A stretch of 64,000 nucleotides of DNA from a virus (taxonomy: Duplodnaviria > Heunggongvirae > Uroviricota > Caudoviricetes), in IMG/VR virus record IMGVR_UViG_3300028559_000023, positions 12,922 through 76,921 of that record; one strand, written 5' to 3'. Shown in pieces: positions 1-64,000 of the stretch. Both the position numbers and the translations under genes were made by a program. How positions within the stretch are numbered: the first letter of the stretch is position 1; every line of letters starts with the position of its first letter. The notes under the pieces were generated by a model. That model saw nothing but the letters and a program-made list of their open reading frames with translations, had not been told where the DNA came from and did not search any database.

Positions 1-132
1 TGCAGTCACCGAGTTCTCGGGTCTCCGGGCTCCTGCTACGGCTGCTGAGGGAAACGTCTTACCGAAGACGAGCTGACGCTATACGAGCTGGCGTATAGAC
101 TGCGAATACCTATCTATGTGCTAAAACAAGAG

Positions 133-384
133 ATGCCTCATGAGGAGCTGATGGGCTGGTACCACTACTTCGACAGGTATCCTTTTGGCTGGCAAGACGA
201 TGAAAGAGCTTACCGCATAATGCAAGCTCAAGGCGTCAAAGAGAAACCTGAGAACTTGTTCCCTTCTTTAGCTCGTCTGAAGGCTTCTGCCCACGCTGAG
301 AAGATGACAGCGAACAAGTTCAAGTCCTCTAAGATGTTTGATTTCATGTCTAAGGCTATTAACGGTGATAGGCTTGATCTATGA
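133..384 (+). CDS. hypothetical protein. Its position just upstream of the tape-measure gene is the only basis for calling it a possible tail assembly chaperone.
   Basis: ORF open from 49. Candidate starts are GTG 118, ATG 133 (AAGAG 3 nt upstream) and ATG 151. The stop overlaps the next ATG as ATGA. The window may begin inside this operon. Confidence 0.4.
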   Translation: MPHEELMGWYHYFDRYPFGWQDDERAYRIMQAQGVKEKPENLFPSLARLKASAHAEKMTANKFKSSKMFDFMSKAINGDRLDL

Positions 385-683
385 CTTTAAAAGGCGCGGA
401 TAAAGTCTTGAGAGGTATTCGGCTGGAGGTTCAGAAGCAATCTCTTAAGGCTGTTGATTCATCTAAAAGGAAGTTACTCGTAGAGCTTCAGGAAAGCACG
501 CCGGTAGACACTGGTGAAGCGCGTGATGGCTGGAGAGTAACTAGTAAGGGTCTAGAGAACGATGTGGAGCACATAATTGCTCTAAATGAAGGCCACTCTC
601 CTCAAGCCGAACCTAATTTTATCGAGCACTCTGTCTTAAAGCTCGGTCTGAAAATAAATGGTTCGATAGTACAGTTTAAGTGA
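381..683 (+). CDS. hypothetical protein (possible second tail assembly chaperone by position)
   Basis: ATG at 381 overlaps the upstream stop (ATGA). 100 aa. Lies directly before the tape-measure gene. Confidence 0.4.
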   Translation: MTLKGADKVLRGIRLEVQKQSLKAVDSSKRKLLVELQESTPVDTGEARDGWRVTSKGLENDVEHIIALNEGHSPQAEPNFIEHSVLKLGLKINGSIVQFK

Positions 684-741
684 GTTTGTGCCCGTGAGGT
701 TGGCTTATGCCTTCTTTCACGGGCTTTTTAATGAGGATAAC

Positions 742-3700
742 ATGACCGGTGTCATAGTACCAGTTACCTCAGATTCAGCGGCAGCTAAACGTGATTTACG
801 ACAAGTTGAAGCGTCTCTGGGAAGAATCGACGATGCCACCAGGTCTGTTGGGCGTACACTCAAAAGCACTTTTTCGAATATAGGTGCAGCCGCCGGCCTG
901 GCAGGCTTGGTTTATGGTTTAAAATCAGCTGTTGATGAATACCAACAGATAGAGAACAAGATCGCTCTAGTTACAGGGCGAACAAAAGAGCTTGTATCCG
1001 CACAGATGCAAGTGTTCAAATTAGCTGCAGACACGCGCTCTTCGGTAAGTGCCACTGCAGGTCTTTATAGCTCTATGGCCAGAGCTTTGAGGTCCTCACA
1101 AGTAGGTACTGTAAAGGTTCTTGAAGCCACTAAAGCAATCCAAGAGGCTGTGATTGTATCAGGTGCTTCGGAGGCCAGCGCTTCTGCAGCCATAATGCAG
1201 CTCAATCAGGGTTTATCTGCAGGAGCTTTGCGTGGCGAGGAGCTGAACTCTGTTATGGAGCAGACACCTCGCATTGCGCAAGCTATTGCTGATTCCCTCA
1301 AGGTAAGCACAGGCCAGTTGCGCATACTTGGTGAGCAAGGTAAGCTTACAAGCAACGTCGTTTTCAGCGCGATTCTGGCGCAAGCACAGAATATCAACAA
1401 AGAATTCCAGGCGATGGCGCCTACCATTGGTCAATCGACAAATCTTCTGACCGACGGAATAAAGCAGTTTGTTTCTCAATTCGACAAGGGGTTGGGGCTT
1501 TCTGCGTCGCTTTCTAAGTACATGCAGTCTACTGCTAAGTATGTATCTGCAGCTGCCGACAACGCTTTCCAACTTGGCACTAATGTCGCAGTCACTGTAA
1601 GACGCGTTAAGAACTTGGTGTCGTTAATCTCTGCACCAGTCGCTTCCATATTCGGTAGCCTTGCTACACAGTTTGCCCAGGCCTTGCCACAGATAAGGTT
1701 TACAGACACGTTTAAGGGAGACCTGAACGAGTTCATCAGATACTTTGATAGGACGTTCTTAGGCAACTTCATACGTGGTTGGAAACAGTTCCGTTTTATT
1801 GACCTCGTAACAGTCGAGTCTGATGTTGAGAAGGCTATAAGAACTTTAAAGCGGCTGAGTCCTAAATATTGGGCAGCTAGCGGATTCGACAGAAAGAGTA
1901 TTGTAGAGCTCTTCTCAGCGCGGAACATTCTTGAGTACTCTAAAGCATTTGGTGTGCTTGCTAAAGCCGTTGCGTCCAATATCACAACCATTGGCGGTAA
2001 TATCGAAGGGTTTGCCAAACGACTTAACGCCAGTATATTCAGCTTGTACCGCTATTGGGGCGGTGCTAGTGATGCGTTCGTATCCTTCACAGCCGGCTCT
2101 TTTGAGAATCTCACACAAACAATTGCTGAAATAACTCGCGGCTTGTTTGGGCTAACTGCACGCTTTTGGGATATCAGAGGGCTGATTGTACAGAATTGGT
2201 ATCCCGGCATACGAACAATGATCCACGCCTTCAAAGAGGCTGGTATACCTGCTTTGAGAGCCTTTGCCAAAGCTACTGTAGAAGTTGTCCTGTACGCTAT
2301 CAAGTACTTCACAGCTTTCGGCGAAGCCATTTCTGAAATCTTCAGAGCCAAGTCTTTCAAGAGCATGGCTGCGGACGTGTTTGACTTGATCTTTGGAATC
2401 TCAGATGCTATAAGCAACTTGGCCGACTTTGACAGCCCGCTGAAGAAGATCGAGAATTTTGCTAAGAAAGTTATTTATTACTTCTTCACAATATACGACG
2501 AAGTGATCGGTAACTCTTGGTGGACAGACACTGTGCTGGCAATTATCAACAGCTCTGCAACGCTTTGGGAGAAATCGAAGACTGGCATCGTCAAATTCTA
2601 CAACAATTTCACAGGTTACTTCAGGTCGATTTACAACAACATCTCAGGCTCCTTTAAGAACTCACTGCGAGTACCTGAAATCAAATTCAACGTAATGCAG
2701 TCGAAGAGCAGTTTCGAGAAACTCTACGACTTAGCGCGTGCTACCTTTGCAGATATGAAGCGTTCAGCTTTGGACTTTGCAAAAGAATACCCGTCAATAT
2801 TCTCAATGGCCATTATCGGCATAGCCGGCATAATTGCAAAGCTGGTGCTGCCTTTCTCATCTATCGGCACAGTGCTGTTGGCCTCTCTTGGCACAGAGCT
2901 CGCGCTTAACTCAACAGTTCTTGCGGATTCAATTTTCAAGAGTTTGTTCGATGCTTCGGCTATAAACGCAGCTGCTACTAAGTTTGGTGAAACTATTGGC
3001 TTCCTTGTGACAGCCTCTCTCAAAAGTCTTCCAGAGATACTTACAGTGATTCTTGGCGGAGTGGCTAGTGCCTTCCGAGGGTTCTTGACCAATATCGGCT
3101 TCATGGTCGGTGACATCTTCACTAGTATTTTCTCCATCGCTGACAAGGTCGGGCTTGGCACTCCGTTAGGCCTGATAGGCGCTTTGCTATTTGGCGCAGG
3201 TGCTGCGCGTCTTGCCGGTCAAACAGATCTGGTCAAGAAGGCTACAGCTCCCTTGAAATACATCGTCGGTCTGTTTAAAGACGGTGAAGATGACAAGGGT
3301 AAAACCATAAAGGCTCCTCTTGGGGCTATCGGTTCATGGCTATTTGGCACTTTCGGTGTCGCACGTGTGGTCGGCTCCATAGGGCTGGTTACTAGCGCCC
3401 TTGGTATCTTTGACAATCTGTTTATCAATTCGCCACTCGCTGAACTTGCCGCCAACGGCGGTTTGCTGTACCTCTTGTTTGCAGGTAACAAAGGCTTCGA
3501 TAAGATCAAGACATCTGTAGTAGACGCCGCAATCCTGCCTGTTATCACATCCATAAAGACTCTCGCTGCAAAGAATAGCAAAACGATTTTTGATTTGTTG
3601 TTTGGAAGCGGGACTTTTGGCGATAGAGTCGCCGACTTTGGCAAAGCAGTTTTCACCAAGATAAATACCAGCGTTGTGGACTTCGCAACACCGTACGTAT

Positions 3701-6700
3701 CTGCGGGTGTCGACTTTCTTACAACAGCCTTTCTTGGTAAGGACCCTAAAGCCACTCTGTCAAATGTTAAGAAGCAATTCTCAGACATTGCAGGCACTGT
3801 ATCAGCGCAAATCAATAAGGCCAGCGCTTCCATGGGTCTCTCGTCTATAATGTCGAGCTTCAGCGGTATCTTCGCGGGTTCCCAGAACTACTCGCGTAAG
3901 TATAGCAATCTGATGGCCTCCACATTCGGGGCAACTCAGCGGCAGGCATCGTCGGCTTCGAAGTTTGCAGAAACTATTGGTGGTGATCAAGGTCTGCTCG
4001 GTCGCATGTTCCTTGGCAAGTATGGCAAAGCTATTCTCGTTGGCAGCATCCTGTCGGTTTTTGCTACCTTCACAATGGCTGCAACAACCACGCAGAAATC
4101 GCTTGAGGACCTCTCGCTGACTGAGCAGATAAGCCGCGACTTTGAGGCGTTGAAGAATAACAATCCTGTTGCAGCGGTACTTTTGGCTTCATTACCTCTT
4201 ATTGCAGCAGCCGCTTTCTTGTTTAGACGACAAATCGGTTCTCAGCTGTCGAAGGTCTTTGATGTAAGCAACATTAAGCGTTGGTCCACGACTTCCATAG
4301 ATGCTATAAGGGCAGTAGCTGCAAAGCGCAAGGCACTGTTGGCTGGTGTTGGCGCAGGGGCTGTTGGCGCAGGGGCTGGGTTTCTCACAACGGGTAGCTT
4401 AGTAGACGCCATAAGTCTTGGTGTCCTTGCAGCGCAATTCGGTTTCTTCATACGTAAGGCGCTTTATAAGGCTGTGGCATGGGCCTTCTCGACTGTTTTC
4501 TCTGCAGCCGTGATGGTGCCTCTGTTCAAGATCGCGGCGGTTGCGTTAGGTGCTCTGTCACTTGGTGGTATGGCGTACATATTCCTGTTCGGTGAGAATG
4601 ATTTCTTGACGGATATGGATTTGGCGATTGACAAGATGAAGGAGTTCTTCGGTTTTAAGAACAAGAATTCTAAGTCTACCAAGCTGTCTGAGGAGCAGAC
4701 GAAAGCGGTGCAGGATGCTGGTATTAGCCTCTCGTATGATCTATCCAAAATTGATCCCAAAAAGATTGCTACAAAGGACAGAGACCGCCTCGATGCCACG
4801 TTGGAGAAGCTCAAGGAATCTATAACTCAGGCTGCTGAAGAGCAAGCCCTACTAGGCATCACAACTGAGGACACAAAGAACAACATTCGCCAGCTTGATA
4901 AGAGCCTGGCAAATCTTGTGTCGAAGATAGACGCACGCAACTCGCTCAAGTCTGGCGACCTCGCAAAACAAATTCAGGATATTTCAAACCGTGATCCTAA
5001 GAGTCTAGCTGGCAAATTTGTGCTAGCTCTCGACCAAACTGCGCTTGACTTTGAATACACAATTCGTGAGTTCTCGCTAAAACTTCTTAGATTCGCTTCC
5101 GACAAAGACTCAAAGGGTGCGGTTACACGCGACCTTGAGGCGCTTACAAAGCTTAAAGACACTCGCTTCAATGCTAAGTTTGTACCTCTGTCTCCTGACG
5201 ATAGACAGGCCGTAGATCTGTCGAAAGAACTACGCACCTTCAAGTACACCAATGATCAGCTAATGACTGAGATCGGTGTCTTGGAGAATGCCTACCGCGA
5301 AGCTTTCACTGAGGTTGCAAAAGCAGAGAACACACTGTTCGGTCGGGTCGATAAGCTGTCTGAGGATGATCAGCGAAAGTTTGACCTCAGATTTACTAGA
5401 GATATTCTGCTTGATTCGTACAACAAAGCTAAGCTGTTTGATAAGCAGTCTGCTAAGGCAGCTGATTTCAAGCAACAAATCGAAGAGATAAGCGCTTCTT
5501 TTAATGCTCTGAACATCAGCTTTGATTCAAAAGAATTGTCGTTGAAAGACGATGATGCCATGGATCGTGCAAAGTTCTTGGCTGCACAGTTACGAATCCT
5601 TGCAAAAGAATTCGAAATGACTGCAGACCTTGCGGAGCGTCGCGAGATAATCTTGCGAGTCACAGAGATCAGGAGCCAGGTTGAAGATCTCAAGTTCAAT
5701 GCTGAGAAATCGAACCCTGCTGTTCGTAAACAGTTCCAGCTCGAAGACCTTGCAAATCAAGCGGGTATTGCAGTATTCAGCAAAGAAACCTACCAACGTC
5801 TCTCTGATGCAGATGCTGAAGCGCTCAATGCAACACTGCTTCAGATAATCCAAAAGCGTAAGGACATCCAAAAGAAGTTTCAGGGTGATGCGGCTAGCCT
5901 GAATCCTTTGACTGGTGAACGGTTGCTATCACTTGGAGCAACAAAGTCTATTGAGTCTGAAACTGCAGCTATTGATCAAGCCACCCGAGAGTTCACAGCA
6001 CGCGTTAAGGAAGCTGCTGGACGGTCTGCTAAGGGCAACAAGATCGCAATGCAAGAGCTCGCCTCTAGCGTCGGTCTTGACTTTGATGAGCTTGTTATTG
6101 CCAAGGGTTACGATGCAGCTGTGCAAGCTGTCAAGCGTGCGGAGGGTCTCTCTGAAAAGATTAAAGACGCCACCAATCCAGCAGAGCTCCGGACAAACTT
6201 GCGCAATTACAAAAACTTACTTGATCAACTCAAAGAAGCACCTACTACTGCTAGTGAAGTTTTGAATCAAGCTAGCAGTATCTCTGGCATACAGCTTGAG
6301 GACATTACGAAACTAGCGCCTAAAGCTTTTGAAGCGCTTAGAACGCTTGCCTTCCAAGGTATACAACAAGAAAAGGCTTTCTCAAAGCTTGATGCGTCAG
6401 CTTCAAGAGCGCAGTTCGCCAATTATCTTACAGCTAAGGCAAAACAAGCAAAGGACGCTTTTGCCATCATGCTGTCGACCATCGGCAACACTGTCGCTAA
6501 AACCGTCACAATTCTTGAGGGCTTCGGTGTAAGAGACGAGTGGCGCATAGCCTTGTTTGAAAAAGAGGATCTCAAACGTTTCACTCAGATACAAGTGGAG
6601 CTTGAGAAACTCAAGAACGAGCGTCTTACGCTGTCCCCAGAATCTGCTCGTTTCCAAGCGACTGCTAAGGAGATTGTAAGGCTCCAGACCGAGGCTGATA

Positions 6701-8403
6701 TTTTGTCAAAGAAGTTCGAATCCTTTGATGAAGTCGTTGCCAATGTCAATGATACATTAGGTCTAAGTCTCTCTAAGAGCGTTTTCGCCAATCTACCTGA
6801 AGAACTCCGTAAACAACTTTCCTCTACTGCATTTGACCAACGCTCGAAGGTACTTAACACAGCTCCAAATGACGCCTCAGGGTTGCTTGGTATCGACAAC
6901 GAGAATAAGGTACTTGCTGCGAGATTCAGCAAACTTATTCTGGAAGCAGGTACTGAGTTCAGTGTTGCACTACAGTCTCTACCTTATGAGACGCGTGACA
7001 GTCTTATCTCAAAGATATCCGAAGCTTTGCCTGAAGGTTCTGATTTACGAGGTGAGCTGCTCAAGCTTAGCCGTGATATCTTGCTGGATCTGGCTAAATC
7101 CGCTCTGGACATTGCCAGGCAAGAAAAGTTGTTCAATACAGGAGTTGGAAACCAAAAGTCGTTGGAGCGGTCTAAAGACAACTTTGCAAACAGCGTGGTT
7201 GGTAAGTCAAACAACCCAAACGCCGCTCTTTTAGGTAGTGCGAAGAAGTTCGGTCTGTCACAAGACGCGGCTGACTTTAATCTACTTGGACGCGAACAAC
7301 GTGCACGTGTTGAGTCAATGCTGTCCAAAGGTCTTGCTGCAGTCGATAAACTTCAAGTCGAAGCTGATGAAAACACCCGTAGGTCTTTACAACTTTACGT
7401 CAACTCAATAAAGTACGAAGTCGAAAGCTTACTTGAGTCTGCTGCTAAGGACATCTCGATAACCACAAGAGAAGCCGGAGCTGAATTTTCTACCAGCGTC
7501 TCTGGAGGTTTTAAAGAGGCTTTGAGTGGACTTCTGAAGGGCGCTTCTGATGAAGGTTCCTCAGTGTTCAAAACCTTTGTCAGCAAAATCCTCGACACCT
7601 TCACATCAAATGTAATCGACACTTTTGTCAGTGGTCTGACTAATGCGGTATCGGGGAAAGATTCTTTCCTTATGAAGTCGCTACAGAGCATTGGCGCCAA
7701 TATGTTCGAGTTCGGTGCGAAAGCTTTAAGTGGTCTGCTACCTACAGGAGACTCCGGCGGGCAGTCGTCATCTAATCCAGTTGTGTCTGCGATTAGTACG
7801 TTGGGTGTGACGCTTCTGGCGCCTCTGGTAGCAATGCTGGGATTGACGGCTACCTCCACAGGCTTTGATCTGTTAGGTGTTTCGGTTGAACAAGCTCAGC
7901 TCATTTACTTGGGCACTCTCGGCATAACAATCCCAGCAGCTATTGCAGCGTCTACCGCAGCTATTGTTGCAGCTATTGCAGCAAGTGCGGCAGCTTCTGC
8001 AGCCGGCGGTGCGCTGGGTGGCGTTGGTGGCTTTCTAGGTGTATTTGCAAACGGTGGCCGAATATCAGGCCCGGGTACCGGTACTTCAGACAGCATTCCA
8101 ATATGGGCGTCTAATGGCGAGTACATGGTGAACGCGAAGGCCACCAAGAAGTTCTTGCCAGTGCTCGAAGCAATAAACAGCGGTCGTATACCTAAGTTCG
8201 CTGATGGTGGTTTTATTGGAAGTGGTTTGATAAATGACCGCTCTAAACTGTCGAGAGCTGGAGGCGGTGATCCGTCAAGCAATACCCAAATGTTCAACAT
8301 CAACATAACCGGCGACATCAGTAGGCAAACTAAGTCGACAATCTACGAGATGATACCTCAAATTGCGGCTGGTGTGAACAAACGAAATAGAGAAAAGGGT
8401 TGA
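742..8403 (+). CDS. tail tape measure protein
   Basis: Single ORF; the track places a GTG start at 688, while an ATG at 742 has TGAGGA 4 nt upstream. The N-terminus carries the tape-measure hallmark ...QLNQGLSAGALRGEELNSVMEQTPRIAQAIA...GIKQF. A long central coiled-coil-like K/E/A/L-rich region follows. A C-terminal Ala/Gly-rich hydrophobic segment (IPAAIAASTAAIVAAIAASAAASAAGG) is also present. Confidence 0.85.
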   Translation: MTGVIVPVTSDSAAAKRDLRQVEASLGRIDDATRSVGRTLKSTFSNIGAAAGLAGLVYGLKSAVDEYQQIENKIALVTGRTKELVSAQMQVFKLAADTRSSVSATAGLYSSMARALRSSQVGTVKVLEATKAIQEAVIVSGASEASASAAIMQLNQGLSAGALRGEELNSVMEQTPRIAQAIADSLKVSTGQLRILGEQGKLTSNVVFSAILAQAQNINKEFQAMAPTIGQSTNLLTDGIKQFVSQFDKGLGLSASLSKYMQSTAKYVSAAADNAFQLGTNVAVTVRRVKNLVSLISAPVASIFGSLATQFAQALPQIRFTDTFKGDLNEFIRYFDRTFLGNFIRGWKQFRFIDLVTVESDVEKAIRTLKRLSPKYWAASGFDRKSIVELFSARNILEYSKAFGVLAKAVASNITTIGGNIEGFAKRLNASIFSLYRYWGGASDAFVSFTAGSFENLTQTIAEITRGLFGLTARFWDIRGLIVQNWYPGIRTMIHAFKEAGIPALRAFAKATVEVVLYAIKYFTAFGEAISEIFRAKSFKSMAADVFDLIFGISDAISNLADFDSPLKKIENFAKKVIYYFFTIYDEVIGNSWWTDTVLAIINSSATLWEKSKTGIVKFYNNFTGYFRSIYNNISGSFKNSLRVPEIKFNVMQSKSSFEKLYDLARATFADMKRSALDFAKEYPSIFSMAIIGIAGIIAKLVLPFSSIGTVLLASLGTELALNSTVLADSIFKSLFDASAINAAATKFGETIGFLVTASLKSLPEILTVILGGVASAFRGFLTNIGFMVGDIFTSIFSIADKVGLGTPLGLIGALLFGAGAARLAGQTDLVKKATAPLKYIVGLFKDGEDDKGKTIKAPLGAIGSWLFGTFGVARVVGSIGLVTSALGIFDNLFINSPLAELAANGGLLYLLFAGNKGFDKIKTSVVDAAILPVITSIKTLAAKNSKTIFDLLFGSGTFGDRVADFGKAVFTKINTSVVDFATPYVSAGVDFLTTAFLGKDPKATLSNVKKQFSDIAGTVSAQINKASASMGLSSIMSSFSGIFAGSQNYSRKYSNLMASTFGATQRQASSASKFAETIGGDQGLLGRMFLGKYGKAILVGSILSVFATFTMAATTTQKSLEDLSLTEQISRDFEALKNNNPVAAVLLASLPLIAAAAFLFRRQIGSQLSKVFDVSNIKRWSTTSIDAIRAVAAKRKALLAGVGAGAVGAGAGFLTTGSLVDAISLGVLAAQFGFFIRKALYKAVAWAFSTVFSAAVMVPLFKIAAVALGALSLGGMAYIFLFGENDFLTDMDLAIDKMKEFFGFKNKNSKSTKLSEEQTKAVQDAGISLSYDLSKIDPKKIATKDRDRLDATLEKLKESITQAAEEQALLGITTEDTKNNIRQLDKSLANLVSKIDARNSLKSGDLAKQIQDISNRDPKSLAGKFVLALDQTALDFEYTIREFSLKLLRFASDKDSKGAVTRDLEALTKLKDTRFNAKFVPLSPDDRQAVDLSKELRTFKYTNDQLMTEIGVLENAYREAFTEVAKAENTLFGRVDKLSEDDQRKFDLRFTRDILLDSYNKAKLFDKQSAKAADFKQQIEEISASFNALNISFDSKELSLKDDDAMDRAKFLAAQLRILAKEFEMTADLAERREIILRVTEIRSQVEDLKFNAEKSNPAVRKQFQLEDLANQAGIAVFSKETYQRLSDADAEALNATLLQIIQKRKDIQKKFQGDAASLNPLTGERLLSLGATKSIESETAAIDQATREFTARVKEAAGRSAKGNKIAMQELASSVGLDFDELVIAKGYDAAVQAVKRAEGLSEKIKDATNPAELRTNLRNYKNLLDQLKEAPTTASEVLNQASSISGIQLEDITKLAPKAFEALRTLAFQGIQQEKAFSKLDASASRAQFANYLTAKAKQAKDAFAIMLSTIGNTVAKTVTILEGFGVRDEWRIALFEKEDLKRFTQIQVELEKLKNERLTLSPESARFQATAKEIVRLQTEADILSKKFESFDEVVANVNDTLGLSLSKSVFANLPEELRKQLSSTAFDQRSKVLNTAPNDASGLLGIDNENKVLAARFSKLILEAGTEFSVALQSLPYETRDSLISKISEALPEGSDLRGELLKLSRDILLDLAKSALDIARQEKLFNTGVGNQKSLERSKDNFANSVVGKSNNPNAALLGSAKKFGLSQDAADFNLLGREQRARVESMLSKGLAAVDKLQVEADENTRRSLQLYVNSIKYEVESLLESAAKDISITTREAGAEFSTSVSGGFKEALSGLLKGASDEGSSVFKTFVSKILDTFTSNVIDTFVSGLTNAVSGKDSFLMKSLQSIGANMFEFGAKALSGLLPTGDSGGQSSSNPVVSAISTLGVTLLAPLVAMLGLTATSTGFDLLGVSVEQAQLIYLGTLGITIPAAIAASTAAIVAAIAASAAASAAGGALGGVGGFLGVFANGGRISGPGTGTSDSIPIWASNGEYMVNAKATKKFLPVLEAINSGRIPKFADGGFIGSGLINDRSKLSRAGGGDPSSNTQMFNINITGDISRQTKSTIYEMIPQIAAGVNKRNREKG

Positions 8404-8404
8404 T

Positions 8405-8998
8405 ATGTATGGCATTTATGATGGTACGCGAGTAATCGCAAAATTTGTGGCGCCTCTTAGCATCATCAGTAATGTACCTGTTGCCATCACACAATCTGCA
8501 AGCCTCAAGATTCATGCTCAACGTTACTCAACTCAAAGATGGGAGATTTCAGCTAACCTGGAACCTCTCAGCTTTGGGGCTGAGTACCTCATGGCGCTGT
8601 TAGTAGCTAATGGCCACTTTAATCCAATTGATGTAGTCGTGCCTCAGAATTACGGCGTGATTAATCGTAGGACTTCTGTGTCCATTTCTACAGCAGCGAC
8701 TGGATCTATAGGCGAGTCAGATGTTGATGTGGTTGGCAATAGCGGTTTGATACCGCTGGGTACATTCATAAAGTTCGGTAACCATAATAAGGTTTATATG
8801 GTTACAAACGACCGTGTTGGTGATGGGCCTATGGGGATTTACCCCACCCTGAGAACTGCGGTCACAGGTATTTCTTTCAAGCACCGAGATGATGTTATCG
8901 CAAAGTTCATGATGGACAGTGATACAGCTATCGGTATGAGCTACACTGATGGCGTACTGATGGATATTGGTACGATTAAATTACTAGAGGATTTATGA
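8405..8998 (+). CDS. minor tail protein (distal tail / tip component, by position)
   Basis: 197-aa ORF starting 2 nt after the tape-measure stop. Sits between the tape-measure and central-fibre genes. Confidence 0.45.
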   Translation: MYGIYDGTRVIAKFVAPLSIISNVPVAITQSASLKIHAQRYSTQRWEISANLEPLSFGAEYLMALLVANGHFNPIDVVVPQNYGVINRRTSVSISTAATGSIGESDVDVVGNSGLIPLGTFIKFGNHNKVYMVTNDRVGDGPMGIYPTLRTAVTGISFKHRDDVIAKFMMDSDTAIGMSYTDGVLMDIGTIKLLEDL

Positions 8999-9561
8999 TT
9001 GAATTTTCTGAGGCTATTCAAGTTTTGCTGGCAGGGCGTTCCTCTGAAGCTTTCTATCTCGTCAAAATCGGCAATAGCTTCAGAACCAGTCATAGCAGCA
9101 ATGTAACTGTTGGTTCTGACACGTATATTGCTGACGGTTCCATTCTAGAAGTCACTCCGGCGGAATTCTCTTCCGTTACAGATAAACAAGAATTCAGTGT
9201 TGCAGTAGCGGACGTAGACAATTTCTTGTCTGACAAGATTACAGCGGGTATCATTGGTCTAAAGGTTGAAGCCCGAATAGGCTTTATAAATCCTGCCACA
9301 GGTGTTGCTTTCACAAGCTACGCTGATACGTTCTTCTTGTACCGGAGTGCTGTTGATAGGGTTGAATTACAAATCGCTACGGGTAGTAGAGGCAAACGCA
9401 ATTTCGTAATTGTTTGCACTAGTCCTCTACATGATCTTGACCAAATAAGGGCTGTTTACACAAGCCAAGACTACGCTAATAGTGTGTTGCCTGGCGACAC
9501 ATCTTATAGCCAAGTCTATCAAGGATCCGGTCAAATAAATCTAAAGTGGGGTAAACTATAA
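8995..9561 (+). CDS. minor tail protein (tip assembly, by position)
   Basis: 188 aa. ATGA overlap with the upstream gene and with the downstream fibre gene. Confidence 0.45.
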   Translation: MIEFSEAIQVLLAGRSSEAFYLVKIGNSFRTSHSSNVTVGSDTYIADGSILEVTPAEFSSVTDKQEFSVAVADVDNFLSDKITAGIIGLKVEARIGFINPATGVAFTSYADTFFLYRSAVDRVELQIATGSRGKRNFVIVCTSPLHDLDQIRAVYTSQDYANSVLPGDTSYSQVYQGSGQINLKWGKL

Positions 9562-12500
9562 TGTTTTGGCTAGTCGTACAAATCGCAATCGCTGCTGGTT
9601 CCATAGCTTACCAGCAATCTCAAGCGCGAAAACAAAGAAAGAAAGCTGCTGAACAAGAAGAAGCTCGTAAGGGTTTTGAAATCGTTGTTGAAGGTGAGAC
9701 TACTCCGTTAGTGCTACCTTATGGTCGAGTCAAAGTGGGAGGTGCCAGAGTATGGCATAATGTAGCTAACAGTTACAAATACGTAGCTAACAACTCCGAC
9801 AAAGTATTTCTAGCGGGTTCTCCCGACGTGCCTCCAGGAACCTACGAAGAATACTTTGCAAACGAGGGCGGCGCCTATACTCAAACAACGTCTTACGGGG
9901 CGATACCTGGCAGCTCCTTGACAAAGGACATAGCGGGCTCAAAGAATGAGTTTCTGTTCTTCCAGCAGGCCTTATGTGTTGGACCAATCAACAGAGTGTA
10001 TGACGTAATCATTGATGGTGACAGAGACATTGATGACCCGTCTCTGGGCTCTACTGCAGTCACGACGTCAGGTGGCAAGATTGTCACGAAGACTACTAGT
10101 TTCAAAGCTGCTCTTCGCATAGATGTTCACAACGGTGTGGCGCCAGTTGCTGACACACTTACAGTAGCTAACTTCCCTGAAAGAGCCACTGCCAGGTTTC
10201 CCAACGCAGCTTACGCTTCAGTCTTTGCAAAGCTTAACCGTGATGACCCGCAGTTTAACGGCGTTTTTGATGTTCAGTTCATAATGGAGGGCTTGATACT
10301 TCCTAAGGTGGTCGGCGGTGTTTTGGGCACGCCTGAGTACTCCACTTCACCTGCCTACGCACTATTACACTACTTGCTTTCGCCTTTTGGAAAGAACCTG
10401 CTTCCTGAAGACATCGATTTAAGCTCGTTTGAGTCGGTGCATAACCGTAGTTACAGGACAGTGGTACCGTCGGCAAAGGTTGGTGGTAAGATTTGGAGAC
10501 CCACTGACGGCTACCGAAATGTTGGCACACGTGCGTTACCTCGCTACGAAACAAATTTGGCGATAAAGACGTCAGACAAGATTAGAGACAACATCACCAA
10601 GCTTCTCTCTTGTCTCGGCCCCACCGCAACACTGCCTTATATTCAGGGCAAGTATCGTCTTGTATTCCAAGATCCGGATACTAACGCAGGCATCGTGGTT
10701 GCTGGTACGATAACAGATGACGACATTGTTGATGAGTCTGACATCAACATCTCTTGGCCTGGTGGAGACGATCGTTTCAACTACGCAACTGTTCGTTTCA
10801 ATAATGCCGAACTTGACTTCAGAGAGGACTCGGTCTCGTGGCCTCCGAAACGCACTGGTACTTACTTCTATGGAGTTGACGGTAATTTGTACCCTATAGT
10901 GGACGGCTGGGACGACACTAAGGCCGGTGGCCAAAAACTTAACAAATATGCCGTCTGGACTGGATCTTCCAATAGCGCTAGCTTTGCCTGGAAATTTGTT
11001 GCGATTAACTCTGGCGTACATACTGTATACTTTACTGCCGGTGGTAGTTGCTCCGTTGTTGCAAAGGGTGTTAGTAGCACCCACAACAATATAAACACCG
11101 TAAAGAACTTTGCAATATCAGCTAACAAGGATGAAGTAATCTCCATTTCTGGTAGTGCCACTTGTACTGCAGACCTTAAGGGTTTTGCAGCTTATGTGGT
11201 GGATTCGGTCGGTGTGACTGTTTGGACGTCCAGATCACCTGCTTATACAGATTTTGTAACCTACACCCAGAGTGACGCGATTTATCAGCAATTGTTAGCT
11301 GAAGACAATGGTGTAGAACTTGAGGCATCCATAACAGCAGATGGCATCGATAACGTATATCATGCACTGGCGAGAGCCGAAGAGACTGTCAGGTCTAGTA
11401 GATCTGCAGTACAAATCGAACTTAAGTATCGCGTGCGAGAGAAGTATTACACGCCAGGCGATTATCTGCTGATTAACTCCGACATCTTAGGTGTGTACAA
11501 CAAGTATTTCCGAGTAGAGACGTCTCGCATGACGGATGCGGTTTCGGCAGAGCTTGCTCTAGTTGGGTTTGATGCTGCACAATTGGCCTGGAATGTACCG
11601 GACAACGTGTATGAAAAGCCAAAGAGTCTTTTTGACTTCAAGCTTGTAGCGCCTTATTCGGTTTCATTCACTAAGAGCAGCAACGTACTAACGTCATCTG
11701 CTGGTACAGTGTCTTGGGCGTCTGCCAATGACTCTAGAAATACTGGTTTCATTGTGTACGTCAACGTCTCTGGAGACTACGACAGCAATGGTCTTCCGCT
11801 GTTCAGAGAAGTCGGGCGTACTGTAGACAACTCCTACGAGCTACCGGCAATAAAGGAAAAGGCCGGCCGTGTTGCAGTCAGGGCGTATAGCGGCAGTGCA
11901 ATGTCCGAGATGATTGAATCCGGACCTATCCTGTTCAACACTAGAGATCTTCAACTTACCTCATCAGAGATCGGTTTCATTAGAAACAAAGCTAATGAAT
12001 ATGTTCCGGGTGAAATACTTATCACAGCTGCTTACAGTGGCTACGACAATCCATCTGTAAAGTGGTTTGAGGATACCGCTGAGATAACGGTTGTTGGTAA
12101 TGTATTGACGCTAGCTCCGTTTACAACAGGCTCCTTCAAGAAGTTCAAGGTTTATGTTGAGGAGCTTGGTGATTCGAGCACTCGGATTGAAAAAGAGTTG
12201 ACGCTGTTTTCAATCGAGGAGGGTAAGGATACAACCTCCATGATGCTTACGCAAGAGATCGCCATACTGCCGGCTAACTACGCAGGCGCTGTCTCTGATT
12301 ACTCTACTGGCACTACCACACTGACTCTCATGGAGGGCTCAAATAACGTAACAGCTGGATGGACAATCACACGTACTTCATCTTCGAGTGTTGCGTCGAC
12401 TATTGCGGGTAATAGTGCCTACAATCACTCCGTCACAGGCCAACCTTCGGTAGTTTTTCAGGTAACCGCGCTTACTGAGGATTCAGGGTATATTGACATA

Positions 12501-15500
12501 GTTGCAACAAAAGGCTCGGCCACACTCACCCGACGTTTCAGTGTAAGCAAACTCAAGACAGCGGCTTCTTCATCCTACGCACTTATCACCGTATATGCTG
12601 AGCGTCCTGTACAACCTTTAGCACCTACTGGCGGTAAATACACAGCGGCCACTGATACCTTTGTGTCGCCTGACGGTTGGTCTAGAACGCTCCCTGCTCT
12701 GAGCTTTGCGCCTATCTGGGGATCTTCTTTTGCATTCGTGTCACCTGATGCTTCCGTTGAACTGGATGGCGGTCCTTGGTCTACCCCGGTGCTCATTGCA
12801 AGTCCCGTAGTGAACGGTCGACGCACTGCCGTACTACAACTATACAAGTGGTCGTCAACACCTCCGACTACTTACCCGGTAGGTACCTCTACTTACAACT
12901 GGCAAACAGGCTTATTTACAGACCCTTCCTTCAACTCAAACGGCTGGACCACCACGCCTGGAACGCCTTCTCCTGGCATGTCACTTTACGTGGTCAGGCA
13001 GATATACACCAACATCGATACGTCTACTGAGAGTGTGGTTACTTGGAGTGCGACAACTTATTCAGTTCTGTCTCAAAGCGGGCTGGATGGTAGCAATGCG
13101 ATAGCTCTTAAGTTAAACGTCAACGCAAATTTGTTTAAGTTTGACAAAGACGGGCTCGGCTCTCCGATATCCCAAACCTTAACCTTCAATACTGTACTGT
13201 CGAACATCTCTGGTACACCCACCCTTGTATGCACACGTTACAACGCGTCAGGAGGATCTCTTGGTACAGTCGCACTAGGTGGTTCCGGATTATCAAGAAC
13301 GTTGACAATAGCGCAATTCGGCACTGCAGCATATGCTGTTATCACCTCCACACTCAGCGGGTACAGTGATCAGATTACTGTTTACAGAAGCGCTGATGGA
13401 GCTACTGGTAGCGCAGCGGTCGTAGGCTATCTGACAAATGAGAGCCACACGGTTCCTGCCGACTCTGGCGGCGTTGTGTCTGCGGGTAATCTCGCTGCCG
13501 CAGCAGGTGCTTTTAAGGTATCCTTTGGTACCACTGATGTAACCAGCAGCAGCACTTTCTCTAAGTTCAGTCAATCTGGACTTGTGGGTAGTATTGACGC
13601 AGCGGGTAACTACACTATCAGCAGCATGTCCGCCGACACAGGTTATATGGTCCTCAGAGCCGTATATAATGGGGTTACGATTGAGAAGACTTTCAATGTC
13701 TCTAAGGCTCGTCAAGGCGCAGCGGGTGAATCAGCTACAGAAAACTTGTATGCGGTGCTGTCCAACGAGAACCACACATTCACGGCGTCTGCAGATGGTA
13801 CAGTAAGTAACTATGGTGGTAGCGGTACAACCATACGCGTGTTTGAGGGCGTTACTGAGCTTACATATGACGGTGTTGGTACTTCAAATGGTACTTACTT
13901 CATCGGTATGGCACCCTCGGGTGTCACGTTAGGTACGCTGTCGGCAAACGGCGATTCAGCGGACATGAGCGCGGTGTCTGCGTTCGTTGCTTCTTCTGGC
14001 TCAATCGTATACACGATTGTTGGTAAGCTTCTTGACGGTACTCCTTTTAACTTAACAAAACAACAAAATTTCTCGAAGGCTTTAGCTGGTGTTGGAGGTG
14101 CTGCAGGTTCTGCTTTCTGGTTGACAAGGTCAGCAGCTTCCATTAGGAAGTCTATTAGCGGCGTGTTGACGCCTAGCGCTCTGACATTCAACGCAATTCA
14201 GTCGAGTGGCTCAACACCGTCTCCTTACTCTGGTCGTTTCAGAATAAGTGTCGACACAGGCGCAGGGTATACTGAGAGCTACGCAAGCATTGTCAATGAG
14301 ACCACAACAAACTTCACGATACCCTCCAACTGTATAAGCCTAAAGGTCGAGTTATTCAGTGATGCTGCCTTTACAAATTTAGTTGATTACGAGATAACCC
14401 CAGTAGTGCTAGACGGGCCTAAGGGCGATTCAGGGATAAGCGCGATACTAAGCAACGAGAGTCATTCTGTGCCATCCGATGCGCAGGGGAATGTTCTGTC
14501 TTATGCTAACTCAGGTACACTGATTTATGTGTATGACGGATCTACTGCTCTTGATTTCGATCAGGCTGGCGCAAGCGCAGGGACCGCTGGTAAGTGGGGC
14601 TTCACGACGACTGTTTCAAACATAGGTTCACCAACCGTTTCAGACGTGGGTTTTCCGGCTTCTGTGGCCGATCTCTCAGGTATGACTTCGGACAGTGCGG
14701 CAATTACCTACAACATATTCGGAAAGAGCCTGGCGGGTAATTCGTTTGCACTCACAAAGACACAAAGTATAACAAAGTCGAAGCAGGGACCCCAAAGCTC
14801 CTCTTTCTGGGTGTCATCGTCAGCGGCTGTAATTCAGAAAAGTAACACATCTGTTTTGAATCCATCTAGCGTTAGATTCTCTGGCTTCAAGAGCACTCAG
14901 GGATTGCCTGAGACTTACGCGGCAAGATTCATAATCCAGACGTCTACAGACGGTACTAACTACACCACTCAGTACACTTCAGGGGCGGATGAGACCTTCA
15001 AAGACTATAGTATTTCCGCCAATGTCAAGTCAGTTAAGGTATCGATGTATGCGGCCGGCGGTGTGAGTACCTTGTTGGATAGTCAGACTGTGCCAGTTGT
15101 ACAAGATGGCGCAACAGGTCCCAATGGCTTAAGATACGGTGCAATGACAATGTACCGTTGGTTGCTTAATAAACCTACAACCTTTCCATCAGGAAATTCT
15201 ACCTATACGTGGGCCTCAGGCGTATTTACCGTTCCGTCAATAACTAACGGCTGGTCGATAACACCGCCTGCAGCTGTGCTTGGCAGTACTCTGTGGGCAA
15301 CTACAGTTACCTTTACTGACTCCGGCTCATCGGCTACTTCAGCCATCACCTGGGCCGTCACTGACTGCTTTGCAGTGTCGTACGCAGGTACCAACGGTTC
15401 CAACGGTACGAGTAGTGCCAGAATTGACATCTTCAGAAGGTCACCGACAGATAACCCGTCAGCTCCTAATGCAACGGCGTCTTATGACTTTGTTTCAGGT

Positions 15501-17690
15501 GTTTTAAACAATCTGACTAATGGGTGGTCCACGACTTGGCCTACGGGAATTGATCCTGTGTATGTTCGTAGTGTTTCTGTTACAGGATCAGGTACAGTAA
15601 ACATACTACCTGCCAACTGGAGCTCTGCTGTTAAGATTGTTGAAAACGGCCTTAACGGTTCTAATGGTTTCAACACAGCGACCATATTCGTATTCAAGCG
15701 AACCACTCTTAACAACCCACCTCCTCCCCCAGGCACAGTAGTCTACGAATTTGCAACAAAGCAAGTTGTGTCTGGCGACTTAGACGGGTGGACGACAAGC
15801 TTACCCACTACAGGTGGTCCTTATAGATGGATGTGTGTAGCAACGGCCAACAGTACGTCAGCTACAGACCAAATTCTGAATGCTGAGTGGTCGGCACCTG
15901 CTCTGGTCAGTCAGGATGGTGTTAATGGCGTCAACGGTACCAAAACGATAACGCTTTCGGTCTACAGATGGCTATCTTTCCAACCCACTACTAACTCTCC
16001 CTACGGCACATACTCTTGGACAAACAACACCGTAACCTTCATCGACGCGCAGGGTTGGACTTTCTATGTACCTACTAATCCCGGTACTCCTGGTATAAGT
16101 CTTTGGCAATTGACCAAGACATTTACGACTGATGCGTCAGACAACGTAACCTCTGTAAGCTGGGCAGGTGTCACACCGGTTGCTGTAAGCGCCAACGGTA
16201 CAAATGGCACAGCGGGTGTGAATGGCTTTCAAAGTACGGAAGTGGTTGTTCATAGGTGGGATGGAAGTACGCCTGCTATATCAGGTACATCTACATACAA
16301 CTGGAGCACCGCGTCTTTCAATGTCAGCCCTAATGGTTGGTTTCCGAATCCAGGTGCTGGAGTTCCCGGCCTCAACTTGTATACTGCAAGAGTGAGAGTC
16401 ACTGATAGCGCAACTGCAAACACTACCAACTTCAACTGGGACGGCGCTACTATAACCGTCACCGGATATAAAGCCGTAGACGGTGCGACTGGCCCTCAGG
16501 GTCCACAGGGGCCGCTAGGACCACAAGGCTCACAAGGCCCTCAGGGTCCACAAGGCCCACAGGGAAGCCAGGGTAATACAGGTCAAACAGGTATTAGTGC
16601 AAGACGAGCCTATACAATATCGATTGCTGACACACTGAGCACACCTGGAGCTACGACTGGGATAAACTCAGTTCCTGCAGGCTACTCTTCGATTGCTGGT
16701 GTACCGACTCCAAATACAAACGAGAAGCTTTTTCAGAGCGATGGTCTTTACAATCCGGCCACTGATATTGTCACTTGGGGTACTCCGTACATCAGTAGTC
16801 TACGTGTCGGCTCTTTGTCCGCCATAACTGTTAATACAGGTGGCCTTAGTGTGACAGGCAATCTAACAATGAGTAGCAGCGGTATGATAAACGCTGGTTC
16901 ATTTGTTGGTTGGTCTTGGCCTACTAGTGGTAGAGGGTTTCATTTAGGGCCTGAAGGTATACTGCTTGGTAGACCTAATAGTGGCGCTTACATGCAGATA
17001 ACTGCTGACGGTAATCTGTATGCACCTGCATTCAGTATCGTCAATGGCGCGGCCACGTTTAGCGGTACACTAAGCGGCGCAAATGGTACTTTCTCAGGAA
17101 CAATCAGCGCAAGCACTATCACAGGTAGTACTATCACTGGTGGCCTGATACGTACTGCTGATAGCGGTAAACGCATAGCTCTTAACGAAGGCGGTTCCAA
17201 CGACCTGGTCTTCTACTCCAACCTACCAGGCTCGCTGCAAATAGTCGCCAGAATCGGTGACAACTACGACAATGGCGATTTCTTAGGCTATAGTATTGGC
17301 AGATTCGGCTTTGTTTCTAGCTCAATAAACGGCGTCTACGGATTGTCAGGTTCTGGTAGCGGCGGCGTATTCTCTTCAGCTACAGGTACCGGTGTTTTTG
17401 GCTTTAGTGATACAGGGTACGCGGCGCTCTTCAGGACTGGAGCCTCTAAGACCAACGGGCAGATCATACTACTTGGTTACAACGACATGACCACCTTTCA
17501 AGATCTGATACCTAATGTCGTTGTTTCAGGCCCCTCTCCAAGAGCGCTAGCATTGGGAGTAGGACCTAACGGTTCGCTACGAATTGCTGATCATAACAGC
17601 ATCGGGACAGTGCTGGATACTTCCCATGTAACTGTTTCAGCGTCGGCGCCCAGCGGCGGTAACGACGGCGACATCTGGATTCAAACATGA
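9561..17690 (+). CDS. central tail fibre / host-specificity protein (J-like), giant, with collagen-like and repeated beta-rich modules
   Basis: 2709 aa, Ser/Thr/Gly/Asn/Val-rich. A collagen-like GPQGPQGPLGPQGSQGPQGPQGPQGSQGNTGQTG run lies at nt 16483-16592. At least six copies of a Y(R/K)W..P(T/S)T.P.G(T/N)STY.W..G.F...GW...P module occur between 12.8 and 16.4 kb. Three copies of an LSNE(S/N)H(T/S)(V/F)...G.V...SG module lie at about 13.43, 13.76 and 14.45 kb. The C-terminus is Gly/Ser/Thr-rich and fibre-tip-like. Confidence 0.8.
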   Translation: MFWLVVQIAIAAGSIAYQQSQARKQRKKAAEQEEARKGFEIVVEGETTPLVLPYGRVKVGGARVWHNVANSYKYVANNSDKVFLAGSPDVPPGTYEEYFANEGGAYTQTTSYGAIPGSSLTKDIAGSKNEFLFFQQALCVGPINRVYDVIIDGDRDIDDPSLGSTAVTTSGGKIVTKTTSFKAALRIDVHNGVAPVADTLTVANFPERATARFPNAAYASVFAKLNRDDPQFNGVFDVQFIMEGLILPKVVGGVLGTPEYSTSPAYALLHYLLSPFGKNLLPEDIDLSSFESVHNRSYRTVVPSAKVGGKIWRPTDGYRNVGTRALPRYETNLAIKTSDKIRDNITKLLSCLGPTATLPYIQGKYRLVFQDPDTNAGIVVAGTITDDDIVDESDINISWPGGDDRFNYATVRFNNAELDFREDSVSWPPKRTGTYFYGVDGNLYPIVDGWDDTKAGGQKLNKYAVWTGSSNSASFAWKFVAINSGVHTVYFTAGGSCSVVAKGVSSTHNNINTVKNFAISANKDEVISISGSATCTADLKGFAAYVVDSVGVTVWTSRSPAYTDFVTYTQSDAIYQQLLAEDNGVELEASITADGIDNVYHALARAEETVRSSRSAVQIELKYRVREKYYTPGDYLLINSDILGVYNKYFRVETSRMTDAVSAELALVGFDAAQLAWNVPDNVYEKPKSLFDFKLVAPYSVSFTKSSNVLTSSAGTVSWASANDSRNTGFIVYVNVSGDYDSNGLPLFREVGRTVDNSYELPAIKEKAGRVAVRAYSGSAMSEMIESGPILFNTRDLQLTSSEIGFIRNKANEYVPGEILITAAYSGYDNPSVKWFEDTAEITVVGNVLTLAPFTTGSFKKFKVYVEELGDSSTRIEKELTLFSIEEGKDTTSMMLTQEIAILPANYAGAVSDYSTGTTTLTLMEGSNNVTAGWTITRTSSSSVASTIAGNSAYNHSVTGQPSVVFQVTALTEDSGYIDIVATKGSATLTRRFSVSKLKTAASSSYALITVYAERPVQPLAPTGGKYTAATDTFVSPDGWSRTLPALSFAPIWGSSFAFVSPDASVELDGGPWSTPVLIASPVVNGRRTAVLQLYKWSSTPPTTYPVGTSTYNWQTGLFTDPSFNSNGWTTTPGTPSPGMSLYVVRQIYTNIDTSTESVVTWSATTYSVLSQSGLDGSNAIALKLNVNANLFKFDKDGLGSPISQTLTFNTVLSNISGTPTLVCTRYNASGGSLGTVALGGSGLSRTLTIAQFGTAAYAVITSTLSGYSDQITVYRSADGATGSAAVVGYLTNESHTVPADSGGVVSAGNLAAAAGAFKVSFGTTDVTSSSTFSKFSQSGLVGSIDAAGNYTISSMSADTGYMVLRAVYNGVTIEKTFNVSKARQGAAGESATENLYAVLSNENHTFTASADGTVSNYGGSGTTIRVFEGVTELTYDGVGTSNGTYFIGMAPSGVTLGTLSANGDSADMSAVSAFVASSGSIVYTIVGKLLDGTPFNLTKQQNFSKALAGVGGAAGSAFWLTRSAASIRKSISGVLTPSALTFNAIQSSGSTPSPYSGRFRISVDTGAGYTESYASIVNETTTNFTIPSNCISLKVELFSDAAFTNLVDYEITPVVLDGPKGDSGISAILSNESHSVPSDAQGNVLSYANSGTLIYVYDGSTALDFDQAGASAGTAGKWGFTTTVSNIGSPTVSDVGFPASVADLSGMTSDSAAITYNIFGKSLAGNSFALTKTQSITKSKQGPQSSSFWVSSSAAVIQKSNTSVLNPSSVRFSGFKSTQGLPETYAARFIIQTSTDGTNYTTQYTSGADETFKDYSISANVKSVKVSMYAAGGVSTLLDSQTVPVVQDGATGPNGLRYGAMTMYRWLLNKPTTFPSGNSTYTWASGVFTVPSITNGWSITPPAAVLGSTLWATTVTFTDSGSSATSAITWAVTDCFAVSYAGTNGSNGTSSARIDIFRRSPTDNPSAPNATASYDFVSGVLNNLTNGWSTTWPTGIDPVYVRSVSVTGSGTVNILPANWSSAVKIVENGLNGSNGFNTATIFVFKRTTLNNPPPPPGTVVYEFATKQVVSGDLDGWTTSLPTTGGPYRWMCVATANSTSATDQILNAEWSAPALVSQDGVNGVNGTKTITLSVYRWLSFQPTTNSPYGTYSWTNNTVTFIDAQGWTFYVPTNPGTPGISLWQLTKTFTTDASDNVTSVSWAGVTPVAVSANGTNGTAGVNGFQSTEVVVHRWDGSTPAISGTSTYNWSTASFNVSPNGWFPNPGAGVPGLNLYTARVRVTDSATANTTNFNWDGATITVTGYKAVDGATGPQGPQGPLGPQGSQGPQGPQGPQGSQGNTGQTGISARRAYTISIADTLSTPGATTGINSVPAGYSSIAGVPTPNTNEKLFQSDGLYNPATDIVTWGTPYISSLRVGSLSAITVNTGGLSVTGNLTMSSSGMINAGSFVGWSWPTSGRGFHLGPEGILLGRPNSGAYMQITADGNLYAPAFSIVNGAATFSGTLSGANGTFSGTISASTITGSTITGGLIRTADSGKRIALNEGGSNDLVFYSNLPGSLQIVARIGDNYDNGDFLGYSIGRFGFVSSSINGVYGLSGSGSGGVFSSATGTGVFGFSDTGYAALFRTGASKTNGQIILLGYNDMTTFQDLIPNVVVSGPSPRALALGVGPNGSLRIADHNSIGTVLDTSHVTVSASAPSGGNDGDIWIQT

Positions 17691-18157
17691 AAAGCTTTCT
17701 TAAAGTTAATGGTGTTTGGCGAGATCTCAACAAAGTACAGTTCAACAAAAATGGCACCTGGTATAAGCCTCGTAAATTGTGGATAAAGCTCGGCGGTGTC
17801 TGGACTCAGATGCTTGACGCTTTGGCCCCAACGTTCGCAAGAGTGGGCGACGACGGTTTCCTAGACAGCACTTCGATAGAATGGCGTTCCGACGGGTCAG
17901 TCGATGCGGGTGAGAATTCACCCTGGCTGAACTCTGTGGCTGCTGGTAATGGCAACGGTTTCTGGATACGTATTCCCTCGCATGTGGGAGTGTCGTGCAA
18001 CAGAGGGCCGCAGAACACGTGGTACCAGATGAGTTCTGCTTTGCGATTGTCAAGAGCTGCAGGTCAGTACTTCATCAACGGTACTTACCAGGTATCTAGC
18101 GATGGTGGCGCGACAATCCTAGGTTCTGGTACTTGGTATCTAGCCGGCGAACTATAA
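17687..18157 (+). CDS. hypothetical protein (tail-fibre-associated by position)
   Basis: ATGA overlap with the fibre gene stop. 156 aa, Trp/Gly-rich. Confidence 0.5.
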   Translation: MKSFLKVNGVWRDLNKVQFNKNGTWYKPRKLWIKLGGVWTQMLDALAPTFARVGDDGFLDSTSIEWRSDGSVDAGENSPWLNSVAAGNGNGFWIRIPSHVGVSCNRGPQNTWYQMSSALRLSRAAGQYFINGTYQVSSDGGATILGSGTWYLAGEL

Positions 18158-18289
18158 GACAAATCGACTATCTCAATCGAAAACGGCTCGCAGGTAGCCC
18201 TTCAGGAAGGCCCCGACTGGTAGGCAGGTTCATCGACCCTCACACGCATTTTGCGAGGGGATGCCTGCCCCATGGCGTGGGCGCCGGAG

Positions 18290-18322
18290 GCACCTCGGGC
18301 CGCTTTTCTTCGTTTATTTGTT
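18290..18322. repeat. 33-bp sequence GCACCTCGGGCCGCTTTTCTTCGTTTATTTGTT. Its exact reverse complement occurs at 43024-43056.
   Basis: Base-by-base comparison of 18290-18322 with the reverse complement of 43024-43056 gives a perfect 33/33 match, with mismatches immediately outside on both sides. Confidence 0.85.
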
Positions 18323-18359
18323 CATCTCGAAGATGCTGCGAAAGCGACTTCACGTTCGG

Positions 18360-18380
18360 GAACCCGTTAACTTAACCCTT
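18360..18380 (+). promoter_or_regulatory. conserved 21-nt motif GAACCCGTTAACTTAACCCTT, a putative phage-RNAP promoter (copy 1 of 4)
   Basis: Near-identical copies at 28962-28982, 57816-57836 and 43168-43188. All are intergenic and each sits upstream of a gene block; this copy lies 75 nt upstream of the lysis cassette. Confidence 0.5.
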
Positions 18381-18454
18381 AAACGCTCCCCCGGACATAA
18401 GCATGAATACTGAGAATATTCTTCTTATATTCTTAGTCAGTACAGAGGATTGTT

Positions 18455-18985
18455 ATGTTACCTATCGTTGCAAGCCTTTTGTCGAACGGCCTGAGCCTCC
18501 TGGGCAACGCAGTTTTGGCTAAAGGGAAAGATTGGGTTGAAGCGAAAACCGGTGTGGATCTTACGAGGGAGTCTCTGAGTCAAGAGGATCTGACCAAGCT
18601 CCGTATTGCCGAGATGGAACACGAAGAAGAGCTTCTACGAATCAAACAGAATGACGACCGGATCAGTCTGGAGTTTGAGCGGATGAAGCTGGACAATGTA
18701 AAAGATGCCAGGTCTATGCAGGTCACGGCTCTGTCTCAGAATGACTGGCTGGCCAAGAACTTTGTGTATCTTTTCATTGCCATCTGGTCAGTGGCCGCGA
18801 TGGTGTTCATCGGCGCAATAACATTTGGCGATGTCCCTGAAAATAACCAGCGCTTTGCTGATACCATTCTAGGCTTTGTGCTAGCCACTGTCCTTGGTGG
18901 TATTTTCCAATACTTACTCGGGACTACGCCGCAGTCTAAGGCAAAAGACAGCACTATCCAGAATCTTGCGGAGAAAGCATTATGA
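18455..18985 (+). CDS. membrane protein, putative holin or lysis-associated membrane protein
   Basis: 176 aa. It has an N-terminal hydrophobic segment, a charged central region and two C-terminal transmembrane-like segments (NFVYLFIAIWSVAAMVFIGAITFG; LGFVLATVLGGIFQYLLG). The stop overlaps the next start as ATGA. Confidence 0.4.
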   Translation: MLPIVASLLSNGLSLLGNAVLAKGKDWVEAKTGVDLTRESLSQEDLTKLRIAEMEHEEELLRIKQNDDRISLEFERMKLDNVKDARSMQVTALSQNDWLAKNFVYLFIAIWSVAAMVFIGAITFGDVPENNQRFADTILGFVLATVLGGIFQYLLGTTPQSKAKDSTIQNLAEKAL

Positions 18986-19308
18986 GCTTAGGTAAGGAAC
19001 AAGAAGCCTTCAGTCGTCACCTTGCGCTTCTCCTCATGGAGGCGTTTAATCGTGGCTATGAAGTGCGCATGGGTGAAGTGCAGAGAATGCCTGAAATGCA
19101 GCAGATTTACTTTAAAACAGGTAGATCCAAAACACTGAATAGCGCTCACTTGTCAAAGCTGGCTGCCGATCTCCATTTCACTAAAGCTGGTGTGCTCTGC
19201 TACCCAGATGAGCTTGGTAGATATTGGGAGTCGCTAGACCCTAAAAATCAGGCAGGCATGTTCTGGAAAACGTTCAAGGACTCTCCACACTTCGAGCGGA
19301 AAATTTGA
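18982..19308 (+). CDS. putative endolysin, M15-like metallopeptidase
   Basis: 108 aa. The ...NSAHLSKLAADLHF... and C-terminal ...DSPHFE motifs resemble the His/Asp zinc ligands of M15 / VanY-type cell-wall peptidases. Sits immediately after the putative holin. Confidence 0.45.
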   Translation: MSLGKEQEAFSRHLALLLMEAFNRGYEVRMGEVQRMPEMQQIYFKTGRSKTLNSAHLSKLAADLHFTKAGVLCYPDELGRYWESLDPKNQAGMFWKTFKDSPHFERKI

Positions 19309-19366
19309 TATCTTATATGAAGGCTCGATAATGGGCCTTTACCACCCACCAACCTAGGAGTCGCCA

Positions 19367-19600
19367 ATGGCGTCTAACGAAGCAGTCAGACAGGCTGACA
19401 TTTTGGACAAAGTGCAGTCGATGCGTTTCGCCATGTTTGAAAGTGAGCACAAGACACATCCGGCCGCCGACGAGCTGCGACGTCTCTCCAAAGAAAACGA
19501 AGAGCTTCTGGCGCTGCTGAAACGCACAACTGAAGAATGTATCTACCCAGGATACCTCGTGTCTGACATTTACGCGAAAGTTGTGGAGAAGATTAAATGA
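19367..19600 (+). CDS. hypothetical protein
   Basis: 77 aa. RBS AGGAG upstream. Confidence 0.55.
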   Translation: MASNEAVRQADILDKVQSMRFAMFESEHKTHPAADELRRLSKENEELLALLKRTTEECIYPGYLVSDIYAKVVEKIK

Positions 19601-19815
19601 CGAAGCTTGAGGAGCTCAAGTTGCGCATGTTTCAAAACAAGTACGGCGTGATGACCAGCAATGAAGCTCTTGAGTGCGCTATGCTCGATGATGGCATAGC
19701 TCGTGATTTGGCGACTCACGATCCCGCCAAGGCACGGTTCTGGCACAGCGCTCACGATATGCTTTCCTACGCAGAGCTTTTGGAGAAGAAAGAGGTATCA
19801 AATGCTGTACAATGA
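19597..19815 (+). CDS. hypothetical protein
   Basis: ATGA overlap with the upstream gene. 72 aa. Confidence 0.5.
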   Translation: MTKLEELKLRMFQNKYGVMTSNEALECAMLDDGIARDLATHDPAKARFWHSAHDMLSYAELLEKKEVSNAVQ

Positions 19816-20044
19816 ACAGCGTGTTGTGCTGAAGTTTGAAAACGACGCTGATGGTACTGAAAAAGCTTTTGTGGATCTTAATAGAGCATATGGCCACCCT
19901 TGCGGCGCCACTTCACCTCTTCAGGCACACGATTTCAAGACAACAGAGCTGGCCTTGGCGTATGCTGCACACTTCACGACGTATCCTCTAAAGATACGCC
20001 AAGAAGCGATCATCCTAAACATCAACGTAATCTGGATGGACTAA
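19802..20044 (+). CDS. hypothetical protein
   Basis: ATG at 19802 preceded by AAGAAAGAGG. This is the in-frame later start of track ORF 19703..20044. Confidence 0.5.
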   Translation: MLYNEQRVVLKFENDADGTEKAFVDLNRAYGHPCGATSPLQAHDFKTTELALAYAAHFTTYPLKIRQEAIILNINVIWMD

Positions 20045-20047
20045 CAA

Positions 20048-20590
20048 ATGAAATTCGAGAAAGTAACTGAGACTGCATACTACGCAGAAGACGGCTCACA
20101 CATTCTCAAAGAAGGCGACGAATGGGTAAAGCGAGACAGAAAGGGCAAACGCCTAGACTCAAGCAGCAATGCTGACATGTTACTGGGAGAAGTTGATTGG
20201 CGTGGTCGTGCGTATCCGTCTGTCAATCAGATCACGGTCAATGTCAACTCGAGTGTGACTTCGAAGAGTCTTGGACAGCTGCTTCGTGAAAAAATCTACG
20301 CCGACGAGGCTCAGCGAACGATCAAGATGTTCTTCAGGGATGTCCCTATTGGACAAACTTTCGTGGATGCCCACGGAAAAGTCTACGCGAAGGATGCAAC
20401 ATCGGCTAGCTGGGCACGTCGTTCACTTGACGGCGCAAACCGCCATTTTGCTCACGATGACGAAGTGGAACTCGTCGGATCCAGCACTCTAGTCAGTAAT
20501 TTCAATCAGGCTCCGGTCAAGTCCCACTTCTTCGCCGGTCCGCGACGTTACTTCAAGAGCGCTGTCGATATGTGTGTGAGGGCTTCATGA
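20048..20590 (+). CDS. hypothetical protein
   Basis: 180-aa ORF with a tight 3-nt gap from the upstream gene. Confidence 0.55.
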   Translation: MKFEKVTETAYYAEDGSHILKEGDEWVKRDRKGKRLDSSSNADMLLGEVDWRGRAYPSVNQITVNVNSSVTSKSLGQLLREKIYADEAQRTIKMFFRDVPIGQTFVDAHGKVYAKDATSASWARRSLDGANRHFAHDDEVELVGSSTLVSNFNQAPVKSHFFAGPRRYFKSAVDMCVRAS

Positions 20591-20946
20591 TGAAATGGCA
20601 GATTTGGTTTGCGTGGTACCCAGTGGCCTTCGGGCCGCATATTGCCTGGATGAAGTACGTCCAGCGTCGCAGAGACCTTGACGACGGTTCTTGGATCTAC
20701 AGGCGCGACATTTTTCCTTTGGACAGTCCTTCGTACCATTTCAGAAATCTTCCGTGCAGCGTAGTTCAAGACGAAGATCTTTGGTACGTTGCAGGGCACC
20801 TCTACAAGAATAATGAGATCACAATGTCCGGCATTCTTGAGTGGTGCACGAGTAAAGAAGACGCTGATGCAGTATGGCGTCGCATGGTAAACTCAGGCAC
20901 TGATTTCAGAAACCTCTACTTTGCAAAGTTTCTCGCAAATGACTAA
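20587..20946 (+). CDS. hypothetical protein
   Basis: ATGATG at 20587 overlaps the upstream TGA, with GAGGG 6 nt upstream. This is an in-frame later start of track ORF 20572. Confidence 0.5.
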   Translation: MMKWQIWFAWYPVAFGPHIAWMKYVQRRRDLDDGSWIYRRDIFPLDSPSYHFRNLPCSVVQDEDLWYVAGHLYKNNEITMSGILEWCTSKEDADAVWRRMVNSGTDFRNLYFAKFLAND

Positions 20947-21025
20947 ACCTACTCCCGCAGGCTGGTTCTGGCTGTGCTACACAGTCACAATCCTTTCAAT
21001 TCTCTCAACCATGGTGCAGTGGTGA
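20939..21025 (+). CDS. small hydrophobic peptide (28 aa, one predicted transmembrane segment)
   Basis: ATG at 20939 overlaps the upstream stop region. Product MTKPTPAGWFWLCYTVTILSILSTMVQW. Not in the track because it is under 60 aa. Confidence 0.3.
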   Translation: MTKPTPAGWFWLCYTVTILSILSTMVQW

Positions 21026-21152
21026 ACCAGATCAATTGGCTTAAAGAAATCGTCACATCTGACTCAAAGGATGACGAACCCTTCAATTCACCTTTCTTGT
21101 CTGCTTGGTTTTCGGACACCTCGATCTTAGATGCTGCTGACGCGCTAGGTGT

Positions 21153-21419
21153 GTGGTGCATGGGAGGTCCGCTTTGAGCTTCATTCAGAACGTATCCTTG
21201 GATGACATCGTAAAGGCCTGGCACTACGACCCTGGTGTTAACAGTATGTTGATACAGATCGTGGATGTCGAACGGCCGACTTTTCCGAAACCTTTGTATG
21301 TGTTTAAGGAGACGCATCAGTTTCGCTTCGACGACATCGATGAGGGCCTACAGCAATACGTCCAGGTCAGGCAGCGCAGATTGCCGATCTGCTACGAAAA
21401 GCTCTTGAACTACGAATGA
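21153..21419 (+). CDS. CX5R-family (tyrosine/dual-specificity-type) phosphatase, N-terminal part, upstream of a -1 frameshift
   Basis: GTG start. Contains the general-acid-like region FRFDDIDEG about 35 aa before the P-loop encoded in the next frame. Ends LPICYEKLLNYE with stop at 21417-21419. Confidence 0.45.
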   Translation: MVHGRSALSFIQNVSLDDIVKAWHYDPGVNSMLIQIVDVERPTFPKPLYVFKETHQFRFDDIDEGLQQYVQVRQRRLPICYEKLLNYE

Positions 21420-21574
21420 ACGTGATTGTCCATTGCGCGGCTGGTATTTGTAGGAGCGGTGCTGTAGTTGAAGCCGGCGTTGTTCTTGGCTTCGACGACA
21501 CACAGACAATGAGGATACCGAACACCCTTGTCAAGACATCAATCCTTGAACAACTAGGATTCAAACATCAATGA
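21416..21574 (+). CDS. CX5R phosphatase P-loop fragment (MNVIVHCAAGICRSGA...), in the -1 frame relative to 21153..21419
   Basis: HCxAGxxRSG is the signature active site of Cys-based protein/RNA phosphatases. The -1 frame is open from 21344 and encodes ...GQAAQIADLLRKALELRMNVIVHC. The overlap contains GAAAAG. Confidence 0.5.
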   Translation: MNVIVHCAAGICRSGAVVEAGVVLGFDDTQTMRIPNTLVKTSILEQLGFKHQ

Positions 21575-21873
21575 CCACCTTCGCCAATACTCTCAAAGCT
21601 GCAGCTAACCATCAGCTTGAGGACGGCCCTTATGAGACAGGCCATACCGGCAGAACACGCTACAGCTGCGTTGCAATACACTTTGAAGAAAGAAAACACA
21701 AGCTTGATATATCAGGTCCCTGCGAACTTTGGTATGCAGCCAACGCTTTCGGAGACCTGGATATCGATTGCGTACCCTCGCTGATCCGGTCTTCTTGTGG
21801 CGATGAAGCGCAGAATGTACGCTTTATGCTTTTGATGTTCATGTCCTATCTTGCCAAAGACTCGGGGTTGTGA
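21571..21873 (+). CDS. hypothetical protein
   Basis: ATGA overlap with the upstream gene. 100 aa. Confidence 0.5.
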   Translation: MTTFANTLKAAANHQLEDGPYETGHTGRTRYSCVAIHFEERKHKLDISGPCELWYAANAFGDLDIDCVPSLIRSSCGDEAQNVRFMLLMFMSYLAKDSGL

Positions 21874-22025
21874 TGCGTGAATTTCTTTTAGGGCTTGTGT
21901 GCTGTCTTGTTGCGTTCGCCATGGGGAGCTACATGGCAAGGACTAGAATAGAAAACGAGTGCAAAAACTTTGGGCTGTTCATAAGCGGCTCCAACAAATA
22001 CAGTTGCAAAACTGCGGAAAAATAG
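21873..22025 (+). CDS. small secreted/membrane peptide (50 aa) with an N-terminal signal-like segment
   Basis: ATG overlaps the upstream TGA. Product begins MREFLLGLVCCLVAFAMGSY... Not in the track. Confidence 0.35.
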   Translation: MREFLLGLVCCLVAFAMGSYMARTRIENECKNFGLFISGSNKYSCKTAEK

Positions 22026-22090
22026 CCATCCTATATGAAGAGCTCGAAAGAGTTACTTCTTAACCTACCAACCATCGAAGGAAACCTATC

Positions 22091-22489
22091 ATGCGTGAAA
22101 TTGCCATTTTTGCCGCGATCTGCCTGATCGCTTTGTTCTGCGCCGTTCTGTCGGTGTTCGGCCTCACCGTCGCCGCTTCTGCAGTCGCTGTTGCAGTTGC
22201 CGTTTCGGTGTTTGCTGGCGTGTTCGGTCAAGCTGTCAATCTCCTGTCTGTCGGCCTGTTGGCGATTTGGCGTGAGATTCTGTGGTTTCTGGAGCTGATG
22301 GGCGCACCCATTTTCTTCGGAATCTTGTTGCAGAAAATTGCAGTTGCCTACTTTGGTTACGGTGCCTTCGGTATCGCTTTCCTCAGCGGCTTCGGCTTGT
22401 TTCTGTTCAACGCAGCTGTCTACATTGTCATCTTCTGGGTGACCATGCGTCTCGTTCGTGAAGTTCAAATCATCGCAGCCAACGCCTAA
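22091..22489 (+). CDS. integral membrane protein (about 4 transmembrane segments)
   Basis: 132 aa, strongly hydrophobic throughout. A conserved leader AACCTACCAACCA lies 17 nt upstream of the ATG. Confidence 0.6.
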   Translation: MREIAIFAAICLIALFCAVLSVFGLTVAASAVAVAVAVSVFAGVFGQAVNLLSVGLLAIWREILWFLELMGAPIFFGILLQKIAVAYFGYGAFGIAFLSGFGLFLFNAAVYIVIFWVTMRLVREVQIIAANA

Positions 22490-22498
22490 GGAGGCAAT

Positions 22499-22720
22499 AT
22501 GCTCGCAATCATCTGGGTTACCATCGCTGCACTGTTGGCGATTGCTGCGCTCATAGTGGGCGCTTTTGAGAAAAACAAACTTCGGTTCCAAACCGAGTTC
22601 GCTGAAGAGCTTCGCAAAATGGAGGCTTGGGAAAAGGCCGGCGGTGTCTGGCTCACACTGCAAGAGAAGCACGCCGACGGGTGGCGCACTCAAGCTGTCT
22701 TGCAGGGGAGGCTGTCATGA
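22499..22720 (+). CDS. small membrane protein (1 transmembrane segment)
   Basis: RBS AAGGAGG upstream. N-terminal transmembrane segment IIWVTIAALLAIAALIVGAF. Confidence 0.55.
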   Translation: MLAIIWVTIAALLAIAALIVGAFEKNKLRFQTEFAEELRKMEAWEKAGGVWLTLQEKHADGWRTQAVLQGRLS

Positions 22721-23022
22721 GAAACCTCAGCAACATGCTTCGCTCAGCCAACAGCTTGCTTCGGCGGGCAAACGAAGCGTTAACCGAAGAGATTCGGAAA
22801 GCGCGCGACGAACACAAGAACAACAAAGAAGTTCTGAAGCTCATCGACGTCATCTGTATGCGACATCGACAGCATACGCTTCGCGAGACCACAGAGGCAA
22901 CACTTCGCAACCTGGTGAAAGAAGATCTCGACAACATCGTGGATCTTGTTGAGCTGGTGCTTCTGTGTACGACAACGCAGGCGCGGATGTTTGAGCTTGT
23001 GGCGCGCAACAAGGGCCGATAA
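22717..23022 (+). CDS. hypothetical protein
   Basis: ATGA overlap with the upstream gene; this is the in-frame later start of track ORF 22627. Its last 10 nt, including the stop codon, lie inside tRNA-Met. Confidence 0.45.
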   Translation: MRNLSNMLRSANSLLRRANEALTEEIRKARDEHKNNKEVLKLIDVICMRHRQHTLRETTEATLRNLVKEDLDNIVDLVELVLLCTTTQARMFELVARNKGR

Positions 23023-23089
23023 CTCAATAGGTTAGAGTAGCCGACTCATAATCGGTTAGTTACAGGTTCGAGTCCTGTTCGGCCCACCA
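23013..23089 (+). tRNA. tRNA-Met (anticodon CAT; elongator type or Ile2), CCA encoded
   Basis: Cloverleaf folded by hand. Acceptor GGGCCGA/TCGGCCC. D-stem ACTC/GAGT with GG in the loop. Anticodon loop CTCATAA. T-arm ACAGG-TTCGAGT-CCTGT. Discriminator A followed by CCA. Confidence 0.8.
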
Positions 23090-23312
23090 GTGTTCAGGTT
23101 AAGTGCACTACCTGCTGAAAAGGTGCAACGAAGCTTTAGCCTACCACGGGCTACTGCGGGTAAATAGTGGAGTGCTTGAGGTCATCCCTCTTACTCAAGC
23201 ATAAGGACAACAGAGGAACCCATCTGAAATATGGTGGGACCACTTAAGTGCCTTTAGCAGGGTATTTAAGTGGTCTTCTCAACAACCTACCAACCAACAC
23301 GAGGTAAACGAA

Positions 23313-23543
23313 ATGAAGTTCACACGCCATGCAGTTAAGGAAATCGATCAGCCGCGCTACATGTTGGCCGGTGAGAATGGACATGCAATGTGGGTTCTGG
23401 TACCCCTCAACGCGAGTTTGTTCAACACTGAGCAGGACGCTTTGAACGCCATTGAGATGTACCGGCGGATTGACTCACGCAGCTTCCAAGGCCGCAGCAT
23501 CGAAGTCGTCAAGCTCGAAATCGAAGTGAAGGTGATCGAATGA
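23313..23543 (+). CDS. hypothetical protein
   Basis: 76 aa. RBS GAGG upstream. The same AACCTACCAACCA leader lies 17 nt upstream of the ATG. Confidence 0.55.
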   Translation: MKFTRHAVKEIDQPRYMLAGENGHAMWVLVPLNASLFNTEQDALNAIEMYRRIDSRSFQGRSIEVVKLEIEVKVIE

Positions 23544-23767
23544 TCCAGTACTACGACTTCGCAATCCAGTTCACGGAAAGCACCTTCCTTGGCCTCGACA
23601 GTGGTTACAATCCGATTGAAGTTGACAGCATCAAGCACGCTTGTCGATTCGAGCGTTTTGAGTTGGCTGACAACTATCTCAAAAGCTGGCCGAAGGATCG
23701 TTTTCCAGCCTCTACAAGCATCGTGCGTGTGTACAACACCTCAGAGATCGTGAAACAGCGCGGTTGA
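23540..23767 (+). CDS. hypothetical protein
   Basis: ATGA overlap with the upstream gene. 75 aa. The 3' end overlaps the start of tRNA-Leu. Confidence 0.5.
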   Translation: MIQYYDFAIQFTESTFLGLDSGYNPIEVDSIKHACRFERFELADNYLKSWPKDRFPASTSIVRVYNTSEIVKQRG

Positions 23768-23842
23768 CGGAACCGGTAGACGTAGCGGGCTTAAAACCCG
23801 CAGCCGAAAGGCGTATGGGTTCGATTCCCATACCGCGCACCA
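23758..23842 (+). tRNA. tRNA-Leu (anticodon TAA), class II with long variable arm, CCA encoded
   Basis: Acceptor GCGCGGT/ACCGCGC. Anticodon stem GCGGG/CCCGC with loop CTTAAAA. Variable arm AGCCGAAAGGCGT. T-arm ATGGG-TTCGATT-CCCAT. Ends A + CCA. Confidence 0.75.
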
Positions 23843-23855
23843 CACAAGGACGACC

Positions 23856-23975
23856 ATGAAAACATTCTTGATGTTGATTCTGCTGGCGAGCCTCACAGCT
23901 TGCGGTGGAGGCGACCCTGAAGACGACGGCATGAAGACAATTCAGCCGATCACCTGTTCCAAGTGCACAACCTAG
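23856..23975 (+). CDS. small lipoprotein (39 aa; lipobox LTAC)
   Basis: Product MKTFLMLILLASLTACGGGDPEDDGMKTIQPITCSKCTT. RBS AAGGA 8 nt upstream. Classic signal peptidase II lipobox. Not in the track (under 60 aa). Confidence 0.5.
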   Translation: MKTFLMLILLASLTACGGGDPEDDGMKTIQPITCSKCTT

Positions 23976-23984
23976 GAGCCATCC

Positions 23985-24170
23985 ATGTGCGTACATCAGA
24001 AAGAAGTCAAAGGCGCGGTCGATCTGGCCGCTGAGAACCAAGCGCTGCGATCACAATCAGGCGCGCGGATGCGTGACATTGCAGCCGCTCGAAGCTCCCG
24101 TAGGCGTGCAGGGCTGCCTCGAAACAAGATGACGCATTCCGAACTCTGCCGTCGCGTCAACGGCAACTAA
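23985..24170 (+). CDS. hypothetical protein
   Basis: RBS AGGAG 6 nt upstream. 61 aa, Arg-rich. Confidence 0.45.
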   Translation: MCVHQKEVKGAVDLAAENQALRSQSGARMRDIAAARSSRRRAGLPRNKMTHSELCRRVNGN

Positions 24171-24219
24171 ACGTATCGGTGCTTACGATAAAGCACCACA
24201 TGCTCAACAAGGAGAAATC

Positions 24220-24504
24220 ATGAGCGCTCGCAAGCAAGTGGAAGTCAATTTCGGTCAGTTCTTGAGCGACCTGTCCGGCGAACAACAAGGCGTCAGCGCG
24301 GAAGTGCTGAAGGAGCTCCACAAGGAGTTCATCGACCGCAAGAAGGTCGAAGTCAAGCGCAGGCTCGAGAACATCTACGAACGCATGCAGCAGCACGTTG
24401 CCAGCCTGCGGCAAGTTCGTCGTCAGGAGAAGGCCATCCAGGTTGCCATGAAGGAACTGCAGGATGAGGCCAACAACGTTGTGAAGGGTCTCAGCACCGA
24501 CTGA
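24220..24504 (+). CDS. hypothetical coiled-coil protein
   Basis: RBS AAGGAG upstream. 94 aa, K/E/R-rich and helical. Confidence 0.55.
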   Translation: MSARKQVEVNFGQFLSDLSGEQQGVSAEVLKELHKEFIDRKKVEVKRRLENIYERMQQHVASLRQVRRQEKAIQVAMKELQDEANNVVKGLSTD

Positions 24505-24811
24505 ACGCGTATTACTGATGAGCCCTGCGTGAATGGGCGAAAAACGTCGTGAGACGTTTCTAATACTATTGTTAGTTTATATAGGGTGTAGCTTCGACCA
24601 TAAGTAGAATCTTTCGAAAGAGAGAATCTCAGTGTCTACGGCAGCCCAGACCCTTGAGGCGAATCAAGTACTCCCAGTGAGAGGCATCCCACCAAGCGTT
24701 ACGCGTTTCAGACAAATATACTTAAATGTTAGTATATTAGAGTCTTTCACGTGTGATGGTGGGCTCTGTCTTAAGAGCTTCTTAACGAGTTTTTAAGTCA
24801 GAAAGGCTTAT

Positions 24812-25168
24812 ATGCAAAGGCTTGATTTGAAAAGAATTGTGCTCGTGTCAAAGCGAGTGGCAATCTCGGTAGTTGTATTACTGAGTTTTTTGATGTTTCC
24901 CTTGTTCACACTAGGGTGCATCTCGTTCTACCTGTTTGTTCCAGTAACCTCCCAACTGAAAGTAGACATCATGCGAGTCGTCACATACGCAGCGTTTGCA
25001 GCCCTTGCAGTTCTTGCCGGGTTTGTGTTCGGTGCCCCTGGTTTCTTTGGTGTTCTTGCAGTCCCTGCTACAGCGATTTTCTGGTCCGTCCTTGCAGCCA
25101 TTGGCGGCGGCTTGATCGGGATTGGTCACACGCTGTATGCCAAGCTCCGCAAGCCTGCCACCGAGTGA
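24812..25168 (+). CDS. integral membrane protein (3-4 transmembrane segments)
   Basis: 118 aa with hydrophobic segments throughout. Follows a 307-nt AT-rich non-coding region. Confidence 0.55.
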   Translation: MQRLDLKRIVLVSKRVAISVVVLLSFLMFPLFTLGCISFYLFVPVTSQLKVDIMRVVTYAAFAALAVLAGFVFGAPGFFGVLAVPATAIFWSVLAAIGGGLIGIGHTLYAKLRKPATE

Positions 25169-25466
25169 TGTAGTTCGGATACACGGCTACTACTGCACGA
25201 AGAAAGAAGGCTTCTCAAAAGCCAGACGTTACCTCGACGATCGTGAGTTCATCTTTACGGTCAGAGAGTTCAAGCTTAGTGCAGTAGAGCCTGTGATCTT
25301 CGAAGAGTCCTACTACTTCGGCTCGCTGCTGAATCCGATACCTGTCGTTCCATTCGTAGATATCTTCGGGTCGCCTGTCCCTTTCTTTGTGAAAAAAGAC
25401 AGTGCAAGAAAATTACGTTTGTTGCTATCAGGTTTCGCCGGCGCGAGATCTGTGAATCGCGTCTAA
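25122..25466 (+). CDS. hypothetical protein
   Basis: 114 aa. Overlaps the upstream gene by 47 nt in another frame, with no alternative in-frame start. Followed by a strong terminator. Confidence 0.35.
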   Translation: MVTRCMPSSASLPPSDVVRIHGYYCTKKEGFSKARRYLDDREFIFTVREFKLSAVEPVIFEESYYFGSLLNPIPVVPFVDIFGSPVPFFVKKDSARKLRLLLSGFAGARSVNRV

Positions 25467-25470
25467 GCCA

Positions 25471-25515
25471 CTCAGCCTTCGGGCTGGGTGGTTGTAGTCC
25501 CTCTTTTTTTTTTTT
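25471..25515 (+). terminator. intrinsic terminator (hairpin with UUCG loop plus a 12-T run)
   Basis: CTCAGCC-TTCG-GGCTGGG stem at 25471-25488. T12 at 25504-25515. Confidence 0.7.
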
Positions 25516-25532
25516 CGCTGGAAGGAGGTCGT

Positions 25533-25694
25533 ATGTCTAAAGAACTCATAAAAATAGAGCTTGCTCACTTCATACTCCTTCTGGTTGCTATCTTTCTATT
25601 TTTCCAACTATCGCCTGGTGCTTGTCTGCTGCTGTCTGCCTTGATCTACGTTGTTCAAAAAGGTAAGTTAAAGGAGCTCGGCATCTATGACTAG
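25533..25694 (+). CDS. small membrane protein (53 aa)
   Basis: ATG at 25533 with GGAGG 5 nt upstream; this is the in-frame later start of track ORF 25488. Product MSKELIKIELAHFILLLVAIFLFFQLSPGACLLLSALIYVV... Confidence 0.5.
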   Translation: MSKELIKIELAHFILLLVAIFLFFQLSPGACLLLSALIYVVQKGKLKELGIYD

Positions 25695-25756
25695 GTTTTT
25701 AATTGGATTTTGGATAATTTATTTAATCCCTTACATACTGGCGAAGCTACCGAAAC

Positions 25757-28009
25757 ATGTCAGTAAAACTAACTAAATCGATAATTGTAGCATCCATAAC
25801 TAATCGACTTGCCAACGAAATAGCACCACAGAACCCTGTGTCTTTTTTACTAAAGCACACTGTGGATGACTACTACTCAGAACTCATAAGTACGCTGTAC
25901 CTGTACACAAGGCCCAAAAAGGGTGCCAAGTCGCAGAACATTTACTTCTCAGAGCTTATATCAGCTTTAGGCCACACAATACGCTCCAAACTAGGCCATC
26001 GTAAAGACTCGGCTGTTGCTGCAAAAACCGGAGCGTTTCTGTTGTATACGTTCCAGACCTTGGGCGTTCTAGAGTTGGTGGTCGTTGCAGGAAAATCACA
26101 TGCAACTTATGCAATAGTTGTTAAAGATGAAGAAGCAATTGCTGCAATATGGAGCACACTGTCTTTTGAAAAGGTTAGAAAGCTCCCCACACTTTCAAAG
26201 CCTTCAGATTGGGTCGGTACTAGACATCCTTCCGGTGTCATGATCGTGAAGACAGGTAGCTCAGAGGTGCTCAAGTCCTTGAGCCCTTCCAATCAGCCAA
26301 TGGTGTTTGAGTCTCTCAACAGATCACAACGTATCGGTTGGAATGTAAATAGCGAGTTGCTCACTGTTGCAGCCTGGGCCTTGAAGAATCGTACTGACGC
26401 TTTTGCGGATATCTGGGAGCAGGTCAACCCAGAAGCCAGGGCCACAAAAGTCAGAGAAGCAAAAGCTATCACTGACATGGGCAAACGGCTACTCAACAAA
26501 ACTTTTTACCATGTCTATTACTACGACTTTCGTGGTCGTAAGTACCCATCATCAGCCTATCTACACGAGCAAGGTTCTGACTTATCAAAAGGCCTATTGT
26601 TGCGAGCCGAAAGGAAACCGATAGGTGCAAGAGGCTATTGGTGGTTAATGGTCACTATCGCGTCGGAGTGGGCGGGTGATGCAGATAGATCTGACGGTCT
26701 TAAGACTGACAAGATACCTCTACAAAACCGATTTGAGTGGGCTGAGCGTCATGAAGATCTTTTGCTGTCTTATGCTGAAGCGCCGAAGATAAACACTGGA
26801 TGGATGTCTGCAGAAAATCCATGGAGATTCCTGGCTGGCTGTATTGAGCTTAAAAATCTACGAGTGTGGCAGTTCAACAACAACGATTTCAACAGCTACG
26901 GCTATCAATCTGGGTACTTGGGTTTCATAGACGGATCCAACAATGGTTGCCAACACCTTGCTGCTCTTACGCGAGACGAGGTTACGGCCGTACATGTGAA
27001 CCTTGTCAAACAGGAATACCCCGGTGATTTGTATCGTTATGTGGCTTCAAGCGTGTGGGAGAGCGTCAACGCTGAAGTGTCAAGGCTGCCAGCTGATGTA
27101 GTTGCACGCGCAGACGCTTTTATTGATGACCTGATGACTCTTAAACGCGAGATATCGGCGAAAGAATTCTCTGACGAGACAAGAGCGCCACTGGTAAACG
27201 CTCTGTTAGCGCTTAAGAACTCCAATCCTGATATCGATGTTATTACACCACAAGTCTTCTGGCGTCGCGTAGATAGCGCCAAAGAGAGGCGCAAGATTGT
27301 CAAACGAAACGTGATGACACTACCGTACGGAGGTACGCCATACGGTCTTGGAGAGCAGCAGATAAGTGACGCAAAGAAACATGGCATTGCGCTTCTGCTT
27401 CATATGCAACATCGATGGGCTGCTTTTATGGGGCGTCGTGTGTACGAAGACTGCAAGGTTTCTCTTAAGCGCCCTATGCAGCTTCTTAGCCTGTTTGAAG
27501 ACGCAGGCAGAAAGGCCGAGGAAGAAGGTCGCTTTCTTAGCTGGGTGGTCCCTATAACAAAGTTTCCCGTAGTTCAGAATTACACATCTGGAAAGATAAA
27601 GAAGATCTATGTGCAGTACGGTCCTCCAGTCGGTGCCAGAAAGAGTACTGGTTACTATGAGAACACACTGCAGATAAATATTTGTTTTATCGAAGATGTC
27701 GAGCCAACTAAGGGTAAACAAATTCAAGGCGCCAGTCCTAATGCAATCCACTCTCTAGACGCTGCTCATGTTGCCATAACCGTGTGCAATACTGACGCAG
27801 ATATCACTACTATCCACGACAGCTTTGGCGCTCTCCTTTCAGATATGGATGAGCTTTTTGTGTCTGTTAGAAAGTCATTTGTACAACTCTACAATGTAAA
27901 CCCTCTTAAGCAACTATTTGATGACATCGGCGCTGACATGTCAAATGTTTCATTTGGAAACTTGGACGTCTCAGCTATACTTGAATCTGAATACGCATTT
28001 AGCCCATGA
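25757..28009 (+). CDS. single-subunit DNA-directed RNA polymerase (T7-like), compact 750-aa form
   Basis: Carries ...IDGSNNGCQHLAALTRD... (compare T7 DGSCSGIQHFSAMLRD), ...HSLDAAHV... and ...IHDSFGALL... (T7 HDSFGT). Confidence 0.85.
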   Translation: MSVKLTKSIIVASITNRLANEIAPQNPVSFLLKHTVDDYYSELISTLYLYTRPKKGAKSQNIYFSELISALGHTIRSKLGHRKDSAVAAKTGAFLLYTFQTLGVLELVVVAGKSHATYAIVVKDEEAIAAIWSTLSFEKVRKLPTLSKPSDWVGTRHPSGVMIVKTGSSEVLKSLSPSNQPMVFESLNRSQRIGWNVNSELLTVAAWALKNRTDAFADIWEQVNPEARATKVREAKAITDMGKRLLNKTFYHVYYYDFRGRKYPSSAYLHEQGSDLSKGLLLRAERKPIGARGYWWLMVTIASEWAGDADRSDGLKTDKIPLQNRFEWAERHEDLLLSYAEAPKINTGWMSAENPWRFLAGCIELKNLRVWQFNNNDFNSYGYQSGYLGFIDGSNNGCQHLAALTRDEVTAVHVNLVKQEYPGDLYRYVASSVWESVNAEVSRLPADVVARADAFIDDLMTLKREISAKEFSDETRAPLVNALLALKNSNPDIDVITPQVFWRRVDSAKERRKIVKRNVMTLPYGGTPYGLGEQQISDAKKHGIALLLHMQHRWAAFMGRRVYEDCKVSLKRPMQLLSLFEDAGRKAEEEGRFLSWVVPITKFPVVQNYTSGKIKKIYVQYGPPVGARKSTGYYENTLQINICFIEDVEPTKGKQIQGASPNAIHSLDAAHVAITVCNTDADITTIHDSFGALLSDMDELFVSVRKSFVQLYNVNPLKQLFDDIGADMSNVSFGNLDVSAILESEYAFSP

Positions 28010-28347
28010 CTGAAAACTCAACTGGCCGTTCTAATCATCGTCTCGATATCCGTAAAGCTATGCTTGTGGCTGCGCTTGTGGAGAAGGAGTTTGTTGAAAA
28101 GTGTATAAGCGATGATGAGTTTGCGAAATACGCTGAGAAGACGCTTAACTTCAAAATCACTGCAGGAAACATTCGCGGTCTTCGGGAGTCGCTTAATGTA
28201 CCGTCAATGACTGACATTGTCAGGTCGAAGAAGGAGCTGACACAGCTAGAACGCCTTACACAACTTGAGGCGAGCTTCTCGGAACTTCAACGCAAGTTCA
28301 GCAAGCTTGTGGAACAACTTGGAGGAGTTTCTCTTGAAGATCTTTGA
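28006..28347 (+). CDS. hypothetical protein
   Basis: ATGA overlap with the RNAP stop. 113 aa. Confidence 0.55.
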   Translation: MTENSTGRSNHRLDIRKAMLVAALVEKEFVEKCISDDEFAKYAEKTLNFKITAGNIRGLRESLNVPSMTDIVRSKKELTQLERLTQLEASFSELQRKFSKLVEQLGGVSLEDL

Positions 28348-28360
28348 CACACTTGAGGAA

Positions 28361-28756
28361 ATGAGAGTCGCTCTTGGCGAAGACCATGTGGTCTACAAAA
28401 CAGTCAAAGAGCAAGTTACGCTAATCTACGATGCAGGCGACATCGAAACGTCCTTCATGGGTATGTTTGGAGGTAATTGCTACCTGATCGAAGCTCCAGA
28501 GGACACTCTTAAGTTGCCGGGTCTGGCGCTGGATGCAGGCGGCAATTATCTGAGTTGTGCTTTGAAGCCCTCAGCGATTGACACTGTGAGTCGTCACGGT
28601 GATTATATCATGTTTTTGCTATGCACAAACAATGCAGGAGGCGACTTCTTTTATGTACCTCAATCCATTCACAATAACAACGCAAACCTGCTTGCAACAG
28701 AAGCGTTGACTATTGCGTACTGGGCGCGTAATGAGCAAGAATTGACATGCAAGTAA
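28361..28756 (+). CDS. hypothetical protein
   Basis: ATG at 28361 with GAGGAA upstream. A TTG at 28334 with GGAGGA upstream is an alternative start. Track ORF 28265 would overlap the upstream gene by 83 nt. Confidence 0.5.
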   Translation: MRVALGEDHVVYKTVKEQVTLIYDAGDIETSFMGMFGGNCYLIEAPEDTLKLPGLALDAGGNYLSCALKPSAIDTVSRHGDYIMFLLCTNNAGGDFFYVPQSIHNNNANLLATEALTIAYWARNEQELTCK

Positions 28757-28947
28757 CAAGGACTTCAGCGCTGACGGGTGTTACAAGGACACTCGAAGTA
28801 AATTGCACTCAAGATCAGTTGTCACGGTTTGAAAACGGTCAAGGACTCGCGCAGAATATTTTTCCTGACTTGTCTGCTGATGATCGTGAGTTCATCATGA
28901 CAGGCATTTCTAAAGAAGAGTGGGATCGTTCGATTCCAGACGAGTAG
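28747..28947 (+). CDS. hypothetical protein
   Basis: 66-aa ORF overlapping the upstream gene end. Confidence 0.4.
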   Translation: MQVTRTSALTGVTRTLEVNCTQDQLSRFENGQGLAQNIFPDLSADDREFIMTGISKEEWDRSIPDE

Positions 28948-28961
28948 CACTTCATGTTTGC

Positions 28962-28982
28962 GAACCCGTTATCTTAACCCTC
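28962..28982 (+). promoter_or_regulatory. conserved motif GAACCCGTTATCTTAACCCTC, a putative phage-RNAP promoter (copy 2)
   Basis: 19/21 identity to the copy at 18360. Intergenic, 26 nt upstream of the SSB-like gene that opens the replication block. Confidence 0.5.
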
Positions 28983-29007
28983 TTCTTCTTTTCTACTAAA
29001 GGTACTT

Positions 29008-29523
29008 ATGGCGATCTTAAAGGACTGCGAAGTCTACTACCTCAAAGCAAACCCCAGTCGTCCCAATCGAAAGTATGACAAGGAAAATCCCACTTGGGAA
29101 GTTCAGCTGCGTACCCGCGATAAGGTCAAAAAGGCTGAATGGCGCGCCCTCGGCTTGCCAATGAAAGACGTTATCCCGGAAGACGGTTCGCCTGCATACA
29201 CGCGGGTAAGTCTTCGCAAACGAATCATCAAGAAGGACAAGACGGCCGCGTCGCCTGTTGAAGTCATCAACGCAAGTCGTGAGCCAATTGATCCTGACAC
29301 TGTCGGTAACGGCTCTATTGCCAACATCCGTCTTTATCAGTACGAATATCCTAAGAAGGGCGGCGGAATGGCTGTCGCTTTTGTCTTGATGGGTATTCAG
29401 GTCAAGAAACTCATTAAGTACGAAGCTCGTGTACGTGATGACGACTTCGATGATGAAGGTGAGACTGAGGTCGTTGAACCTGAAGCAGCAGGCGCTCCTG
29501 AAGAGGATCCTGAGAAGTATTGA
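29008..29523 (+). CDS. putative single-stranded DNA-binding protein (acidic C-terminal tail)
   Basis: 171 aa. Basic N-terminal two-thirds, then the acidic tail DDDFDDEGETEVVEPEAAGAPEEDPEKY, as in T7 gp2.5-type SSBs. First gene after the promoter motif. Confidence 0.35.
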   Translation: MAILKDCEVYYLKANPSRPNRKYDKENPTWEVQLRTRDKVKKAEWRALGLPMKDVIPEDGSPAYTRVSLRKRIIKKDKTAASPVEVINASREPIDPDTVGNGSIANIRLYQYEYPKKGGGMAVAFVLMGIQVKKLIKYEARVRDDDFDDEGETEVVEPEAAGAPEEDPEKY

Positions 29524-29530
29524 TGAGAAT

Positions 29531-29546
29531 GGCACCTTCGGGTGCC
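29531..29546 (+). other. GC hairpin with UUCG tetraloop (GGCACC-TTCG-GGTGCC) followed by TAAAATTT
   Basis: Lies immediately after the stop at 29523. A member of the UUCG-hairpin family seen at 25471, 38489 and 46007. Confidence 0.6.
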
Positions 29547-29562
29547 TAAAATTTGAGGTCAT

Positions 29563-30165
29563 ATGCCACAATATCGTGTATTTCACTTAGACGCCCTTCA
29601 GCACTCCAATATCCCGCAATTCGCCGAAGTTTTCCAAGATGCCAATGCGCTTTTTGACAATTATCCTGCACCTTTGTCAACAGATCTTCGTATCGTACAG
29701 CTGAAGGCTCAAGACCCTAACGAGTTCTTTGACTTGTCCCCTAGAATAATTCAAGAGCTCCTTGAGGGATGGCAAGAGTTACAACAGGCGAAAGAAATAG
29801 CCTGGTCAATGGGTATGGAGGCTAGCTCTGACGCCCAGGGCGTCGGCCCCACCACTGCTGACACTATCGACTACAAAGGGCAAGTCCAAAGAGCAGCGCA
29901 CTATCAGAACTTCATTGATGACTATCAATGGATTGACGCTGAGATGCGTAAGCCATATTTGCGAGATGACCTATCCGCAGCTTCTAAGGCACTGTCTTTA
30001 CAGATAAGCAAATACTTATCAAGAGAAGGGCGTAAGGACGACGTTATCAAGGAGAATCTCAAGGCAGTGTGGTACATCCACTATAAGGTGGCAATGCTGC
30101 TAGAAGGTGGACCTATCAAAGCAGATGACGTTCCTGCGATTCTGAAGAAACATGGCTTCCTTTGA
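29563..30165 (+). CDS. hypothetical protein
   Basis: 200 aa. The 3' end overlaps the DNA polymerase start. Confidence 0.55.
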   Translation: MPQYRVFHLDALQHSNIPQFAEVFQDANALFDNYPAPLSTDLRIVQLKAQDPNEFFDLSPRIIQELLEGWQELQQAKEIAWSMGMEASSDAQGVGPTTADTIDYKGQVQRAAHYQNFIDDYQWIDAEMRKPYLRDDLSAASKALSLQISKYLSREGRKDDVIKENLKAVWYIHYKVAMLLEGGPIKADDVPAILKKHGFL

Positions 30166-32131
30166 GCAATGTATTTTTGACATAGAAGGTGATGGGCTGC
30201 TTTCCAAGGTCACTAAGATGTGGATTATACACTTTGTGTGTGTAGCCACAGGTGAAACTAAAGAGTGGCTTATCGGCGAGCAAGGTTGGCAAGATTTCAT
30301 AAACAAGCGTGTAAAGAAGCTGATTGGTCACAATATTCTTGGATATGATGTCCAGGTATTTGAGAAGCTGTTTGACTACAAGATACCTGATCATGTTTTG
30401 CTAGTTGACACAATTGTCCTATCACGGGTTTTGAATTACCGGCGTTTCGGTCTGGATGGTCATAGCCTTGAGGCTTGGGGCGAGTTCTTCGGGCAACCCA
30501 AGCAAGAACACGAAGACTGGTCTCAATTGTCCCCTGAGATGATCAGTCGCTGCCGCTCTGACTGTCAGCTTAATTTGCGTGTGTATCAAACACTACGTGA
30601 AGAATTGCTCGACAAGCTGGCAAGACAGAAGACCAGCTCCATACCGCCAGAGTTGTTCATCACATATCTAGATATCGAGCATGCAGTGTCTAGATGGTGT
30701 GGAGATTGCGAGCGTGAGGGCTGGCCTTTCAACAAGTCTAAGGCTGTTGTGCTGAGAGGCGAACTTCAGGAAGAAGTAAGGAAAGCAGAGGACGCTCTAT
30801 CAGCAAGGCTTGGAAACAAAACAATCGCTACGGACCTTGTCAAAGGTATCGTTGAAACTAAGAGACCGAAGTGGACAAAAGAGGGTTTCTACGACGCTCA
30901 CACCTGTCGTTGGTTCGGCGTTGATAAGTTTGAAGGTCACCCTGAAGAGTCTCAGCCAATAATTGGCGAGTACTGTCGCGTAGAGTTTGTACCACTAAAG
31001 CTTTCATCGGTGACAGACGTTAAGATATTTCTTGACCGCAATGGCTGGGAGCCGACGGAATGGAATTGGAAGAACGAAGTCGACGACAACGGCCGTAATC
31101 GCAAGGTCAAAGGCTCGCCTAAAATCACTGAAGATAGCCTGGAGTTTCTTGGCGGCGATGGCGTGCTGTATTCGAACTATGTGGTCGCAAAGTCGCGTCT
31201 GTCCATCCTTGAAACGTGGATTAACGCAGTAGACGAAAACGGAAATCTGCACGGTGAGTGCTTGTCAATCGGCACGCCCAGTATGCGTGCAACACACAAG
31301 ATCATTGTCAACGTACCATCAGCAGAATCTGCTTACGGTCGGCAGATGCGTGAGTTGTTCGAGTGCGAACCAGGCTGGGTGCTGATAGGCTGTGACTCTG
31401 CAAGCAACCAAGCGCGTGGCTTAGCGCATTTCCTTGGCGATCCGGTATTCACTGACACGCTGATCAATGGCGATATTCACACCTACAACGCTGAGTTGAT
31501 TGATCGCATCCTGACTTCAATGGGTATTGACTGGAGCGAGGAGCTCATAAAAGGTGGCTTGAAGCCAGACAAAGATCAGACAATGGAGCAAGCGCTGAAG
31601 AAGAGAAAGCGCGCTGCGGCAAAGCGAATTTTGTACGCTTTCTTATTCGGCGCCTCGGGCGGCAAACTTTGGTCTTATCTGTTTGGCAAAACCAACGCAA
31701 AGCAAGGTAACAAATTCAAAGCAGGATTCGTTAACGCCGTGCCTGGATTCAAGAATCTCCTCGAAAAACTTGAGAAGATCTTTGGTGCTACGTCACGTGG
31801 AGGTAATTTCGGTTACATCCCTTCAGTGGCTGGTGCCCGTATCTACGTAGACTCCTTCCATAAGCTCTTGGTGTACTTGCTTCAGAGTACTGAGAAGGCC
31901 ACTTGCGGCGCCGCCGTGATGCTGCTCGTTAAGGCATTAAAAGCAAAGAACATACCCTTCAAACCATCCATATTCATGCACGACGAAGTTCAGTTTAGAG
32001 TGCCTGAGGCTTACGCCGAGGAGGCTAGAGCCCTAGGTGCGTTGGCTTTCAAGGAAGGTCCGAAGCTGCTCAACGTCAACATCATGGATGGCGATGCGCG
32101 TATTGGTAAGAATTGGTTCGACACACATTGA
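30152..32131 (+). CDS. DNA polymerase, family A, with N-terminal 3'-5' exonuclease
   Basis: Exo I motif FDIEGDG. Motif A region LIGCDSASNQARGLAHF. Motif B KRKRAAAKRILYAFLFGASGGKL. Motif C IFMHDEVQF. Confidence 0.85.
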   Translation: MASFEQCIFDIEGDGLLSKVTKMWIIHFVCVATGETKEWLIGEQGWQDFINKRVKKLIGHNILGYDVQVFEKLFDYKIPDHVLLVDTIVLSRVLNYRRFGLDGHSLEAWGEFFGQPKQEHEDWSQLSPEMISRCRSDCQLNLRVYQTLREELLDKLARQKTSSIPPELFITYLDIEHAVSRWCGDCEREGWPFNKSKAVVLRGELQEEVRKAEDALSARLGNKTIATDLVKGIVETKRPKWTKEGFYDAHTCRWFGVDKFEGHPEESQPIIGEYCRVEFVPLKLSSVTDVKIFLDRNGWEPTEWNWKNEVDDNGRNRKVKGSPKITEDSLEFLGGDGVLYSNYVVAKSRLSILETWINAVDENGNLHGECLSIGTPSMRATHKIIVNVPSAESAYGRQMRELFECEPGWVLIGCDSASNQARGLAHFLGDPVFTDTLINGDIHTYNAELIDRILTSMGIDWSEELIKGGLKPDKDQTMEQALKKRKRAAAKRILYAFLFGASGGKLWSYLFGKTNAKQGNKFKAGFVNAVPGFKNLLEKLEKIFGATSRGGNFGYIPSVAGARIYVDSFHKLLVYLLQSTEKATCGAAVMLLVKALKAKNIPFKPSIFMHDEVQFRVPEAYAEEARALGALAFKEGPKLLNVNIMDGDARIGKNWFDTH

Positions 32132-32137
32132 GGTAAC

Positions 32138-32413
32138 ATGCCTAAAAATGACATATACGCCGTTGGAGTTCGTTTCAACGACATGGGTGGCTGGTCAAAA
32201 GTATATACATACAAATCGTATGTGTCTTCAAAACCAGGGTCTATTGTCTTAGTAGACGCTTCAGGGCTGCCAAAGGTTGCTCATGTTGTTAGCTGCCACG
32301 ATGAATTCACGTTTGATCCAAGGATTAACTATAAGAACATCCTGGCGGACGTTACACCATTGGTACCTGACGAGATTAAGGATCGCCTCAAGCTTCCAAA
32401 AGTACTTAAATGA
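32138..32413 (+). CDS. hypothetical protein
   Basis: 91 aa. RBS GAGG upstream. Confidence 0.5.
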   Translation: MPKNDIYAVGVRFNDMGGWSKVYTYKSYVSSKPGSIVLVDASGLPKVAHVVSCHDEFTFDPRINYKNILADVTPLVPDEIKDRLKLPKVLK

Positions 32414-32877
32414 ATGTATTCATTCTCGCAAGCGATCCTGCAGAGGCAGCCTCGTACCTTTGCGATAAACATCTTGTAAGCCAGGCAAACGAGTCCGCTC
32501 AAATAATCTCTGCAGTAAACCGTGGTCCGTACAAACATACACAAGCGCAGTTGAACCATCCTTGTGTTAAATGGGCTGGGTTCTCTCCTGACAACTACAG
32601 TTGGCTAGTAGAGCATGCTAAGGCGATTTATAAGGAGTACACGGCAGTGTACAACAAACGCCACGCGGCCGAGGATTTGTCTTATTGCTTTGAAAAGCCG
32701 ATTGTAAAAATAGGGCCTGGCAAGGCAACTTTCATTCGAGTTTTCAGAGAACCCTTCAGTGAGCTTATACCTGCAGACTTGAGCATCGTTGAGGCTTACA
32801 GGCAATATTACCGCTTGACGCCACTACCAAAAATTTACTCTACGAGAAATGAACCATCATGGCTAAAATTAGTGTAG
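32410..32877 (+). CDS. possible pyrimidine-dimer DNA glycosylase (T4 endonuclease V-like)
   Basis: The N-terminus MNVFILASDPAEAASYLCDKHLVSQ resembles T4 DenV [23 protein letters not shown]. The size is also compatible. Judged by eye only. Confidence 0.3.
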   Translation: MNVFILASDPAEAASYLCDKHLVSQANESAQIISAVNRGPYKHTQAQLNHPCVKWAGFSPDNYSWLVEHAKAIYKEYTAVYNKRHAAEDLSYCFEKPIVKIGPGKATFIRVFREPFSELIPADLSIVEAYRQYYRLTPLPKIYSTRNEPSWLKLV

Positions 32878-33179
32878 AAGACTATTTGCTTGCTAAAGCA
32901 GCTGAAGAAGCTTCAGAGCTGTCGATTGAATTCAACAAATGTATTGTGTTTGGGCCAAGTTCTGTTTACGAAGGAAAGACGCAGCTTGAAAAAGTCAACA
33001 GGGAATTCAATGATTTACTGACAATCGTTGGTATGTTGAATGCGATATTCATACAGAAATACGGCAGTACGGTCGTTGTAGACCGAGATATGTCGGTTGA
33101 AAAGATCGCTAAGACGCAGTATTACATGAACGTTTCAAGAGAGCTAGGAAGGTTAGAAGGTGACAATAGCAATAATTGA
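32859..33179 (+). CDS. hypothetical protein
   Basis: 106-aa ORF overlapping both neighbours. Confidence 0.5.
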   Translation: MAKISVEDYLLAKAAEEASELSIEFNKCIVFGPSSVYEGKTQLEKVNREFNDLLTIVGMLNAIFIQKYGSTVVVDRDMSVEKIAKTQYYMNVSRELGRLEGDNSNN

Positions 33180-34005
33180 CGGCGATATCATCTGCTACCA
33201 GTGCACTTACAACATTTGGCAAAACAGGCTGCAGGATGCCGGTATAAAGCCAGACTCTAAAGGCATTTACAAGGTTACGTTAGACGCCGACGGGAACAAG
33301 TTCATACCGCCGATGACTCGCGAACAAGAGACTAAGTATCTAAAAACTTGTTGGGAAATCTTCAAGAAGAAGCTTAACGATCTACTTGAAGTAACCTACT
33401 GCGACGAGTTTGTCATGGCAGTCAAGGGAGGCTCTTCCTTCCGAGACCACATGTTTGATACGTATAAAGGCAACCGGGAGCAGACTGAAGAAGTTCGGAA
33501 TGCGTTTGTGCCGACAATAAGGCAACTGGCAGTTCATGAGCTAGATGCCATACCTTGTGTAGGATACGAGGCTGACGATCTTTTGCGTATATGGCGAAGA
33601 CAAGCCAACGAGGCTGGCCAAGATAATGTACTGTGCACTATCGACAAAGATCTGAAGTGTGAGCCAGGTCTCTACTTCAACATGCATAAGATGCACTGGA
33701 GGATGGAGACTATTAGCGAGCACGATGCACTTTACAACTACTACTACCAGCTAATCCTTGGTGACGGTACAGACAACGTACCTGGCATCCAAGGTGTGGG
33801 TAAGGTAGGTGCAAAACGCATACTATCCGGAGCCCTGACCGATAACGATTTTCAAGAAGCTGTTGTCGGGGCGTACATCGCAAGATACCAGGATAGCTGG
33901 TTCTCAAGTCTGCTTGCCAATGGGCGAATGATTCATTTATGGCGTTACCCTCACGACTATTTCAATCCTCGCGAGTGGGCTGTTGTTAGGGAGTTACTGG
34001 AATGA
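33160..34005 (+). CDS. 5'-3' exonuclease / flap endonuclease (FEN family)
   Basis: Motifs DGDIICY, GYEADD, CTIDKDL and the H3TH motif LILGDGTDNVPGIQGVGKVGAKR. Confidence 0.8.
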   Translation: MTIAIIDGDIICYQCTYNIWQNRLQDAGIKPDSKGIYKVTLDADGNKFIPPMTREQETKYLKTCWEIFKKKLNDLLEVTYCDEFVMAVKGGSSFRDHMFDTYKGNREQTEEVRNAFVPTIRQLAVHELDAIPCVGYEADDLLRIWRRQANEAGQDNVLCTIDKDLKCEPGLYFNMHKMHWRMETISEHDALYNYYYQLILGDGTDNVPGIQGVGKVGAKRILSGALTDNDFQEAVVGAYIARYQDSWFSSLLANGRMIHLWRYPHDYFNPREWAVVRELLE

Positions 34006-34487
34006 GCGTTTATACGGGTACTGTCCCCACAGTGAAGAGAGAGATTGTCGCCTCCAACGATAATGGACAGTGGGAATTTGGTAGCAAGATGGGCGTAGGT
34101 TTGGGGTTTGTGTATCTGGTGTATGACACCGTATTGCACCGCTTCTACATCGGTAGGAAGAACTATCAATCGCGGAGTAAAGGACGATTGGTTGAAAGTG
34201 ATTGGCGAAACTACCGCTCGTCTTCAAAGATCTTGGCTAGTCTATTGGAAAACAGGCCGCACGAAGAGTTTCGATGGATCTGTTTGGATCAGTATTTCAC
34301 AGCATCTGGGCTGGCTTATGCAGAAACTTGGTCGCTATGCTACGTCGAAGCACCGACTAAGAAGTACGTGTACAACAAGCGTATAGAGGCCATCACCTGG
34401 AACGTCAAAGAACCTGTATCTTTGCTTCACATGGCTACTCTAAACAAGTATAACGACATGGCAATCGAGTTTAACAAGACTGCTTAA
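34002..34487 (+). CDS. GIY-YIG endonuclease (homing-endonuclease-like)
   Basis: Motif GFVYLVYDTVLHRFYIGRKN matches GIY-x(10)-YIG. 161 aa. Inserted between the exonuclease and primase genes. Confidence 0.6.
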   Translation: MSVYTGTVPTVKREIVASNDNGQWEFGSKMGVGLGFVYLVYDTVLHRFYIGRKNYQSRSKGRLVESDWRNYRSSSKILASLLENRPHEEFRWICLDQYFTASGLAYAETWSLCYVEAPTKKYVYNKRIEAITWNVKEPVSLLHMATLNKYNDMAIEFNKTA

Positions 34488-34488
34488 A

Positions 34489-36144
34489 ATGGGAAAGATA
34501 AAGAAAAAGGATTTATCTTGTCTAGATACTGTAAACTGTAAATCCTCAGATGCGCGGCAGCTTTATGAAGACGGCACTTCGTTCTGCTTCTCTTGTAAGA
34601 CGTGGTTCCCAAAAAGTGAAGAGGACGGTGAAGTGACTGAGGATGAAGAGATCAAACCTGTAAAACGTAACGATCTCAACAAAGAGTTGGAACAGATTGC
34701 TGCTTATGGTCATAGAGGCTTTGCTGAAAGAAAGGTTGAGAAATTAGTCGCCGAGTATTTTGGAGTAAAGGTCTCGTATGGTTCTGACGGCAAGATAGAC
34801 ACACACTATTACCCATACGAAAACGGCAAGGCCTACAAAAGGCGCTACGTACCTACCAAGAAATTTAACTGGATAGGTAAATCAAAAGCGTTGTTTGGTA
34901 AAGAACTGTTCAACGGCGGCGGACGTCGTGTAATTGTTGTAGAAGGTGAAATTGACTGCCTTTCAATTGCGCAAGCCAGCCAAGACAAGTACAAGAAAAT
35001 ATACCCAGTAGTATCCATATCCTCAGCAACTTGGGCACCAGAGCAGCTACTTGCGAATAGAGATTGGCTTAGGTCTTTCAGCGAGATCATTATATGCTTC
35101 GATGAGGATGATGCAGGCGAAGACGCCCGCAAAGAAGCTATAAAGATTCTAGGCCTTGACAAAGTAAAAATAACGAAGCTCCCGAGGAAGGATGCTAACG
35201 AAGTTTTAGTCGAGGACGGCTCCGAAGCCTTGATGACTTGTATTTTCAATGCCGCTAAATATATCCCATCAGGTATCATAAGTACCTCGGATGTATGGAA
35301 AGCAATTGTAGAGTACAGCTCCAAGCCTTCAATACCGTATCCTCCATGCTTTGGAGGCATCACTTCAAAGACCAAGGGGATGCGTCTTGGTGAGATTAGT
35401 CTGTTCACGTCCGGTACATCTTGTGGCAAAAGCACGATGCTGCGGGAAATTGCGCTGCACATAATCGAAACAGTACCTGGCACAAAGGTGGGTATCTGCT
35501 CTCTTGAGGAGTCTCCAGCCGAAACAGGTATTAAGTTCGCAGCAATGCAACTAAAGCGAAACCCTGCTGATGTTGAAATACCTCTTGATGAACTGCAAAT
35601 CGGTTTCGATAATGTGTTTAGAGATGATCGTCTCATGCTGGTTGACCACCAAGGCAGCCTCAAAGACGAAAGCATCATTGACAAACTTGAGTACCTTGCA
35701 CTGTCGGGTTGTCAGTATATCGTGATTGACCACGTGACTATTCTTGTATCGGAAGGTGCAGAAGGTCTTACTGGCAATGAAGCGATTGACAAGGTCATGA
35801 ATGACTTGTTGCGATTTGTAAAGCGACATAATGTATGGGTAGGTCTCGTTAGCCACCTTCGCAAAACTCCGGTAAATGGAACGTCCTTTGAAGGCGGCCA
35901 AATGCCGACGCTAGATGATATCAAAGGCTCAGGCTCAATCAAGCAAGTGTCCTTTGATATAATCGCATTCGCAAGAAACTTGATGGAAGATGATGTGATA
36001 AAGCGTAACACTATTTCAGCTGCGGTTCTGAAATGCCGATTCACCGGCTTGACTGGTAGAATCCCTGGTGCGTACTACGATTTCAAGACCGGCAGGTTTC
36101 TTGCAGAAGAAGATATCCCGTCTGAAGAGTTTCATTCGCTATGA
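34489..36144 (+). CDS. bifunctional DNA primase / DnaB-family helicase (T7 gp4-like)
   Basis: N-terminal Cys4 zinc ribbon (CLDTVNC...CFSC). TOPRIM motif IVVEGEIDCLS. Walker A GTSCGKST. Walker B YIVIDHV. Confidence 0.85.
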   Translation: MGKIKKKDLSCLDTVNCKSSDARQLYEDGTSFCFSCKTWFPKSEEDGEVTEDEEIKPVKRNDLNKELEQIAAYGHRGFAERKVEKLVAEYFGVKVSYGSDGKIDTHYYPYENGKAYKRRYVPTKKFNWIGKSKALFGKELFNGGGRRVIVVEGEIDCLSIAQASQDKYKKIYPVVSISSATWAPEQLLANRDWLRSFSEIIICFDEDDAGEDARKEAIKILGLDKVKITKLPRKDANEVLVEDGSEALMTCIFNAAKYIPSGIISTSDVWKAIVEYSSKPSIPYPPCFGGITSKTKGMRLGEISLFTSGTSCGKSTMLREIALHIIETVPGTKVGICSLEESPAETGIKFAAMQLKRNPADVEIPLDELQIGFDNVFRDDRLMLVDHQGSLKDESIIDKLEYLALSGCQYIVIDHVTILVSEGAEGLTGNEAIDKVMNDLLRFVKRHNVWVGLVSHLRKTPVNGTSFEGGQMPTLDDIKGSGSIKQVSFDIIAFARNLMEDDVIKRNTISAAVLKCRFTGLTGRIPGAYYDFKTGRFLAEEDIPSEEFHSL

Positions 36145-36335
36145 AAAACTTAGATAAGGCACGGGAGTTGGCGCAGAAAAGTGCTAATAGGCTTAATAAA
36201 GTTCACTATGTTATGCGAACTGTTAAAGGTGATCTTGCAGTGGAGCGTGAAGACATCCTGAGCACGCCCTTCGGAAAGGGCTTGTATCCTGCAAAAGATC
36301 AAATGTTAGTTAAAGTGGAGCCGCATAAAAAATGA
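36141..36335 (+). CDS. hypothetical protein
   Basis: ATGA overlaps on both sides. 64 aa. Confidence 0.5.
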   Translation: MKNLDKARELAQKSANRLNKVHYVMRTVKGDLAVEREDILSTPFGKGLYPAKDQMLVKVEPHKK

Positions 36336-38239
36336 CACCAGCAATTGTAACACCTTGGTCATCCATAGGTTATCTTACCTACAAACGAACTTACGCCAGA
36401 CAAGTGCCTGAAGAAGGCAGAACAGAAGAGTTTGAGGAAACGTGGGGAAGAGTAATTGATGCGTGTAGAAATCAGTTGAACGTTGGCTTCACACCAGACG
36501 AGGAAGCTCGCCTGTTAGAGTACGGCATGAGCCTGAAGGCCACCAGCGCTGGTCGTTTCCTTTGGCAGCTAGGTACACAGACTGTCGACCGCCTTGGTTT
36601 GGCGTCTTTACAGAATTGTGCTTTCACTGTAGTCGACCACCCTATCCGACCTTTCTGCTGGGCAATGGACATGCTGGCGCTGGGTAGCGGTGTGGGTTAC
36701 AACATTCAGCATAAACATGTCGATAAATTACCAACTGTTAGAGAGTTCTTTTCAGCCCCTACGCGAATTGATAATGCAGGCGCAGATTTCATTATTCCCG
36801 ACAGTCGCGAAGGATGGGTTAAATTCCTCGGAAAGACCCTTAAGGCAGCCTTTCTTAGTGATTCCCCTGAAAAGGGAACCTTCACCTTCTATACTGGTTG
36901 CGTCCGTGGTAAAGGAACGCCAATCAAAGGGTTCGGTGGAGTTGCATCTGGACCGGAAGATCTTGTATGGGGCATCGGAAGAATCTCTGAAATCCTAATC
37001 AAGCGACGCGGTCGAAAGATCCGTCCTGTAGATGCGCTGGACATAATGAACATTATCGGTCACATCATCGTGGCCGGCAACGTTCGCCGTAGTGCCCAGA
37101 TCGCCATTGGTGATCCGGATGACGTCGAGTTCTTGCTGGCTAAGCGCTGGGATATGGGTAACATTCCATCTTGGCGTGCGATGAGCAATAACTCAGTGGC
37201 TTGTGACGATATCGAAGATTTGCACGAATTGTTCTGGGACGGTTATGAAGGTAAAGGCGAGCCATACGGTCTCATCAACCTGAAGCTGTCGCGAGCTGAA
37301 GGTCGTACTGGCGAAACTAACTACCCCGATCCAGAAGTTGAGGGCTTCAATCCTTGTGCCGAGCAAAGCCTTGCTCCATACGAGACTTGCTGTCTTGCAA
37401 CTATCTTCCTCCCGAATATTGCTTCGAAGGAAGAGCTGATGGATGCATGCGAACTCGTGTACCGAGTGAATAAGCATTCGCTGATGCTGGCCTGCCACCA
37501 CAAAGATACTGAGCGTATTGTGCATAAGAACATGCGCATGGGTATCAGTATTACAGGTGTTCTTGAAGCAACTCAAGAGCAGCTGTCGTGGCTGGATGAC
37601 ACTTATATCTATCTTCGTCAATTTGATGTCGACTACTCCGCTAAGCTTGGTGTAGCGACTTCTATCAAGCTGACAACGGTCCAGCCTTCTGGAACACTTA
37701 GCTTGTTGCCTGGCATCTTGCCTGGTGTACACCCTGGCTATGCGCGTTTTATGTATCGTCGCATCCGTATCGCTGCCGAGCATCCCTTGGTGCAGCTTTG
37801 CCGCGACAACGGCTATCCTGTAGAGTATGTTCGCAACTTTGACAACTCAGAAGACTACAACACTGTCGTTGTAACCTTCCCGTTCAAGTACTCAGACAAT
37901 GCAAAACTGGCCAATCAAATGACTGCGCTGGATCAGCTTGAGGCTGTTCGTATGATGCAACGTTTGTGGTCCGACAATGGTGTGTCTTGCACTGTCTACT
38001 ATCGCAAAGAGGAGCTGCCTGCAATCAGGGCCTACTTGGCACAAAATTACAGTAAGTTCCATAAGAGTCTATCCTTCTTACTCCATTCAGATCATGGCTT
38101 CCAACAAGCACCTTATGAAGAAATCACCGAGGATCAGTATCGAGACTTGCTTGCCAGAACTAAACCAATTGGTCGTGTCGAGTCGGCGACATTTGAATCT
38201 TCCGACGAGTGCGCTGCAGGTGTTTGCCCGGTCAAGTGA
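36332..38239 (+). CDS. ribonucleotide reductase catalytic chain, probably a monomeric class II (NrdJ-like) enzyme
   Basis: Active-site motif N-x-C-x-E in ...FNPCAEQSLAPYETCCLATIFL. 635 aa. No NrdB-like partner is seen in the window. Confidence 0.55.
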   Translation: MTPAIVTPWSSIGYLTYKRTYARQVPEEGRTEEFEETWGRVIDACRNQLNVGFTPDEEARLLEYGMSLKATSAGRFLWQLGTQTVDRLGLASLQNCAFTVVDHPIRPFCWAMDMLALGSGVGYNIQHKHVDKLPTVREFFSAPTRIDNAGADFIIPDSREGWVKFLGKTLKAAFLSDSPEKGTFTFYTGCVRGKGTPIKGFGGVASGPEDLVWGIGRISEILIKRRGRKIRPVDALDIMNIIGHIIVAGNVRRSAQIAIGDPDDVEFLLAKRWDMGNIPSWRAMSNNSVACDDIEDLHELFWDGYEGKGEPYGLINLKLSRAEGRTGETNYPDPEVEGFNPCAEQSLAPYETCCLATIFLPNIASKEELMDACELVYRVNKHSLMLACHHKDTERIVHKNMRMGISITGVLEATQEQLSWLDDTYIYLRQFDVDYSAKLGVATSIKLTTVQPSGTLSLLPGILPGVHPGYARFMYRRIRIAAEHPLVQLCRDNGYPVEYVRNFDNSEDYNTVVVTFPFKYSDNAKLANQMTALDQLEAVRMMQRLWSDNGVSCTVYYRKEELPAIRAYLAQNYSKFHKSLSFLLHSDHGFQQAPYEEITEDQYRDLLARTKPIGRVESATFESSDECAAGVCPVK

Positions 38240-38261
38240 GGACGCACCTTTACTAGCGCCT

Positions 38262-38486
38262 ATGGCTGAGTTTGTATCTCATAAAGGCGAATACGTATCT
38301 GTGTTCCGAGCACTCCCCATATGTCACTTGATCGCATCCATGGAGCAATACCCTATGGTGATCGCGGCTAGGTTGATATCTATTTGTGTAAGAATAGACG
38401 ATCAGCCGATAACAGTGTTTGACGCAATGACGCGTTTTCGCATGTATGAGTTCAACAAAATCATCAACTTACTAGCTAGGAACTAA
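38262..38486 (+). CDS. hypothetical protein (uncertain)
   Basis: This is an in-frame ATG inside track ORF 37977..38486. The full-length version would overlap the RNR gene by 260 nt. Confidence 0.25.
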   Translation: MAEFVSHKGEYVSVFRALPICHLIASMEQYPMVIAARLISICVRIDDQPITVFDAMTRFRMYEFNKIINLLARN

Positions 38487-38488
38487 CT

Positions 38489-38510
38489 GGGAGGGCCTTC
38501 GGGCCCTCCC
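38489..38510 (+). other. GC hairpin with UUCG tetraloop (GGGAGGGCC-TTCG-GGCCCTCCC) followed by TTTAAATT
   Basis: Perfect 9-bp stem. Near-identical to the element at 46007-46024. The next gene starts 13 nt downstream. Confidence 0.65.
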
Positions 38511-38522
38511 TTTAAATTGAAT

Positions 38523-38801
38523 ATGGACGACGAAGCATTTAGGAAGAGCCTCAGGTTTTGGCATATACCGGTGCTTATCTGGTATGGCACTAAAGTGTTG
38601 TGGGCAGAGGCTTCTGAGGACCCTCGCGAGGTTGCAGGTGTAGTACGCGATTTGCCAATGTGGGTGATCCGCTGCATGCTGCTTACTGACGCCAGTAAAC
38701 GGGCGAGAGGGCTTGAAAGCTCATTCGAAGAGTCTACAATTGAAATATGTAAGATAGAAAGGGATTTACGTGCAGTTCTTTCCGCTAAAAGCTCCGAATG
38801 A
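38523..38801 (+). CDS. hypothetical protein
   Basis: ATG at 38523; the track's TTG at 38517 is also in frame. 92 aa. Overlaps the ligase gene start by 32 nt. Confidence 0.4.
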   Translation: MDDEAFRKSLRFWHIPVLIWYGTKVLWAEASEDPREVAGVVRDLPMWVIRCMLLTDASKRARGLESSFEESTIEICKIERDLRAVLSAKSSE

Positions 38802-39675
38802 AGTTCCGATCAACTACCCAAACTACTTTAAGGAGCTACGGTATCCTCTCCTGATGTCCCCGAAGATTGACGGCTTTAGAGGTGGTGCTCACAAGGGCAC
38901 GATGCTGTCAAAGTCCTCAAAACCTTTTCGCAGCTACCAAGTCCATGAGGAGCTGACTGCGATCGACTTTTCTGATGGTGAGATCGTAGAGGGCAACGCT
39001 ACTGACAGTGATGTTTGTAATAGAACTAATAGTCACCTGATGTCTTTTAAGAAGCCTGGTGACCTCTTTTACTACATCTTCGACACGTGGAATCCTGCTT
39101 GCGCTCACTTCCCTTTCGAGCAAAGGCTGGCGCTTGTGCACGGCCAAGTAGCAACTCTGAATAACCCTCAGTATATTGCACTAGATCACTCATTCGTAAA
39201 CAACGAAGACGAACTCCTGGAAGCTGAGTCTAAGTTCATCCAGCTCGGCTATGAGGGTGTTATGTTACGGGATCCGCGAGGCACTTACAAGCCTGCACGG
39301 TCCACTTGGAACGAAGGCATCGTCCTTAAGTTGAAGCGTTTTGTGGACACAGAGGCTCTTGTTGTTGGCATCTACGAGCGAATGCATAACGACAACGCTC
39401 AGACTAGAGACGAACAGGGCTATGCGTTCAGGTCATCCTCCAAGACTAACTTAAAGCCTACAGGGATTGCTGGAGGCTTCATAGTTGACTTTAACGGTAC
39501 TCGCGAGGAAGTACCCGGCGGAAAATTCACACTTCCAGAATTGACATGGATTTTTCAAAACCAGGAAAAAGTTATCGGAAAGAAATACCTTAAATTCAAA
39601 TATATGCAGCATGGTATGAAAGATAAGCTGCGACACAAATCTGCCTTAGGTTTCCGCGACCCACTGGACATGTAA
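38770..39675 (+). CDS. ATP-dependent DNA ligase
   Basis: Motif I lysine in MSPKIDGFRG (KxDGxR). 301 aa, the size of compact phage ligases. Confidence 0.7.
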   Translation: MQFFPLKAPNEVPINYPNYFKELRYPLLMSPKIDGFRGGAHKGTMLSKSSKPFRSYQVHEELTAIDFSDGEIVEGNATDSDVCNRTNSHLMSFKKPGDLFYYIFDTWNPACAHFPFEQRLALVHGQVATLNNPQYIALDHSFVNNEDELLEAESKFIQLGYEGVMLRDPRGTYKPARSTWNEGIVLKLKRFVDTEALVVGIYERMHNDNAQTRDEQGYAFRSSSKTNLKPTGIAGGFIVDFNGTREEVPGGKFTLPELTWIFQNQEKVIGKKYLKFKYMQHGMKDKLRHKSALGFRDPLDM

Positions 39676-40677
39676 ATGAACGGTTTCAAAGCATCTACTA
39701 TTCGTAAGTTACTTAAGAAGAAGATTGACGAAGTATGCGAAAGCATTACGGACCCCGATATCAAGACTATCTTCAAGCGAGACGCAATTGTAAGCGGTGG
39801 TGCAATTGCTTCTTTTCTCCAAGGCGATCAACCTAACGACTACGACATTTACTTCAGCAATATTGAAACGACTGAGCGAGTTGCTAAATACTACGTTGAT
39901 AAGTTCAACGAGGCTGTTGGAAAGCTTACAACGGCTCCTGGTGTCAAGGAGTATGCTCCTACAGTCCGTCGTGAAAAACGTGTCAACATCAAGGGCATTG
40001 AAGAGGACCGTGTTGTCATCTTTATGAAGTCCGCTGGTGTTGCTGGCGAGAGCCAAGATGTCTACGACTATTTCGAGGGTCGTGCAGACGAAATCACAGA
40101 CGACTTTGTGGCCAGTCTTACAGAAGGCGCCACTGTCATGGGTAATACACCAGATGTGTTCCAAGCTGTGTCTGCGATCAAGGAAGAGCTCCGCGAATCA
40201 AAAGAGAAACTTCCATATCGACCTATCTTCCTGTCTGATAACGCTATTACGTTAGCTAACCGAGTTCAGCTGGTAATTCGTTTCTATGGGTCGCCTGCAG
40301 AGATTCACGTAAACTACGACTATGCGCATGCCATGTGCTTCTATAAGGCTGGCGAAGATGAGCTTTGCCTTCCGTCAGAAGCGCTACAAGCAATCTTGAG
40401 CAAAACACTGATCTATAAGGGCTCCTTGTATCCTGTCGCTTCCATCTTTCGTGTTCGAAAGTTCTTGAAGCGTGGTTGGAATATCAGTGCAGGTGAGCTG
40501 CTCAAGATCATGTTTCAGCTTAGTAAGATCGATCTGAGCAACCACGCAGTGTTGCGTGATCAACTGATCGGAGTTGATGCAGCATACATGAATCAGCTTG
40601 TTAACCTTATCAAGGCAAACGATGGTAAGGTTGATCAGGCGTATCTTGTTAAAATCATTGATGAGGTGTTTGAATGA
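39676..40677 (+). CDS. nucleotidyltransferase of the Pol-beta superfamily; its head motif resembles CCA-adding / poly(A) polymerase enzymes
   Basis: IVSGGAIASFLQGDQPNDYDIYF fits G[GS]-x(9-13)-DhDh. Compare the CCA-enzyme head motif VGGAVRDLLLGrppkDiDi. 333 aa. Confidence 0.45.
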   Translation: MNGFKASTIRKLLKKKIDEVCESITDPDIKTIFKRDAIVSGGAIASFLQGDQPNDYDIYFSNIETTERVAKYYVDKFNEAVGKLTTAPGVKEYAPTVRREKRVNIKGIEEDRVVIFMKSAGVAGESQDVYDYFEGRADEITDDFVASLTEGATVMGNTPDVFQAVSAIKEELRESKEKLPYRPIFLSDNAITLANRVQLVIRFYGSPAEIHVNYDYAHAMCFYKAGEDELCLPSEALQAILSKTLIYKGSLYPVASIFRVRKFLKRGWNISAGELLKIMFQLSKIDLSNHAVLRDQLIGVDAAYMNQLVNLIKANDGKVDQAYLVKIIDEVFE

Positions 40678-40898
40678 AGCGCGGCAGTCTGACGATTTTC
40701 TTAGAAGTTTTTGACCCGATTGACCCAACGGACCCGACTGAGCGTGTTATGCGTAAACGTCGTGTTGTTCTTTGGCGTGATCGCATGGTTACGGAAGATG
40801 AAGCTCGAAGCATTTTCACAAAGTTCAAGAACACCAACCCGTGGGTTGATACGAGTCACCTGGAAGCCTATATTTCATACGAACCGGTTAAGCTGTGA
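40674..40898 (+). CDS. hypothetical protein
   Basis: ATGA overlap with the upstream gene. 74 aa. Confidence 0.45.
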   Translation: MKRGSLTIFLEVFDPIDPTDPTERVMRKRRVVLWRDRMVTEDEARSIFTKFKNTNPWVDTSHLEAYISYEPVKL

Positions 40899-41275
40899 AA
40901 GAACCATACACAATCGGGCCAAATGAAGTGTTTGTGTTTGGTAGCAACCTCAGGGGCTACCATGGTGCTGGCGCTGCAAGAACTGCTCTTCTTAAGTACG
41001 GAGCTGTCTCAGGGTGTTCTGTAGGTCTTCATGGTAAATCGTACGCCATACCTACAAAAGACATACACTTAAAACCACTAAGCCTGGATAGTATCGCTAC
41101 TTCAGTAAAGCAATTCTTGATGTTTGCTGAGCACCACGATTTACTAACCTTCAAGGTAACTGATATTGGTTGCGGATTTGCAGGGTATACGCCCCTGCAG
41201 ATTGCGCCTTTATTCCTTCAAAGGTCAGCTAACGTTCTGTTGTCTGACCGCTTTATGAAAGCTCTAGATGAGTGA
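40895..41275 (+). CDS. macro-domain-like protein (possible ADP-ribose binding / hydrolase)
   Basis: GTG start overlapping the upstream TGA. VFVFGSNLRGYHGAGAARTALLKYGA aligns with the macro N-terminal motif NAAN..L.GGGV..AI..AG. VTDIGCGFAGYTPLQIAPLF aligns with the macro motif FP.I.tGv.G.p...aA. Confidence 0.4.
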   Translation: MKEPYTIGPNEVFVFGSNLRGYHGAGAARTALLKYGAVSGCSVGLHGKSYAIPTKDIHLKPLSLDSIATSVKQFLMFAEHHDLLTFKVTDIGCGFAGYTPLQIAPLFLQRSANVLLSDRFMKALDE

Positions 41276-41636
41276 TTTACGAACACTGATTCTTGAATAC
41301 GGTAAGGCTGTCTACATCAACGCCACAAAACCCTCCGATGAGAATCGGGATAAGGTCAGTGACGCTTTGAACAGGATCTCAGAGTCTGAGACAAACGGTA
41401 TCACAAAACGGATGTCCAACGACGAGTTTGTGAACTACATTTTCAGCTTTTCAAAAGCCGGCCCTATCGCACAGATGGTGCTTGTCTATGCCATGCAGGA
41501 ATACGTAACCAGGGTGGCTGATGGACCTCCTATGCTAGACGATCCAGAGAAGCCTCAGTTTATCGAGCCTTCTGCTTGGCAATCGGCATGTAAGATCTTA
41601 AAGTCAGAATTTGAGCAAAAATACGGGACACAGTAA
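41268..41636 (+). CDS. hypothetical protein
   Basis: 122-aa ORF. Confidence 0.5.
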   Translation: MSDLRTLILEYGKAVYINATKPSDENRDKVSDALNRISESETNGITKRMSNDEFVNYIFSFSKAGPIAQMVLVYAMQEYVTRVADGPPMLDDPEKPQFIEPSAWQSACKILKSEFEQKYGTQ

Positions 41637-42004
41637 TGCTTGCAGGCGAACAGTTTCAACATCACAACGATTTCTACTTCCACTACCTAAACGATGGTAG
41701 TCCTAAGAGTCACAACGCAAATCACAGCCATCGCGGCTTTACAGTCTTGGCTCGATCTTTCAGCCAACGACTTGTTGCTGTAACGGTTGCAAAGTGTTCT
41801 TGGGAAGACGAGTTCAGGAAGAAGGATGGCGCTCGCATTGCGCTTCAAAGGATGGACAATTCCAAGGCTGATTTGATCAACCGCCGGAACCTTCCTAAGT
41901 ACATCGCCGCTCAGTACCTTCGTATGAATGGTGTGAATCGCAGCCGAGTGAATAAAAAGTGGGCTGAAGAGCTCTTTATGCACACCCTCAAATCGGTGGT
42001 CTAA
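41636..42004 (+). CDS. hypothetical protein
   Basis: 122-aa ORF. Confidence 0.5.
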   Translation: MLAGEQFQHHNDFYFHYLNDGSPKSHNANHSHRGFTVLARSFSQRLVAVTVAKCSWEDEFRKKDGARIALQRMDNSKADLINRRNLPKYIAAQYLRMNGVNRSRVNKKWAEELFMHTLKSVV

Positions 42005-42862
42005 GTGTACGCAATCTACCATTCGAACTGTCCAGACGGCTTCACGGCCTTCATGGTGCTGTATAAGCATGTTGGCGGTAATGTCAAAGGCATCCCAGCT
42101 GGCTACTCCAAACTGCCTGATGTGTCAGATATTGCGCCAGAAAGTTTGGTCTACATACTTGACTATTCGGTCAAGAGAGCTACATTAGAGGCTTTGTTGT
42201 TGAAGAGCTGCAATGTGATTCTCCTGGACCACCACGAAAGCACCTTTAGAGAGCTCAAGGACTATCCAGCACATAAGTCTTTCTACAACTTCAGTGATCA
42301 GGCGTTTTCTGGAGCTATGCTCACTTGGCGTTTCTTGAACGGGCCTGAGGTTGCTGCGCCTTTGTTGGTGGAGTACGTTCAAGACTACGACCTATGGAAG
42401 TTCCAGCGGCCGTGGTCAGAGCAAATCAACGCGGCAATTCAATCGTACGATTTCACGGTGCAGAGTTATGAGGATCTGTGGAGCGGCATTGAAACCTCAA
42501 ATGGTTACGACAAATTGCTGCTAGAAGGTACGGCAATCGAGCGAAAGCTTAACAAGCTGTCCAGCACAATCATCGCATCGACGAAGCGGTGGATCGTTAT
42601 TGGTGGACATCGTGTACCAATCGCTAACGCCCCTTACGAGTTGGCCAGCAAGACAGCCACAAACCTCTCAAAGTTACACAAGGATGAGGCGCCATTTGCA
42701 GCCACGTACTTTGATAACAGTGAGGGACGACGAGTGTTCAATCTGCGAACCATCAACGATGATATCAAAGTGAATGAAGTTGCTGAATTCTTTGGGGGTG
42801 GTGGCCACCCCAAGGCGTCAGCTTTTAGTGTCGGTAACGATTCTTATTTGAGGAGCATCTGA
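42005..42862 (+). CDS. DHH/DHHA1-family phosphoesterase (NrnA / small RecJ-like)
   Basis: GTG start. DHH motif in VILLDHHEST. DHHA1 motif FFGGGGHPKA near the C-terminus. 285 aa. Confidence 0.65.
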   Translation: MYAIYHSNCPDGFTAFMVLYKHVGGNVKGIPAGYSKLPDVSDIAPESLVYILDYSVKRATLEALLLKSCNVILLDHHESTFRELKDYPAHKSFYNFSDQAFSGAMLTWRFLNGPEVAAPLLVEYVQDYDLWKFQRPWSEQINAAIQSYDFTVQSYEDLWSGIETSNGYDKLLLEGTAIERKLNKLSSTIIASTKRWIVIGGHRVPIANAPYELASKTATNLSKLHKDEAPFAATYFDNSEGRRVFNLRTINDDIKVNEVAEFFGGGGHPKASAFSVGNDSYLRSI

Positions 42863-43032
42863 TGAACGAAACCCAACTGTCGCGCCAACTTCTGGATGAA
42901 ATTTCCAAAAACTTTAAAGAGGAGATTGCCAAGAAGCCTAGCTGGGGCTCAAAGCAACTTGAGAACCTTTACGATCAAGTTGTAAGTAAAGTGCTTATGG
43001 ATAAGTTGTTCAATTCGCAAGTAAACAAATAA
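42862..43032 (+). CDS. small hypothetical protein (56 aa)
   Basis: ATG overlaps the upstream TGA, with GAGGAG upstream. Not in the track. The last 9 nt overlap the 33-bp inverted-repeat copy at 43024-43056. Confidence 0.4.
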   Translation: MNETQLSRQLLDEISKNFKEEIAKKPSWGSKQLENLYDQVVSKVLMDKLFNSQVNK

Positions 43033-43056
43033 ACGAAGAAAAGCGGCCCGAGGTGC
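43024..43056. repeat. 33-bp sequence AACAAATAAACGAAGAAAAGCGGCCCGAGGTGC, the perfect reverse complement of 18290-18322
   Basis: Exact 33/33 complementarity checked base by base. Sits at the left edge of the GC-rich island. Confidence 0.85.
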
Positions 43057-43167
43057 GTCGCGTTTGCCCGGATGACTACCCCCATGGGTTTCGCCGTGCG
43101 CTGCACCCGCGCCGAACCTGGTATGTAGCCGTGGCTGTTTTTAGGCCGGCAGTCACGGTCAGAGGGG

Positions 43168-43188
43168 GAAGCCGTTGGCTTAACCCTT
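43168..43188 (+). promoter_or_regulatory. promoter-like motif GAAGCCGTTGGCTTAACCCTT (copy 4, 18/21 identity to the copy at 18360), immediately followed by the inverted repeat CCTTATC-N6-GATAAGG
   Basis: Lies 44 nt upstream of the island gene. The 7-bp inverted repeat spans 43185-43204. Confidence 0.4.
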
Positions 43189-43231
43189 ATCTCCGATGAT
43201 AAGGCCAAATCTCACTAAACCAAGGATTTCC

Positions 43232-43852
43232 ATGTCTATTTCTGCTGACTCTTTTGTTACCAAGATCATTGTCAAGGGCCCGGACGGTAAAGAACATCAG
43301 TTCGATACCAAGCAGGAGGCTGTTGACTTTCTGCGTCGCCCCAAGATTGAAGAAGCTCTGAAGGCTGTCACTGCCAACAACGCCGAGCTGACCAAGTGGC
43401 TGATGGAGAACCAAGAAGGCGTCGAAATGGCCTTCGAGATTGGCACTGTTCGTCGTGTCACCAAGCAAGAGCACAAGAAGATGGGTCTGGCTCTGGACTT
43501 CATTGCTGAACAAATGAAGGACCAAAAGGCTGCTGCGTTCGCAGTTGACAACATCGCCGCTATCAAGGATTCGTTCCGTTGGCCGTCGGTGAAGCGTCTG
43601 AAGCCCGAAGAGAAGACTGAAGCTGCTCGTCGCTCGCTCATGGCTCTTTCGAATAACAACGAGTCGCTGTCGGCTTGGGTTATCGAAAACCAAGAGAAGG
43701 TTATGGAAGCTTTTGAAGCTGGCAAGGTCAAGCGCGAAGTGCACCCGGCCGCTTCGGAAGCCCTGGCTGCCTGGCGTGCCAACAAGGCGGCTGCTAAGGC
43801 TGCTGAAGCGGGTGCGGCTCCCGCTGCTGAAGGCGGTGCTCCCTCTGCTTAA
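43232..43852 (+). CDS. hypothetical protein with two tandem ~50-aa repeats and an Ala/Lys-rich C-terminal tail; the gene of the GC-rich island
   Basis: ATG at 43232 with AAGGA 6 nt upstream; the track's start at 43196 has no RBS. Internal repeat consensus ...ALxxNNxEL(T/S)xW(L/V)(M/I)ENQExVxxAFExGxVxR... The tail reads ...ANKAAAKAAEAGAAPAAEGGAPSA. Codon usage is distinct (CTG/AAG/GCT/CGT-rich). A strong terminator follows. Confidence 0.6.
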   Translation: MSISADSFVTKIIVKGPDGKEHQFDTKQEAVDFLRRPKIEEALKAVTANNAELTKWLMENQEGVEMAFEIGTVRRVTKQEHKKMGLALDFIAEQMKDQKAAAFAVDNIAAIKDSFRWPSVKRLKPEEKTEAARRSLMALSNNNESLSAWVIENQEKVMEAFEAGKVKREVHPAASEALAAWRANKAAAKAAEAGAAPAAEGGAPSA

Positions 43853-43914
43853 AGACTAGGCCATTACCGGAATGGATGTCACCTAGTCGTAATTGAAAAA
43901 CCCTCGCGTTTTTC

Positions 43915-43954
43915 GGCCCCACTCACGTTAACGCGTGTAAGTGGGGCTTTTTTT
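43915..43954 (+). terminator. intrinsic terminator (GGCCCCACTCACG...CGTGTAAGTGGGGC hairpin plus T7)
   Basis: Long GC stem, then TTTTTTT at 43948-43954. Confidence 0.7.
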
Positions 43955-44116
43955 AAGGAACTCCTTTGCGATTCAAGACGGTAATTAATGTATCAGCCAG
44001 TACTACCATAGGTGCTATCTGTTACACTTACTTCTTCCCAATATCAGTGCCTGTCTACGTGATTTTTTCGGCAGGTTACCTGATGCTTCTACTCGCCTAT
44101 ATTCACGAAAAGTTAT

Positions 44117-44332
44117 ATGACTTCAAAGGATGACTACGATCTGTGGAAGACATGGTGGTATGCTGCGATGTATGGTGCAGGTTCTGCCAAGCGTATGCAA
44201 ATGTTAGATGACAAACGGAGGTCAAATGAGCTGCAATTGCAAACTAGAAGCGGACGAGTGCACAGATGGCGTAGCTATCTTCTATCCATTGCAAGACGGT
44301 GGAATGTGCTCTACAAGGCCATGCGGAAATGA
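44117..44332 (+). CDS. hypothetical protein (uncertain; the region has ORFs in all three frames)
   Basis: ATG start, 71 aa. The C-terminal half is Arg-rich and low-complexity, so the real protein may be shorter or shifted. Confidence 0.3.
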   Translation: MTSKDDYDLWKTWWYAAMYGAGSAKRMQMLDDKRRSNELQLQTRSGRVHRWRSYLLSIARRWNVLYKAMRK

Positions 44333-44456
44333 AGAAAATCTCTCGCACATTCAACAACCAAAGGTTTGCGTTTTACTTGGGGGCAGCAGGCGCGGAGATC
44401 TACGAGCGCAACCCCTCGGAACAATCAAGCGAGGTGCGGCTATTACAGCTGGCTGA
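44226..44456 (+). CDS. hypothetical Cys-rich small protein (uncertain)
   Basis: ATG at 44226 with GGAGG 5 nt upstream. N-terminus MSCNCKLEADECTDG...CSTRPCG. The C-terminal part is low-complexity. Confidence 0.3.
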   Translation: MSCNCKLEADECTDGVAIFYPLQDGGMCSTRPCGNEENLSHIQQPKVCVLLGGSRRGDLRAQPLGTIKRGAAITAG

Positions 44457-44556
44457 AGTTTGTGTAAACATTTCGCTTAACCAGCTTGTGAAATGCAGAT
44501 CAGCCTCATTGGAAGATTTGTTCGACACTTTCTTTGAGGCGCATCTATGCAAATGA
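44329..44556 (+). CDS. hypothetical protein
   Basis: ATGA overlap with the 44117 ORF. Product MKKISRTFNNQRFAFYLGAAGAEIYERNPSEQ... Ends at a stop overlapping the next ATG. Confidence 0.35.
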   Translation: MKKISRTFNNQRFAFYLGAAGAEIYERNPSEQSSEVRLLQLAEVCVNISLNQLVKCRSASLEDLFDTFFEAHLCK

Positions 44557-44774
44557 TTCGTTTCGTAATGAAACTTGACTGCAAAGACGGCTCAAGAGGA
44601 TACTACACAAACACAGGCATTGCGCATGCAAGTCCTGATATCGAACAAGCCTTCTTATTTGAACATGTCCCAGACGGAAGCTATCTGTTTGGTCCTAAGT
44701 TCGCCCACTTAAATCCTGAAATATCGAGAGTTCAAATTGTTAAAACAACCACTGAAATTGCATGGTCGGTATAA
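44547..44774 (+). CDS. hypothetical protein
   Basis: ATG at 44547. 75 aa. Confidence 0.45.
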   Translation: MQMIRFVMKLDCKDGSRGYYTNTGIAHASPDIEQAFLFEHVPDGSYLFGPKFAHLNPEISRVQIVKTTTEIAWSV

Positions 44775-44928
44775 CTGGGTCGGACAGCCGGAAAGGCTGA
44801 TCTACCTTGGTGATAACTTTAGCGGCAACGGTTATTGGCATCAGTTCGCAAAAGTCGAGGCGCCCGACGTAGTCTGGTGCGAAGTCAAAGGAAATCAACT
44901 CGAACAGTTTGAGGAAACAGTTGATTAA
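44737..44928 (+). CDS. hypothetical protein (TTG start only; possibly the +1-shifted continuation of 44547..44774)
   Basis: No in-frame ATG. The frame is open from 44713. Overlaps the upstream ORF across an A4 homopolymer at about 44742. Confidence 0.3.
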   Translation: MLKQPLKLHGRYNWVGQPERLIYLGDNFSGNGYWHQFAKVEAPDVVWCEVKGNQLEQFEETVD

Positions 44929-45187
44929 GTTCATCGACTCAGGAGGCTGCGTCACAAAACTTATCGTGAAGTTACCGAAAGTTATTGTGAAGCGTGGTAA
45001 GGGTTACTCAAAAGAGAATTCTGTTGCCTGCGAATTGACCGACACAGGTAACGGTTACATCGCCAAGTTTCCGGCGCATGGTTCAACTGATCAGGATCAG
45101 TACATCAGTATTGATTATGATAACGCTCGTAGTTTGATACTCGCTCTGTCACCTCACGCTAAAGATCTAGGATTTACAGATGGCTAA
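44921..45187 (+). CDS. hypothetical protein (TTG start only; possibly a further +1-shifted continuation)
   Basis: No in-frame ATG. Candidate TTG starts at 44909 or 44921 (GAGGAA upstream). Confidence 0.3.
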   Translation: MIKFIDSGGCVTKLIVKLPKVIVKRGKGYSKENSVACELTDTGNGYIAKFPAHGSTDQDQYISIDYDNARSLILALSPHAKDLGFTDG

Positions 45188-45428
45188 CTATGTTGTAGGT
45201 TCCCTGTTACATACGAAGGACGGCCGAAAAATTGGTAATGCAATTATCGCCGGAATGAAAGCAGGTACAGATCGCGAGCAGTTTTATGACGTGGTGACCG
45301 ACTTTGGTAATCGTATTGTCTTTAACTTAGCAGAGCTCATTGAGTTGTTTCACCCGCCTGAGCGAGTTACCACCTTCACAAACTGGGCGTTGGACCGATT
45401 AAACAAACGAGAAACAAATGGCAACTAA
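45180..45428 (+). CDS. hypothetical protein
   Basis: ATG overlaps the upstream stop. 82 aa. Confidence 0.5.
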   Translation: MANYVVGSLLHTKDGRKIGNAIIAGMKAGTDREQFYDVVTDFGNRIVFNLAELIELFHPPERVTTFTNWALDRLNKRETNGN

Positions 45429-45642
45429 AGTTGAGATGTTCAAGAACATCGAGGGTCAGCTCTTTGAAACCGAGTTCAAAGCAGACTGCTCTTCGGCAGC
45501 TATTGTCGTTTCACAAGAGGTGCGACAGCTGCCCGAGGTTCCTGCAAGCATCTACAAATCGATGCTCGCTGTATTTGAGCAGAAGATTCTTCCGCTACCT
45601 AAGCTCAAGCAAATCGGTCTTGGCTGGTTTATCGACAAGTGA
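45418..45642 (+). CDS. hypothetical protein
   Basis: ATG overlaps the upstream gene end. 74 aa. Confidence 0.5.
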   Translation: MATKVEMFKNIEGQLFETEFKADCSSAAIVVSQEVRQLPEVPASIYKSMLAVFEQKILPLPKLKQIGLGWFIDK

Positions 45643-45800
45643 CATCTAAATTTCCAGAGAACGACTAGAGTCCGCATTCCACGTATTGTGCTGGCGCCTA
45701 TCTGGAAGCGAAGGCCAGTGTTGTAGCTACCACTGTTACCGCAGACTACGCGGCAGTCATAGACTGTAGATGTCACTTAAACAACTTAAAGGAGGTGAAA

Positions 45801-45815
45801 ATGAAGCTAATTTAA
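45801..45815 (+). CDS. 4-codon leader mini-ORF (MKLI) with a perfect Shine-Dalgarno
   Basis: AAAGGAGGTGAAA-ATG AAG CTA ATT TAA. The first 8 nt (ATGAAGCT) are the exact reverse complement of 45827-45834 (AGCTTCAT). That segment covers the 3' end of the SD and the spacer of the downstream gene, so the pairing would hide its RBS. Confidence 0.35.
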   Translation: MKLI

Positions 45816-45835
45816 CTTAACAAAGGAGCTTCATT

Positions 45836-46000
45836 ATGGGTGCAAAGAAGGCTGGTGGTACTGCGGGTCGTAAGCGCGCTAAGGATTCCGCCATGGCTGC
45901 TCAGTTGGCCAAGGACGGTGTCAAGCGCACCACTTACCGCGATCCCATCACCAACAAGATCGTTCCGATCGGCACTTATCCCGGCAAGAACAACCGTTAA
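45836..46000 (+). CDS. small basic protein (54 aa, Lys/Arg-rich)
   Basis: Product MGAKKAGGTAGRKRAKDSAMAAQLAKDGVKRTTYRDPITNKIVPIGTYPGKNNR. RBS AAGGAG 7 nt upstream. The hairpin at 46007 follows immediately. Not in the track. Confidence 0.5.
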   Translation: MGAKKAGGTAGRKRAKDSAMAAQLAKDGVKRTTYRDPITNKIVPIGTYPGKNNR

Positions 46001-46006
46001 TTCGGA

Positions 46007-46024
46007 GGAGGGCTTCGGCCCTCC
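46007..46024 (+). other. GC hairpin with UUCG tetraloop (GGAGGGC-TTCG-GCCCTCC) followed by ATTTAAATG
   Basis: Near-identical to the element at 38489-38510. The next gene's ATG lies 7 nt downstream. Confidence 0.65.
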
Positions 46025-46030
46025 ATTTAA

Positions 46031-46252
46031 ATGCAAAGACACTACTCAGCTATTGTTACCAATGAGTTACTCTGGTATAACGGGTTATCACCGCAACAGC
46101 AAGAATTTATTGATAACCTTAAGTTGGATATCCGAGATGCTTTTGTACAACGTGATGAAATAAGGACACGCAATGGATGGCCCGAAACCAAGTTTGGAAA
46201 CGACGAACAACTGTCTACGGCTCGAATGCTGGGGAATCGTTCCAAACGGTGA
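46031..46252 (+). CDS. hypothetical protein
   Basis: ATG directly after the hairpin. 73 aa. Confidence 0.4.
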   Translation: MQRHYSAIVTNELLWYNGLSPQQQEFIDNLKLDIRDAFVQRDEIRTRNGWPETKFGNDEQLSTARMLGNRSKR

Positions 46253-46538
46253 TGTCTACACAGCCCCTGAAAGGCAAAGTTTCTCACTAAAAGGATTTGT
46301 ATTCAACCACCCTAATTTCGAAGATGGCTCTGACATAACCACTTCCCCTATTACTTCTGTCACTTCACAGCTAGGCGATGCCGTTTTAGTCAGGCTAGAA
46401 GGTCCTGCGTATGCAATAGAAGTGTTCGTGCACACAACATCGGGTTCAAAGTACATGCTTGGCGACCCAGACCCAAACTACGAAAAGTTGTATCCCAACG
46501 CTAAGGAAAGGATTCTTAAAAATGGGCTCAAGTCATGA
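46173..46538 (+). CDS. hypothetical protein
   Basis: ATG with AAGGA 6 nt upstream. 121 aa. Overlaps the upstream ORF by 80 nt. Confidence 0.5.
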   Translation: MDGPKPSLETTNNCLRLECWGIVPNGDVYTAPERQSFSLKGFVFNHPNFEDGSDITTSPITSVTSQLGDAVLVRLEGPAYAIEVFVHTTSGSKYMLGDPDPNYEKLYPNAKERILKNGLKS

Positions 46539-46894
46539 CAGCCGTTACTGGGTATGCAAAAAATTGCTTTGTGCAGCTTGACTGGGAAACAGATGATATT
46601 GACAAACATCGATGCTCAAAACAAAACGAAGTCATCGATATGCCCGTCAAACGATATGTAAACAGAAAAGACATTTGCCTTGGTTGGGCTAGGGTAAAGC
46701 GTCAAGACTGGCTCATAATGAAACGCGGAGAAACGACTTTTCGCGTGCTACGCGCGGGCTTGCCACAGTATATCTTTGAGCACATTGATAGAGAACAGTT
46801 CAAAGAAGAATTTGGAATAAGCGCTGCTGATTACCAGGCCAGCTACTACCTCTTGCAGCATCTTATAAAGAACGCCGAACGTGTCGACATCTGA
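46535..46894 (+). CDS. hypothetical protein
   Basis: ATGA overlap with the upstream gene. 119 aa. Confidence 0.5.
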   Translation: MTAVTGYAKNCFVQLDWETDDIDKHRCSKQNEVIDMPVKRYVNRKDICLGWARVKRQDWLIMKRGETTFRVLRAGLPQYIFEHIDREQFKEEFGISAADYQASYYLLQHLIKNAERVDI

Positions 46895-47063
46895 CGCTTA
46901 TCAAGAATTAAAACGGCTTTCATACCCACACTACAGGCTAGCAATCGAACGCGCATTCGTAATCACTAGTCATGTCAAAGATATCGATCTTTCGGTGGCT
47001 GCTAAAATAGAGCGGTCTGTCGTAGGTCTTGTATTGGAGTTGGTTAATGAAACTAAGCAATGA
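46881..47063 (+). CDS. hypothetical protein
   Basis: 60-aa ORF overlapping its neighbours. Confidence 0.35.
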   Translation: MSTSDAYQELKRLSYPHYRLAIERAFVITSHVKDIDLSVAAKIERSVVGLVLELVNETKQ

Positions 47064-47343
47064 ATTTCTAGCCGCTTTAGATCATTTCTCCGTAGTGCGT
47101 ATTGGCAGAAGCCCTGCAAGATACGTCGAGCCCACGATCTTCATAACTCGTAATGACCAAGGCTTTGAGCAGGGCTGGACGGTTGAGCGAGTTTGCAGCG
47201 TGGCTTACCACGTGCTCTCGACTGAACAAATCCACATGTTAAAGCTAAAAACGCTAGCCGAGGGTTTGAAGAAACACGGTATGGAAGGCTTGTATGAGCG
47301 TATCATGCATGAGCCGATTTCTCAAGCAGTTATCAGAGAATGA
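47047..47343 (+). CDS. hypothetical protein
   Basis: ATG at 47047 with GGAG 7 nt upstream; the track starts at a TTG at 47029. 98 aa. Confidence 0.45.
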   Translation: MKLSNEFLAALDHFSVVRIGRSPARYVEPTIFITRNDQGFEQGWTVERVCSVAYHVLSTEQIHMLKLKTLAEGLKKHGMEGLYERIMHEPISQAVIRE

Positions 47344-47696
47344 GTCAGCCCAACTTTGGAAAGTTGTACACTGAAAAGTGGCCATACCGAGAAGACGCAG
47401 GTGTAGGGCTATCTTTCAGAGGTCTACCGACCAGTCTAGAAGATTTTCAAAGCGTACTAATGGACTTCAGCTGCCACCCAGTAGCTGCGGAAAGAATCTT
47501 CAATCGCATTAGAGAAAATGGTGAGACAAAGACGACTGTGGTTGCTTTTCTGGATTTTGAAAAGCTATCCAGTATGCTTGCAGAGCTCGGAGTCTCTTTA
47601 TCTATTGTACCACCAATCGACAACCCCGTGTCTTATGAATATGATACTCCCTTTCCATCTTCTTTCATCCCGCCTCATTTGAGAAAGCCGTCTTAG
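47340..47696 (+). CDS. hypothetical protein
   Basis: ATGA overlap with the upstream gene. 118 aa. The stop codon lies inside the 5' end of tRNA-Thr. Confidence 0.5.
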   Translation: MSQPNFGKLYTEKWPYREDAGVGLSFRGLPTSLEDFQSVLMDFSCHPVAAERIFNRIRENGETKTTVVAFLDFEKLSSMLAELGVSLSIVPPIDNPVSYEYDTPFPSSFIPPHLRKPS

Positions 47697-47762
47697 CTCC
47701 AGCGGTAGAGCAATCGCCTTGTAAGCGAGAGGTCGTCGGTTCGAATCCGACAGACGGCACCA
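47687..47762 (+). tRNA. tRNA-Thr (anticodon TGT), CCA encoded
   Basis: Acceptor GCCGTCT/AGACGGC. D-arm GCTC-CAGCGGTA-GAGC. Anticodon loop CTTGTAA. T-arm GTCGG-TTCGAAT-CCGAC. Ends A + CCA. Confidence 0.7.
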
Positions 47763-48028
47763 AATATGTTTAAACCAAAGATCAGGTTTGTTCGCACAAT
47801 CAAGAGTTGGCGTTGCCTATCCTATCAAAACGGTGTTGTGGCGTTTGGCAGGTCGCCTAAGGCAGCCTATGATGAGTGGTTTAGATTAACAGTGTTTTGG
47901 GAGATTAGCCATTCACTTTCACACGATACTACTGATCAATAACATTCGAGTAGGAGTAATTGACCTTTTCACTTGTGAGCTAGCTGTAAGACAAAAGTAC
48001 GGCAGCTTGCTCCAATCAACAACACTTT

Positions 48029-48283
48029 ATGTACCACACTCTGCGACGAAATTCCGATGAAACAGTTGATGTACTTGAGTGGTCCGAGTACACGTCCGGT
48101 GTCCTGGAAGGACAGCCTAAAAAGACGTACAAAGGTACATTCAGCACGGTCGAGGAAGCTCAAAAAGAGTATCCGGGAGCGACTCAGTTTTCAAGTATAT
48201 GGACCGAACCGATGGTTTCATTAAACCATCTGCCTGACGAGAACGACCCTGTCCCTGGTGGCATGTACCCAGACGATATATGA
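48029..48283 (+). CDS. hypothetical protein
   Basis: 84-aa ORF. First gene after a 266-nt non-coding stretch. Confidence 0.5.
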   Translation: MYHTLRRNSDETVDVLEWSEYTSGVLEGQPKKTYKGTFSTVEEAQKEYPGATQFSSIWTEPMVSLNHLPDENDPVPGGMYPDDI

Positions 48284-48531
48284 AATCATTATCGACCTTC
48301 TTTATACAAAACAGCGACGGTGAAGGACTGCACTACATACAAGGCAGTCTGTACTGGCGTAAGCCGGACACTGTTGAGAATGTAACCAACTTCACACCTT
48401 TCGACACTCCTGACGAGGCTGCTAACTTCGCAATAGAACGTCGAATACCAGGCAAGCTTTTTGTTGGCCAGATCGTCTACTCTTTATTTGAACTGAGCCC
48501 GATAAATGAAACCGCTATTTCGAAGGGGTGA
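48280..48531 (+). CDS. hypothetical protein
   Basis: ATGA overlap with the upstream gene. 83 aa. Confidence 0.5.
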   Translation: MKSLSTFFIQNSDGEGLHYIQGSLYWRKPDTVENVTNFTPFDTPDEAANFAIERRIPGKLFVGQIVYSLFELSPINETAISKG

Positions 48532-48934
48532 GCTAGACCTCAACCACACACGCGTTGGACAACTTGTAACTCGTTTACAGAACTCACCAAACTATTACTA
48601 CGTGTTACTCGGAGCGAGCCTTGTAAAGCGACCTGACTCTTCGCTGATCTTTGAAAATATGGTCAATTTAGACTACTTGCGTTTTGCGGTTGGTGGCGCC
48701 AAGAAGCTTCGCGATACCAAACCCGTAGTCACTTCTGGCTCTTATGTTTGGTTGCGTAGTTTACGTCCACTAAGTGATGAAAGCAAAGTTGCTTGGGAAA
48801 TGGCACGCCTAGCGGTAATAGAAGCGTATACGCGTAAGCTGTACAATGAGCCTATACTTTGGATGGCTCGTGAAAACATCAACAATGTTCTAAACTATTG
48901 GAGCGATAATGTCCCTCGTCCGCGCACTATCTAA
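48506..48934 (+). CDS. hypothetical protein
   Basis: 142-aa ORF. Confidence 0.5.
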   Translation: MKPLFRRGELDLNHTRVGQLVTRLQNSPNYYYVLLGASLVKRPDSSLIFENMVNLDYLRFAVGGAKKLRDTKPVVTSGSYVWLRSLRPLSDESKVAWEMARLAVIEAYTRKLYNEPILWMARENINNVLNYWSDNVPRPRTI

Positions 48935-49142
48935 TCTTCGTGTTCAGCAAGCTTTTGCTAAGGAAGCTGCACGAATCACCACAGTCTTTCTTGACCAGGT
49001 TGAGAAGGGTGACTTTGCTGACGTAACCGTTGTTCAATTACCCGAGGTGCTCGACATCGTTCAGCAGTGGGCTATTGGTAACGGTTATAAAGTTTCCGCA
49101 CATAAGACTGATCCGACGGTAATCACTGTGAGTTTGCCATGA
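48909..49142 (+). CDS. hypothetical protein
   Basis: 77-aa ORF. Confidence 0.45.
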   Translation: MSLVRALSNLRVQQAFAKEAARITTVFLDQVEKGDFADVTVVQLPEVLDIVQQWAIGNGYKVSAHKTDPTVITVSLP

Positions 49143-49411
49143 ATCTGCCAGAAATTTGTAGATTGCTACCGAGAGGTTTTGAGTGGAACCAGCCGTGCAC
49201 GCCGCAACTTTTGAAAGAGATTTTGTGCAACTATCTGTTGGCCCAACAAACCTCTTTTAAATGGATGCCATCGCCGGCTAAGACAGAATATGGGGCAGGT
49301 GTTCTGGAGCTTCTCGTTGCTGTCAACAAAGACGAGACTATGCGGATTTACGTTCACGCCGAAGCAGTGCTTGAAGCTGAAAAAATGCTTAAAGAAGGTT
49401 TAAAACCCTAA
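49139..49411 (+). CDS. hypothetical protein
   Basis: ATGA overlap with the upstream gene. 90 aa. Confidence 0.5.
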   Translation: MNLPEICRLLPRGFEWNQPCTPQLLKEILCNYLLAQQTSFKWMPSPAKTEYGAGVLELLVAVNKDETMRIYVHAEAVLEAEKMLKEGLKP

Positions 49412-49416
49412 CACAA

Positions 49417-49493
49417 CCGACCATAGCTCAGCTGGATAGAGCAGCGGACTTCTAATCCGCAGGTCAGAGGTTCGAATCCTCTTGGTCGGACCA
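49417..49493 (+). tRNA. tRNA-Arg (anticodon TCT), CCA encoded
   Basis: Acceptor CCGACCA/TGGTCGG. D-arm GCTC-AGCTGGATA-GAGC. Anticodon stem GCGGA/TCCGC with loop CTTCTAA. T-arm AGAGG-TTCGAAT-CCTCT. Ends A + CCA. Confidence 0.8.
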
Positions 49494-49499
49494 ACCATC

Positions 49500-49649
49500 A
49501 TGATGCCTAAATATGCTATCTGCCCAGGTTATGTTAGAAGTGAAACAGACGGACAGCTTCACTACATAGACGCTGTAGCACTTATGAGACTCTACAAAGT
49601 GGCTCCCACTGACTGTGTCATAATCTCCAGCAAACAAGTACAGACGTGA
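49500..49649 (+). CDS. small hypothetical protein (49 aa)
   Basis: ATGATG starts 7 nt after the tRNA. Product MMPKYAICPGYVRSETDGQLHYIDAVALMRLYKVAPTDCVIISSKQVQT. Not in the track. Confidence 0.35.
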   Translation: MMPKYAICPGYVRSETDGQLHYIDAVALMRLYKVAPTDCVIISSKQVQT

Positions 49650-49706
49650 TCCGAGCGAGAACCAACAACGCCACCATCTTCCTACACCCAGACCCTAAAG
49701 GCAAAT

Positions 49707-50252
49707 ATGAAAGACCTTCTTGAAACAGCTATCTCTGTCACAGCTGCAATAGCACGAGGAAAGGCTGATAAGTTGGGGAAACCTTGGATCATGCACTCTA
49801 TGCGCGTGATGTCCAACCTCAGCTTGAAGACTTCAGACCCCATCATCCTATCAGCAGGGTGCATGCACGATCTTGTAGAAGATTTCCCAGAAGCAATATC
49901 CTTCAAGGCGCTGCTTGACATGGGCTTTCCGGTACGGTTAATAAATGTCTTGTGGCACTTGACGCACCATGACGGCTATAGCTATCCTCGATACATTGAA
50001 CAAGTGGTATCTGACAAGATTGCGTGTTTTGTCAAAGAAGAGGATGTGCGCGAAAACATGCGTCGCATGGTAGACTACCAAACAACGGAACCTGCAACTT
50101 ATGACCGACTCAAAGCCAAGTATGAAAAAGCGTTTCGCTTGTTGGTGGTCCTCAACGATTCAACAAGTTATGACGAGGCTTGCAGAGACTCTTTTGAGTT
50201 CATCTACGAGCTTCCGTTTAGTCTCCGACGACCTCCAGCGTTTAAAGCATAG
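49707..50252 (+). CDS. HD-domain small alarmone hydrolase ((p)ppGpp hydrolase-like, SpoT/Mesh1 type)
   Basis: GKPWIMHSMRV and SAGCMHDLVEDF match the SpoT/RelA hydrolase HD motifs (GEPYI.HP..VA and AALLHDVVEDT). 181 aa, about the size of Mesh1. Confidence 0.6.
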   Translation: MKDLLETAISVTAAIARGKADKLGKPWIMHSMRVMSNLSLKTSDPIILSAGCMHDLVEDFPEAISFKALLDMGFPVRLINVLWHLTHHDGYSYPRYIEQVVSDKIACFVKEEDVRENMRRMVDYQTTEPATYDRLKAKYEKAFRLLVVLNDSTSYDEACRDSFEFIYELPFSLRRPPAFKA

Positions 50253-50489
50253 GGCTGAGGCTACAGAGATATTCCTCCGGGAACATTTCTCCCACCATGT
50301 TGATTTAAGTCCCAATGGAGATAACCTCGTCTTGGTTGTTGGGCATGCAAAGGGTACCGATTACGTAACAACGTACCGGATGGACGCTACTGATTTCTTG
50401 TCAGTCGTTGACCTTTTGAGAAGGCTTGGGCGTCATAGTCGACGAGGTATTGTAGACACACCACCACATTGGCGAGGTAAGTTTCATTT

Positions 50490-50894
50490 ATGAACTCAAT
50501 TGCACTAGTTGCTTTCGAGTCTCGTTACCCTAGTTTTATCTTTGTTAAGGATCCATCACTTCGGGGAAGATACCTTCGAACAGATAGATCAGTGATCCGC
50601 GCAGCGTGCAGTCTGTGTGGAGCATTCATAGGCGAACCTTGTTTTTCAAAGCGAGAAGGCTTTAAAGTGTACCACGCAACAACGCATTATGTACGTCGTA
50701 ATCTTGCCAAGCGCACAGATGATCCAGGTCTGTTGTCCGAAACAGAATTCTTAGACGGCCTTGCCGACAGGAAAGAAATAATCGATGTGGTCGGTGAAAT
50801 CAGAGCTACAAGCATCGCTCAATGCATCCAGGAGAGTTTCAAAGTGTACAACGGGTCACCGTCTCAAATCTTTGAACGGTACTCCGAAGGTTGA
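50490..50894 (+). CDS. hypothetical protein
   Basis: 134-aa ORF. Carries a Cys cluster (CSLCGAFIGEPC). Confidence 0.5.
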   Translation: MNSIALVAFESRYPSFIFVKDPSLRGRYLRTDRSVIRAACSLCGAFIGEPCFSKREGFKVYHATTHYVRRNLAKRTDDPGLLSETEFLDGLADRKEIIDVVGEIRATSIAQCIQESFKVYNGSPSQIFERYSEG

Positions 50895-50908
50895 ATCAGC
50901 GCTGCGAA

Positions 50909-51312
50909 GGGTGGCGGCAGCCGCTTTGTTGGTAGAGGCGCCGTCGTCAGTTACAACAGGTGTTGCGCTAGGGTGGGACATTGCTGTTGCTAGAGAAGCC
51001 ATCGAGATGGGGATCCCACACCGAGCTGCTATACCTTTCGCGAAGCAGCATGAATTGTGGAGTGATGCTCAAAAGAAAGAGTACGAGTGGGTCCTGTCTA
51101 ACTCTGAGGTGGTTTATACTTCAAATGAAATAAGTTACGCAAAAGAACTAATGTTGTCCAGAAATGTTTGGATGGTTGACAATACGTCGGCCATCTTTGC
51201 TTTCTACAACTACAAAATTGTTAGCGGAACTGCGCATTGCGTAAAGTATGCCAGGTCTAAAGGTAAAGCCATCAACAACTACTGGGATTTATGGCAACGA
51301 ATCATTCTCTAG
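50909..51312 (+). CDS. DprA/Smf-like Rossmann-fold (SLOG) protein
   Basis: The frame is open from 50785, with no in-frame ATG before 51004; GTG 50909 and ATG 51004 are both candidate starts. TGVALGWDIAVAREAIEMGIPHRAAIPF resembles the DprA motif SGlAxGiDaaAHrgALeaGgpTiAV. The C-terminal IVSGTAHCVKYARSKGKAI resembles the DprA segment SGSLiTA..A...GR.V. Confidence 0.4.
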
Positions 51313-51548
51313 GTCTTCGCAAGTTTCCTGATGTACACACTACGTCAGTGAACCGTATTTGTTTTTCCGTACGAGACGAGTACAATCGTCAAGAAATTTG
51401 TAGAATCTTCTGTGACTCCCCCGAAGAAGCAATTCAAATTGCAAAAGCGAAGAAGATGTCTATTGCGCCTATCATTGATCTTATGGCTAGTAGACAGACG
51501 CGGGATTTATTGGCTAAACTCAAAAGCGAAAGCCTGAGGCAACAATGA
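51291..51548 (+). CDS. hypothetical protein
   Basis: 85-aa ORF. Confidence 0.45.
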   Translation: MATNHSLGLRKFPDVHTTSVNRICFSVRDEYNRQEICRIFCDSPEEAIQIAKAKKMSIAPIIDLMASRQTRDLLAKLKSESLRQQ

Positions 51549-52213
51549 TGAAATGGTCAGCGGCTCTGTTGGTTAAACTTTCAGCAGCGCAATTGAACTA
51601 TCACTATCGACATTACGGGAAGAAGCGAACAACTTGGGTTCCAACGGAGTCCCAAATAAAAGGCAATACGTATGCTGCGTCTGAGAAGCTAGGTCCCTTT
51701 CTTGAAATGGTCAGCTCAGTGGCCTATAGGGATCATGAGATCTTCTATTCGTTTGATGAGATTTTCAAGCCGGGCTCTGTGACGTACTTTATCGAGCGTA
51801 AACAACCGCCCAAAGACGACAGCAAGCTTGAGGCCTACATGCTTAAAGCAGTTTCTCAAGTGGCGCTCTATAGAGCTCTCTTCTGTATACCTGGTTTGAA
51901 CGAATTTCAGACCGCCAGGTTTGCTGTTAAAGCTGGCTCGCCATCTTACAAGTTCGCAATCGAACACGACGCTATGCGTGTTAAGTTCGCTCTGCAATTC
52001 AATGACCACTATTACGAGATCTCTGATACAGATAACGCAAGTGTTCTCAAGTACTACATGACAAAGTTACGTGCAGCGTCAGACTACAATAGAGCTCGTG
52101 AGTTTGATGCAGCGCTGGGCTCTAAGATCGAAGATCACTTAGGTAATTGGAATTACGCAACATGTCGACAACTTCAAGCAGCATCAAAGAGCCTTCATAC
52201 CTCGAAGGCTTGA
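51545..52213 (+). CDS. PD-(D/E)XK nuclease of the RecB / lambda-Exo / YqaJ family
   Basis: ATGA overlap with the upstream gene. Motif II D in YSFDEIF. Motif III E-x-K in TYFIERK. QxxxY in SQVALYRAL. Confidence 0.55.
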   Translation: MMKWSAALLVKLSAAQLNYHYRHYGKKRTTWVPTESQIKGNTYAASEKLGPFLEMVSSVAYRDHEIFYSFDEIFKPGSVTYFIERKQPPKDDSKLEAYMLKAVSQVALYRALFCIPGLNEFQTARFAVKAGSPSYKFAIEHDAMRVKFALQFNDHYYEISDTDNASVLKYYMTKLRAASDYNRAREFDAALGSKIEDHLGNWNYATCRQLQAASKSLHTSKA

Positions 52214-52386
52214 CTCAACGCGAGCGCAACACTACGCCTCACCGGCAAATGATCAACTCTTGGACAGGCCCTTTTCATGAGGGTGTTGGAGCATTCTTTG
52301 AGTACAACGACGGCGGAATTGAAGTCTTTTCGGGCAGGCAATGGTTCACGCATAGGCCTGCAAACAGTGTTAGCAGCAAAACTTAA
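52162..52386 (+). CDS. hypothetical protein (uncertain)
   Basis: ATG at 52162 inside track ORF 52147 (which has a TTG start). Overlaps the nuclease gene by 52 nt. Weak RBS. Confidence 0.25.
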   Translation: MSTTSSSIKEPSYLEGLTQRERNTTPHRQMINSWTGPFHEGVGAFFEYNDGGIEVFSGRQWFTHRPANSVSSKT

Positions 52387-52405
52387 CGTAGGTAGAAGTA
52401 TCTTC

Positions 52406-52786
52406 ATGGATACCGTAATCATGGATGAAACCCCGAAGCCTGTATTGGCTCTTGATTGGGACGGGACTGTCACTGAGAGTGTGGGTCAGTGGTTCACAGC
52501 AGCAGTTATGCTGGCGAAGATCTATAAGATCTACATTGTCACGATGCGGTATCCCAGCGAGATCGATCAAGTTATGCAGGGATTTGCTCAGGGCATATCT
52601 GCTGAAATTATCGCTACTGGCCGCAAGGCTAAGATGACGTATACTAAGCAGCTAGGCATCGAGGTAAATGTGTGGATTGATGACAACCCAAAAGCTGTAC
52701 TGATGAACGCTTTGGAAGCATTCGGAGGTGACACACCTGAAGGGCACGTTGTTACTCAAAACTTCTCTGAGAGTCTTCACGGATGA
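52406..52786 (+). CDS. HAD-superfamily phosphatase (5'-nucleotidase / polynucleotide-phosphatase-like)
   Basis: HAD motif I in VLALDWDGTVTES. Motif IV in VWIDDNP. The start is uncertain (ATG 52406 or 52421; track ORF from 52277). Confidence 0.5.
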   Translation: MDTVIMDETPKPVLALDWDGTVTESVGQWFTAAVMLAKIYKIYIVTMRYPSEIDQVMQGFAQGISAEIIATGRKAKMTYTKQLGIEVNVWIDDNPKAVLMNALEAFGGDTPEGHVVTQNFSESLHG

Positions 52787-53040
52787 TGTGGTCTGGGTAT
52801 CGAGTTGTTGTGTCGGAAGACTCACCAAAATACACACTCCCTGAGGAGTTGATACCTGGCGTACCCTGGCCTCCTGGCTTTCGTGATGAAATAAACACGT
52901 GGTCGAAGAGCTTCCTGGGCTACCACAACAACCTCAAGCCGGGGCAGTCTTACGTGATTGAAGATCACACTATCGTGGTTCACCCCACGGTCTACAAAAC
53001 TTTGAGAAAGTTCACAAATGAAAGCATGGCGTCGTCATAA
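52783..53040 (+). CDS. hypothetical protein
   Basis: ATGA overlap with the upstream gene. 85 aa. Confidence 0.45.
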   Translation: MMWSGYRVVVSEDSPKYTLPEELIPGVPWPPGFRDEINTWSKSFLGYHNNLKPGQSYVIEDHTIVVHPTVYKTLRKFTNESMASS

Positions 53041-53169
53041 CAGCAGTAAGTATGTTCGTCAAAACCCTGAGGGCCGTCGTATCAATAGATTTGAGCGACG
53101 TACCCACTTCAACACTGAGATGAAAAATCCCAGTCAACTCATTCTCAATCTTCTCAAGCGAGTCTAAAT

Positions 53170-53964
53170 ATGCGCACTTACATCAAGTGGTTCTCCATCG
53201 CAGTTCTTTCTATCTTCGCCGTTGTGGCGTTATTCAGCAGTTTCTTTGTAACGCAGCCTGGTACTGTCACACTGCTGACTCGCCTCGGTAGTGTCTCCGA
53301 GCGTGTTTATCAAGAGGGCCCTCATCTCAAGTTTCCATTTATTGAGAAGGCGAACGCGTTGATTGTGCAGCCCCGTACATATGACGCACAGAATGTTGAC
53401 GCCGGCACCAAGGACCTCCAAAGCGTCAATGTTAAGCTTGCAATCGTCTACAAAGTGGAAGAGACTGCAGCAATTGAAGTCTTCCGTAACTATCGAGACG
53501 TGGACACGCTGGCCTGGCGAATTCTGAACCCTGCTGTAGAAGAAGTTTTTAAGGCTGTTGCGGCTAACCACAGTGCCGAAGAGCTTATCACCAAGCGAAC
53601 TAGCGTTCGCGACAGCGTGGTCAAGAGCCTCCGGGCTAAGGTGAAAGATCACAACATCTCAATTCTTGATGTGAATGTGGTTAATTTCCGTTTTGCACCA
53701 TCCTTCGCAGCATCGGTTGACGAAAAGGTAGTTGCCGAACAACGTGCTCTTAAGGCCCGTCACGAGCTGGATCGGATCAAGACTGAAGGCGAGTCTCGTG
53801 TCGCTGCTGCTAACGCTGAGGCGGCTGCAACTCGTGTGATTGCTGAGGCTGTCAAAAGCCAAGGCGGTGCCGAATACGTTCAACTCAAGTGGATTGAGAA
53901 GTGGAATGGTGCATTGCCTACCCACAATCTCGGTAATTCACAAACCATGCTTGGGCTCAAGTAA
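53170..53964 (+). CDS. SPFH / band-7 (prohibitin-HflC-like) membrane protein
   Basis: N-terminal transmembrane segment. The SPFH core reads ...VTQPGTVTLLTRLGSVSERVYQEGPHLKFPFIEKANALIVQPRTYDAQNVDAGTKDLQSVNVKLAIVYKV... A C-terminal Ala/Glu-rich coiled coil follows. Confidence 0.7.
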   Translation: MRTYIKWFSIAVLSIFAVVALFSSFFVTQPGTVTLLTRLGSVSERVYQEGPHLKFPFIEKANALIVQPRTYDAQNVDAGTKDLQSVNVKLAIVYKVEETAAIEVFRNYRDVDTLAWRILNPAVEEVFKAVAANHSAEELITKRTSVRDSVVKSLRAKVKDHNISILDVNVVNFRFAPSFAASVDEKVVAEQRALKARHELDRIKTEGESRVAAANAEAAATRVIAEAVKSQGGAEYVQLKWIEKWNGALPTHNLGNSQTMLGLK

Positions 53965-54263
53965 TGAAGTCACTTCAAGTTATCAATCTCATGGGTCTGG
54001 GGATCATATCCCCGGATGAGGCTGATGAGTATTCAGAGCTTAAGGTTCTCAAAACTCCTGCTGGTTACTACCTTGGAACCACTTGCGGCTTTGAACCAGG
54101 GTCGCGGGATACGGGTTACTTCACAGAAGAGGCTCATGCCAAATCTGCATTGGAACTGCTTGAGACTCTGTTCTTGAGTCATGGAGCAAACTGTATTCTT
54201 CCCTGGGAGCTCGCTATCGCAAAGACTTACGGTCGCGACATCCCCTATAGGATCAACCCCTAA
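53964..54263 (+). CDS. hypothetical protein
   Basis: ATGA overlap with the SPFH gene. 99 aa. Confidence 0.45.
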   Translation: MKSLQVINLMGLGIISPDEADEYSELKVLKTPAGYYLGTTCGFEPGSRDTGYFTEEAHAKSALELLETLFLSHGANCILPWELAIAKTYGRDIPYRINP

Positions 54264-54710
54264 ATGCGTGAGCAAAAGCAGAAGTATCGCCACAACATTG
54301 AGAAGGGCAACATTGGAGACTGTTTCAGGACATCTGTAGCATGTGTCTTGAATCTAGACAGAGATAGCGTCCCTCACTTCTTTGAGGCTGTTTGGAGTCA
54401 AGAGCGCTCAGCTCAACTCGCTCACGAACATCTCAATAGCTGGCTTGTCAGTGAGGGCCACGGTCTGCACTTTGTTGAATTTCCAATCGAGAGCCCTTCT
54501 GTTGAGGCATTCAAAGGTTACTTGGAGAGCTTCTTCCAGGACCTTTACGTCTTGGTCGGCTGTAACTCTCGTAACGGTGGCCATTCTGTTGTTATGCGAG
54601 GGAAACACTACATGTGGGATCCTTCAATCGATGACAGCGGCTGCGTTGGCCCTATGGACGACGGTTATTACTGGATTGGTCTTTTGGTACACAGGAGGGA
54701 CTTCGGGTGA
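54264..54710 (+). CDS. putative Cys-His hydrolase (papain-fold-like)
   Basis: Candidate catalytic Cys in GNIGDCFRTSVACVLN. Candidate catalytic His in NGGHSVVMRG. Judged by pattern only. Confidence 0.3.
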   Translation: MREQKQKYRHNIEKGNIGDCFRTSVACVLNLDRDSVPHFFEAVWSQERSAQLAHEHLNSWLVSEGHGLHFVEFPIESPSVEAFKGYLESFFQDLYVLVGCNSRNGGHSVVMRGKHYMWDPSIDDSGCVGPMDDGYYWIGLLVHRRDFG

Positions 54711-54802
54711 CGTGCTTTACACCTGACGAGCTCAGGGCTTTCTTCTTCGGTTTGTTAGCGGCTATCGTAGTCCTAGTAATTATCGCTACAGTAAGGAGAT
54801 AA

Positions 54803-55282
54803 ATGGATTCTTTTGAACAAATTGCTTTCACGTGCCATGAAGTGTTGAGAGCCTTAGGCGCTACTGCCTTCAAGCAATGGCAGGATCTTCCTTTAGGGAC
54901 TAAAGCAAAGCTCTCAGACGTTGTCTACGAGATTGCTTTGAACTTCAAGTCTTTTGAGCAGATCCATAATCGTTATCAGCATGTTGGCTGGATAGTTTTG
55001 AAACTCACTCCCGATGCAGTATCGTACGAGGATCTGAGCGACACAGCGAAAATGCATTATCGTGTTGTGGTTGCTTTAGTCAAGTCTATGTACGCGGCGC
55101 AGCAATTCGACGCTATTGCAGACATCACCAGCGCTTCAGAATTGCTCACTGAAAAGGCTAAGTTTGTGTCGCCTGAATATTCCGCGCTTGTAGCTGAAGG
55201 TCTTAACTTGTTCGATGCGAAACGCGCTGAGCAGGAAGCCCAGATCTTCAAAAACGCCGTAGTCACAGATACTCTCACCTAG
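54803..55282 (+). CDS. hypothetical protein
   Basis: 159 aa. RBS AAGGAG upstream. Confidence 0.55.
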   Translation: MDSFEQIAFTCHEVLRALGATAFKQWQDLPLGTKAKLSDVVYEIALNFKSFEQIHNRYQHVGWIVLKLTPDAVSYEDLSDTAKMHYRVVVALVKSMYAAQQFDAIADITSASELLTEKAKFVSPEYSALVAEGLNLFDAKRAEQEAQIFKNAVVTDTLT

Positions 55283-55408
55283 AGGTTCATGCAGGTTGGT
55301 CAATTACCTGGGCGAGTGGTGACCGCCATCTTTCAACTGCGAGCTGACACAGTAGAATTGACATCAGCGTAAACAGAGGCTCTGTAGTATTTGTAAGAGC
55401 TGCGTAAG

Positions 55409-55702
55409 GTGAGAACCCTTAACCAACTTTGGATAACCATGCAATACTTACTAACTGAAACTGAATATCTTAAACTCAAGTCCGAGAAAGCCGTACGTGT
55501 AGGTAAAGAGCGTGACGAACTTCAAGCATTTTGTACGCTGGCTGCTAACCACATTCCTGTAAAGCCTCACTGGAGTAGTGAGCCTCCAAGTCCTTGGGGC
55601 TGCATCTTGGGAGGCCAGCAATTTAGCGTAAGGCCTGAATACTGTGATTGCTGCCCGTCTCAAAAGCTTTGTCCATATGATGGTAAGGAGTGGTCCAAAT
55701 GA
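55409..55702 (+). CDS. hypothetical protein with a C-terminal Cys cluster
   Basis: 97 aa. C-terminal motif CDCCPSQKLCPYDG. Confidence 0.45.
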   Translation: MRTLNQLWITMQYLLTETEYLKLKSEKAVRVGKERDELQAFCTLAANHIPVKPHWSSEPPSPWGCILGGQQFSVRPEYCDCCPSQKLCPYDGKEWSK

Positions 55703-56046
55703 GCTTTGAGTGCCATATCACGTTACATAATAGACACGCAGACGTTGGGAAGCAAATTGCTGAGCTGTTTGGGTGGAAAACATCTGCTATTGATGGAGAT
55801 CCTCTTCTTGGCAAGGAGGTGTTCTTCTACTTAACAAAGCATGACGACGATTATAAACAGATTGCTGAGGACATGTACAAGTGCTTTGGTCGACTACAAG
55901 ACCTGCAGGTAGAAGTCGTTCGTCTTAAAATTGAGGAGATTCTTTTTGACTCAAGGAATTTACGTGGGAACGGTCTCCCACTTAGTCGGGAAGAGCGCCT
56001 TGCTGCGGTTTCCTCCGGAAGAATCGCACGTGCTGGCTCAGTTTGA
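55699..56046 (+). CDS. hypothetical protein
   Basis: ATG at 55699 with AAGGAG 8 nt upstream; the track starts at a GTG at 55690. The C-terminal part is low-complexity. Confidence 0.4.
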   Translation: MSFECHITLHNRHADVGKQIAELFGWKTSAIDGDPLLGKEVFFYLTKHDDDYKQIAEDMYKCFGRLQDLQVEVVRLKIEEILFDSRNLRGNGLPLSREERLAAVSSGRIARAGSV

Positions 56047-56199
56047 TGATCGCAAGCTTACTAGATCGGGACATCCATTTCAAAGTGTACTTGAGTACGA
56101 GCCTCATTCACGCTTTCCAACACAACAACTCCCCGACGAACCTCCTAGGGACGCGCTAGGCTTTGGCTGGCACGTATTTCGAAAAGAAGAGTTTGAAAT

Positions 56200-56415
56200 A
56201 TGTTCGTAGAGTTTACGATCTACCCAGGCGTCATGCCAGTAGTAGGTTACAATCTCTGGTCACAAGAAACTCACCCTCGATATCAGCTAGGAGGGTCTCC
56301 TTCAATCTGTATCGGCAAGTTTGCTGATATTGTCAGAGGTACTTCTCAAAACTTGGATTTCCTAGAACAATGCAACGCTCTAGGTATCGACATAAAGTTA
56401 TACAATCATGTCTGA
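56200..56415 (+). CDS. hypothetical protein
   Basis: 71-aa ORF. Confidence 0.4.
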   Translation: MFVEFTIYPGVMPVVGYNLWSQETHPRYQLGGSPSICIGKFADIVRGTSQNLDFLEQCNALGIDIKLYNHV

Positions 56416-56572
56416 GGCCAATTACTTCTGCATTGTTGAAGGTATTGACAGGCCTATCTTTGAAGAGCAATGTAACTTCAAGATGCGAATGGGGTGGCGT
56501 CTGCATGGCACTCTCAACATATCTACCAATGAACACGGTGTTGTTCGTTATATACAGGCCTTCGTCAAATGA
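56408..56572 (+). CDS. small hypothetical protein (54 aa)
   Basis: ATG overlaps the upstream gene end. Product MSEANYFCIVEGIDRPIFEEQCNFKMRMGWRLHGTLNISTNEHGVVRYIQAFVK. The stop overlaps the next ATG. Not in the track. Confidence 0.35.
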   Translation: MSEANYFCIVEGIDRPIFEEQCNFKMRMGWRLHGTLNISTNEHGVVRYIQAFVK

Positions 56573-56763
56573 CTGATCTAGAGAAGTTTCAAGCGTTATG
56601 TAAAGACTTTGGATTAGAGCCAGAGACAACTATCAGTGAAAGTAAGGCTACACATCTAACTTTTGAGAAACCTCAGGCAAAGGTAAAGGGCTATGCCAGC
56701 TCGTTAGCTGAGTTTGTATTCGAGGCCGATGGTAGTTTTAGTCATGTTGGAGTATGGGAATGA
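56569..56763 (+). CDS. hypothetical protein
   Basis: ATGA overlap with the upstream gene. 64 aa. Confidence 0.45.
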   Translation: MTDLEKFQALCKDFGLEPETTISESKATHLTFEKPQAKVKGYASSLAEFVFEADGSFSHVGVWE

Positions 56764-57041
56764 GCGGTAATTCTGATCAGGCTTATGAAGACTTTGCCGA
56801 TGCCGCTAGGACAAAGAACAGAGTAATATACAGGCGCAAGTTCATAGAGTATAACAACGACCCTCAAAGACGTTGTTATAACGGCTGTCATTTTAGCACA
56901 GCCACCTATTGGACTGAGTGGGAAGAGTACGATAGCGTATCTGAAGACAAATTTGAGGCTCGATTAGCCTTCTGGCGAGACCTTAACGCTGATGCTGTAA
57001 AAGCACGTGGTAAGGGTAACACACTTTGTGAGTACAAATGA
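56754..57041 (+). CDS. hypothetical protein
   Basis: 95-aa ORF. Confidence 0.45.
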   Translation: MGMSGNSDQAYEDFADAARTKNRVIYRRKFIEYNNDPQRRCYNGCHFSTATYWTEWEEYDSVSEDKFEARLAFWRDLNADAVKARGKGNTLCEYK

Positions 57042-57322
57042 CTTCTTTATTTGATGTGATCTACAGGCTTAATCAAGCAAAAGATAATCTTGAACGGATT
57101 TCGGCTGAACATGAGCAAGCACGTGCTCAAATGCGAGAGGCCAATACCGCATTCCAAAACTTTGTTGGTGCGTACGTCACCGCTAGTTTTCCTGCAGTAG
57201 TTGAAATCAGCTATAAGAAATATTTGCTCTCTTTCTGCGTCAGTTCTCAATCCTACCAATTGGAACAAGTCGAGACGCTTAGTCCGACCATCATCACGGA
57301 TGCTGCTACAGCTGAAGTTTGA
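57038..57322 (+). CDS. hypothetical protein
   Basis: ATGA overlap with the upstream gene. 94 aa. Confidence 0.45.
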   Translation: MTSLFDVIYRLNQAKDNLERISAEHEQARAQMREANTAFQNFVGAYVTASFPAVVEISYKKYLLSFCVSSQSYQLEQVETLSPTIITDAATAEV

Positions 57323-57328
57323 CAAACA

Positions 57329-57390
57329 CACCTCCATGGGAGCCCTTAACAGGGTTTCTGTGGAGGTGCCCTCAATTTATTTTTTTTTTT
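57329..57390 (+). terminator. intrinsic terminator (CACCTCCA...TGGAGGTG 8-bp stem enclosing an inner hairpin, then a 14-T run)
   Basis: Stem arms at 57329-57336 and 57361-57368. T14 at 57377-57390. Confidence 0.6.
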
Positions 57391-57464
57391 CTATGATCAA
57401 ATGGCTAAACAACCGGCTTTCTTTCAACTACTATTATGGGCTAGTATGTACAGAAAAGGAGTTC

Positions 57465-57803
57465 ATGAAGACACTAAAGAAGATGGGTATTCAAGACGTT
57501 GGTGTATGGCTGGACGGAGCTCATGCTAGAACACACCACTTTGTGTCTAACAGAGGTAAGGGCTGTTCAGTAGTGTGCTTCAACGCTTATGACCCCGACA
57601 ACATAGCCAGACTTAAAGATAACCCTATAGGTATCTGTGGCCTGATGGTTCATGAAGCGACTCATATCAAGCAAGACCTAATGCGCTTTATTGGAGAATC
57701 TAAACCCTCTCTTGAGTTTGAGGCTTACCTTATGCAAGCCATTTCAGAAGAGCTTATAGGTGCTGTTGGTGAGGCCCTCCAAAAGGCATCCACAACTAAG
57801 TGA
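57465..57803 (+). CDS. small HExxH zinc-metallopeptidase-like protein
   Basis: ATG at 57465 with AAAGGAG 4 nt upstream; this is the in-frame later start of track ORF 57201. Motif MVHEATHIKQD (HExxH). 112 aa. Confidence 0.45.
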   Translation: MKTLKKMGIQDVGVWLDGAHARTHHFVSNRGKGCSVVCFNAYDPDNIARLKDNPIGICGLMVHEATHIKQDLMRFIGESKPSLEFEAYLMQAISEELIGAVGEALQKASTTK

Positions 57804-57815
57804 GTTGAGGTTGTC

Positions 57816-57836
57816 GAACCCGTTAAATTAACGATA
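57816..57836 (+). promoter_or_regulatory. conserved motif GAACCCGTTAAATTAACGATA, a putative phage-RNAP promoter (copy 3)
   Basis: The first 17 nt match the copies at 18360 and 28962. Intergenic, upstream of the AT-rich region and the terminase genes. Confidence 0.45.
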
Positions 57837-57839
57837 TAC

Positions 57840-58088
57840 GTCATATCGACGACATTATATTAAAGAATGTACATTGTTGATGTCATGTTCAATGTCGATA
57901 AAATACTTTTGTTTATTATTGTTGTTTTGTTATAAAGATCAATAACTCTCTATAATAGTTGTTATTAGTTCTAAATACATAGATAATGAACTTACGTAAG
58001 CGTTGAGATTGCAATTTGAGTAATGTGCTTTCGAGATATATTCCGAGAATGACTTTCGAGGTGGCGCTAAGCCGATGATTTTGTTGAG
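57840..58088. other. AT-rich non-coding region with short TTGTT-type iterated motifs; candidate packaging (pac/cos) site or other late control region
   Basis: About 250 nt with no credible ORF, strongly AT-rich relative to the window. Contains TTTGTTTATTATTGTTGTTTTGTTAT and TATAATAGTTGTTATTAGTT. Lies immediately upstream of the small terminase gene. Confidence 0.4.
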
Positions 58089-58091
58089 GTG

Positions 58092-58574
58092 ATGAACGTG
58101 GATTTAGACTACATCGTGGACGATAAACAGCCTAGTGGTCGTGGAGAACGTGGTGTTTCTACATACGTTCGTGGTGCTCAGAGATCTGTGTCCCGGTTAA
58201 AACAACTACGTTTTGACCCCATTGAGAAGCTCGTCGGTCAATACACTAGACTGGAAGAAGAGATTACTCACTACAAACAGATTCGTGCTGGCACTAGGAT
58301 CGAACTGCTAGGTAATGGTAAGCCGAGAACCTTTAGTTATGAGGTTCTTATGAAAATGGAAGAACAACTTCAAGGTATAGCTAAGGAGCTCTTGAGGTAT
58401 GGGTATGGTCGTGTCCCTGAAAACGAGGATCCGAATGCTCACAAACAGAAGTCCGGAGGTCTTGTGGTTAAGTTACATAAACAGGGTGATGTGTACACTG
58501 CAGGCGGCCCTACTGAAGACGACCCGGATGACTTTGAAGAATCTGGATTTGGGTACATAGAAAATGGACAATGA
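58092..58574 (+). CDS. terS: terminase small subunit (by position)
   Basis: ATG at 58092 with GAGGTG upstream; the track starts at a GTG at 58089. 160 aa, charged. Overlaps the large terminase start. Confidence 0.5.
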   Translation: MNVDLDYIVDDKQPSGRGERGVSTYVRGAQRSVSRLKQLRFDPIEKLVGQYTRLEEEITHYKQIRAGTRIELLGNGKPRTFSYEVLMKMEEQLQGIAKELLRYGYGRVPENEDPNAHKQKSGGLVVKLHKQGDVYTAGGPTEDDPDDFEESGFGYIENGQ

Positions 58575-59925
58575 AGTGTCTTTGCACTGGGGTCAATCCC
58601 AGGTATACGAAGATTTAATCGTTAATCAAACATGCCGCTACCCTGTCGTGGATTGCTCTCGTGGATGGGGTAAGTCGTATCTAGCCGCGACTATCGGCTC
58701 TACAGCTGTATACGAGTTACTCGATCTGCCTTTTTGGGTTCCTAACAAAATTGTGTGGATCATAGCCCCAACATATGATCAAGTAACAGACATTTACTAC
58801 CCGTTGTTAGCCTATGACATGGGTCTTGAAGCCGAAGCTCTTAAATCATCGCGCGATTTAGGCAGATTTTGGTTTCGTAACAATGTGGAGCTTAGACTGC
58901 TGTCATACGAAGCCGTTGAACGTATGCGTGGTAAAGGTGCATACCTAGTTATCTGGGATGAGGTGTCCTCATGCAAGAAGGGTATCAAGCCTAAAGACGC
59001 TTGGAACTCGGTTATCAAACCGTGTATCGTCACTCGATGGTCCAAGCGACACGCCAAACGTTACGGTGCAAGACGCCCTGGAAGTGCACTTTTCATAAGC
59101 ACTCCTAAGGGCTACAACTTCTTTTACGACCTTTTCAACTACCAAGAAACGGATAAGGAATGGAAGTCTTACATGTTCGATCACACTACGAGTCCCTTGC
59201 TGGACCCTGAGGAAATCGAGCGTAATAGAGCCATTATGGATCCCATTGAGTTTGCGTCGGAGTATCTGGCCTCCTTCAAAGACTCTGGTAATAGCGTTTT
59301 CTACTGTTTCGATAGATCTGTGCATCTACGAGACGACTTGCCTTATTTTCTACCACCCTACGGAGACCAGCTCGGCGAAGATGTGCACTTGAATATTGAC
59401 TTTAACGTCGGATTACAGTGTACTTCGGCCTTCGCTTTGAGAGGTCATCAGATGCACTTTTTGGATGAATTCAAAGGGCATCCCGATACAGAAACTTTGG
59501 CTCAAGTCCTTAAGGAGACATACAAGGGGCATCGAATATTTGCATACCCCGATCCTTCTGGAAGAGCACGTAAGACATCAGCACCTGTTGGTCGTACTGA
59601 CTTCTCCATCTTAGAGTCCTACGGTATCCAATGCCTTGCCAGACCTAAAGCACCGCCTATTGTTGATAGTGTACAGGCGGTTAATCGGCGCTTGAAGTCT
59701 GCTGTAGGTGGTGTGCAGATGTTCTTCTCTAAAACAAGAGTACCTGGCGTAGTGAGATCCATGGAGCGTACCAAATGGGCAGACACTAATTTAGATGTCG
59801 CCGTGATCGATAAGTCCGAGGGTGTAGAACATTTCTCAGACGGTATTAGATATGGTACCGAGTGGCACTTCCCTGTTGAGCAAGGTACTAAAGTGGTAGG
59901 CAGAAATGTAAATGGCAGATTCTGA
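58564..59925 (+). CDS. terL: terminase large subunit
   Basis: Walker A variant VVDCSRGWGKSYLAA. Walker B AYLVIWDEVS. ATPase motif C ISTPKG. Nuclease-domain motifs AYPDPSGRA and DGIRYG. Confidence 0.85.
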   Translation: MDNEVSLHWGQSQVYEDLIVNQTCRYPVVDCSRGWGKSYLAATIGSTAVYELLDLPFWVPNKIVWIIAPTYDQVTDIYYPLLAYDMGLEAEALKSSRDLGRFWFRNNVELRLLSYEAVERMRGKGAYLVIWDEVSSCKKGIKPKDAWNSVIKPCIVTRWSKRHAKRYGARRPGSALFISTPKGYNFFYDLFNYQETDKEWKSYMFDHTTSPLLDPEEIERNRAIMDPIEFASEYLASFKDSGNSVFYCFDRSVHLRDDLPYFLPPYGDQLGEDVHLNIDFNVGLQCTSAFALRGHQMHFLDEFKGHPDTETLAQVLKETYKGHRIFAYPDPSGRARKTSAPVGRTDFSILESYGIQCLARPKAPPIVDSVQAVNRRLKSAVGGVQMFFSKTRVPGVVRSMERTKWADTNLDVAVIDKSEGVEHFSDGIRYGTEWHFPVEQGTKVVGRNVNGRF

Positions 59926-60202
59926 AAATGAAGCACAAATTCTTTCAGCAAAGGAATTCACAGTACTCGACAGTCACATAAGAACGGTTGTCAGAGATGC
60001 TGTACAAGAGGCTATTAGAGGTCATATTCTGACACCTGAGGAGTCTCAATTCGTGAAATTAGCACTTAAGCGTGAAGCTCGTAGGGAAGCCTTCCAGACT
60101 GCAATAATCGAAAAGAGTCTGATAGGCCTCGTCTTTATGGTTTTTACGTTCTTAGGTTTAACAATATTCGAGTGGGCTGTCAAGCACGGCTTTAAACCTT
60201 AG
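59912..60202 (+). CDS. hypothetical protein with a C-terminal transmembrane segment
   Basis: 96 aa. Overlaps the terL stop. C-terminal segment LIGLVFMVFTFLGLTIFEW. Confidence 0.5.
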   Translation: MADSENEAQILSAKEFTVLDSHIRTVVRDAVQEAIRGHILTPEESQFVKLALKREARREAFQTAIIEKSLIGLVFMVFTFLGLTIFEWAVKHGFKP

Positions 60203-60210
60203 GAATATAC

Positions 60211-62163
60211 ATGTATACAGCAAAAGAACTCGAAATGCGAGCCGCGCCGTCAAACTGGACTGTTGAGAATAACAGCGGCTTGACAATTACCGCATACAAT
60301 AGTGTTACTAAAGAGCGTTTCGTCGGTTCTGCAGAAGACTTCAAGAACCTTTTCAACAAGACCGGTGCTGGTGGTGTTGAGGTTGTCTACGCAGCCGATG
60401 GAAAGTTTGCAGGCTTTCGTAATGCAGATGGTAGTGAGATTGATCTTCGTGGTCTTACCGAAACAGGTGGCCCTGAGAGCGACCCTGAGATTATCAGGAA
60501 GTACAGCGTTGCAGATCCTTCTGTTTTTGATCGGGTTACCACCGATGAGCAGTCTGCAGGTTTCCTACAAAAAGCCACTCTCGGCCCTACCTACGCAGAG
60601 ATTTCGGCTTTGACAACGTTAGGCTCTAAGCGTGCTTGGATGCTTGCAGAGATGGCTAAGCCCTTATCCAAGACGTTCGCCTCACGCTGCTGGGTGGATC
60701 AAGCCTTGACGGATACTGCGGTGTTTGACAAAAGCATTGAGACCGAGCGCGCCTGGCTTACTGGTTATATGCAAGAACCGGCCCTTCGCATGAAGTGCCT
60801 GCATGTTCTTAACAAGCTTTTCGTCATTACGATCGCTGGTACTTTCCAAGATCCGGGTCGTTGGGCTGCTTGGATGTCTTGGCTTGACCGCATCAACAAC
60901 CATGTGTTCGGTAACTGGCGTGATCTTATTGAAAGCATCACCTATTCGCCACACATGAGCCTGATGTTGACGTACTACGCGAACAAAAAGGCCTCTGGGG
61001 AGCGACAGCCTGACGAGAACTACGCTCGTGAGATCATGCAGCTTTTCAGTATTGGTCTTGTTCAGTTGAACATGGACGGTTCTTTGAAGCTGGACGCTGC
61101 AGGTAATCCCATTCCCACGTATTCTAACGACGACATACGACAAGTTGCTCGCTGCTTGACCGGGATGACGCGGTGGAATTTCGCTCCTCCGTACGAACGC
61201 TATGATCTGAAGACTGCTTCCGGAGATACTCGTTTCAATGGTGCGATCGGTACTGGTGACTACGACGACATGATGGCTGACCCTGAAGTCAGACTTAAGC
61301 ACTATCTGCCTGAGTATGAATACGGTCCTAAGCGTGCTTTAGGTGGTCTGCTCGATGTACCTGAGAACACTGAGCCAGAAGCTTGTTTGACGATGTTGCA
61401 TGACGCTCTGTTTAATCACCCTAACACAGCGCCTTTCTTTGCTATTCGCATGATTCAGAGCATGGTTACCAGTAACCCTTCTCCTGGCTACATCTCACGT
61501 GTGGCTCACGCATTCGCAGATAATGGTAAGGGTGTCAGGGGTGACATGAAGGCTGTTTGGATGGCTATCCTGACAGACCCTGAGGCCAGTAGCGACGGAC
61601 GCTATAACAAGGGCTTTGGTCGAGTTCGTGATGGATTTGACGTGTTCGCCAATCACATCCGTTCGTTCGGGCGTATTGGTAGCACTGGCTTTGTGGCTAT
61701 CGCATCGGATGGTTTCTCTGGCACGTACGTAGGGGATTTCGGCCCAACCGCTTTCCGTACACAACCTAGTATTTTCAGCGCCTACGATCCATTGTATGTG
61801 CCGCCTGAACTGGAGGTCTCTAACGGACTTGCCCCTGAAATGCAGATGTGGTCTGAGGTCTTGTTACTGCGTTGCATGAACCGCCTTTTGGTGCTGATTA
61901 ATGCGGGTAAACCTAGTGATACCGCTGGTGCCAACGTCATGAAGAGTGACTATTCTATGCTGCCTCTCACAGGTACTCCTGACGAGCTTGTGCAGCGTGT
62001 CAATCTCTTAATGTGCGGCGGTAAAATGTCGGCAGGCCTTAGAGCAGATCTTGTTGCGAATGCAGTGGCTATCGGTAGCGGTACGACAGCGCTTCAAGAG
62101 GCTCGTGCAACAGGTTGCCTGTTGATCACCTCTAACTCGCCGGACTACTTCGTACAACTGTAA
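60211..62163 (+). CDS. DUF1800-family protein
   Basis: Hallmark ...PDENYAREIMQLFSIG...QVARCLTGMT (DUF1800 signature NENYAREL.EL.TLG ... AR.fTGW). The typical C-terminal ...HPNTAPFFAIRMIQSMV... region is present. Ends ...SNSPDYFVQL. 650 aa with no signal peptide. RBS AGGAA upstream. Confidence 0.65.
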   Translation: MYTAKELEMRAAPSNWTVENNSGLTITAYNSVTKERFVGSAEDFKNLFNKTGAGGVEVVYAADGKFAGFRNADGSEIDLRGLTETGGPESDPEIIRKYSVADPSVFDRVTTDEQSAGFLQKATLGPTYAEISALTTLGSKRAWMLAEMAKPLSKTFASRCWVDQALTDTAVFDKSIETERAWLTGYMQEPALRMKCLHVLNKLFVITIAGTFQDPGRWAAWMSWLDRINNHVFGNWRDLIESITYSPHMSLMLTYYANKKASGERQPDENYAREIMQLFSIGLVQLNMDGSLKLDAAGNPIPTYSNDDIRQVARCLTGMTRWNFAPPYERYDLKTASGDTRFNGAIGTGDYDDMMADPEVRLKHYLPEYEYGPKRALGGLLDVPENTEPEACLTMLHDALFNHPNTAPFFAIRMIQSMVTSNPSPGYISRVAHAFADNGKGVRGDMKAVWMAILTDPEASSDGRYNKGFGRVRDGFDVFANHIRSFGRIGSTGFVAIASDGFSGTYVGDFGPTAFRTQPSIFSAYDPLYVPPELEVSNGLAPEMQMWSEVLLLRCMNRLLVLINAGKPSDTAGANVMKSDYSMLPLTGTPDELVQRVNLLMCGGKMSAGLRADLVANAVAIGSGTTALQEARATGCLLITSNSPDYFVQL

Positions 62164-62171
62164 GGATTTTT

Positions 62172-64000
62172 ATGGCTAAACCAATAAGTTACAGAAGCCC
62201 TGAGGCTGTAGCTGCTGTGGAAGCAGAGACAGGCAGGACAGGTAACGATTACAGAGCCCTTGTGTGCGTTTTCTTGTTTGGTGGCAATGACTCCCATAAC
62301 ATGATCATCCCGCGTGATGGCTCGGCTAATCGTATTCATTACGATTTACAACGTGGTACTCTGGCAATTACTGCAGGTACTGAGCTCCCATTAACGGCAG
62401 AGTGGGGCGTGCACCCCAGCATGACCAATGTGAAATCCATCTTCGATGCCGGTAAGCTTGGCGTCTTGATGAATGTTGGTTTGTTGGCTCAACCGACAAC
62501 GCGTGCGCAGTATAAGGCTAATACTGTCACATTGCCTACTCAGCTCTACGCTCACAACAGCCAACAAGCTCTCTGGCAAGCCCTTCCGATCCTGGCAAAG
62601 AATCCTGTCAACGGTTATATGGGGCGTGCTGATGATTTGGTTGGCGAGTTCTTCAACTTCAGCGCTGTTGATGATATCGGTGGCCAATTCTCGATCGCTG
62701 GTCGTCCACTTCAGATGCAAGGCTACGAGAGCCGCTCTAATGACTTGAATACCAGCGGACCTACATCCGCAACCGCTAGCGCAACCAACGCTCCCGGTAC
62801 TTACCTCACACCTGCCAGAACGCGTCAAGTTTGGGACAACGAGCGCCAGGCCTTATTTGCAGGTGCGGTTGGTTCTTCGGTAAAGAAACAAGCAGCTATC
62901 ACAACTAACCTCCAAGCCTTACCTGCTCCGGTTACTACTACCTTTACAGGTTTGAGTACTGCTTACGGTAACCTTGGAGGTCAACTTGCAATGGTTGCTC
63001 GTGTTCTGTTGAGCCGCTCCAATATGGGCCATAGAAGGGATACTTTCTTCGTATCAATCTCAGGATGGGATGATCATGATGGTCTGGCTGCTAACTATGG
63101 TCCTCGTTTGGCAGCTCTCGATGCAGCCTTGGGCGCTTTTTGGGCTGCGCTTGGTCAACTCGGCCTGCAGGAGAACGTCGCTCTCTATACTCAATCTGAT
63201 TTCGGTCGTGCCCTTAAGCAAAACAACGATGGGTCTGACCACGGTTGGGGTGGACATGCACTTGTGATGGGAGGCTCTGTTCTCGGCGGTCAGCTCTTCG
63301 GAACACCGCCTGACTTTGCTACCAATTCTGTGAATGACGCAGATCAAGGTCGTCTTATCCCGACCACAAGCGCGGATCAGTACGTAGCCACGATGTTGAA
63401 GTGGTGGGGTGTACCTGAGAGTCAGATGGAGCTTGTTCTACCCAATTTGGCCAACTTCAGCCAAAAGACGCTGCCGATGCTTCGTGAGCCATTGCCGGTT
63501 GTTACACAACCTAAGGCTTACTCTATTGACCTTGTTTCGCAAGTGCTCAATACAGGTGCTTTTGGTGACGACGTTTCGTTTACTCTGCCCTATACCGCTG
63601 TAACCACACAGTTCGACAGAGAGGGTAATCTCATAGCGTCTCCCGTAAACGTGATCCCGAATAGTGAGTTCTTCGGTGGTGAAGCTCTTGTTGGACAATC
63701 GTCGCCTCCTTTGGGCAACCATTGGCTCGACTGGAATACGACGCCAGGTAACGCAGGCCTTAAATTCACGCTGAACGAAATTGGCGTTGAGAACGGCATG
63801 CGGTATACTGAATGGAATCTCAGTGGTACTGTGACTGTCACTGCGGCATATAGCCAGATTGCTTTTGGCGCGTTTGCAACGGTTCCCACAGCAATCGTGG
63901 CCGCTAACGGGCAATCGTACACCTTCTTCTTGAAAGCTCGGCGTATTCTGAGCAAGAGCCCGAACCCAGTTTCTTGGGGCTGCAACCTTCGCGCCACTAC
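62172..64000 (+). CDS. DUF1501-family protein (sulfatase / alkaline-phosphatase-like fold) with a long C-terminal extension; 3' end outside the window
   Basis: Open frame from the ATG at 62172 (AAGGA 5 nt upstream) to the window end. It is absent from the ORF track because no stop lies in the window. N-terminal LVCVFLFGGNDSHNMIIP and later GSDHGWGGHALVMGGSVLGGQLFG match DUF1501 hallmarks. There is no TAT or Sec signal. At least 200 further residues follow the DUF1501 core. Confidence 0.65.
   Translation, partial: MAKPISYRSPEAVAAVEAETGRTGNDYRALVCVFLFGGNDSHNMIIPRDGSANRIHYDLQRGTLAITAGTELPLTAEWGVHPSMTNVKSIFDAGKLGVLMNVGLLAQPTTRAQYKANTVTLPTQLYAHNSQQALWQALPILAKNPVNGYMGRADDLVGEFFNFSAVDDIGGQFSIAGRPLQMQGYESRSNDLNTSGPTSATASATNAPGTYLTPARTRQVWDNERQALFAGAVGSSVKKQAAITTNLQALPAPVTTTFTGLSTAYGNLGGQLAMVARVLLSRSNMGHRRDTFFVSISGWDDHDGLAANYGPRLAALDAALGAFWAALGQLGLQENVALYTQSDFGRALKQNNDGSDHGWGGHALVMGGSVLGGQLFGTPPDFATNSVNDADQGRLIPTTSADQYVATMLKWWGVPESQMELVLPNLANFSQKTLPMLREPLPVVTQPKAYSIDLVSQVLNTGAFGDDVSFTLPYTAVTTQFDREGNLIASPVNVIPNSEFFGGEALVGQSSPPLGNHWLDWNTTPGNAGLKFTLNEIGVENGMRYTEWNLSGTVTVTAAYSQIAFGAFATVPTAIVAANGQSYTFFLKARRILSKSPNPVSWGCNLRAT

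What the first reader, a model, noticed from the sequence alone, without database searches (positions are those of the whole stretch)
18290..43056. Perfect 33-bp inverted-repeat pair separated by 24.7 kb, bracketing the lysis, early, RNAP and replication region
GCACCTCGGGCCGCTTTTCTTCGTTTATTTGTT at 18290-18322 is the exact reverse complement of 43024-43056. Flanking bases mismatch on both sides, so the boundaries are sharp. Neither copy forms an obvious hairpin by itself. One copy lies in the intergenic region before the lysis cassette. The other lies at the left edge of the GC-rich island, overlapping the last 9 nt of a small gene. Candidate roles are recombination or inversion sites, module-boundary sequences, or oppositely oriented copies of one regulatory or processing element.
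Basis: seen in the sequence. Interest (0 to 1): 0.7.

Follow-up and report, generated by a model that had tools for sequence, protein, structure and literature searches.

The report
Inverted pair of phage operon-boundary elements
The perfect 33-base inverted repeat is real, but it is only the best-kept stretch of two oppositely oriented copies of a ~125-base, hairpin-forming intergenic element that marks the ends of two long gene blocks in an uncultured phage with a T7-type RNA polymerase. It most likely acts as a transcription terminator or insulator, not as a DNA inversion site.

Summary
GCACCTCGGGCCGCTTTTCTTCGTTTATTTGTT lies at 18290-18322 (+) and 43024-43056 (-), with no other copy and none in shuffles.

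The repeat is not isolated. A profile built only from other phages hits the window twice, at 43025-43145 (+) and 18321-18202 (-). Both hits remain when the repeat is masked. So two ~125-nt GC-rich structured modules are inverted paralogues.

Each module follows the last gene of a long same-strand gene block. Each lies 40-110 nt upstream of a phage-RNAP-type promoter (GAAcCCGTTnnCTTAACCCTTA).

The 33-mer is one strand of the module's closing helix plus the adjoining U/A tract. In copy 1 it gives hairpin + UUUUCUUCGUUUAUUU on the sense strand, which looks like a terminator. In copy 2 the same sequence reads antisense.

The arrangement is conserved across an uncultured phage clade: region-2 copies 13/13 on +, region-1 copies 4/4 on -. 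The two copies of one genome resemble each other more than copies from other genomes (p≈5e-5).

All 24 contigs that cross either copy show one arrangement, and no recombinase was found, so inversion is not supported.

Best reading: paired terminator/insulator-like boundary elements. The role of the reversed copy is unresolved.

The parts
18290..18322 (+). Inverted-repeat copy 1 (33-mer). It reads T-rich on the sense strand and forms the 3' strand of the closing helix plus the U-rich tract of module 1.
43024..43056 (-). Inverted-repeat copy 2 (33-mer). It reads A-rich on the sense strand and forms the 5' strand of the first hairpin of module 2. It overlaps the last 9 nt of the 56-aa ORF.
18174..18322 (+). 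Module 1. This is one long irregular hairpin, with 18179-18200 pairing with 18290-18310, followed by UUCGUUUAUUUGUU. It is homologous to module 2 in reverse orientation.
   Evidence: Folding gives -66.2 kcal/mol, z = -3.1. The local hairpin before the U tract is -15.5 kcal/mol. A profile built without window sequences hits 18321-18202 (-) at E = 1e-16.
43024..43152 (+). Module 2. It reads A-rich tract, then a 70-nt hairpin (43044-43114), then a small hairpin, then UUUUU (43138-43142).
   Evidence: The profile hits 43025-43145 (+) at E = 4e-21, and still at E = 2e-7 with the repeat masked. Its fold is -45.4 kcal/mol, z = -0.5, so it is not more stable than shuffles.
18360..18381 (+). Candidate promoter of the phage single-subunit RNAP, GAACCCGTTAACTTAACCCTTA, 38 nt downstream of copy 1 and upstream of the lysis genes.
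   Evidence: (D4/D5); the motif is conserved in relatives
43168..43189 (+). Candidate phage-RNAP promoter, GAAGCCGTTGGCTTAACCCTTA, about 110 nt downstream of copy 2 and upstream of the conserved 206-aa gene.
28962..28983 (+). Third promoter of the same class, after the RNAP gene cluster. No module precedes it.
17687..18157 (+). 156-aa ORF, the last gene of the structural (late) block upstream of module 1.
18455..19308 (+). The 176-aa conserved membrane protein and the 108-aa endolysin-like protein, the first genes after module 1.
42862..43032 (+). 56-aa ORF, the last gene of the replication block. Its differences from the relative are mostly synonymous, so it is a real gene.
43232..43852 (+). 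206-aa protein of unknown function, highly conserved, and the first gene after module 2.
25757..28009 (+). T7-type single-subunit RNA polymerase (PF00940).

Best explanation
The two 33-mers are the best-conserved part of two inverted paralogous copies of one ~125-nt GC-rich, hairpin-forming intergenic element. The element's ends form a closing helix flanked by an A tract on one side and a T tract on the other. This is the architecture of a two-way intrinsic terminator.

One copy ends the structural (late) gene block. There the sense transcript carries a large hairpin followed by UUUUCUUCGUUUAUUU, a canonical factor-independent terminator placed just before the promoter of the lysis genes. The other copy ends the replication block in reversed orientation. 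There the sense transcript carries the A tract first, then the structure, then only a short UUUUU. It would therefore be a weaker terminator, a pause site, or a structure protecting the RNA 3' end before the next promoter.

Shown: the homology, the positions, the orientation, the folding of copy 1, conservation in relatives, co-evolution of the two copies, and the absence of inversion.

Inferred: that the elements act on sense-strand transcription or RNA, that the reversed copy still works because the element is nearly symmetric, and that the perfect identity in this genome reflects gene conversion or a shared recognition constraint.
For: 1. Exact repeat, unique in the window.
2. Homology extends to about 120 nt in inverted orientation. 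A profile built without window sequences hits 43025-43145 (+) at E = 4e-21 and 18321-18202 (-) at E = 1e-16. With the repeat masked the E-values are 2e-7 and 1.3e-3. There is no third hit (alignments).
3. All ORFs of the region are on the + strand. Each module directly follows the last ORF of a block and precedes a conserved phage-type promoter.
4. Copy 1 folds as a 130-nt hairpin (-66.2 kcal/mol, z = -3.1). Its last 35 nt form a -15.5 kcal/mol hairpin followed by a U-rich tract. Orthologous copies in other phages do the same (L081 -23.5; L013, L138, L072).
5. In a third phage (L013) the same element lies in the sense orientation between tail-fibre-like genes and the lysis genes.
6. A closing helix between the 5' A-tract/GC box and the 3' GC/T-run is predicted in 20 of 20 modules (-16 to -36 kcal/mol), with different sequences in different phages.
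7. Unrelated bacterial terminators contain the same GGGCCGCTTTTCTTCGTTT string.
8. Orientation is fixed across the clade: 13/13 region-2 copies on +, 4/4 region-1 copies on -.
9. The two copies of one genome are more alike than copies from different genomes (permutation p ≈ 5e-5).
Against: - In copy 2 the long conserved U tract is on the antisense strand. The sense-strand terminator features are weak: a -6.9 kcal/mol hairpin plus U5. Module 2 as a whole is no more stable than shuffled sequence (z = -0.5).
- The 23-nt core GGGCCGCTTTTCTTCGTTTATTT is identical in 5 copies from 3 phages whose proteins are about 60% identical. That is tighter than a generic U tract needs. It hints at sequence-specific recognition by a protein, by the RNAP, or by a complementary RNA.
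- Several distant relatives lack a clear U run after the structure.
- No transcript data exist, and the strand on which the structure matters could not be determined. The sense-versus-antisense stability bias equals the genomic background.
Confidence: 0.5

Rival explanations
1. DNA-level polar site. The asymmetric 23-33 bp core is bound by one sequence-specific phage factor, or recognised sequence-specifically by the phage RNAP. The two sites face each other across the lysis/early/RNAP/replication segment. They would act as polar barriers or signals for replication, transcription or packaging, in the way that Ter sites or mTERF sites are polar.
For: - The core is identical in 5 copies of 3 phages, while its flanks vary.
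- The two copies of a genome change together, as promoters do when they track their polymerase.
- Inverted orientation is conserved clade-wide.
- The element has the same polarity as seen from any point between the two copies. This follows from the geometry.
Against: - No candidate binding protein was identified. The adjacent 206-aa protein has no recognisable fold or domain.
- The rest of the module behaves like a folding single strand, with a closing helix whose sequence varies between phages. A duplex binding site does not need that.
- In distant relatives the tract changes greatly in sequence.
Confidence: 0.18
2. Antisense terminator. Copy 2 is a working intrinsic terminator for minus-strand transcripts, either an antisense RNA or stray transcription entering the replication block from the right. 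Copy 1 terminates plus-strand transcripts. Together they would insulate the 18.3-43.0 kb segment from incoming transcription on both sides.
For: - The long U tract after a GC helix is on the minus strand at copy 2 in every relative examined.
- In the close relative the minus-strand hairpin is intact (-11.6 kcal/mol).
- The relative's copy 2 matches the window's copy 1 over 40 nt, including the full hairpin.
Against: - There are no minus-strand genes.
- No minus-strand phage-type promoter exists in the 64-kb window.
- Sigma-70-like sites occur at chance level.
- The spacer to the right of the module is poorly conserved.
- In the window the minus-strand local hairpin has decayed to -5.2 kcal/mol.
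- In several relatives the sequence right after the helix is not U-rich (TGGAAGTG...).
Confidence: 0.12
3. RNA-RNA pairing in trans. All genes are on one strand, so the sense RNAs of the two regions are perfectly complementary over 33 nt. The 3' end of late mRNA would pair with the 3' end of the replication-block mRNA. This would create a double-stranded RNase III substrate or mask a stabilising structure, switching off middle genes late in infection.
For: - Complementarity is perfect over 33 nt here, and over 23 nt in the close relative.
- In phage g34072 the only two differences in 23 nt are both G·U-compatible in a sense-sense duplex.
- Within-genome co-evolution of the two copies.
Against: - In other genomes the differences are not pairing-compatible. 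This holds for g37541, for g20049 and for the window's own mismatch at position 36.
- In g35187 little complementarity is left.
- If copy 1 terminates transcription, about half of the 33-mer is absent from the RNA and the rest is buried in the hairpin.
- W1 is as similar to the relative's copy 2 as to its own partner, which fits a shared ancestral motif.
Confidence: 0.07
4. Crossover sites of an invertible 24.7-kb segment, or substrates for homologous inversion.
For: An exact inverted repeat brackets a defined segment.
Against: - 24 of 24 contigs crossing either copy show one arrangement.
- The arrangement and the strand of all flanking genes are fixed in relatives with about 50% protein identity.
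- No recombinase domain was found.
- Inversion would turn the RNAP and replication genes away from their promoters' block order.
Confidence: 0.02

Closest known systems
Factor-independent (intrinsic) terminators, including class I terminators of T7-type RNAP such as T7 Tφ, and two-way bacterial terminators with an A tract, a hairpin and a U tract
   Same: - A GC-rich helix is flanked by an A tract and a U tract.
- Copy 1 has a hairpin plus U-rich tail on the sense strand, directly after the last gene of a block and before the next promoter.
- The core string also occurs in ordinary bacterial terminators.
   Different: - The 'hairpin' is a 110-130-nt multi-part structure, not a 20-40-nt stem-loop.
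- The copies form a conserved paralogous pair in opposite orientation in a genome with no convergent genes.
- The tract sequence is conserved far more tightly than U-richness requires.
- The copy-2 sense-strand signal is weak.
RNase III processing sites in T7 intergenic regions (own knowledge of T7 biology, not tested here)
   Same: Both are long irregular hairpins in intergenic regions of a one-strand genome transcribed by a T7-type RNAP, often next to promoters. Orientation matters little for a double-stranded RNA substrate.
   Different: Cleavage cannot be tested here. T7 sites are about 60 nt, are not kept as co-evolving pairs, and have no conserved flanking A/U tracts.
Invertible segments (Gin/gix of Mu, Cin/cix of P1, Hin/hix)
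   Same: Short inverted repeats bracket a DNA segment in a phage genome.
   Different: Known invertible segments are 1-4 kb, carry tail-fibre genes and lie next to a serine invertase gene, and both orientations coexist. Here the segment is 24.7 kb of essential genes, no invertase was found, and only one orientation is seen.
REP/BIME-type extragenic palindromes
   Same: Both are GC-rich imperfect palindromes at the 3' ends of genes, found in either orientation, with proposed roles in mRNA 3' end protection and termination.
   Different: REPs are 35-40 nt and highly repeated. Here there are exactly two copies per genome at fixed, syntenic positions.

Membership tests
Intrinsic / class I terminator | Stable GC-rich hairpin immediately followed by a U-rich tract on the transcribed strand: copy 1 | tested here: met
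   The 35 nt before the tract fold at -15.5 kcal/mol. The whole module folds at -66.2 kcal/mol (z = -3.1). It is followed by UUUUCUUCGUUUAUUU.
Intrinsic / class I terminator | Stable GC-rich hairpin immediately followed by a U-rich tract on the transcribed strand: copy 2 | tested here: inconclusive
   The sense strand has only a -6.9 kcal/mol hairpin plus UUUUU. The long U tract lies on the antisense strand, and module 2 has z = -0.5.
Intrinsic / class I terminator | Lies after the last gene of a co-directional transcription unit | tested here: met
   Module 1 follows ORF 17687-18157. Module 2 follows ORF 42862-43032. Each is followed by a phage-type promoter.
Intrinsic / class I terminator | RNA 3' ends or RNAP release at the site | not testable with these tools
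   No transcript data are available, and the phage is uncultured: it has no relatives among sequenced isolates.
Two-way (bidirectional) terminator | A tract and U tract flank one helix, so that either strand reads hairpin + U run | tested here: met
   W1 pairs GAAAACGGC with GCCGCUUUUC. W2 pairs AAAAGCGGCC with GGCUGUUUU. A closing helix is predicted in 20 of 20 modules.
Two-way (bidirectional) terminator | Sits between convergently transcribed units | tested here: not met
   All ORFs are on the + strand, and no minus-strand phage promoter was found.
Site-specific invertible segment | Both orientations of the segment present in the population | tested here: not met
   10 contigs across copy 2 and 14 across copy 1 all show the same arrangement.
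Site-specific invertible segment | Recombinase (serine invertase or tyrosine recombinase) encoded nearby | tested here: not met
   No such domain appears in 30 proteins scanned, nor in the precomputed Pfam hits for 16-21.5 kb and 32-53 kb. Small ORFs and the ~13 kb of genome outside the window were not scanned.
Any described RNA family (Rfam 15) | Covariance-model match | tested here: not met
   Only 4 tRNAs reach gathering threshold in the window. Nothing meaningful appears at E ≤ 10 in either intergenic region.
T7-type RNase III processing site | Long irregular double-stranded hairpin in an intergenic region of the sense transcript | tested here: inconclusive
   W1 fits structurally. W2 fits less well. 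Cleavage cannot be tested here.

The most novel reading that the evidence does not exclude
The two inverted copies may be functionally coupled rather than two independent terminators. They could be kept alike within each genome in one of two ways. The same phage factor, possibly the single-subunit RNAP itself, may read the asymmetric core in opposite polarity at the two ends of the early/replication segment. Alternatively, the two sense RNAs may pair with each other to time the shut-off of middle genes. Either would be a previously undescribed control element of a large uncultured phage clade that uses T7-type transcription.
Probability: 0.2. Interest if true: 0.7.

Novelty: new variant of a known kind. 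Interest (0 to 1): 0.42.

Why it matters
- It defines the transcription-unit boundaries, and with the promoter motif the likely transcription programme, of an abundant uncultured phage clade. The clade has 62-86 kb genomes and T7-type RNAP, and is found in many metagenomes.
- It adds a conserved structured element absent from Rfam.
- It gives a clear case of two distant inverted non-coding paralogues that co-evolve within genomes. This raises a testable question: gene conversion, or a shared reader?
- If the elements are efficient terminators for this orthogonal single-subunit RNAP, the promoter/terminator/RNAP set could be useful in synthetic biology.
- It also shows that a 'perfect inverted repeat bracketing a module' need not mean an invertible segment.

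Tried and rejected
- Megablast of both regions against sequenced phages found nothing. The exact 33-mer, 23-mer and 18-mer are absent from IMG/VR.
- A 19-mer scan of GTDB genomes gave four hits. All are unrelated bacterial terminators or chance matches, not relatives.
- The Rfam searches were negative.
- Sigma-70 promoter and simple terminator scans were at chance level. They do not see the modules, because the stems are too long and branched.
- I tried to identify the folding strand from MFE(+) versus MFE(-). Modules favour the sense strand in 27 of 36 cases, but random 130-mers of the same genomes do so in 69-75% of cases. The test is uninformative.
- RNAalifold on the MAFFT alignment of 11 copies returned no consensus pairs, because the interior is not alignable by sequence. 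I did not build a covariance model.
- Counting G·U against A·C in the closing helix gave contradictory signals between copies (reasoned).
- The trans-pairing test by type of mismatch was mixed.
- The 206-aa neighbour gave an AlphaFold model with pLDDT 80, but no PDB or BFVD fold match and no PDB sequence match.
- A 'module-exchange linker' role was not pursued. Inverted copies cannot mediate a simple exchange.
- The literature searches found nothing on this clade or element.


Full report
OBSERVATION. The sequence GCACCTCGGGCCGCTTTTCTTCGTTTATTTGTT occurs at 18290-18322 on the + strand and at 43024-43056 on the - strand. Allowing three mismatches gives no further copy, and no match occurs in 100 dinucleotide-preserving shuffles. 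It is by far the longest inverted repeat of the window and extends to 36 nt with one mismatch. Copy 1 lies in the 297-nt gap between ORF 17687-18157 and ORF 18455-18985. Copy 2 overlaps the last 9 nt of the 56-aa ORF 42862-43032. The repeat is present in independent assemblies from several samples. Contigs built with k = 31 break exactly at its edges, as expected for a 33-nt repeat: L007 ends at 43056, and L151 and L152 start at 18290.

CONTEXT. Every credible ORF is on the + strand. The window is part of a phage genome of about 76.9 kb. The order of features is:
- giant structural proteins up to 18.1 kb;
- a membrane protein and an endolysin-like protein at 18.4-19.3 kb;
- small genes and tRNAs;
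- a T7-type single-subunit RNAP at 25757-28009 (PF00940);
- a replication block at 29-43 kb with DNA polymerase A, exonuclease, primase-helicase, RNR, ligase and a DHH phosphoesterase;
- many small genes from 43.2 to 57.8 kb;
- an AT-rich gap, then terminase and portal genes.

There is no close relative among sequenced phage isolates. The best RNAP match is 32% identical.

A 22-nt motif, GAAcCCGTTnnCTTAACCCTTA, occurs three times, always on + and always in front of a gene block: at 18360, 28962 and 43168. It is conserved upstream of the orthologous genes in dozens of related metagenomic phages. I read it as the promoter of the phage RNAP. This is an inference from position, conservation and the analogy with T7-type phages. 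Both repeat copies lie just upstream of such a promoter, by 38 nt for copy 1 and about 110 nt for copy 2.

THE REPEAT IS PART OF A LARGER ELEMENT. A relative with a 62% identical DHH protein (L009-L011, L014) has both regions. A third, more distant phage (L013) has the region-1 copy. The 23-nt core GGGCCGCTTTTCTTCGTTTATTT is identical in all five copies. The relative's copy 2 matches the window's copy 1 over 40 nt at 95%, so the ancestral shared unit was longer than 33 nt and included a complete hairpin. Aligning the copies in one orientation shows homology over about 125 nt.

As a formal test I built a profile from copies of other phages only. It hits the window exactly twice:
- 43025-43145 (+), E = 4e-21;
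- 18321-18202 (-), E = 1e-16.

With the 36-nt repeat masked, both hits remain, at E = 2e-7 and E = 1.3e-3. A profile made only from region-2 copies still finds region 1 on the opposite strand at E = 1e-9. The 'sharp boundaries' therefore hold only for perfect identity.

STRUCTURE. Module 1 (18174-18312) folds into one long irregular hairpin of -66.2 kcal/mol, z = -3.1. The first 21 nt of the 33-mer form the 3' strand of the closing helix, paired with 18179-18200. The rest of the 33-mer is a U-rich tail. The 35 nt before the tail fold locally at -15.5 kcal/mol.

Module 2 (43034-43152) folds less well: -45.4 kcal/mol, z = -0.5. Here the GC part of the 33-mer is the 5' strand of a 70-nt hairpin. 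The sense strand ends with a weak hairpin (-6.9 kcal/mol) plus UUUUU.

In 20 of 20 modules from different phages, the 5' A-tract/GC box can pair with the 3' GC/T-run box, at -16 to -36 kcal/mol. The sequences differ between phages. For example, the window has AAAAGCGGCC/GGCUGUUUU and L036 has UUUAAAUCGCCCC/GGGGCAGUUUGAAA. The element is thus 'A tract, large GC-rich structure, U tract', the form of a two-way intrinsic terminator. The string GGGCCGCTTTTCTTCGTTT also turns up in ordinary terminators of unrelated bacteria. No Rfam family matches.

FAMILY-WIDE PICTURE. The 206-aa protein after module 2 and the 176-aa protein after module 1 both belong to large families found on 60-86 kb metagenomic contigs with the same gene order. 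I fetched 38 region-2 loci and 80 region-1 loci from IMG/VR. The module profile hits 13 region-2 loci, all on the + strand. It hits 4 region-1 loci, all on the - strand. So the inverted arrangement is old and fixed.

For ten genomes with both regions, I scored the inverted similarity between region 1 and region 2. It is higher within a genome than between genomes (permutation p ≈ 5e-5). The same-genome pair ranks first in g28581, g37541, g20049 and g34072. Two examples:
- g37541 shares ...ATTTATTTTCAG(T)AGTTT between its two copies;
- g20049 shares an interior 22-mer plus GGAAnTGAnTATTTG, neither of which is shared with its closest relative L031.

The two copies therefore co-evolve, by gene conversion or by a shared constraint. 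The window's copy 1 is as similar to the relative's copy 2 as to its own partner. So conservation of a common ancestral motif also contributes.

INVERSION. All 10 contigs that cross copy 2 and all 14 that cross copy 1 have the same arrangement. Synteny and strand are fixed in relatives at about 50% protein identity. No invertase or integrase domain appears in the proteins scanned or in the precomputed annotations. The inversion reading is rejected.

MECHANISM. For copy 1 the terminator reading is straightforward. It has a strong structure plus a U tract on the sense strand, at the end of the late block, before a promoter. In L013 it sits directly before the next gene, where it would act as an attenuator.

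Copy 2 is the open point. Its sense strand carries only weak terminator features, while its antisense strand carries the long, conserved U tract. Yet I found no minus-strand genes, no minus-strand phage promoter, and no above-chance sigma-70 signal.

I could not determine which strand folds. The excess stability of the sense strand (27 of 36 modules) equals the background of the same genomes, 69-75%.

I therefore commit, at about 0.5, to this reading: the two copies are a paralogous pair of terminator/insulator-like boundary elements acting on sense transcripts, with the reversed copy tolerated or exploited as a weaker signal because the element is nearly symmetric. Three rivals remain:
- a polar DNA site read by one factor (0.18);
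- a true minus-strand terminator (0.12);
- trans pairing of the two sense RNAs (0.07).

The unusually tight conservation of the tract and the within-genome co-evolution are the observations the main explanation accounts for least well.

NOVELTY AND VERDICT. The element family is undescribed. It has no Rfam match, there are no cultured relatives, and I found nothing in the literature searched. By form and position, however, it is a variant of a known kind, the intrinsic terminator or operon-boundary structure. The finding is real and more extended than reported. Its most eye-catching interpretation, an invertible 24.7-kb segment, is wrong. Its third suggestion, oppositely oriented copies of one regulatory or processing element, is right. 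Interest is moderate. It would be higher if the coupling between the two copies proves functional.

Noticed in passing
window 57798-58080: A second promoter-like class, CGAACCCGTTAAATTAACGATATACG, shares its left half with the main promoter and has a different right half. It is followed by a 240-nt AT-rich gap before the terminase genes. The motif CGTTAAATTAATGATAT recurs upstream of the 206-aa homologue in distant relatives (L051, L057, L058, L061).
   Followed up: partly
L019 ~9930-9960, L021, L023, L049, L051, L057, L058, L060, L061 (upstream of the 206-aa homologue): A conserved GGTATCTTATATG box followed by a short hairpin lies between the phage promoter and the 206-aa gene in many relatives. 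It is absent from the window. It could be a host-type promoter or an operator.
   Followed up: no
window 43232-43852: The 206-aa protein is one of the best-conserved proteins of the clade: 83-87% identical in the close relative and 45-60% in many others. It has no Pfam domain, no PDB sequence match and no fold match, although the AlphaFold model has pLDDT 80 and is mostly helical.
   Followed up: yes
L072 993-1034: The region-1 module of phage g37541 carries a perfect tandem duplication of CCCCCGGCAGGGTAGCAGGTT. This is the conserved TAGCAGGTT box of the module family.
   Followed up: no
L007 end; L151 and L152 start: Contigs assembled with k = 31 end or start exactly at the edges of the 33-mer. 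This is an assembly-graph effect of the repeat, not a biological end.
   Followed up: yes
window 23013-23089, 23758-23842, 47687-47762, 49417-49493: Four phage tRNA genes (Met-CAT, Leu-TAA, Thr-TGT, Arg-TCT), all on the + strand.
   Followed up: no
window 39676-40677; 34002-34487; 53170-53964; 16491-16565: Four incidental gene features: a Gad2-like protein (PF26128), a SegE-like GIY-YIG endonuclease, an SPFH/Band-7 protein, and collagen-like repeats inside the 2709-aa structural protein. Relatives carry Tad3- and Acb3-like anti-defence genes near region 2 (L019).
   Followed up: no
window 18259-18275 and 43070-43087: A short direct (same-strand) similarity, GGATGCCTGCCCCATGG versus GGATGACTACCCCCATGG, lies 13-14 nt from the 33-mer in both regions, on opposite sides of it. 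It contains the palindrome CCATGG. It may reflect the near-symmetry of the module rather than a separate motif.
   Followed up: partly

Follow-up and report, generated by a model that had tools for sequence, protein, structure and literature searches.

A conserved 21-nt intergenic motif as the probable promoter of a T7-type RNA polymerase in a clade of Naomviridae-related siphoviruses

The 64,000-nt stretch of tailed-virus DNA analysed here (referred to as the window; positions 12,922 to 76,921 of IMG/VR record IMGVR_UViG_3300028559_000023) contains four similar 21-nt sequences, each placed ahead of a group of genes, and a gene for a T7-type single-subunit RNA polymerase (RNAP). This raises the question of whether these sequences are the start signals of that polymerase, as was proposed in an earlier note on this DNA. 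Comparison with relatives with regard to strand, intergenic location, orthology and block shape supports this reading, and the four copies are probably promoters of the phage's own RNAP. The recurrence of the motif at the same places in hundreds of distantly related uncultured phages makes these sites very probably RNAP start signals. Judged from sequence comparison, the motif is very probably the single-subunit-RNAP promoter of a Naomviridae-related siphovirus clade, that is, an element of the expected kind.

Exactly four copies were identified in the 64 kb, at the positions named earlier: GAACCCGTTAACTTAACCCTT (copy 1, 18360–18380), GAACCCGTTATCTTAACCCTC (copy 2, 28962–28982), GAAGCCGTTGGCTTAACCCTT (copy 3, 43168–43188), and GAACCCGTTAAATTAACGATA (copy 4, 57816–57836). 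All four are located on the plus strand, in gaps between plus-strand ORFs, as had been claimed; intergenic gaps of at least 40 nt sum to 3,582 nt and make up 5.8% of the first 62 kb. An independent gene call, available for a public contig with the same RNAP, also places copy 2 between two genes. The copies are real, but the wording of the earlier note is corrected here: copy 3, which is furthest from the others in sequence, reads GAAGCCGTT and not GAACCCGTT. Copy 4 keeps 17 of the 21 positions and differs in the last four bases. Its 3' end, of the GATA type, is met regularly in relatives; TTAA(T/C)GATA is present in the related loci L017, L021, L181, L183, and L190. Copy 1 is followed by aaaCGCTCCCCCGG, with a C-run at 18388–18392, and a C-rich box of this kind follows one subclass of sites, copy 1 among them.

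A weight matrix built from the four window copies and scanned on both strands scored these copies at 27.8–33.1, while the runner-up position on either strand reached 11.5. Three matches to the 21-mer with at most three mismatches were found in the window versus 0.02 expected, and a repeat search performed without prior input recovered the same four copies as one family (D2). The shorter string GAASCCGTT occurred five times in the window, always on the plus strand, versus 0.98 expected matches. The fifth of these matches, at 58909, is located within the terminase ORF, lacks the 3' half of the motif and scores 7.4. The weaker partial copy suggested at 55410 (GAGAACCCTTAACC) was dismissed, with a score below 8 by either matrix.

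The survey of IMG/VR revealed 243 relatives of the window RNAP (~240 uncultured viral contigs), with RNAP identities of 45–59%. At a score threshold of at least 20, the 145 fetched loci (2.4 Mb) contained 174 motif matches; 173 follow the gene strand. The 81 loci fetched by RNAP or terminase homology (1.26 Mb) contributed 100 matches (99 on the gene strand), and the 64 further RNAP loci (1.13 Mb), which were outside matrix training, contributed 74, all on the gene strand. Terminase-related loci numbered 57. At least one match was detected in 50 of the 64 validation loci; the other 14 had no match scoring 20 or more, and most of them carried degenerate copies 5' of the SSB gene. Frequent occurrence in coding sequence, named in the earlier note as evidence against promoters, was not observed: two of the 77 distinct matches were inside plus-strand ORFs of at least 100 aa, versus 79.5% of random positions. 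Among loci retrieved with the 14-mer alone, occurrence of the full motif was associated with homology to the window phage (40/63 versus 7/57), and motif and RNAP occurred together on many contigs.

All four window copies have positional orthologues in relatives, in which the proteins encoded there are 30–60% identical. Of the 13 distinct relatives with an SSB homologue at this place, 12 have the motif 32–62 nt ahead of it. The motif was located 91–294 nt upstream of homologues of the gene at 43232 in nine distinct relatives, and 73–672 nt upstream of homologues of the gene at 58089–58574 in about 30 distinct relatives. Orthologues of copy 1 precede homologues of the ORFs at 18455–18985 or 18982–19308 in three distinct relatives by this count of orthologous positions; across the fetched loci, many relatives have such copies 2.5–8 kb upstream of the RNAP gene. 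The motif is kept at orthologous sites even though the flanks are unalignable among relatives.

The genes that follow the copies agree only in part with the previous description. Between the last tail gene (end at 18157) and copy 1, a structured region is followed by a T-rich tract (18206–18322, plus strand); the stretch 18205–18330 folds at −47 kcal/mol, then reads GCUUUUCUUCGUUUAUUUGUU, and the region looks like a terminator. The supposed lysis block after copy 1 amounts to one weak endolysin-like ORF (PHROG endolysin family at 8e-9; Pfam match below the cut-off), after which come ~25 small ORFs, a pair of tRNAs and the gene for the RNAP. Copy 2 indeed heads a replication block, in which a gp2.5-like SSB gene (29008–29523, plus strand; PHROG 112 at 3e-8), 26 nt downstream of the motif, is the first gene and which also includes genes for DNA polymerase A, primase-helicase, and RNR. 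Copy 3 is located 44 nt 5' of a gene for a 206-aa protein (43232–43852, plus strand), for which searches of Pfam and PHROG gave no match. This gene, formerly regarded as an island gene, is found clade-wide and has its own motif copy in the nine relatives mentioned above. An intrinsic terminator (GGCCCCACUCACG...GUGGGGC then U7, −22.3 kcal/mol; 43915–43955, plus strand) ends the copy-3 unit. Copy 4, 253 nt 5' of a terS-like gene (58089–58574, plus strand), does precede the terminase block: the terS-like gene is the start of the structural block, which also contains the large terminase gene (58564–59925, plus strand). In tblastn searches, the terminase displayed 54–57% identity to annotated terminases of DSS3_VP1, DSS3_PM1, and EBPR siphovirus 1. 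Copy 4 is followed by an AT-rich leader or gap (57837–58088, plus strand), the gap at 57804–58088 having 32% GC. The three sigma70-like sites in tandem there (57877, 57927, and 57959) are consensus matches only, and the overall count of such matches in the scanned region is not above chance.

The terminator after the copy-3 gene and the terminator-like region before copy 1 fit the logic of transcription units. Counted against the promoter reading is the location of copy 1 upstream of the RNAP gene itself, with a strong terminator at 25461–25515 between the two. The region at 43.96–57.8 kb (~14 kb, ~45 small ORFs, two tRNAs) has no motif copy, so that transcription there must have another source. 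Acting as promoters, the copies would direct rightward transcription into four co-directional units. The first, from 18.4 kb, would comprise the endolysin-like gene, small ORFs, and tRNAs; the second (29.0–43 kb) the replication genes; the third the gene at 43232–43852 alone, closed by its terminator; and the fourth, from 58 kb, the terminase and structural genes.

The T7-type RNAP reported at 25757 is genuine. This 750-aa protein (25757–28009, plus strand) contains the Pfam RNA_pol domain (PF00940 at 3e-59). Its alignment to T7 RNAP (1aro, 1cez; E about 1e-43) covers the specificity-loop region. The catalytic motifs are intact: DGSNNGCQH (A), RKIVKRNVMTLPYGG (B), IHDSFG (C), and the C-terminal YAF. 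Conservation of the specificity-loop region (75%; rank 102 of 700 sliding windows) is above that of the whole protein (63%), though not exceptional. Within the clade of the window phage, motif and specificity loop are both conserved. We infer that this RNAP is the reader of the motif.

The consensus, rAmCCCGTTrwmTTAACCCTw, forms one contiguous block of ~20 nt, and no earlier description of it was found. Information is confined to positions 1–21, with ~0 bits in both flanks (66 non-redundant sites). Promoters of T7-like single-subunit RNAPs have such a sharp-edged single block (about 15–23 bp) in place of two hexamers with a spacer. The RNAP would contact a contiguous ~21-bp duplex, rAmCCCGTT-rwm-TTAAC(CCT/GAT)w, along one face. 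In this duplex, the specificity loop probably recognises the invariant CCGTT block, and melting probably takes place at TTAA.

Several other functions could place a motif at the heads of operons. The centre of the element, GTTAA-n-TTAAC, is palindromic, as would suit an operator for a dimeric phage repressor or activator, with the promoters elsewhere, and the sites are indeed within regulatory gaps. The conserved flanks are, however, asymmetric (rAmCCC on the left, CCCTw on the right), changes at positions 10, 11, and 17 of one palindrome arm are unmatched on the other, no other conserved promoter-like block is seen beside the sites, and a symmetric operator has no need of the orientation along the gene strand observed in 173 of the 174 matches; an operator is thus improbable. 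The same lack of compensatory changes led us to reject a hairpin promoter of the N4 type. N4 virion RNAP promoters consist of DNA hairpins that are extruded and then recognised by a virion-carried polymerase of ~3,500 aa. They resemble the window motif in being phage-specific, in serving a T7-related polymerase domain, and in having a counterpart to its small inverted repeat, but the two giant ORFs of the window encode a tape measure protein (2,571 aa; PF20155, 1.5e-52) and a collagen-repeat fibre, not a giant virion RNAP. Recognition by the host multisubunit RNAP, through an alternative or phage-encoded sigma factor, is still less probable than an operator. The TTAACC within the motif resembles a −35 hexamer, a TATAAT-like hexamer is found 16–19 nt further on at 11 of 42 C-box sites versus 8 of 112 other sites, and copy 1 is ahead of early-looking genes and the RNAP gene. 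The information profile of the 66 non-redundant sites, on the other hand, has no second conserved block at sigma-factor spacing (16–19 nt) beside the ~20-nt one, and the four window copies lack a −10 match in the right register. Throughout the scanned regions, sigma70-like matches are about as frequent as chance predicts, and no sigma-factor gene was found among the scanned ORFs, many of the small ones being unannotated. The motif also follows the single-subunit-RNAP clade across environments and, in the one outgroup compared, differs where the RNAP differs.

Strand specificity is also compatible with a signal at the RNA level, acting in processing, in 5'-UTR stability or translation, or in pausing or termination of the phage RNAP, and hairpins adjoin the motif on its 3' side. 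T7 has pause sites that are sequence-specific (class II), but the known sequence-specific pause signals of single-subunit RNAPs are of ~8 nt and not 20. No covariation or consensus fold was found within the motif, an Rfam search of the sites gave no family match, and positions 1–15 are outside every downstream hairpin. The order of copy 3, gene, and classical terminator indicates that the motif stands at the start of a unit and not at its end; an RNA-level role is about as improbable as reading by the host RNAP. The motif was rejected as an intrinsic terminator, having no GC-rich hairpin with a U-tract; true terminators are those at 43915–43955 and 25461–25515. Finally, copies 1 and 2 have 10 of 12 further upstream bases in common, a possible trace of copying inside the genome, and the four sequences might be similar by chance or be what is left, without function, of a mobile element or small repeat. 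With 0.02 matches expected by chance, and with the motif kept at orthologous sites between unalignable flanks, this explanation is effectively refuted.

If the copies are promoters of the phage RNAP, transcription possibly starts at or near A16 of the motif (18375, 28977, 43183, and 57831 in copies 1–4); this placement is tentative. It is suggested by hairpins that begin at motif positions 16–18. The 40 nt 3' of the motif fold at −5.5 kcal/mol versus −3.6 kcal/mol in shuffled sequences (p = 3e-5). At the pre-SSB sites, the 5' arm of a hairpin begins at position 16–18 in 28 of 51 cases versus 5.5 expected, and 15 different arm pairs are used there, such as CCCTC/GAGGG, CCCG/CGGG, and CCCA/TGGG. 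Copy 3 has a 7-bp hairpin from motif position 18. Single-subunit RNAPs normally initiate with a purine, and near the expected start the motif has invariant purines at A15 and A16 only. Setting +1 at one of them follows from this usual preference, an argument and not data; the literal T7 spacing, with 17 bp upstream of +1, puts the start on C17 or C18. A start at A16 would place CCGTT at −11 to −7, matching T7 geometry, and would give transcripts with a 5'-terminal hairpin.

The arrangement in the window shares several features with the T7, T3, and SP6 promoters: a cognate single-subunit RNAP in the genome, one contiguous conserved block of ~20 bp, several co-directional intergenic copies before gene clusters with terminators bounding the units, and hairpins near the predicted transcript 5' end. 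Each RNAP lineage generally has its own promoter consensus; that of T7 is TAATACGACTCACTATAGGGAGA, from −17 to +6. The window motif is unrelated to these promoters in sequence, has only four copies in 64 kb, and is pyrimidine-rich (CCCT) in the expected +1 region, except for the invariant AA at 15–16. Its RNAP, with 750 versus 883 aa in T7, has a reduced N-terminal part, and the genome is of the siphovirus type, with its 2,571-aa tape measure, unlike that of an Autographiviridae podovirus. The genome of the cyanophage Syn5 reportedly has two promoter copies. The Syn5 RNAP promoter is 15 bp long, ATTGGGCACCCGTAA, and followed by +1 G (PMC3950665). It is likewise short, has few copies per genome and has the string ACCCGT(T)AA in common with the window motif, while the remaining sequence differs; both polymerases belong to environmental, not enterobacterial, lineages. 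If this string were homologous, +1 would be variable position 12 of the window motif, which is unlikely.

The closest cultured relative is the Naomviridae roseophage DSS3_VP1 (terminase 55% and RNAP 32% identical), which also has all genes on one strand. Its genome contains a repeated motif, AATAGGGTGCGTTAAAGAGGGG, in 13 copies on the plus strand, mostly intergenic, with the form AATAGG(G/T)T(G/A)CGTTAAAG(A)GGGG; Rihtman et al., 2021 (PMC8323127) give no description of this motif. As in the window, it is a candidate promoter from sequence alone. It has CGTTAAA in common with the window motif but differs in the upstream half (ATAGGGTG versus rAmCC), in the purine-rich downstream half (GAGGGG versus TTAACCCT), and in its larger number of copies per genome. 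The specificity-loop region of the DSS3_VP1 RNAP is different from, and shorter than, that of the window RNAP. A divergent RNAP is paired with a different pre-SSB motif, in what is one outgroup comparison only. One DSS3_VP1 copy is located 60 nt before the SSB homologue, the same position as that of copy 2 in the window, and the copy at 2341 is followed by a C-rich run.

A 21-nt motif occurs four times on the + strand of the window, at positions 18360 (copy 1), 28962 (copy 2), 43168 (copy 3) and 57816 (copy 4). The earlier note took these copies for promoters of the T7-type RNA polymerase (RNAP) encoded at 25757-28009. This reading is well supported by comparison with related viruses, and on these sequence comparisons we regard it as highly probable. 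All four sequences are present at the listed positions. A matrix built from the four sites scores them at 27.8-33.1 and gives at most 11.5 elsewhere on either strand of the window. The 21-mer with up to three mismatches has three matches in the window versus 0.02 expected; the 9-mer core has five, all on the + strand, versus 0.98 expected. A blind repeat search returned the same four copies as its top non-tRNA family. The claimed intergenic placement was confirmed for all four copies, which lie in inter-ORF gaps totalling 3.6 kb (5.8%). The sequence said to be shared among them held only in part: the four sites are real, but site 3 reads GAAGCCGTT and the last four bases of site 4 differ. The occurrence of GAAGCCGTT at 58909 was discarded as a further site; it is located inside the terminase ORF and lacks the 3' half. 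Copies 1 and 2 also have 10 of 12 extra upstream bases in common (ACTTCAYGTTYG; 18347-18359 and 28949-28961). The clade does not conserve these extra bases, which suggests that copying or gene conversion may have occurred between promoters within the window genome.

Each locus fetched from related viral contigs comprised an anchor match with flanks of at most 10 kb. An IMG/VR search with the RNAP yielded 24 loci (48-59% identity), nearly all of which have the motif on the RNAP strand. The matrix derived from the sites in these loci was run on both strands of 81 RNAP- or terminase-anchored loci (1.26 Mb). The scores were clearly bimodal, and 99 of the 100 matches scoring at least 20 were on the gene strand. 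The 'partial match' at 55410 proposed earlier scored below 8 with both matrices and was rejected. A profile search revealed 243 RNAP relatives, and 64 new loci from this search (1.13 Mb) were used as an independent test set. Here, 74 matches were detected in 50 of the 64 loci, all 74 on the gene strand; most of the 14 loci without matches have weaker pre-SSB versions of the motif, such as CCGTTTTCTTAACCCTC and TCGTTAGCTTAACCCG. Frequent occurrence inside coding sequence, named in the earlier note as an argument against promoters, was not found: 2 of 77 distinct matches fall within + ORFs of at least 100 aa, as compared with 79.5% of random positions. When IMG/VR was scanned with the 14-mer CCCGTTAAATTAAC on its own, at least 120 loci were obtained, and among the 14-mer matches listed the full motif goes with homologues of window-phage proteins (40/63 versus 7/57).

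Information in 66 non-redundant sites is confined to positions 1-21, with about 0 bits in both flanks, and the motif is therefore one unbroken element about 20 bp long, which matches T7-group promoters in size, rather than two spaced hexamers. Its consensus is rAmCCCGTTAAATTAACCCTw, with A2, C5, G7, T8, T9, T13, T14, A15, and A16 invariant and a variable centre at positions 10-12. Positions 17-19 are CCC in 52 sites and (T/C)GA in 14, and window copy 4 belongs to the latter group. The inner GTTAA-n-TTAAC is palindromic, but changes in one arm are never compensated in the other, which argues that the motif is read as sequence and not as a hairpin.

The genes flanking motif copies were assigned by tblastn with window proteins. 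The equivalent of copy 2 is located 32-62 nt upstream of the homologue of the SSB gene (29008) in 12 of the 13 distinct relatives having SSB there. Equivalents of copy 3 were found 91-294 nt upstream of the 43232-gene homologue in nine relatives. In about 30, an equivalent of copy 4 occurs 73-672 nt upstream of the terS-like gene (58089) homologue. Copy 1 has its equivalent upstream of 18455 or 18982 homologues in three relatives, and in many more loci a copy takes its place 2.5-8 kb upstream of the RNAP gene. Protein identities at orthologous sites are 27-63%, so that the flanking DNA is unalignable; the 21-mer alone persists. The DHH phosphoesterase gene (42005) was rejected as the anchor of copy 3, as it is not conserved in the clade; the conserved anchor is the 43232 gene.

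Judged by its sequence, the window phage is of the siphovirus type and encodes a single-subunit RNAP of its own. Among cultured phages, its closest relatives are two roseophages of the Naomviridae, DSS3_VP1 and DSS3_PM1 (54-55% identity for the terminase and 32% for the RNAP); DSS3_VP1 is grown on Ruegeria pomeroyi DSS-3. EBPR siphovirus 1, a partial metagenomic genome, is also close and has variant motif copies, e.g. GAGACCGTTACATTAACCCAA, 550 nt upstream of the terminase. No nucleotide-level match for the RNAP gene was found among 50,697 phage records. RNAP relatives were absent from 185,579 bacterial and archaeal genomes, which thus gave no clue to a prophage or a host. The identical RNAP protein is present in public sequencing-run assemblies, e.g. 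SRR8441843.

The RNAP aligns with T7 RNAP, including the palm and fingers motifs and the T7 specificity-loop region. The latter (...VQYGPPxGxRxSTGYYENTLQLxICF...) is 75% identical across the clade versus 63% for the whole protein. Being only moderately above the rest, this conservation was set aside as a strong argument; it is consistent with the promoter reading and is not evidence for it. In DSS3_VP1 RNAP, the specificity-loop region is shorter than and different from that of the window clade. The DSS3_VP1 genome (L206/L207, MN602266.1) contains 13 + strand copies of another motif, AATAGG(G/T)T(G/A)CGTTAAAG(A)GGGG, also denoted AATAGGGTGCGTTAAAG. These copies, at 2250, 2341, 6588, 7416, 19245, 19334, 29404, 38541, 45934, 46401, 46559, 55106, and 59204, are mostly intergenic, and one of them lies 60 nt upstream of the SSB homologue. 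A different motif at the pre-SSB position where the RNAP differs is the expected signature of a co-evolving RNAP/promoter pair; coming from one outgroup, it would be supportive of such co-evolution, not decisive. The repeated DSS3_VP1 motif is a candidate T7-like promoter. Promoters are not discussed in the Naomviridae paper (PMC8323127), and the DSS3_VP1 motif is unmentioned there. The window motif and its 14-mer are likewise unmentioned in the searchable literature, including the Naomviridae paper and RNAP-mining papers; an Endozoicomonas phage preprint citing Naomviridae was unrelated.

The 40 nt located 3' of the motif fold more stably than shuffled sequences (-5.5 versus -3.6 kcal/mol, p = 3e-5). 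A custom variable-loop search identified hairpins with a 5' arm starting at motif position 16-18 in 28 of 51 pre-SSB sites, versus 5.5 expected. They comprise 15 different arm pairs, including CCCTC/GAGGG, CCCG/CGGG, CCCA/TGGG, and ACCCTC/GAGGGT, which indicates that the stem persists through changes in its sequence; this can also be seen in an alignment of pre-SSB sites. RNAalifold returned no consensus pairs for 47 pre-SSB sites because loop lengths vary and an ungapped alignment leaves the 3' arms out of register. In the window, hairpins begin at position 18 of copy 3 and position 17 of copy 4; copies 1 and 2 are without such a hairpin. T7 late transcripts likewise start with a stem-loop. 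If the hairpins are 5'-terminal RNA, transcription would start no further downstream than position 16-17, and the sole invariant purines near that point are A15 and A16. We tentatively place +1 at A16 ± 1, with a chance of being correct somewhat short of even. A start at A16 would put the invariant CCGTT at -11 to -7 and TTA at -3 to -1, with conservation stopping at about +6. The T7 specificity loop reads its promoter at -11 to -7. Alternatively, literal T7 spacing would move +1 to C17 or C18, meaning a pyrimidine start. Short (15 bp) promoters and a relaxed +1 preference do exist in this enzyme family, as in Syn5 (PMC3950665).

A subclass of sites (42/154, ~27%) carries a C-rich box (C-box) at a fixed distance 3' of the motif, with the rough consensus SCSSCYCCCCCY at motif positions 24-35 and a C-run at positions 30-34. 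Window copy 1 is one of these sites (CGCTCCCCCGG, 18381-18394); examples in related loci are L156:8886, L171:242, and L249:6680 (locus:position). C-box sites are located upstream of the early/RNAP region, of the terS-like gene, or of both, and both kinds can share one genome (L241 and L164; L256 and L171). Often, C-box sites are followed 80-156 nt downstream by another motif copy with an AT-rich stretch, the RNA predicted from these sites is unstructured, and several long contigs stop 186-356 nt upstream of one. In DSS3_VP1, a C-rich run likewise comes after the copy at 2341. The sole opposite-strand high-scoring copy in 2.4 Mb of related loci, L180:4288 (-), has a C-box too; a weaker + copy is located 220 nt away, and the two may form a divergent pair.

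The C-box could be a genome-end mark, an origin, a pause site or part of a dual promoter. In 11 of 42 C-box sites, compared with 8 of 112 other sites, the C-run is followed by a TATAAT-like hexamer. Reading C-box sites as sigma70 promoters was nevertheless rejected, since the -10-like hexamer occurs in only about a quarter of them and is absent from the window. At the T7 left end and primary origin, phage promoters stand beside host promoters, and tandem promoters are followed by AT-rich DNA; the C-box arrangement recalls both by analogy. A wider reading, which we consider unlikely as a whole, would divide the motif copies into two functional classes. Plain copies would represent an unusual non-G-initiating ssRNAP promoter, whose transcripts would start from A16 with C-rich initial nucleotides and carry a hairpin at the 5' end. 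C-box copies (CGYYCCCCC at a fixed +9 to +20) would be composite elements placed where the genome physically ends, and could couple phage-RNAP transcription with early host-RNAP transcription, replication initiation or concatemer processing. T7 phiOL, the phi1.1A/B origin, and the CJ pause would be functional parallels for these composite elements; unlike the T7 elements, they would have a new sequence and belong to a siphovirus lineage with the dU-DNA Naomviridae as relatives.

The limiting step in using new single-subunit RNAPs is finding the cognate promoter (PMC11475235). The motif is a candidate promoter consensus of an uncultured, Naomviridae-related siphovirus-type clade with a compact T7-like RNAP. 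This well-supported consensus is now paired with a 750-aa polymerase. The latter stands for no fewer than 243 contigs of uncultured viruses, and its identity with the closest RNAP of a cultured phage is only 32%; consensus and polymerase together are a candidate orthogonal pair, possibly new. Nothing is overturned, as short conserved promoters are expected with a T7-type RNAP. DSS3_VP1 gains an apparently undescribed promoter candidate, and the 21-mer may serve as a sequence tag for clade members in metagenomes.

The Naomviridae-related siphovirus-type group also obtains a testable transcription map. All substantial ORFs of the window are on the + strand. A tape-measure protein of 2,571 aa (688-8403), whose exceptional length implies a presumably very long tail, is followed by a fibre of 2,709 aa (9561-17690) with collagen-like GXY repeats at 16491-16565. 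The stretch between the fibre and RNAP genes contains an endolysin-like ORF and, after it, about 25 small ORFs along with two tRNAs (Met-CAT, 23013-23089, +; Leu-TAA, 23758-23842, +). Downstream of the RNAP gene, the replication block encodes a gp2.5-like SSB, DNA polymerase A, exonuclease, primase-helicase, RNR, and DHH phosphoesterase. The conserved 206-aa gene at 43232 comes next, then about 14 kb of small ORFs with two further tRNAs (Thr-TGT, 47687-47762, +; Arg-TCT, 49417-49493, +), and the terminase genes at 58.1-59.9 kb. The four tRNAs were the only Rfam matches in the window, and family searches left the ORFs adjoining motif sites mostly without annotation.

A structured, T-tailed region (18206-18322) lies upstream of copy 1. 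A very strong intrinsic terminator with a 13-bp GC-rich stem and U12 (25461-25515) is located about 240 nt upstream of the RNAP gene. With this terminator in between, simple readthrough from copy 1 into the gene is unlikely, and the gene may be served by a separate promoter within the AT-rich gap 25695-25756. Copy 3, the 43232 gene, and a classical terminator 3' of it (43915-43955) look like a self-contained single-gene unit. Throughout the clade this gene is conserved and invariably accompanied by a motif copy of its own; its 206-aa protein has two internal repeats and an Ala-rich tail, and gave no Pfam or PHROG match. The region 43.96-57.8 kb is served by no motif copy. Copy 4 is followed by an AT-rich gap (57837-58088; 32% GC for the gap 57804-58088) with three tandem sigma70-like sites, at 57877 (TTGATG-16-TAAAAT), 57927 (TTGTTA-18-TATAAT), and 57959 (TTGTTA-17-GATAAT). 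Located before the terminase genes, it resembles a host early promoter cluster or an origin-like AT-rich region, and sigma70-like matches showed no overall enrichment in the scanned region.

Several other elements were observed in the window. Perfect 18-19-bp hairpins with similar loops (CCUUAACAGG and CCUUUAGCAGG) are present at 57329-57368 (-30.9 kcal/mol), inside the nominal ORF 57201-57803, and at 23236-23277 (-26 to -28 kcal/mol), in the gap after tRNA-Met. Early-region gaps (19309-19366, 22026-22090) contain TATATGAAGrGCTCGAwA at about 19315 and 22032, and ACCTACCAACC directly precedes ribosome-binding sites at about 19345, 22065, and 23290 (gaps including 23280-23312). The terminase is followed by a DUF1800 protein (Pfam, 3e-49; 60211-62163) and by an ORF of more than 620 aa, which starts at 62172 and runs past the window end. 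The N-terminus of the latter contains FLFGGNDSHNMIIP, which may resemble DUF1501. If it does, the pairing of DUF1800 with DUF1501 is one known from bacterial genomes and would be unusual in a phage morphogenesis region.

Follow-up and report, generated by a model that had tools for sequence, protein, structure and literature searches.

In a 64,000-nucleotide stretch of a caudoviricete genome (positions 12,922 to 76,921 of IMG/VR record IMGVR_UViG_3300028559_000023, hereafter the window), the P-loop of a putative Cys-based phosphatase is read in a different frame from the ORF that precedes it, and the question is whether this plus-strand locus is a broken gene, a sequencing error or a gene expressed by programmed slippage. 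Three-frame forward translation of 21152-21576 confirmed the layout given in the preliminary description, including the frames, their overlap and the GAAAAG motif within it. The first start of the frame-0 ORF is GTG 21153 and its stop is TGA 21417-19; it encodes ...FKETHQFRFDDIDEG and then LQQYVQVRQRRLPICYEKLLNYE before the stop (in the longer reading, ...IQIVDVERPTFPKPLYVFKETHQFRFDDIDEG and then LQQYVQVRQRRLPICYEKLLNYE). In the -1 frame, a TGA at 21341-43 is followed by an open stretch from 21344 to TGA 21572-74, encoding GPTAIRPGQAAQIADLLRKALELRMNVIVHCAAGICRSGAVVEAG...KHQ and a stop (in full, GPTAIRPGQAAQIADLLRKALELRMNVIVHCAAGICRSGAVVEAGVVLGFDDTQTMRIPNTLVKTSILEQLGFKHQ). The second ORF is shifted by -1 against the first (21153 mod 3 = 0; 21416 mod 3 = 2), and the two frames are simultaneously open only from 21344 to 21419.

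TTG 21174 is more likely to be the true start of the gene than GTG 21153, because it fits the N-termini of the homologues (MSFIQNVS from this TTG, M-x-FIQNVS in alignment A1, which holds the joined protein and 28 homologues) and because a Shine-Dalgarno (SD)-like GGAGG (21163-21167, plus strand) can be read in the sequence six bases 5' of it. The TTG overlaps the TGA (21175-77) of an upstream 67-aa ORF. The second ORF as called by gene finders (ORF B, 52 aa, 21416-21574, plus strand) starts at ATG 21416, which overlaps the frame-0 stop as ATGA (21416-19), and no SD could be read ahead of this ATG. The codon corresponds to M82, a residue common in the phosphatase family (HMN or RMN in many homologues of alignment A1). 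At the 3' end, the -1-frame stop TGA 21572-74 shares bases with the start codon of the next gene, ATG 21571.

A family profile that excluded the window sequence and was made from 28 intact homologues matched frame 0 over profile positions 2-59 (82.8 bits, E 3.3e-27; nt 21180-21356) and the -1 frame over positions 60-132 (105.3 bits, E 3.6e-34; nt 21350-21568). The two matches are contiguous and non-overlapping, with zero profile positions lost or duplicated. As judged from these matches, the two ORFs are the halves of one gene, far beyond chance, and the earlier claim of a single CX5R phosphatase gene split by a -1 change is upheld. Over its whole length, the disrupted gene (21174-21574, plus strand) can be aligned with intact homologues, which are 130-180 aa long and 52-64% identical. 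It consists of a 5' segment in frame 0 (21174-21347, residues M1-G58) and a 3' segment in the -1 frame (21347-21574, P59-Q133 and the stop), while the out-of-frame tail of the frame-0 ORF (LQQYVQVRQRRLPICYEKLLNYE, 21348-21419, closed by its TGA) is without family homology. Joining the frames at GAG-GGC/C (21344-21347) gives a reconstructed product of 133 aa.

A search of a 5.8-billion-cluster protein collection with the joined protein returned 1397 matches, the best full-length one at 62% identity; the best 120 of the 1397 are nearly all 130-186 aa long, with 88-96% query coverage and 50-62% identity. The match to phrog_5614 spans the junction (residues 30-108, E 5e-9). The Pfam model DSPc (PF00782) matches the P-loop half only, at 24.5-25 bits and below its gathering cut-off of 33.5, and a precomputed PF00782 match is present in many homologues; none of the NCBIfam models matches this phosphatase family.

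The catalytic residues are divided between the two frames. The P-loop H87-C88-A-A-G-I-C-R94-S95-G96 (HCX5RSG; 21431-21460, plus strand, Cys codon at 21434-36, Arg codon at 21452-54) lies in the -1 frame, where VIVHCAAGICRSG at 21422-21460 carries the signature H-C-X5-R-(S/T). The acid loop F52-D53-D54-I55-D56-E57 (21327-21344, plus strand) comes from the upstream ORF, as had been suggested at the outset; F52 and D54 are invariant in the family, and E56 is nearly so. By analogy with the dual-specificity-type phosphatases (DSPs), D54, 34 residues before C88, is the presumed general acid. The joined protein retains 32/32 invariant family columns of alignment A1, among them F52, D54, A67, L74, A77 and N83-V86-H87-C88-G91-C93-R94-S95-G96-A97. 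No single uninterrupted frame encodes the whole catalytic domain, since the P-loop is in the -1 frame and frame 0 ends at 21419.

The AF2 model of the joined 133-aa protein, prepared with alignment A1, is one compact domain (pLDDT 94.2, pTM 0.89). Its elements are, in order, β1 (3-7), α1 (9-14), β2 (24-30), β3 (46-51), the loop 52-63, α2 (64-79), β4 (83-87), the P-loop, α3 (94-105) and α4 (118-127). In this model the 5' segment would supply β1-β3, α1 and the acid loop, and the 3' segment α2, β4, the P-loop, α3 and α4, so that ORF B would lack α2 and three of the four strands. The junction G58/P59 sits mid-domain, within the acid loop 52-63, which is length-variable across the family. Foldseek against the PDB placed DUSP8, vaccinia VH1 and DUSP5 at the top (probability 1.00, TM ~0.6), and against BFVD it found A0A6J7WSV8, an uncultured-caudovirus DSP (TM 0.95, 43% identity), with jumbo-phage and giant-virus DSPs among the more distant matches; this DSP fold assignment applies only to the conceptually joined protein.

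By sequence and predicted structure, then, the gene is a small phage Cys-based CX5R phosphatase of the DSP type. It shares with the DSPs of the PTP superfamily (PF00782; VH1, DUSP5, DUSP8) the HCX5R(S) P-loop, an Asp loop about 34 residues upstream and the α/β fold, but its identity to VH1, DUSP5 and DUSP8 is only 14-20% at a TM of ~0.6, and at 133 aa, with four strands in the model, it is smaller. Its closest kin are the small phage DSP-like phosphatases (phrog_5614; A0A6J7WSV8; the JGI 'predicted protein tyrosine phosphatase'), which belong to the same family and are 52-64% identical over the joined protein. The window copy differs from these relatives in having Ala after the catalytic Cys (HCAAG), where they have V, H or E, and it is the sole copy seen with its coding sequence in two frames. 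Members of the RNA 5'-phosphatase branch are not known to have a general acid; with an invariant Asp loop and an HCX5RS P-loop, the predicted activity of the family fits a DSP-like phosphomonoesterase better than that branch.

The position of the frame switch is narrowly limited. Since the -1 frame is stopped at 21341-43 and its homology begins downstream, from T60/A61/I62 (21350-58), the switch lies within about 21344-21356 (plus strand; GGGCCTACAGCAA). The simplest cause would be the loss of one G at the run 21344-46 (GGGG to GGG). With one G restored the sequence reads GAT GAG GG(G) CCT ACA GCA ATA, giving ...DEG-PTAIRPGQAAQ..., and the restored loop is as short as any in the family, such as that of P0005. 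The trans-frame peptide predicted from joining the frames is ...FDDIDEGPTAIRPGQAAQIADLLR.

In other elements, the gene is found whole. At least 582 loci in IMG/VR encode relatives, the best 80 of which each match as a single segment. We scanned 101 loci in three frames with the family profile, 91 from other elements and 10 from this phage. One near-full-length single-frame copy is present in 88 of the 91, and a further one, L047, carries an intact tandem pair; of the last two, L100 retains no more than a decayed remnant of the C-terminus and L101 is only distantly related. With the whole domain thus encoded in one frame at 89/91 loci, the P-loop half does not occur as a small protein of its own in this family, which was the outcome named in the preliminary description as refuting. 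A split at the acid loop was seen in 0/91 other-element loci, and split copies are limited to the ten loci of the same phage. The family is nearly confined to viral contigs (185,579 species genomes gave only 5 loci, each of them in a MAG), and its carriers range from ~75-kb phage genomes to jumbo phages. In GenBank phages, tblastn found a sole homologue, in Synechococcus phage BUCT-ZZ01 (39.7%), which is distant and intact, with the match almost wholly inside one annotated CDS. The literature searched yielded no experimentally characterised member of the phage phosphatase family.

Diverged relatives of the phage itself were also sought through the downstream gene (21571-21873), an ORFan that matches only itself. 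As no diverged relative was found and the neighbour is an ORFan, the ancestral state of the locus is not directly seen. Among 80 IMG/VR loci compared for synteny with the window, the only sharing is of a distant primase-helicase (~28% identity) in L017 and L059; both have an intact phosphatase upstream of the primase-helicase, but at this degree of divergence neither can act as an outgroup. A megablast of 20500-22500 against GenBank phages gave zero matches.

Within this phage, the break recurs in every assembly recovered. The pair of an 81/87-aa ORF and a 52-aa ORF is present on 23 contigs, in JGI 3300027728, 3300027730 and 3300028553, in ENA ERZ27250570 and in Logan SRR8441833, SRR8441834 and SRR8441843. 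The downstream neighbour gene was found on 23 contigs, and the ORF pair was present in 5/5 representative places (18 more being grouped as similar). The truncated upstream product (ORF A) forms a six-entry cluster whose members differ only in the called start, apart from one D56E variant; its contigs, from JGI, ENA and Logan assemblies, reach 76,921 bp, and ORF B is recorded on nine contigs. The junction GAGGGCC is identical in 10/10 loci of this phage compared, and the fetched contigs are 99.97-100% identical to the window. All these contigs represent one clonal phage population of ~77 kb, known from metagenomes only. Because the population is clonal (≥99.97%), agreement among the contigs says nothing on selection. 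The protein collection searched yielded no intact allele of high identity, its best full-length match standing at 62%. Searching for an intact allele or another strain with a DNA pattern that left the length of the G run variable gave 0 matches in IMG/VR and 0 in JGI metagenome_contigs, collections evidently without this phage.

One variant adjoins the junction. In JGI contigs L003 and L004, position 21341 (plus strand) is G in place of T, changing D56 to E56 and removing the -1 TGA, so that the two-frame overlap extends from 21308; the allele reads GAGGAGGG. L003 and L004 differ from the window at three and two positions over 20 kb and 7 kb, respectively, and T21341G is common to both. Three random SNPs would place at least one in 400 of 20,246 bases with a probability of about 6%, and the position of T21341G, at a nearly invariant residue, is weakly in line with relaxed constraint. 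If E is the ancestral residue, D56 would be a substitution at a constrained site, arising after the frameshift or hitch-hiking with it.

The surroundings of the gene resemble those of an accessory locus. All genes of the window are on the plus strand. They include a T7-type single-subunit RNA polymerase (25757-28009; PF00940, E 3e-59), a family A DNA polymerase, a primase-helicase, a class II ribonucleotide reductase, a DNA ligase, a 5'-3' exonuclease and a distal tail protein, together with giant ORFs at 688-8403 and 9561-17690 and four tRNAs. The phosphatase is embedded in a series of small ORFan genes that separates the giant ORFs from the RNA polymerase gene; stop/start overlaps chain these small genes (TTGA 21174-77, ATGA 21416-19, ATGA 21571-74). 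The region looks like an early region of the host-takeover type, where accessory genes are commonly gained and lost.

Taken together, the evidence makes it probable that a real, recent and lineage-specific deletion of one nucleotide turned an accessory phosphatase gene into a pseudogene. The frame break itself, where it lies, its recurrence in all assemblies and the whole state of the family elsewhere are shown here, whereas what exactly the lesion was, how recent it is and that activity went with it we infer. One base would have been lost from the G run 21344-46, inside the variable acid loop, and the lesion would have become fixed in the one clonal ~77-kb population. Ribosomes starting at TTG 21174 would then make an 81-aa product comprising β1-β3, the acid loop and 23 out-of-frame residues, devoid of α2, β4 and the catalytic P-loop. 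At most, termination at TGA 21417-19 would be followed by re-initiation at ATG 21416, yielding a 52-aa C-terminal fragment. No active enzyme is expected, since neither piece is a complete domain. The locus resembles other accessory-gene frameshift pseudogenes of phages in having a single indel, in a non-essential early-region gene with intact orthologues and a decayed copy elsewhere (L100); its lesion would be very young and is without secondary damage. No decay beyond the shift itself is seen, the 32 invariant residues, the SD and the start codon all being intact; a recent lesion would leave this picture, and so, equally, would a gene still being expressed by recoding.

Such recoding would take a non-canonical form, in which the tRNA-Gly on GGC (21345-47) slips by -1 onto GGG (21344-46), CCT (21347-49) is decoded next, and a fraction of ribosomes completes the 133-aa phosphatase. 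Several features speak for it: a slip at G_GGC would yield exactly the protein predicted from homology, the expression signals and all invariant residues are preserved, every assembly has the shift fixed, and purine runs resembling GAGG or GGAGG lie directly upstream, the variant allele reading GAGGAGGG. The signals that commonly drive -1 shifts are another matter. The frame-0 codons of the overlap are GAG GGC CTA CAG CAA TAC GTC CAG GTC AGG CAG CGC AGA TTG CCG ATC TGC TAC GAA AAG CTC TTG AAC TAC GAA TGA, and no X_XXY_YYZ heptamer could be found by eye in frame 0 over 21342-21419; at the Gly site, moreover, the A-site CTA cannot re-pair with CCT. The single-tRNA slip motifs present are G_GGC (21344-47) and A_AAG (21398-21401), which occur in frame 41 and 115 times, respectively, in 13,322 ordinary codons of the window. 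Folding of 21336-21460 gave no stimulatory RNA structure (-31.5 kcal/mol against a shuffle mean of -35.5 kcal/mol, z +1.07), with 173/200 shuffles as stable or more so. That a hungry codon (a rare CUA) stimulates a P-site slip was also considered and rejected, CTA making up 11% of Leu codons and thus not being rare.

The position of the upstream purines is equally unhelpful to this alternative. An SD-like element abutting the slip site stimulates +1 shifts, as in prfB, whereas the element for the -1 shift of dnaX lies ~10 nt away; the purines here abut the site and have the +1-type spacing, and no SD-like element could be read 10-14 nt upstream of either G_GGC or A_AAG. Known programmed -1 sites include A_AAA_AAG of dnaX, G_GGA_AAG of lambda G/GT and CGA_AAG of B. 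subtilis cdd. The window resembles such genes in its overlapping ORFs, with the downstream one in -1 and with the tetramers G_GGC and A_AAG in the overlap, but it is without a tandem heptamer, an SD-like or hairpin stimulator and conservation, and the shift falls mid-domain. Unlike in known genes with two programmed frameshift products, the frame-0 product is a truncated half-domain without evident function, and no diverged family member carries the shift. We therefore regard recoding at the Gly codon as unlikely, and it is a shade less likely still that the phosphatase is made in this way at a low and possibly regulated level, by a G_GGC slip that needs neither heptamer nor structure.

A sequencing or assembly artefact, with a true genome that is intact and has, for example, GGGG at 21344-46, is highly improbable. 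A one-base change in a short G run does look like an error, GGC-rich contexts are trouble spots for Illumina sequencing, and some of the supposedly independent assemblies may share reads. Against this, the same junction appears in all ten contigs compared among the 23, which derive from three pipelines (JGI, MEGAHIT-style ENA and Logan) and a minimum of seven samples, and the variant haplotype, with its SNP 3 nt away, has it as well. A run of three bases is, moreover, not indel-prone, and the protein collection searched yielded no intact near-identical protein.

We give equally little credence to a functional split enzyme, in which the 81-aa and 52-aa pieces associate or serve a new function. 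Overlaps such as ATGA 21416-19 are classic in translational coupling, ORF B, if translated, would keep the coupling to the next gene through the second ATGA, and both ORFs are called by gene finders. In the model, however, α2 (64-79) packs on the P-loop strand and is translated in neither piece. The M82 codon and its ATGAA context are ancestral in the family, so that the overlap is incidental; ATG 21416 has no SD before it, and no other family member is split.

The GAAAAG motif (21396-21401, plus strand) that the preliminary description had singled out as a candidate slip site is present, but homology rejects it as the switch point: over 21357-21400 the homologous frame is already -1 (IRPGQAAQIADLLRK), and frame 0 (YVQVRQRRLPICYEK) matches nothing. 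Its A_AAG (21398-21401) is a slip-prone tetramer inside the overlap, resembling the single-tRNA-Lys slips at dnaX and at CGA_AAG of B. subtilis cdd, and its product would have the length usual in the family; yet a slip there would swap the homologous PTAIRPGQAAQIADLLRK, with the invariant A67 and L74, for LQQYVQVRQRRLPICYEK, and it could not lead to a functional enzyme, as α2, A67 and L74 would be destroyed, the absence of an SD-like element and of downstream structure and the 115 in-frame occurrences elsewhere leaving it a negligible chance. Thus, among the three readings first entertained for the split gene, a pseudogene fits best, an error is made very unlikely by the 23 contigs, and programmed slippage finds neither signals nor conservation in its favour.

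For annotation, this means that the 81/87-aa and 52-aa ORFs are to be described as one disrupted DSP-type phosphatase gene and not as two hypothetical proteins. The finding is an ordinary one, and would be of interest to the frameshifting field only if the recoding reading were true, in which case a phage early gene would use G_GGC as a novel kind of recoding site, to hold a potentially toxic, host-directed phosphatase at trace dosage. With the pseudogene reading, a phosphatase family of at least 1397 proteins and at least 582 IMG/VR loci would be dispensable for at least one environmentally recurrent phage. The family itself, with its minimal DSP fold of 130 aa, is more interesting than the broken copy.

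A comparison of the window with two JGI contigs of the same clonal phage (L003 and L004, the latter being Ga0247836_1013144) shows a single-nucleotide difference in the phosphatase gene: T at window position 21341 is replaced by G in both JGI contigs (L003 position 10168, L004 position 2847). This change places Glu56, the family's near-invariant acid-loop residue, where the window encodes Asp56, and at the same time abolishes the -1 frame stop, so that the stretch in which both frames are open is extended to 21308–21419. Only three such differences (21341, 22015 and 22031) separate the assemblies over 20 kb, and the sole indel seen between them is in a T run at 25505–25516, which has one base fewer in L004.

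This T run belongs to an element at 25470–25516 that precedes both a small ORF and the gene for the RNA polymerase and consists of a GC-rich hairpin, CCACTCAGCC-TTCG-GGCTGGGTGG, 12 bases, and then the 12 T residues; the whole looks like an intrinsic terminator.

The phosphatase reading frames themselves lie in a chain of four successive ORFs (20974–21177, 21174–21419, 21416–21574 and 21571–21873) linked by 4-base stop/start overlaps, which are TTGA, ATGA and ATGA in that order. No PHROG match was found for the neighbouring ORFs at 20048–20590, 20572–20946, 20974–21177 and 21571–21873, and the last of these had no homologue in the protein collection searched. Shortly 3′ of this block of small ORFs are two tRNA genes, Met-CAT (23013–23089) and Leu-TAA (23758–23842); two others, Thr-TGT (47687–47762) and Arg-TCT (49417–49493), lie further along. 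Elsewhere in the window, two giant plus-strand ORFs of 2571 and 2709 residues (688–8403 and 9561–17690), the second with a weak collagen-repeat match, flank a distal-tail-protein gene (8405–8998, phrog_1302). Since the DUF1800 domain occurs mostly in bacterial proteins of unknown function, the 650-residue ORF at 60211–62163, which matches it strongly (E 3e-49), is unusual for a phage.

Members of the phosphatase family, DSP-fold proteins of about 130 residues for which we found no experimental characterisation in the literature, are carried nearly always on viral contigs, with at least 582 loci in IMG/VR, including contigs of 200–350 kb, and on the cellular side five MAG loci in 185,579 species genomes. 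One viral contig (L047, IMGVR_UViG_3300027759_001090) carries two intact copies in tandem, at 7738–8145 and 8201–8611. On the MAG contig JAKQDR010000036.1 (L100, about 3040–3201), the C-terminal part alone of a family member is left (LVHCHAGVCRSGAVAEVG...YAPE*); the N-terminal half is missing, and stop codons precede the surviving part. This remnant is a separate pseudogene of the same phosphatase family, further decayed and of independent origin.
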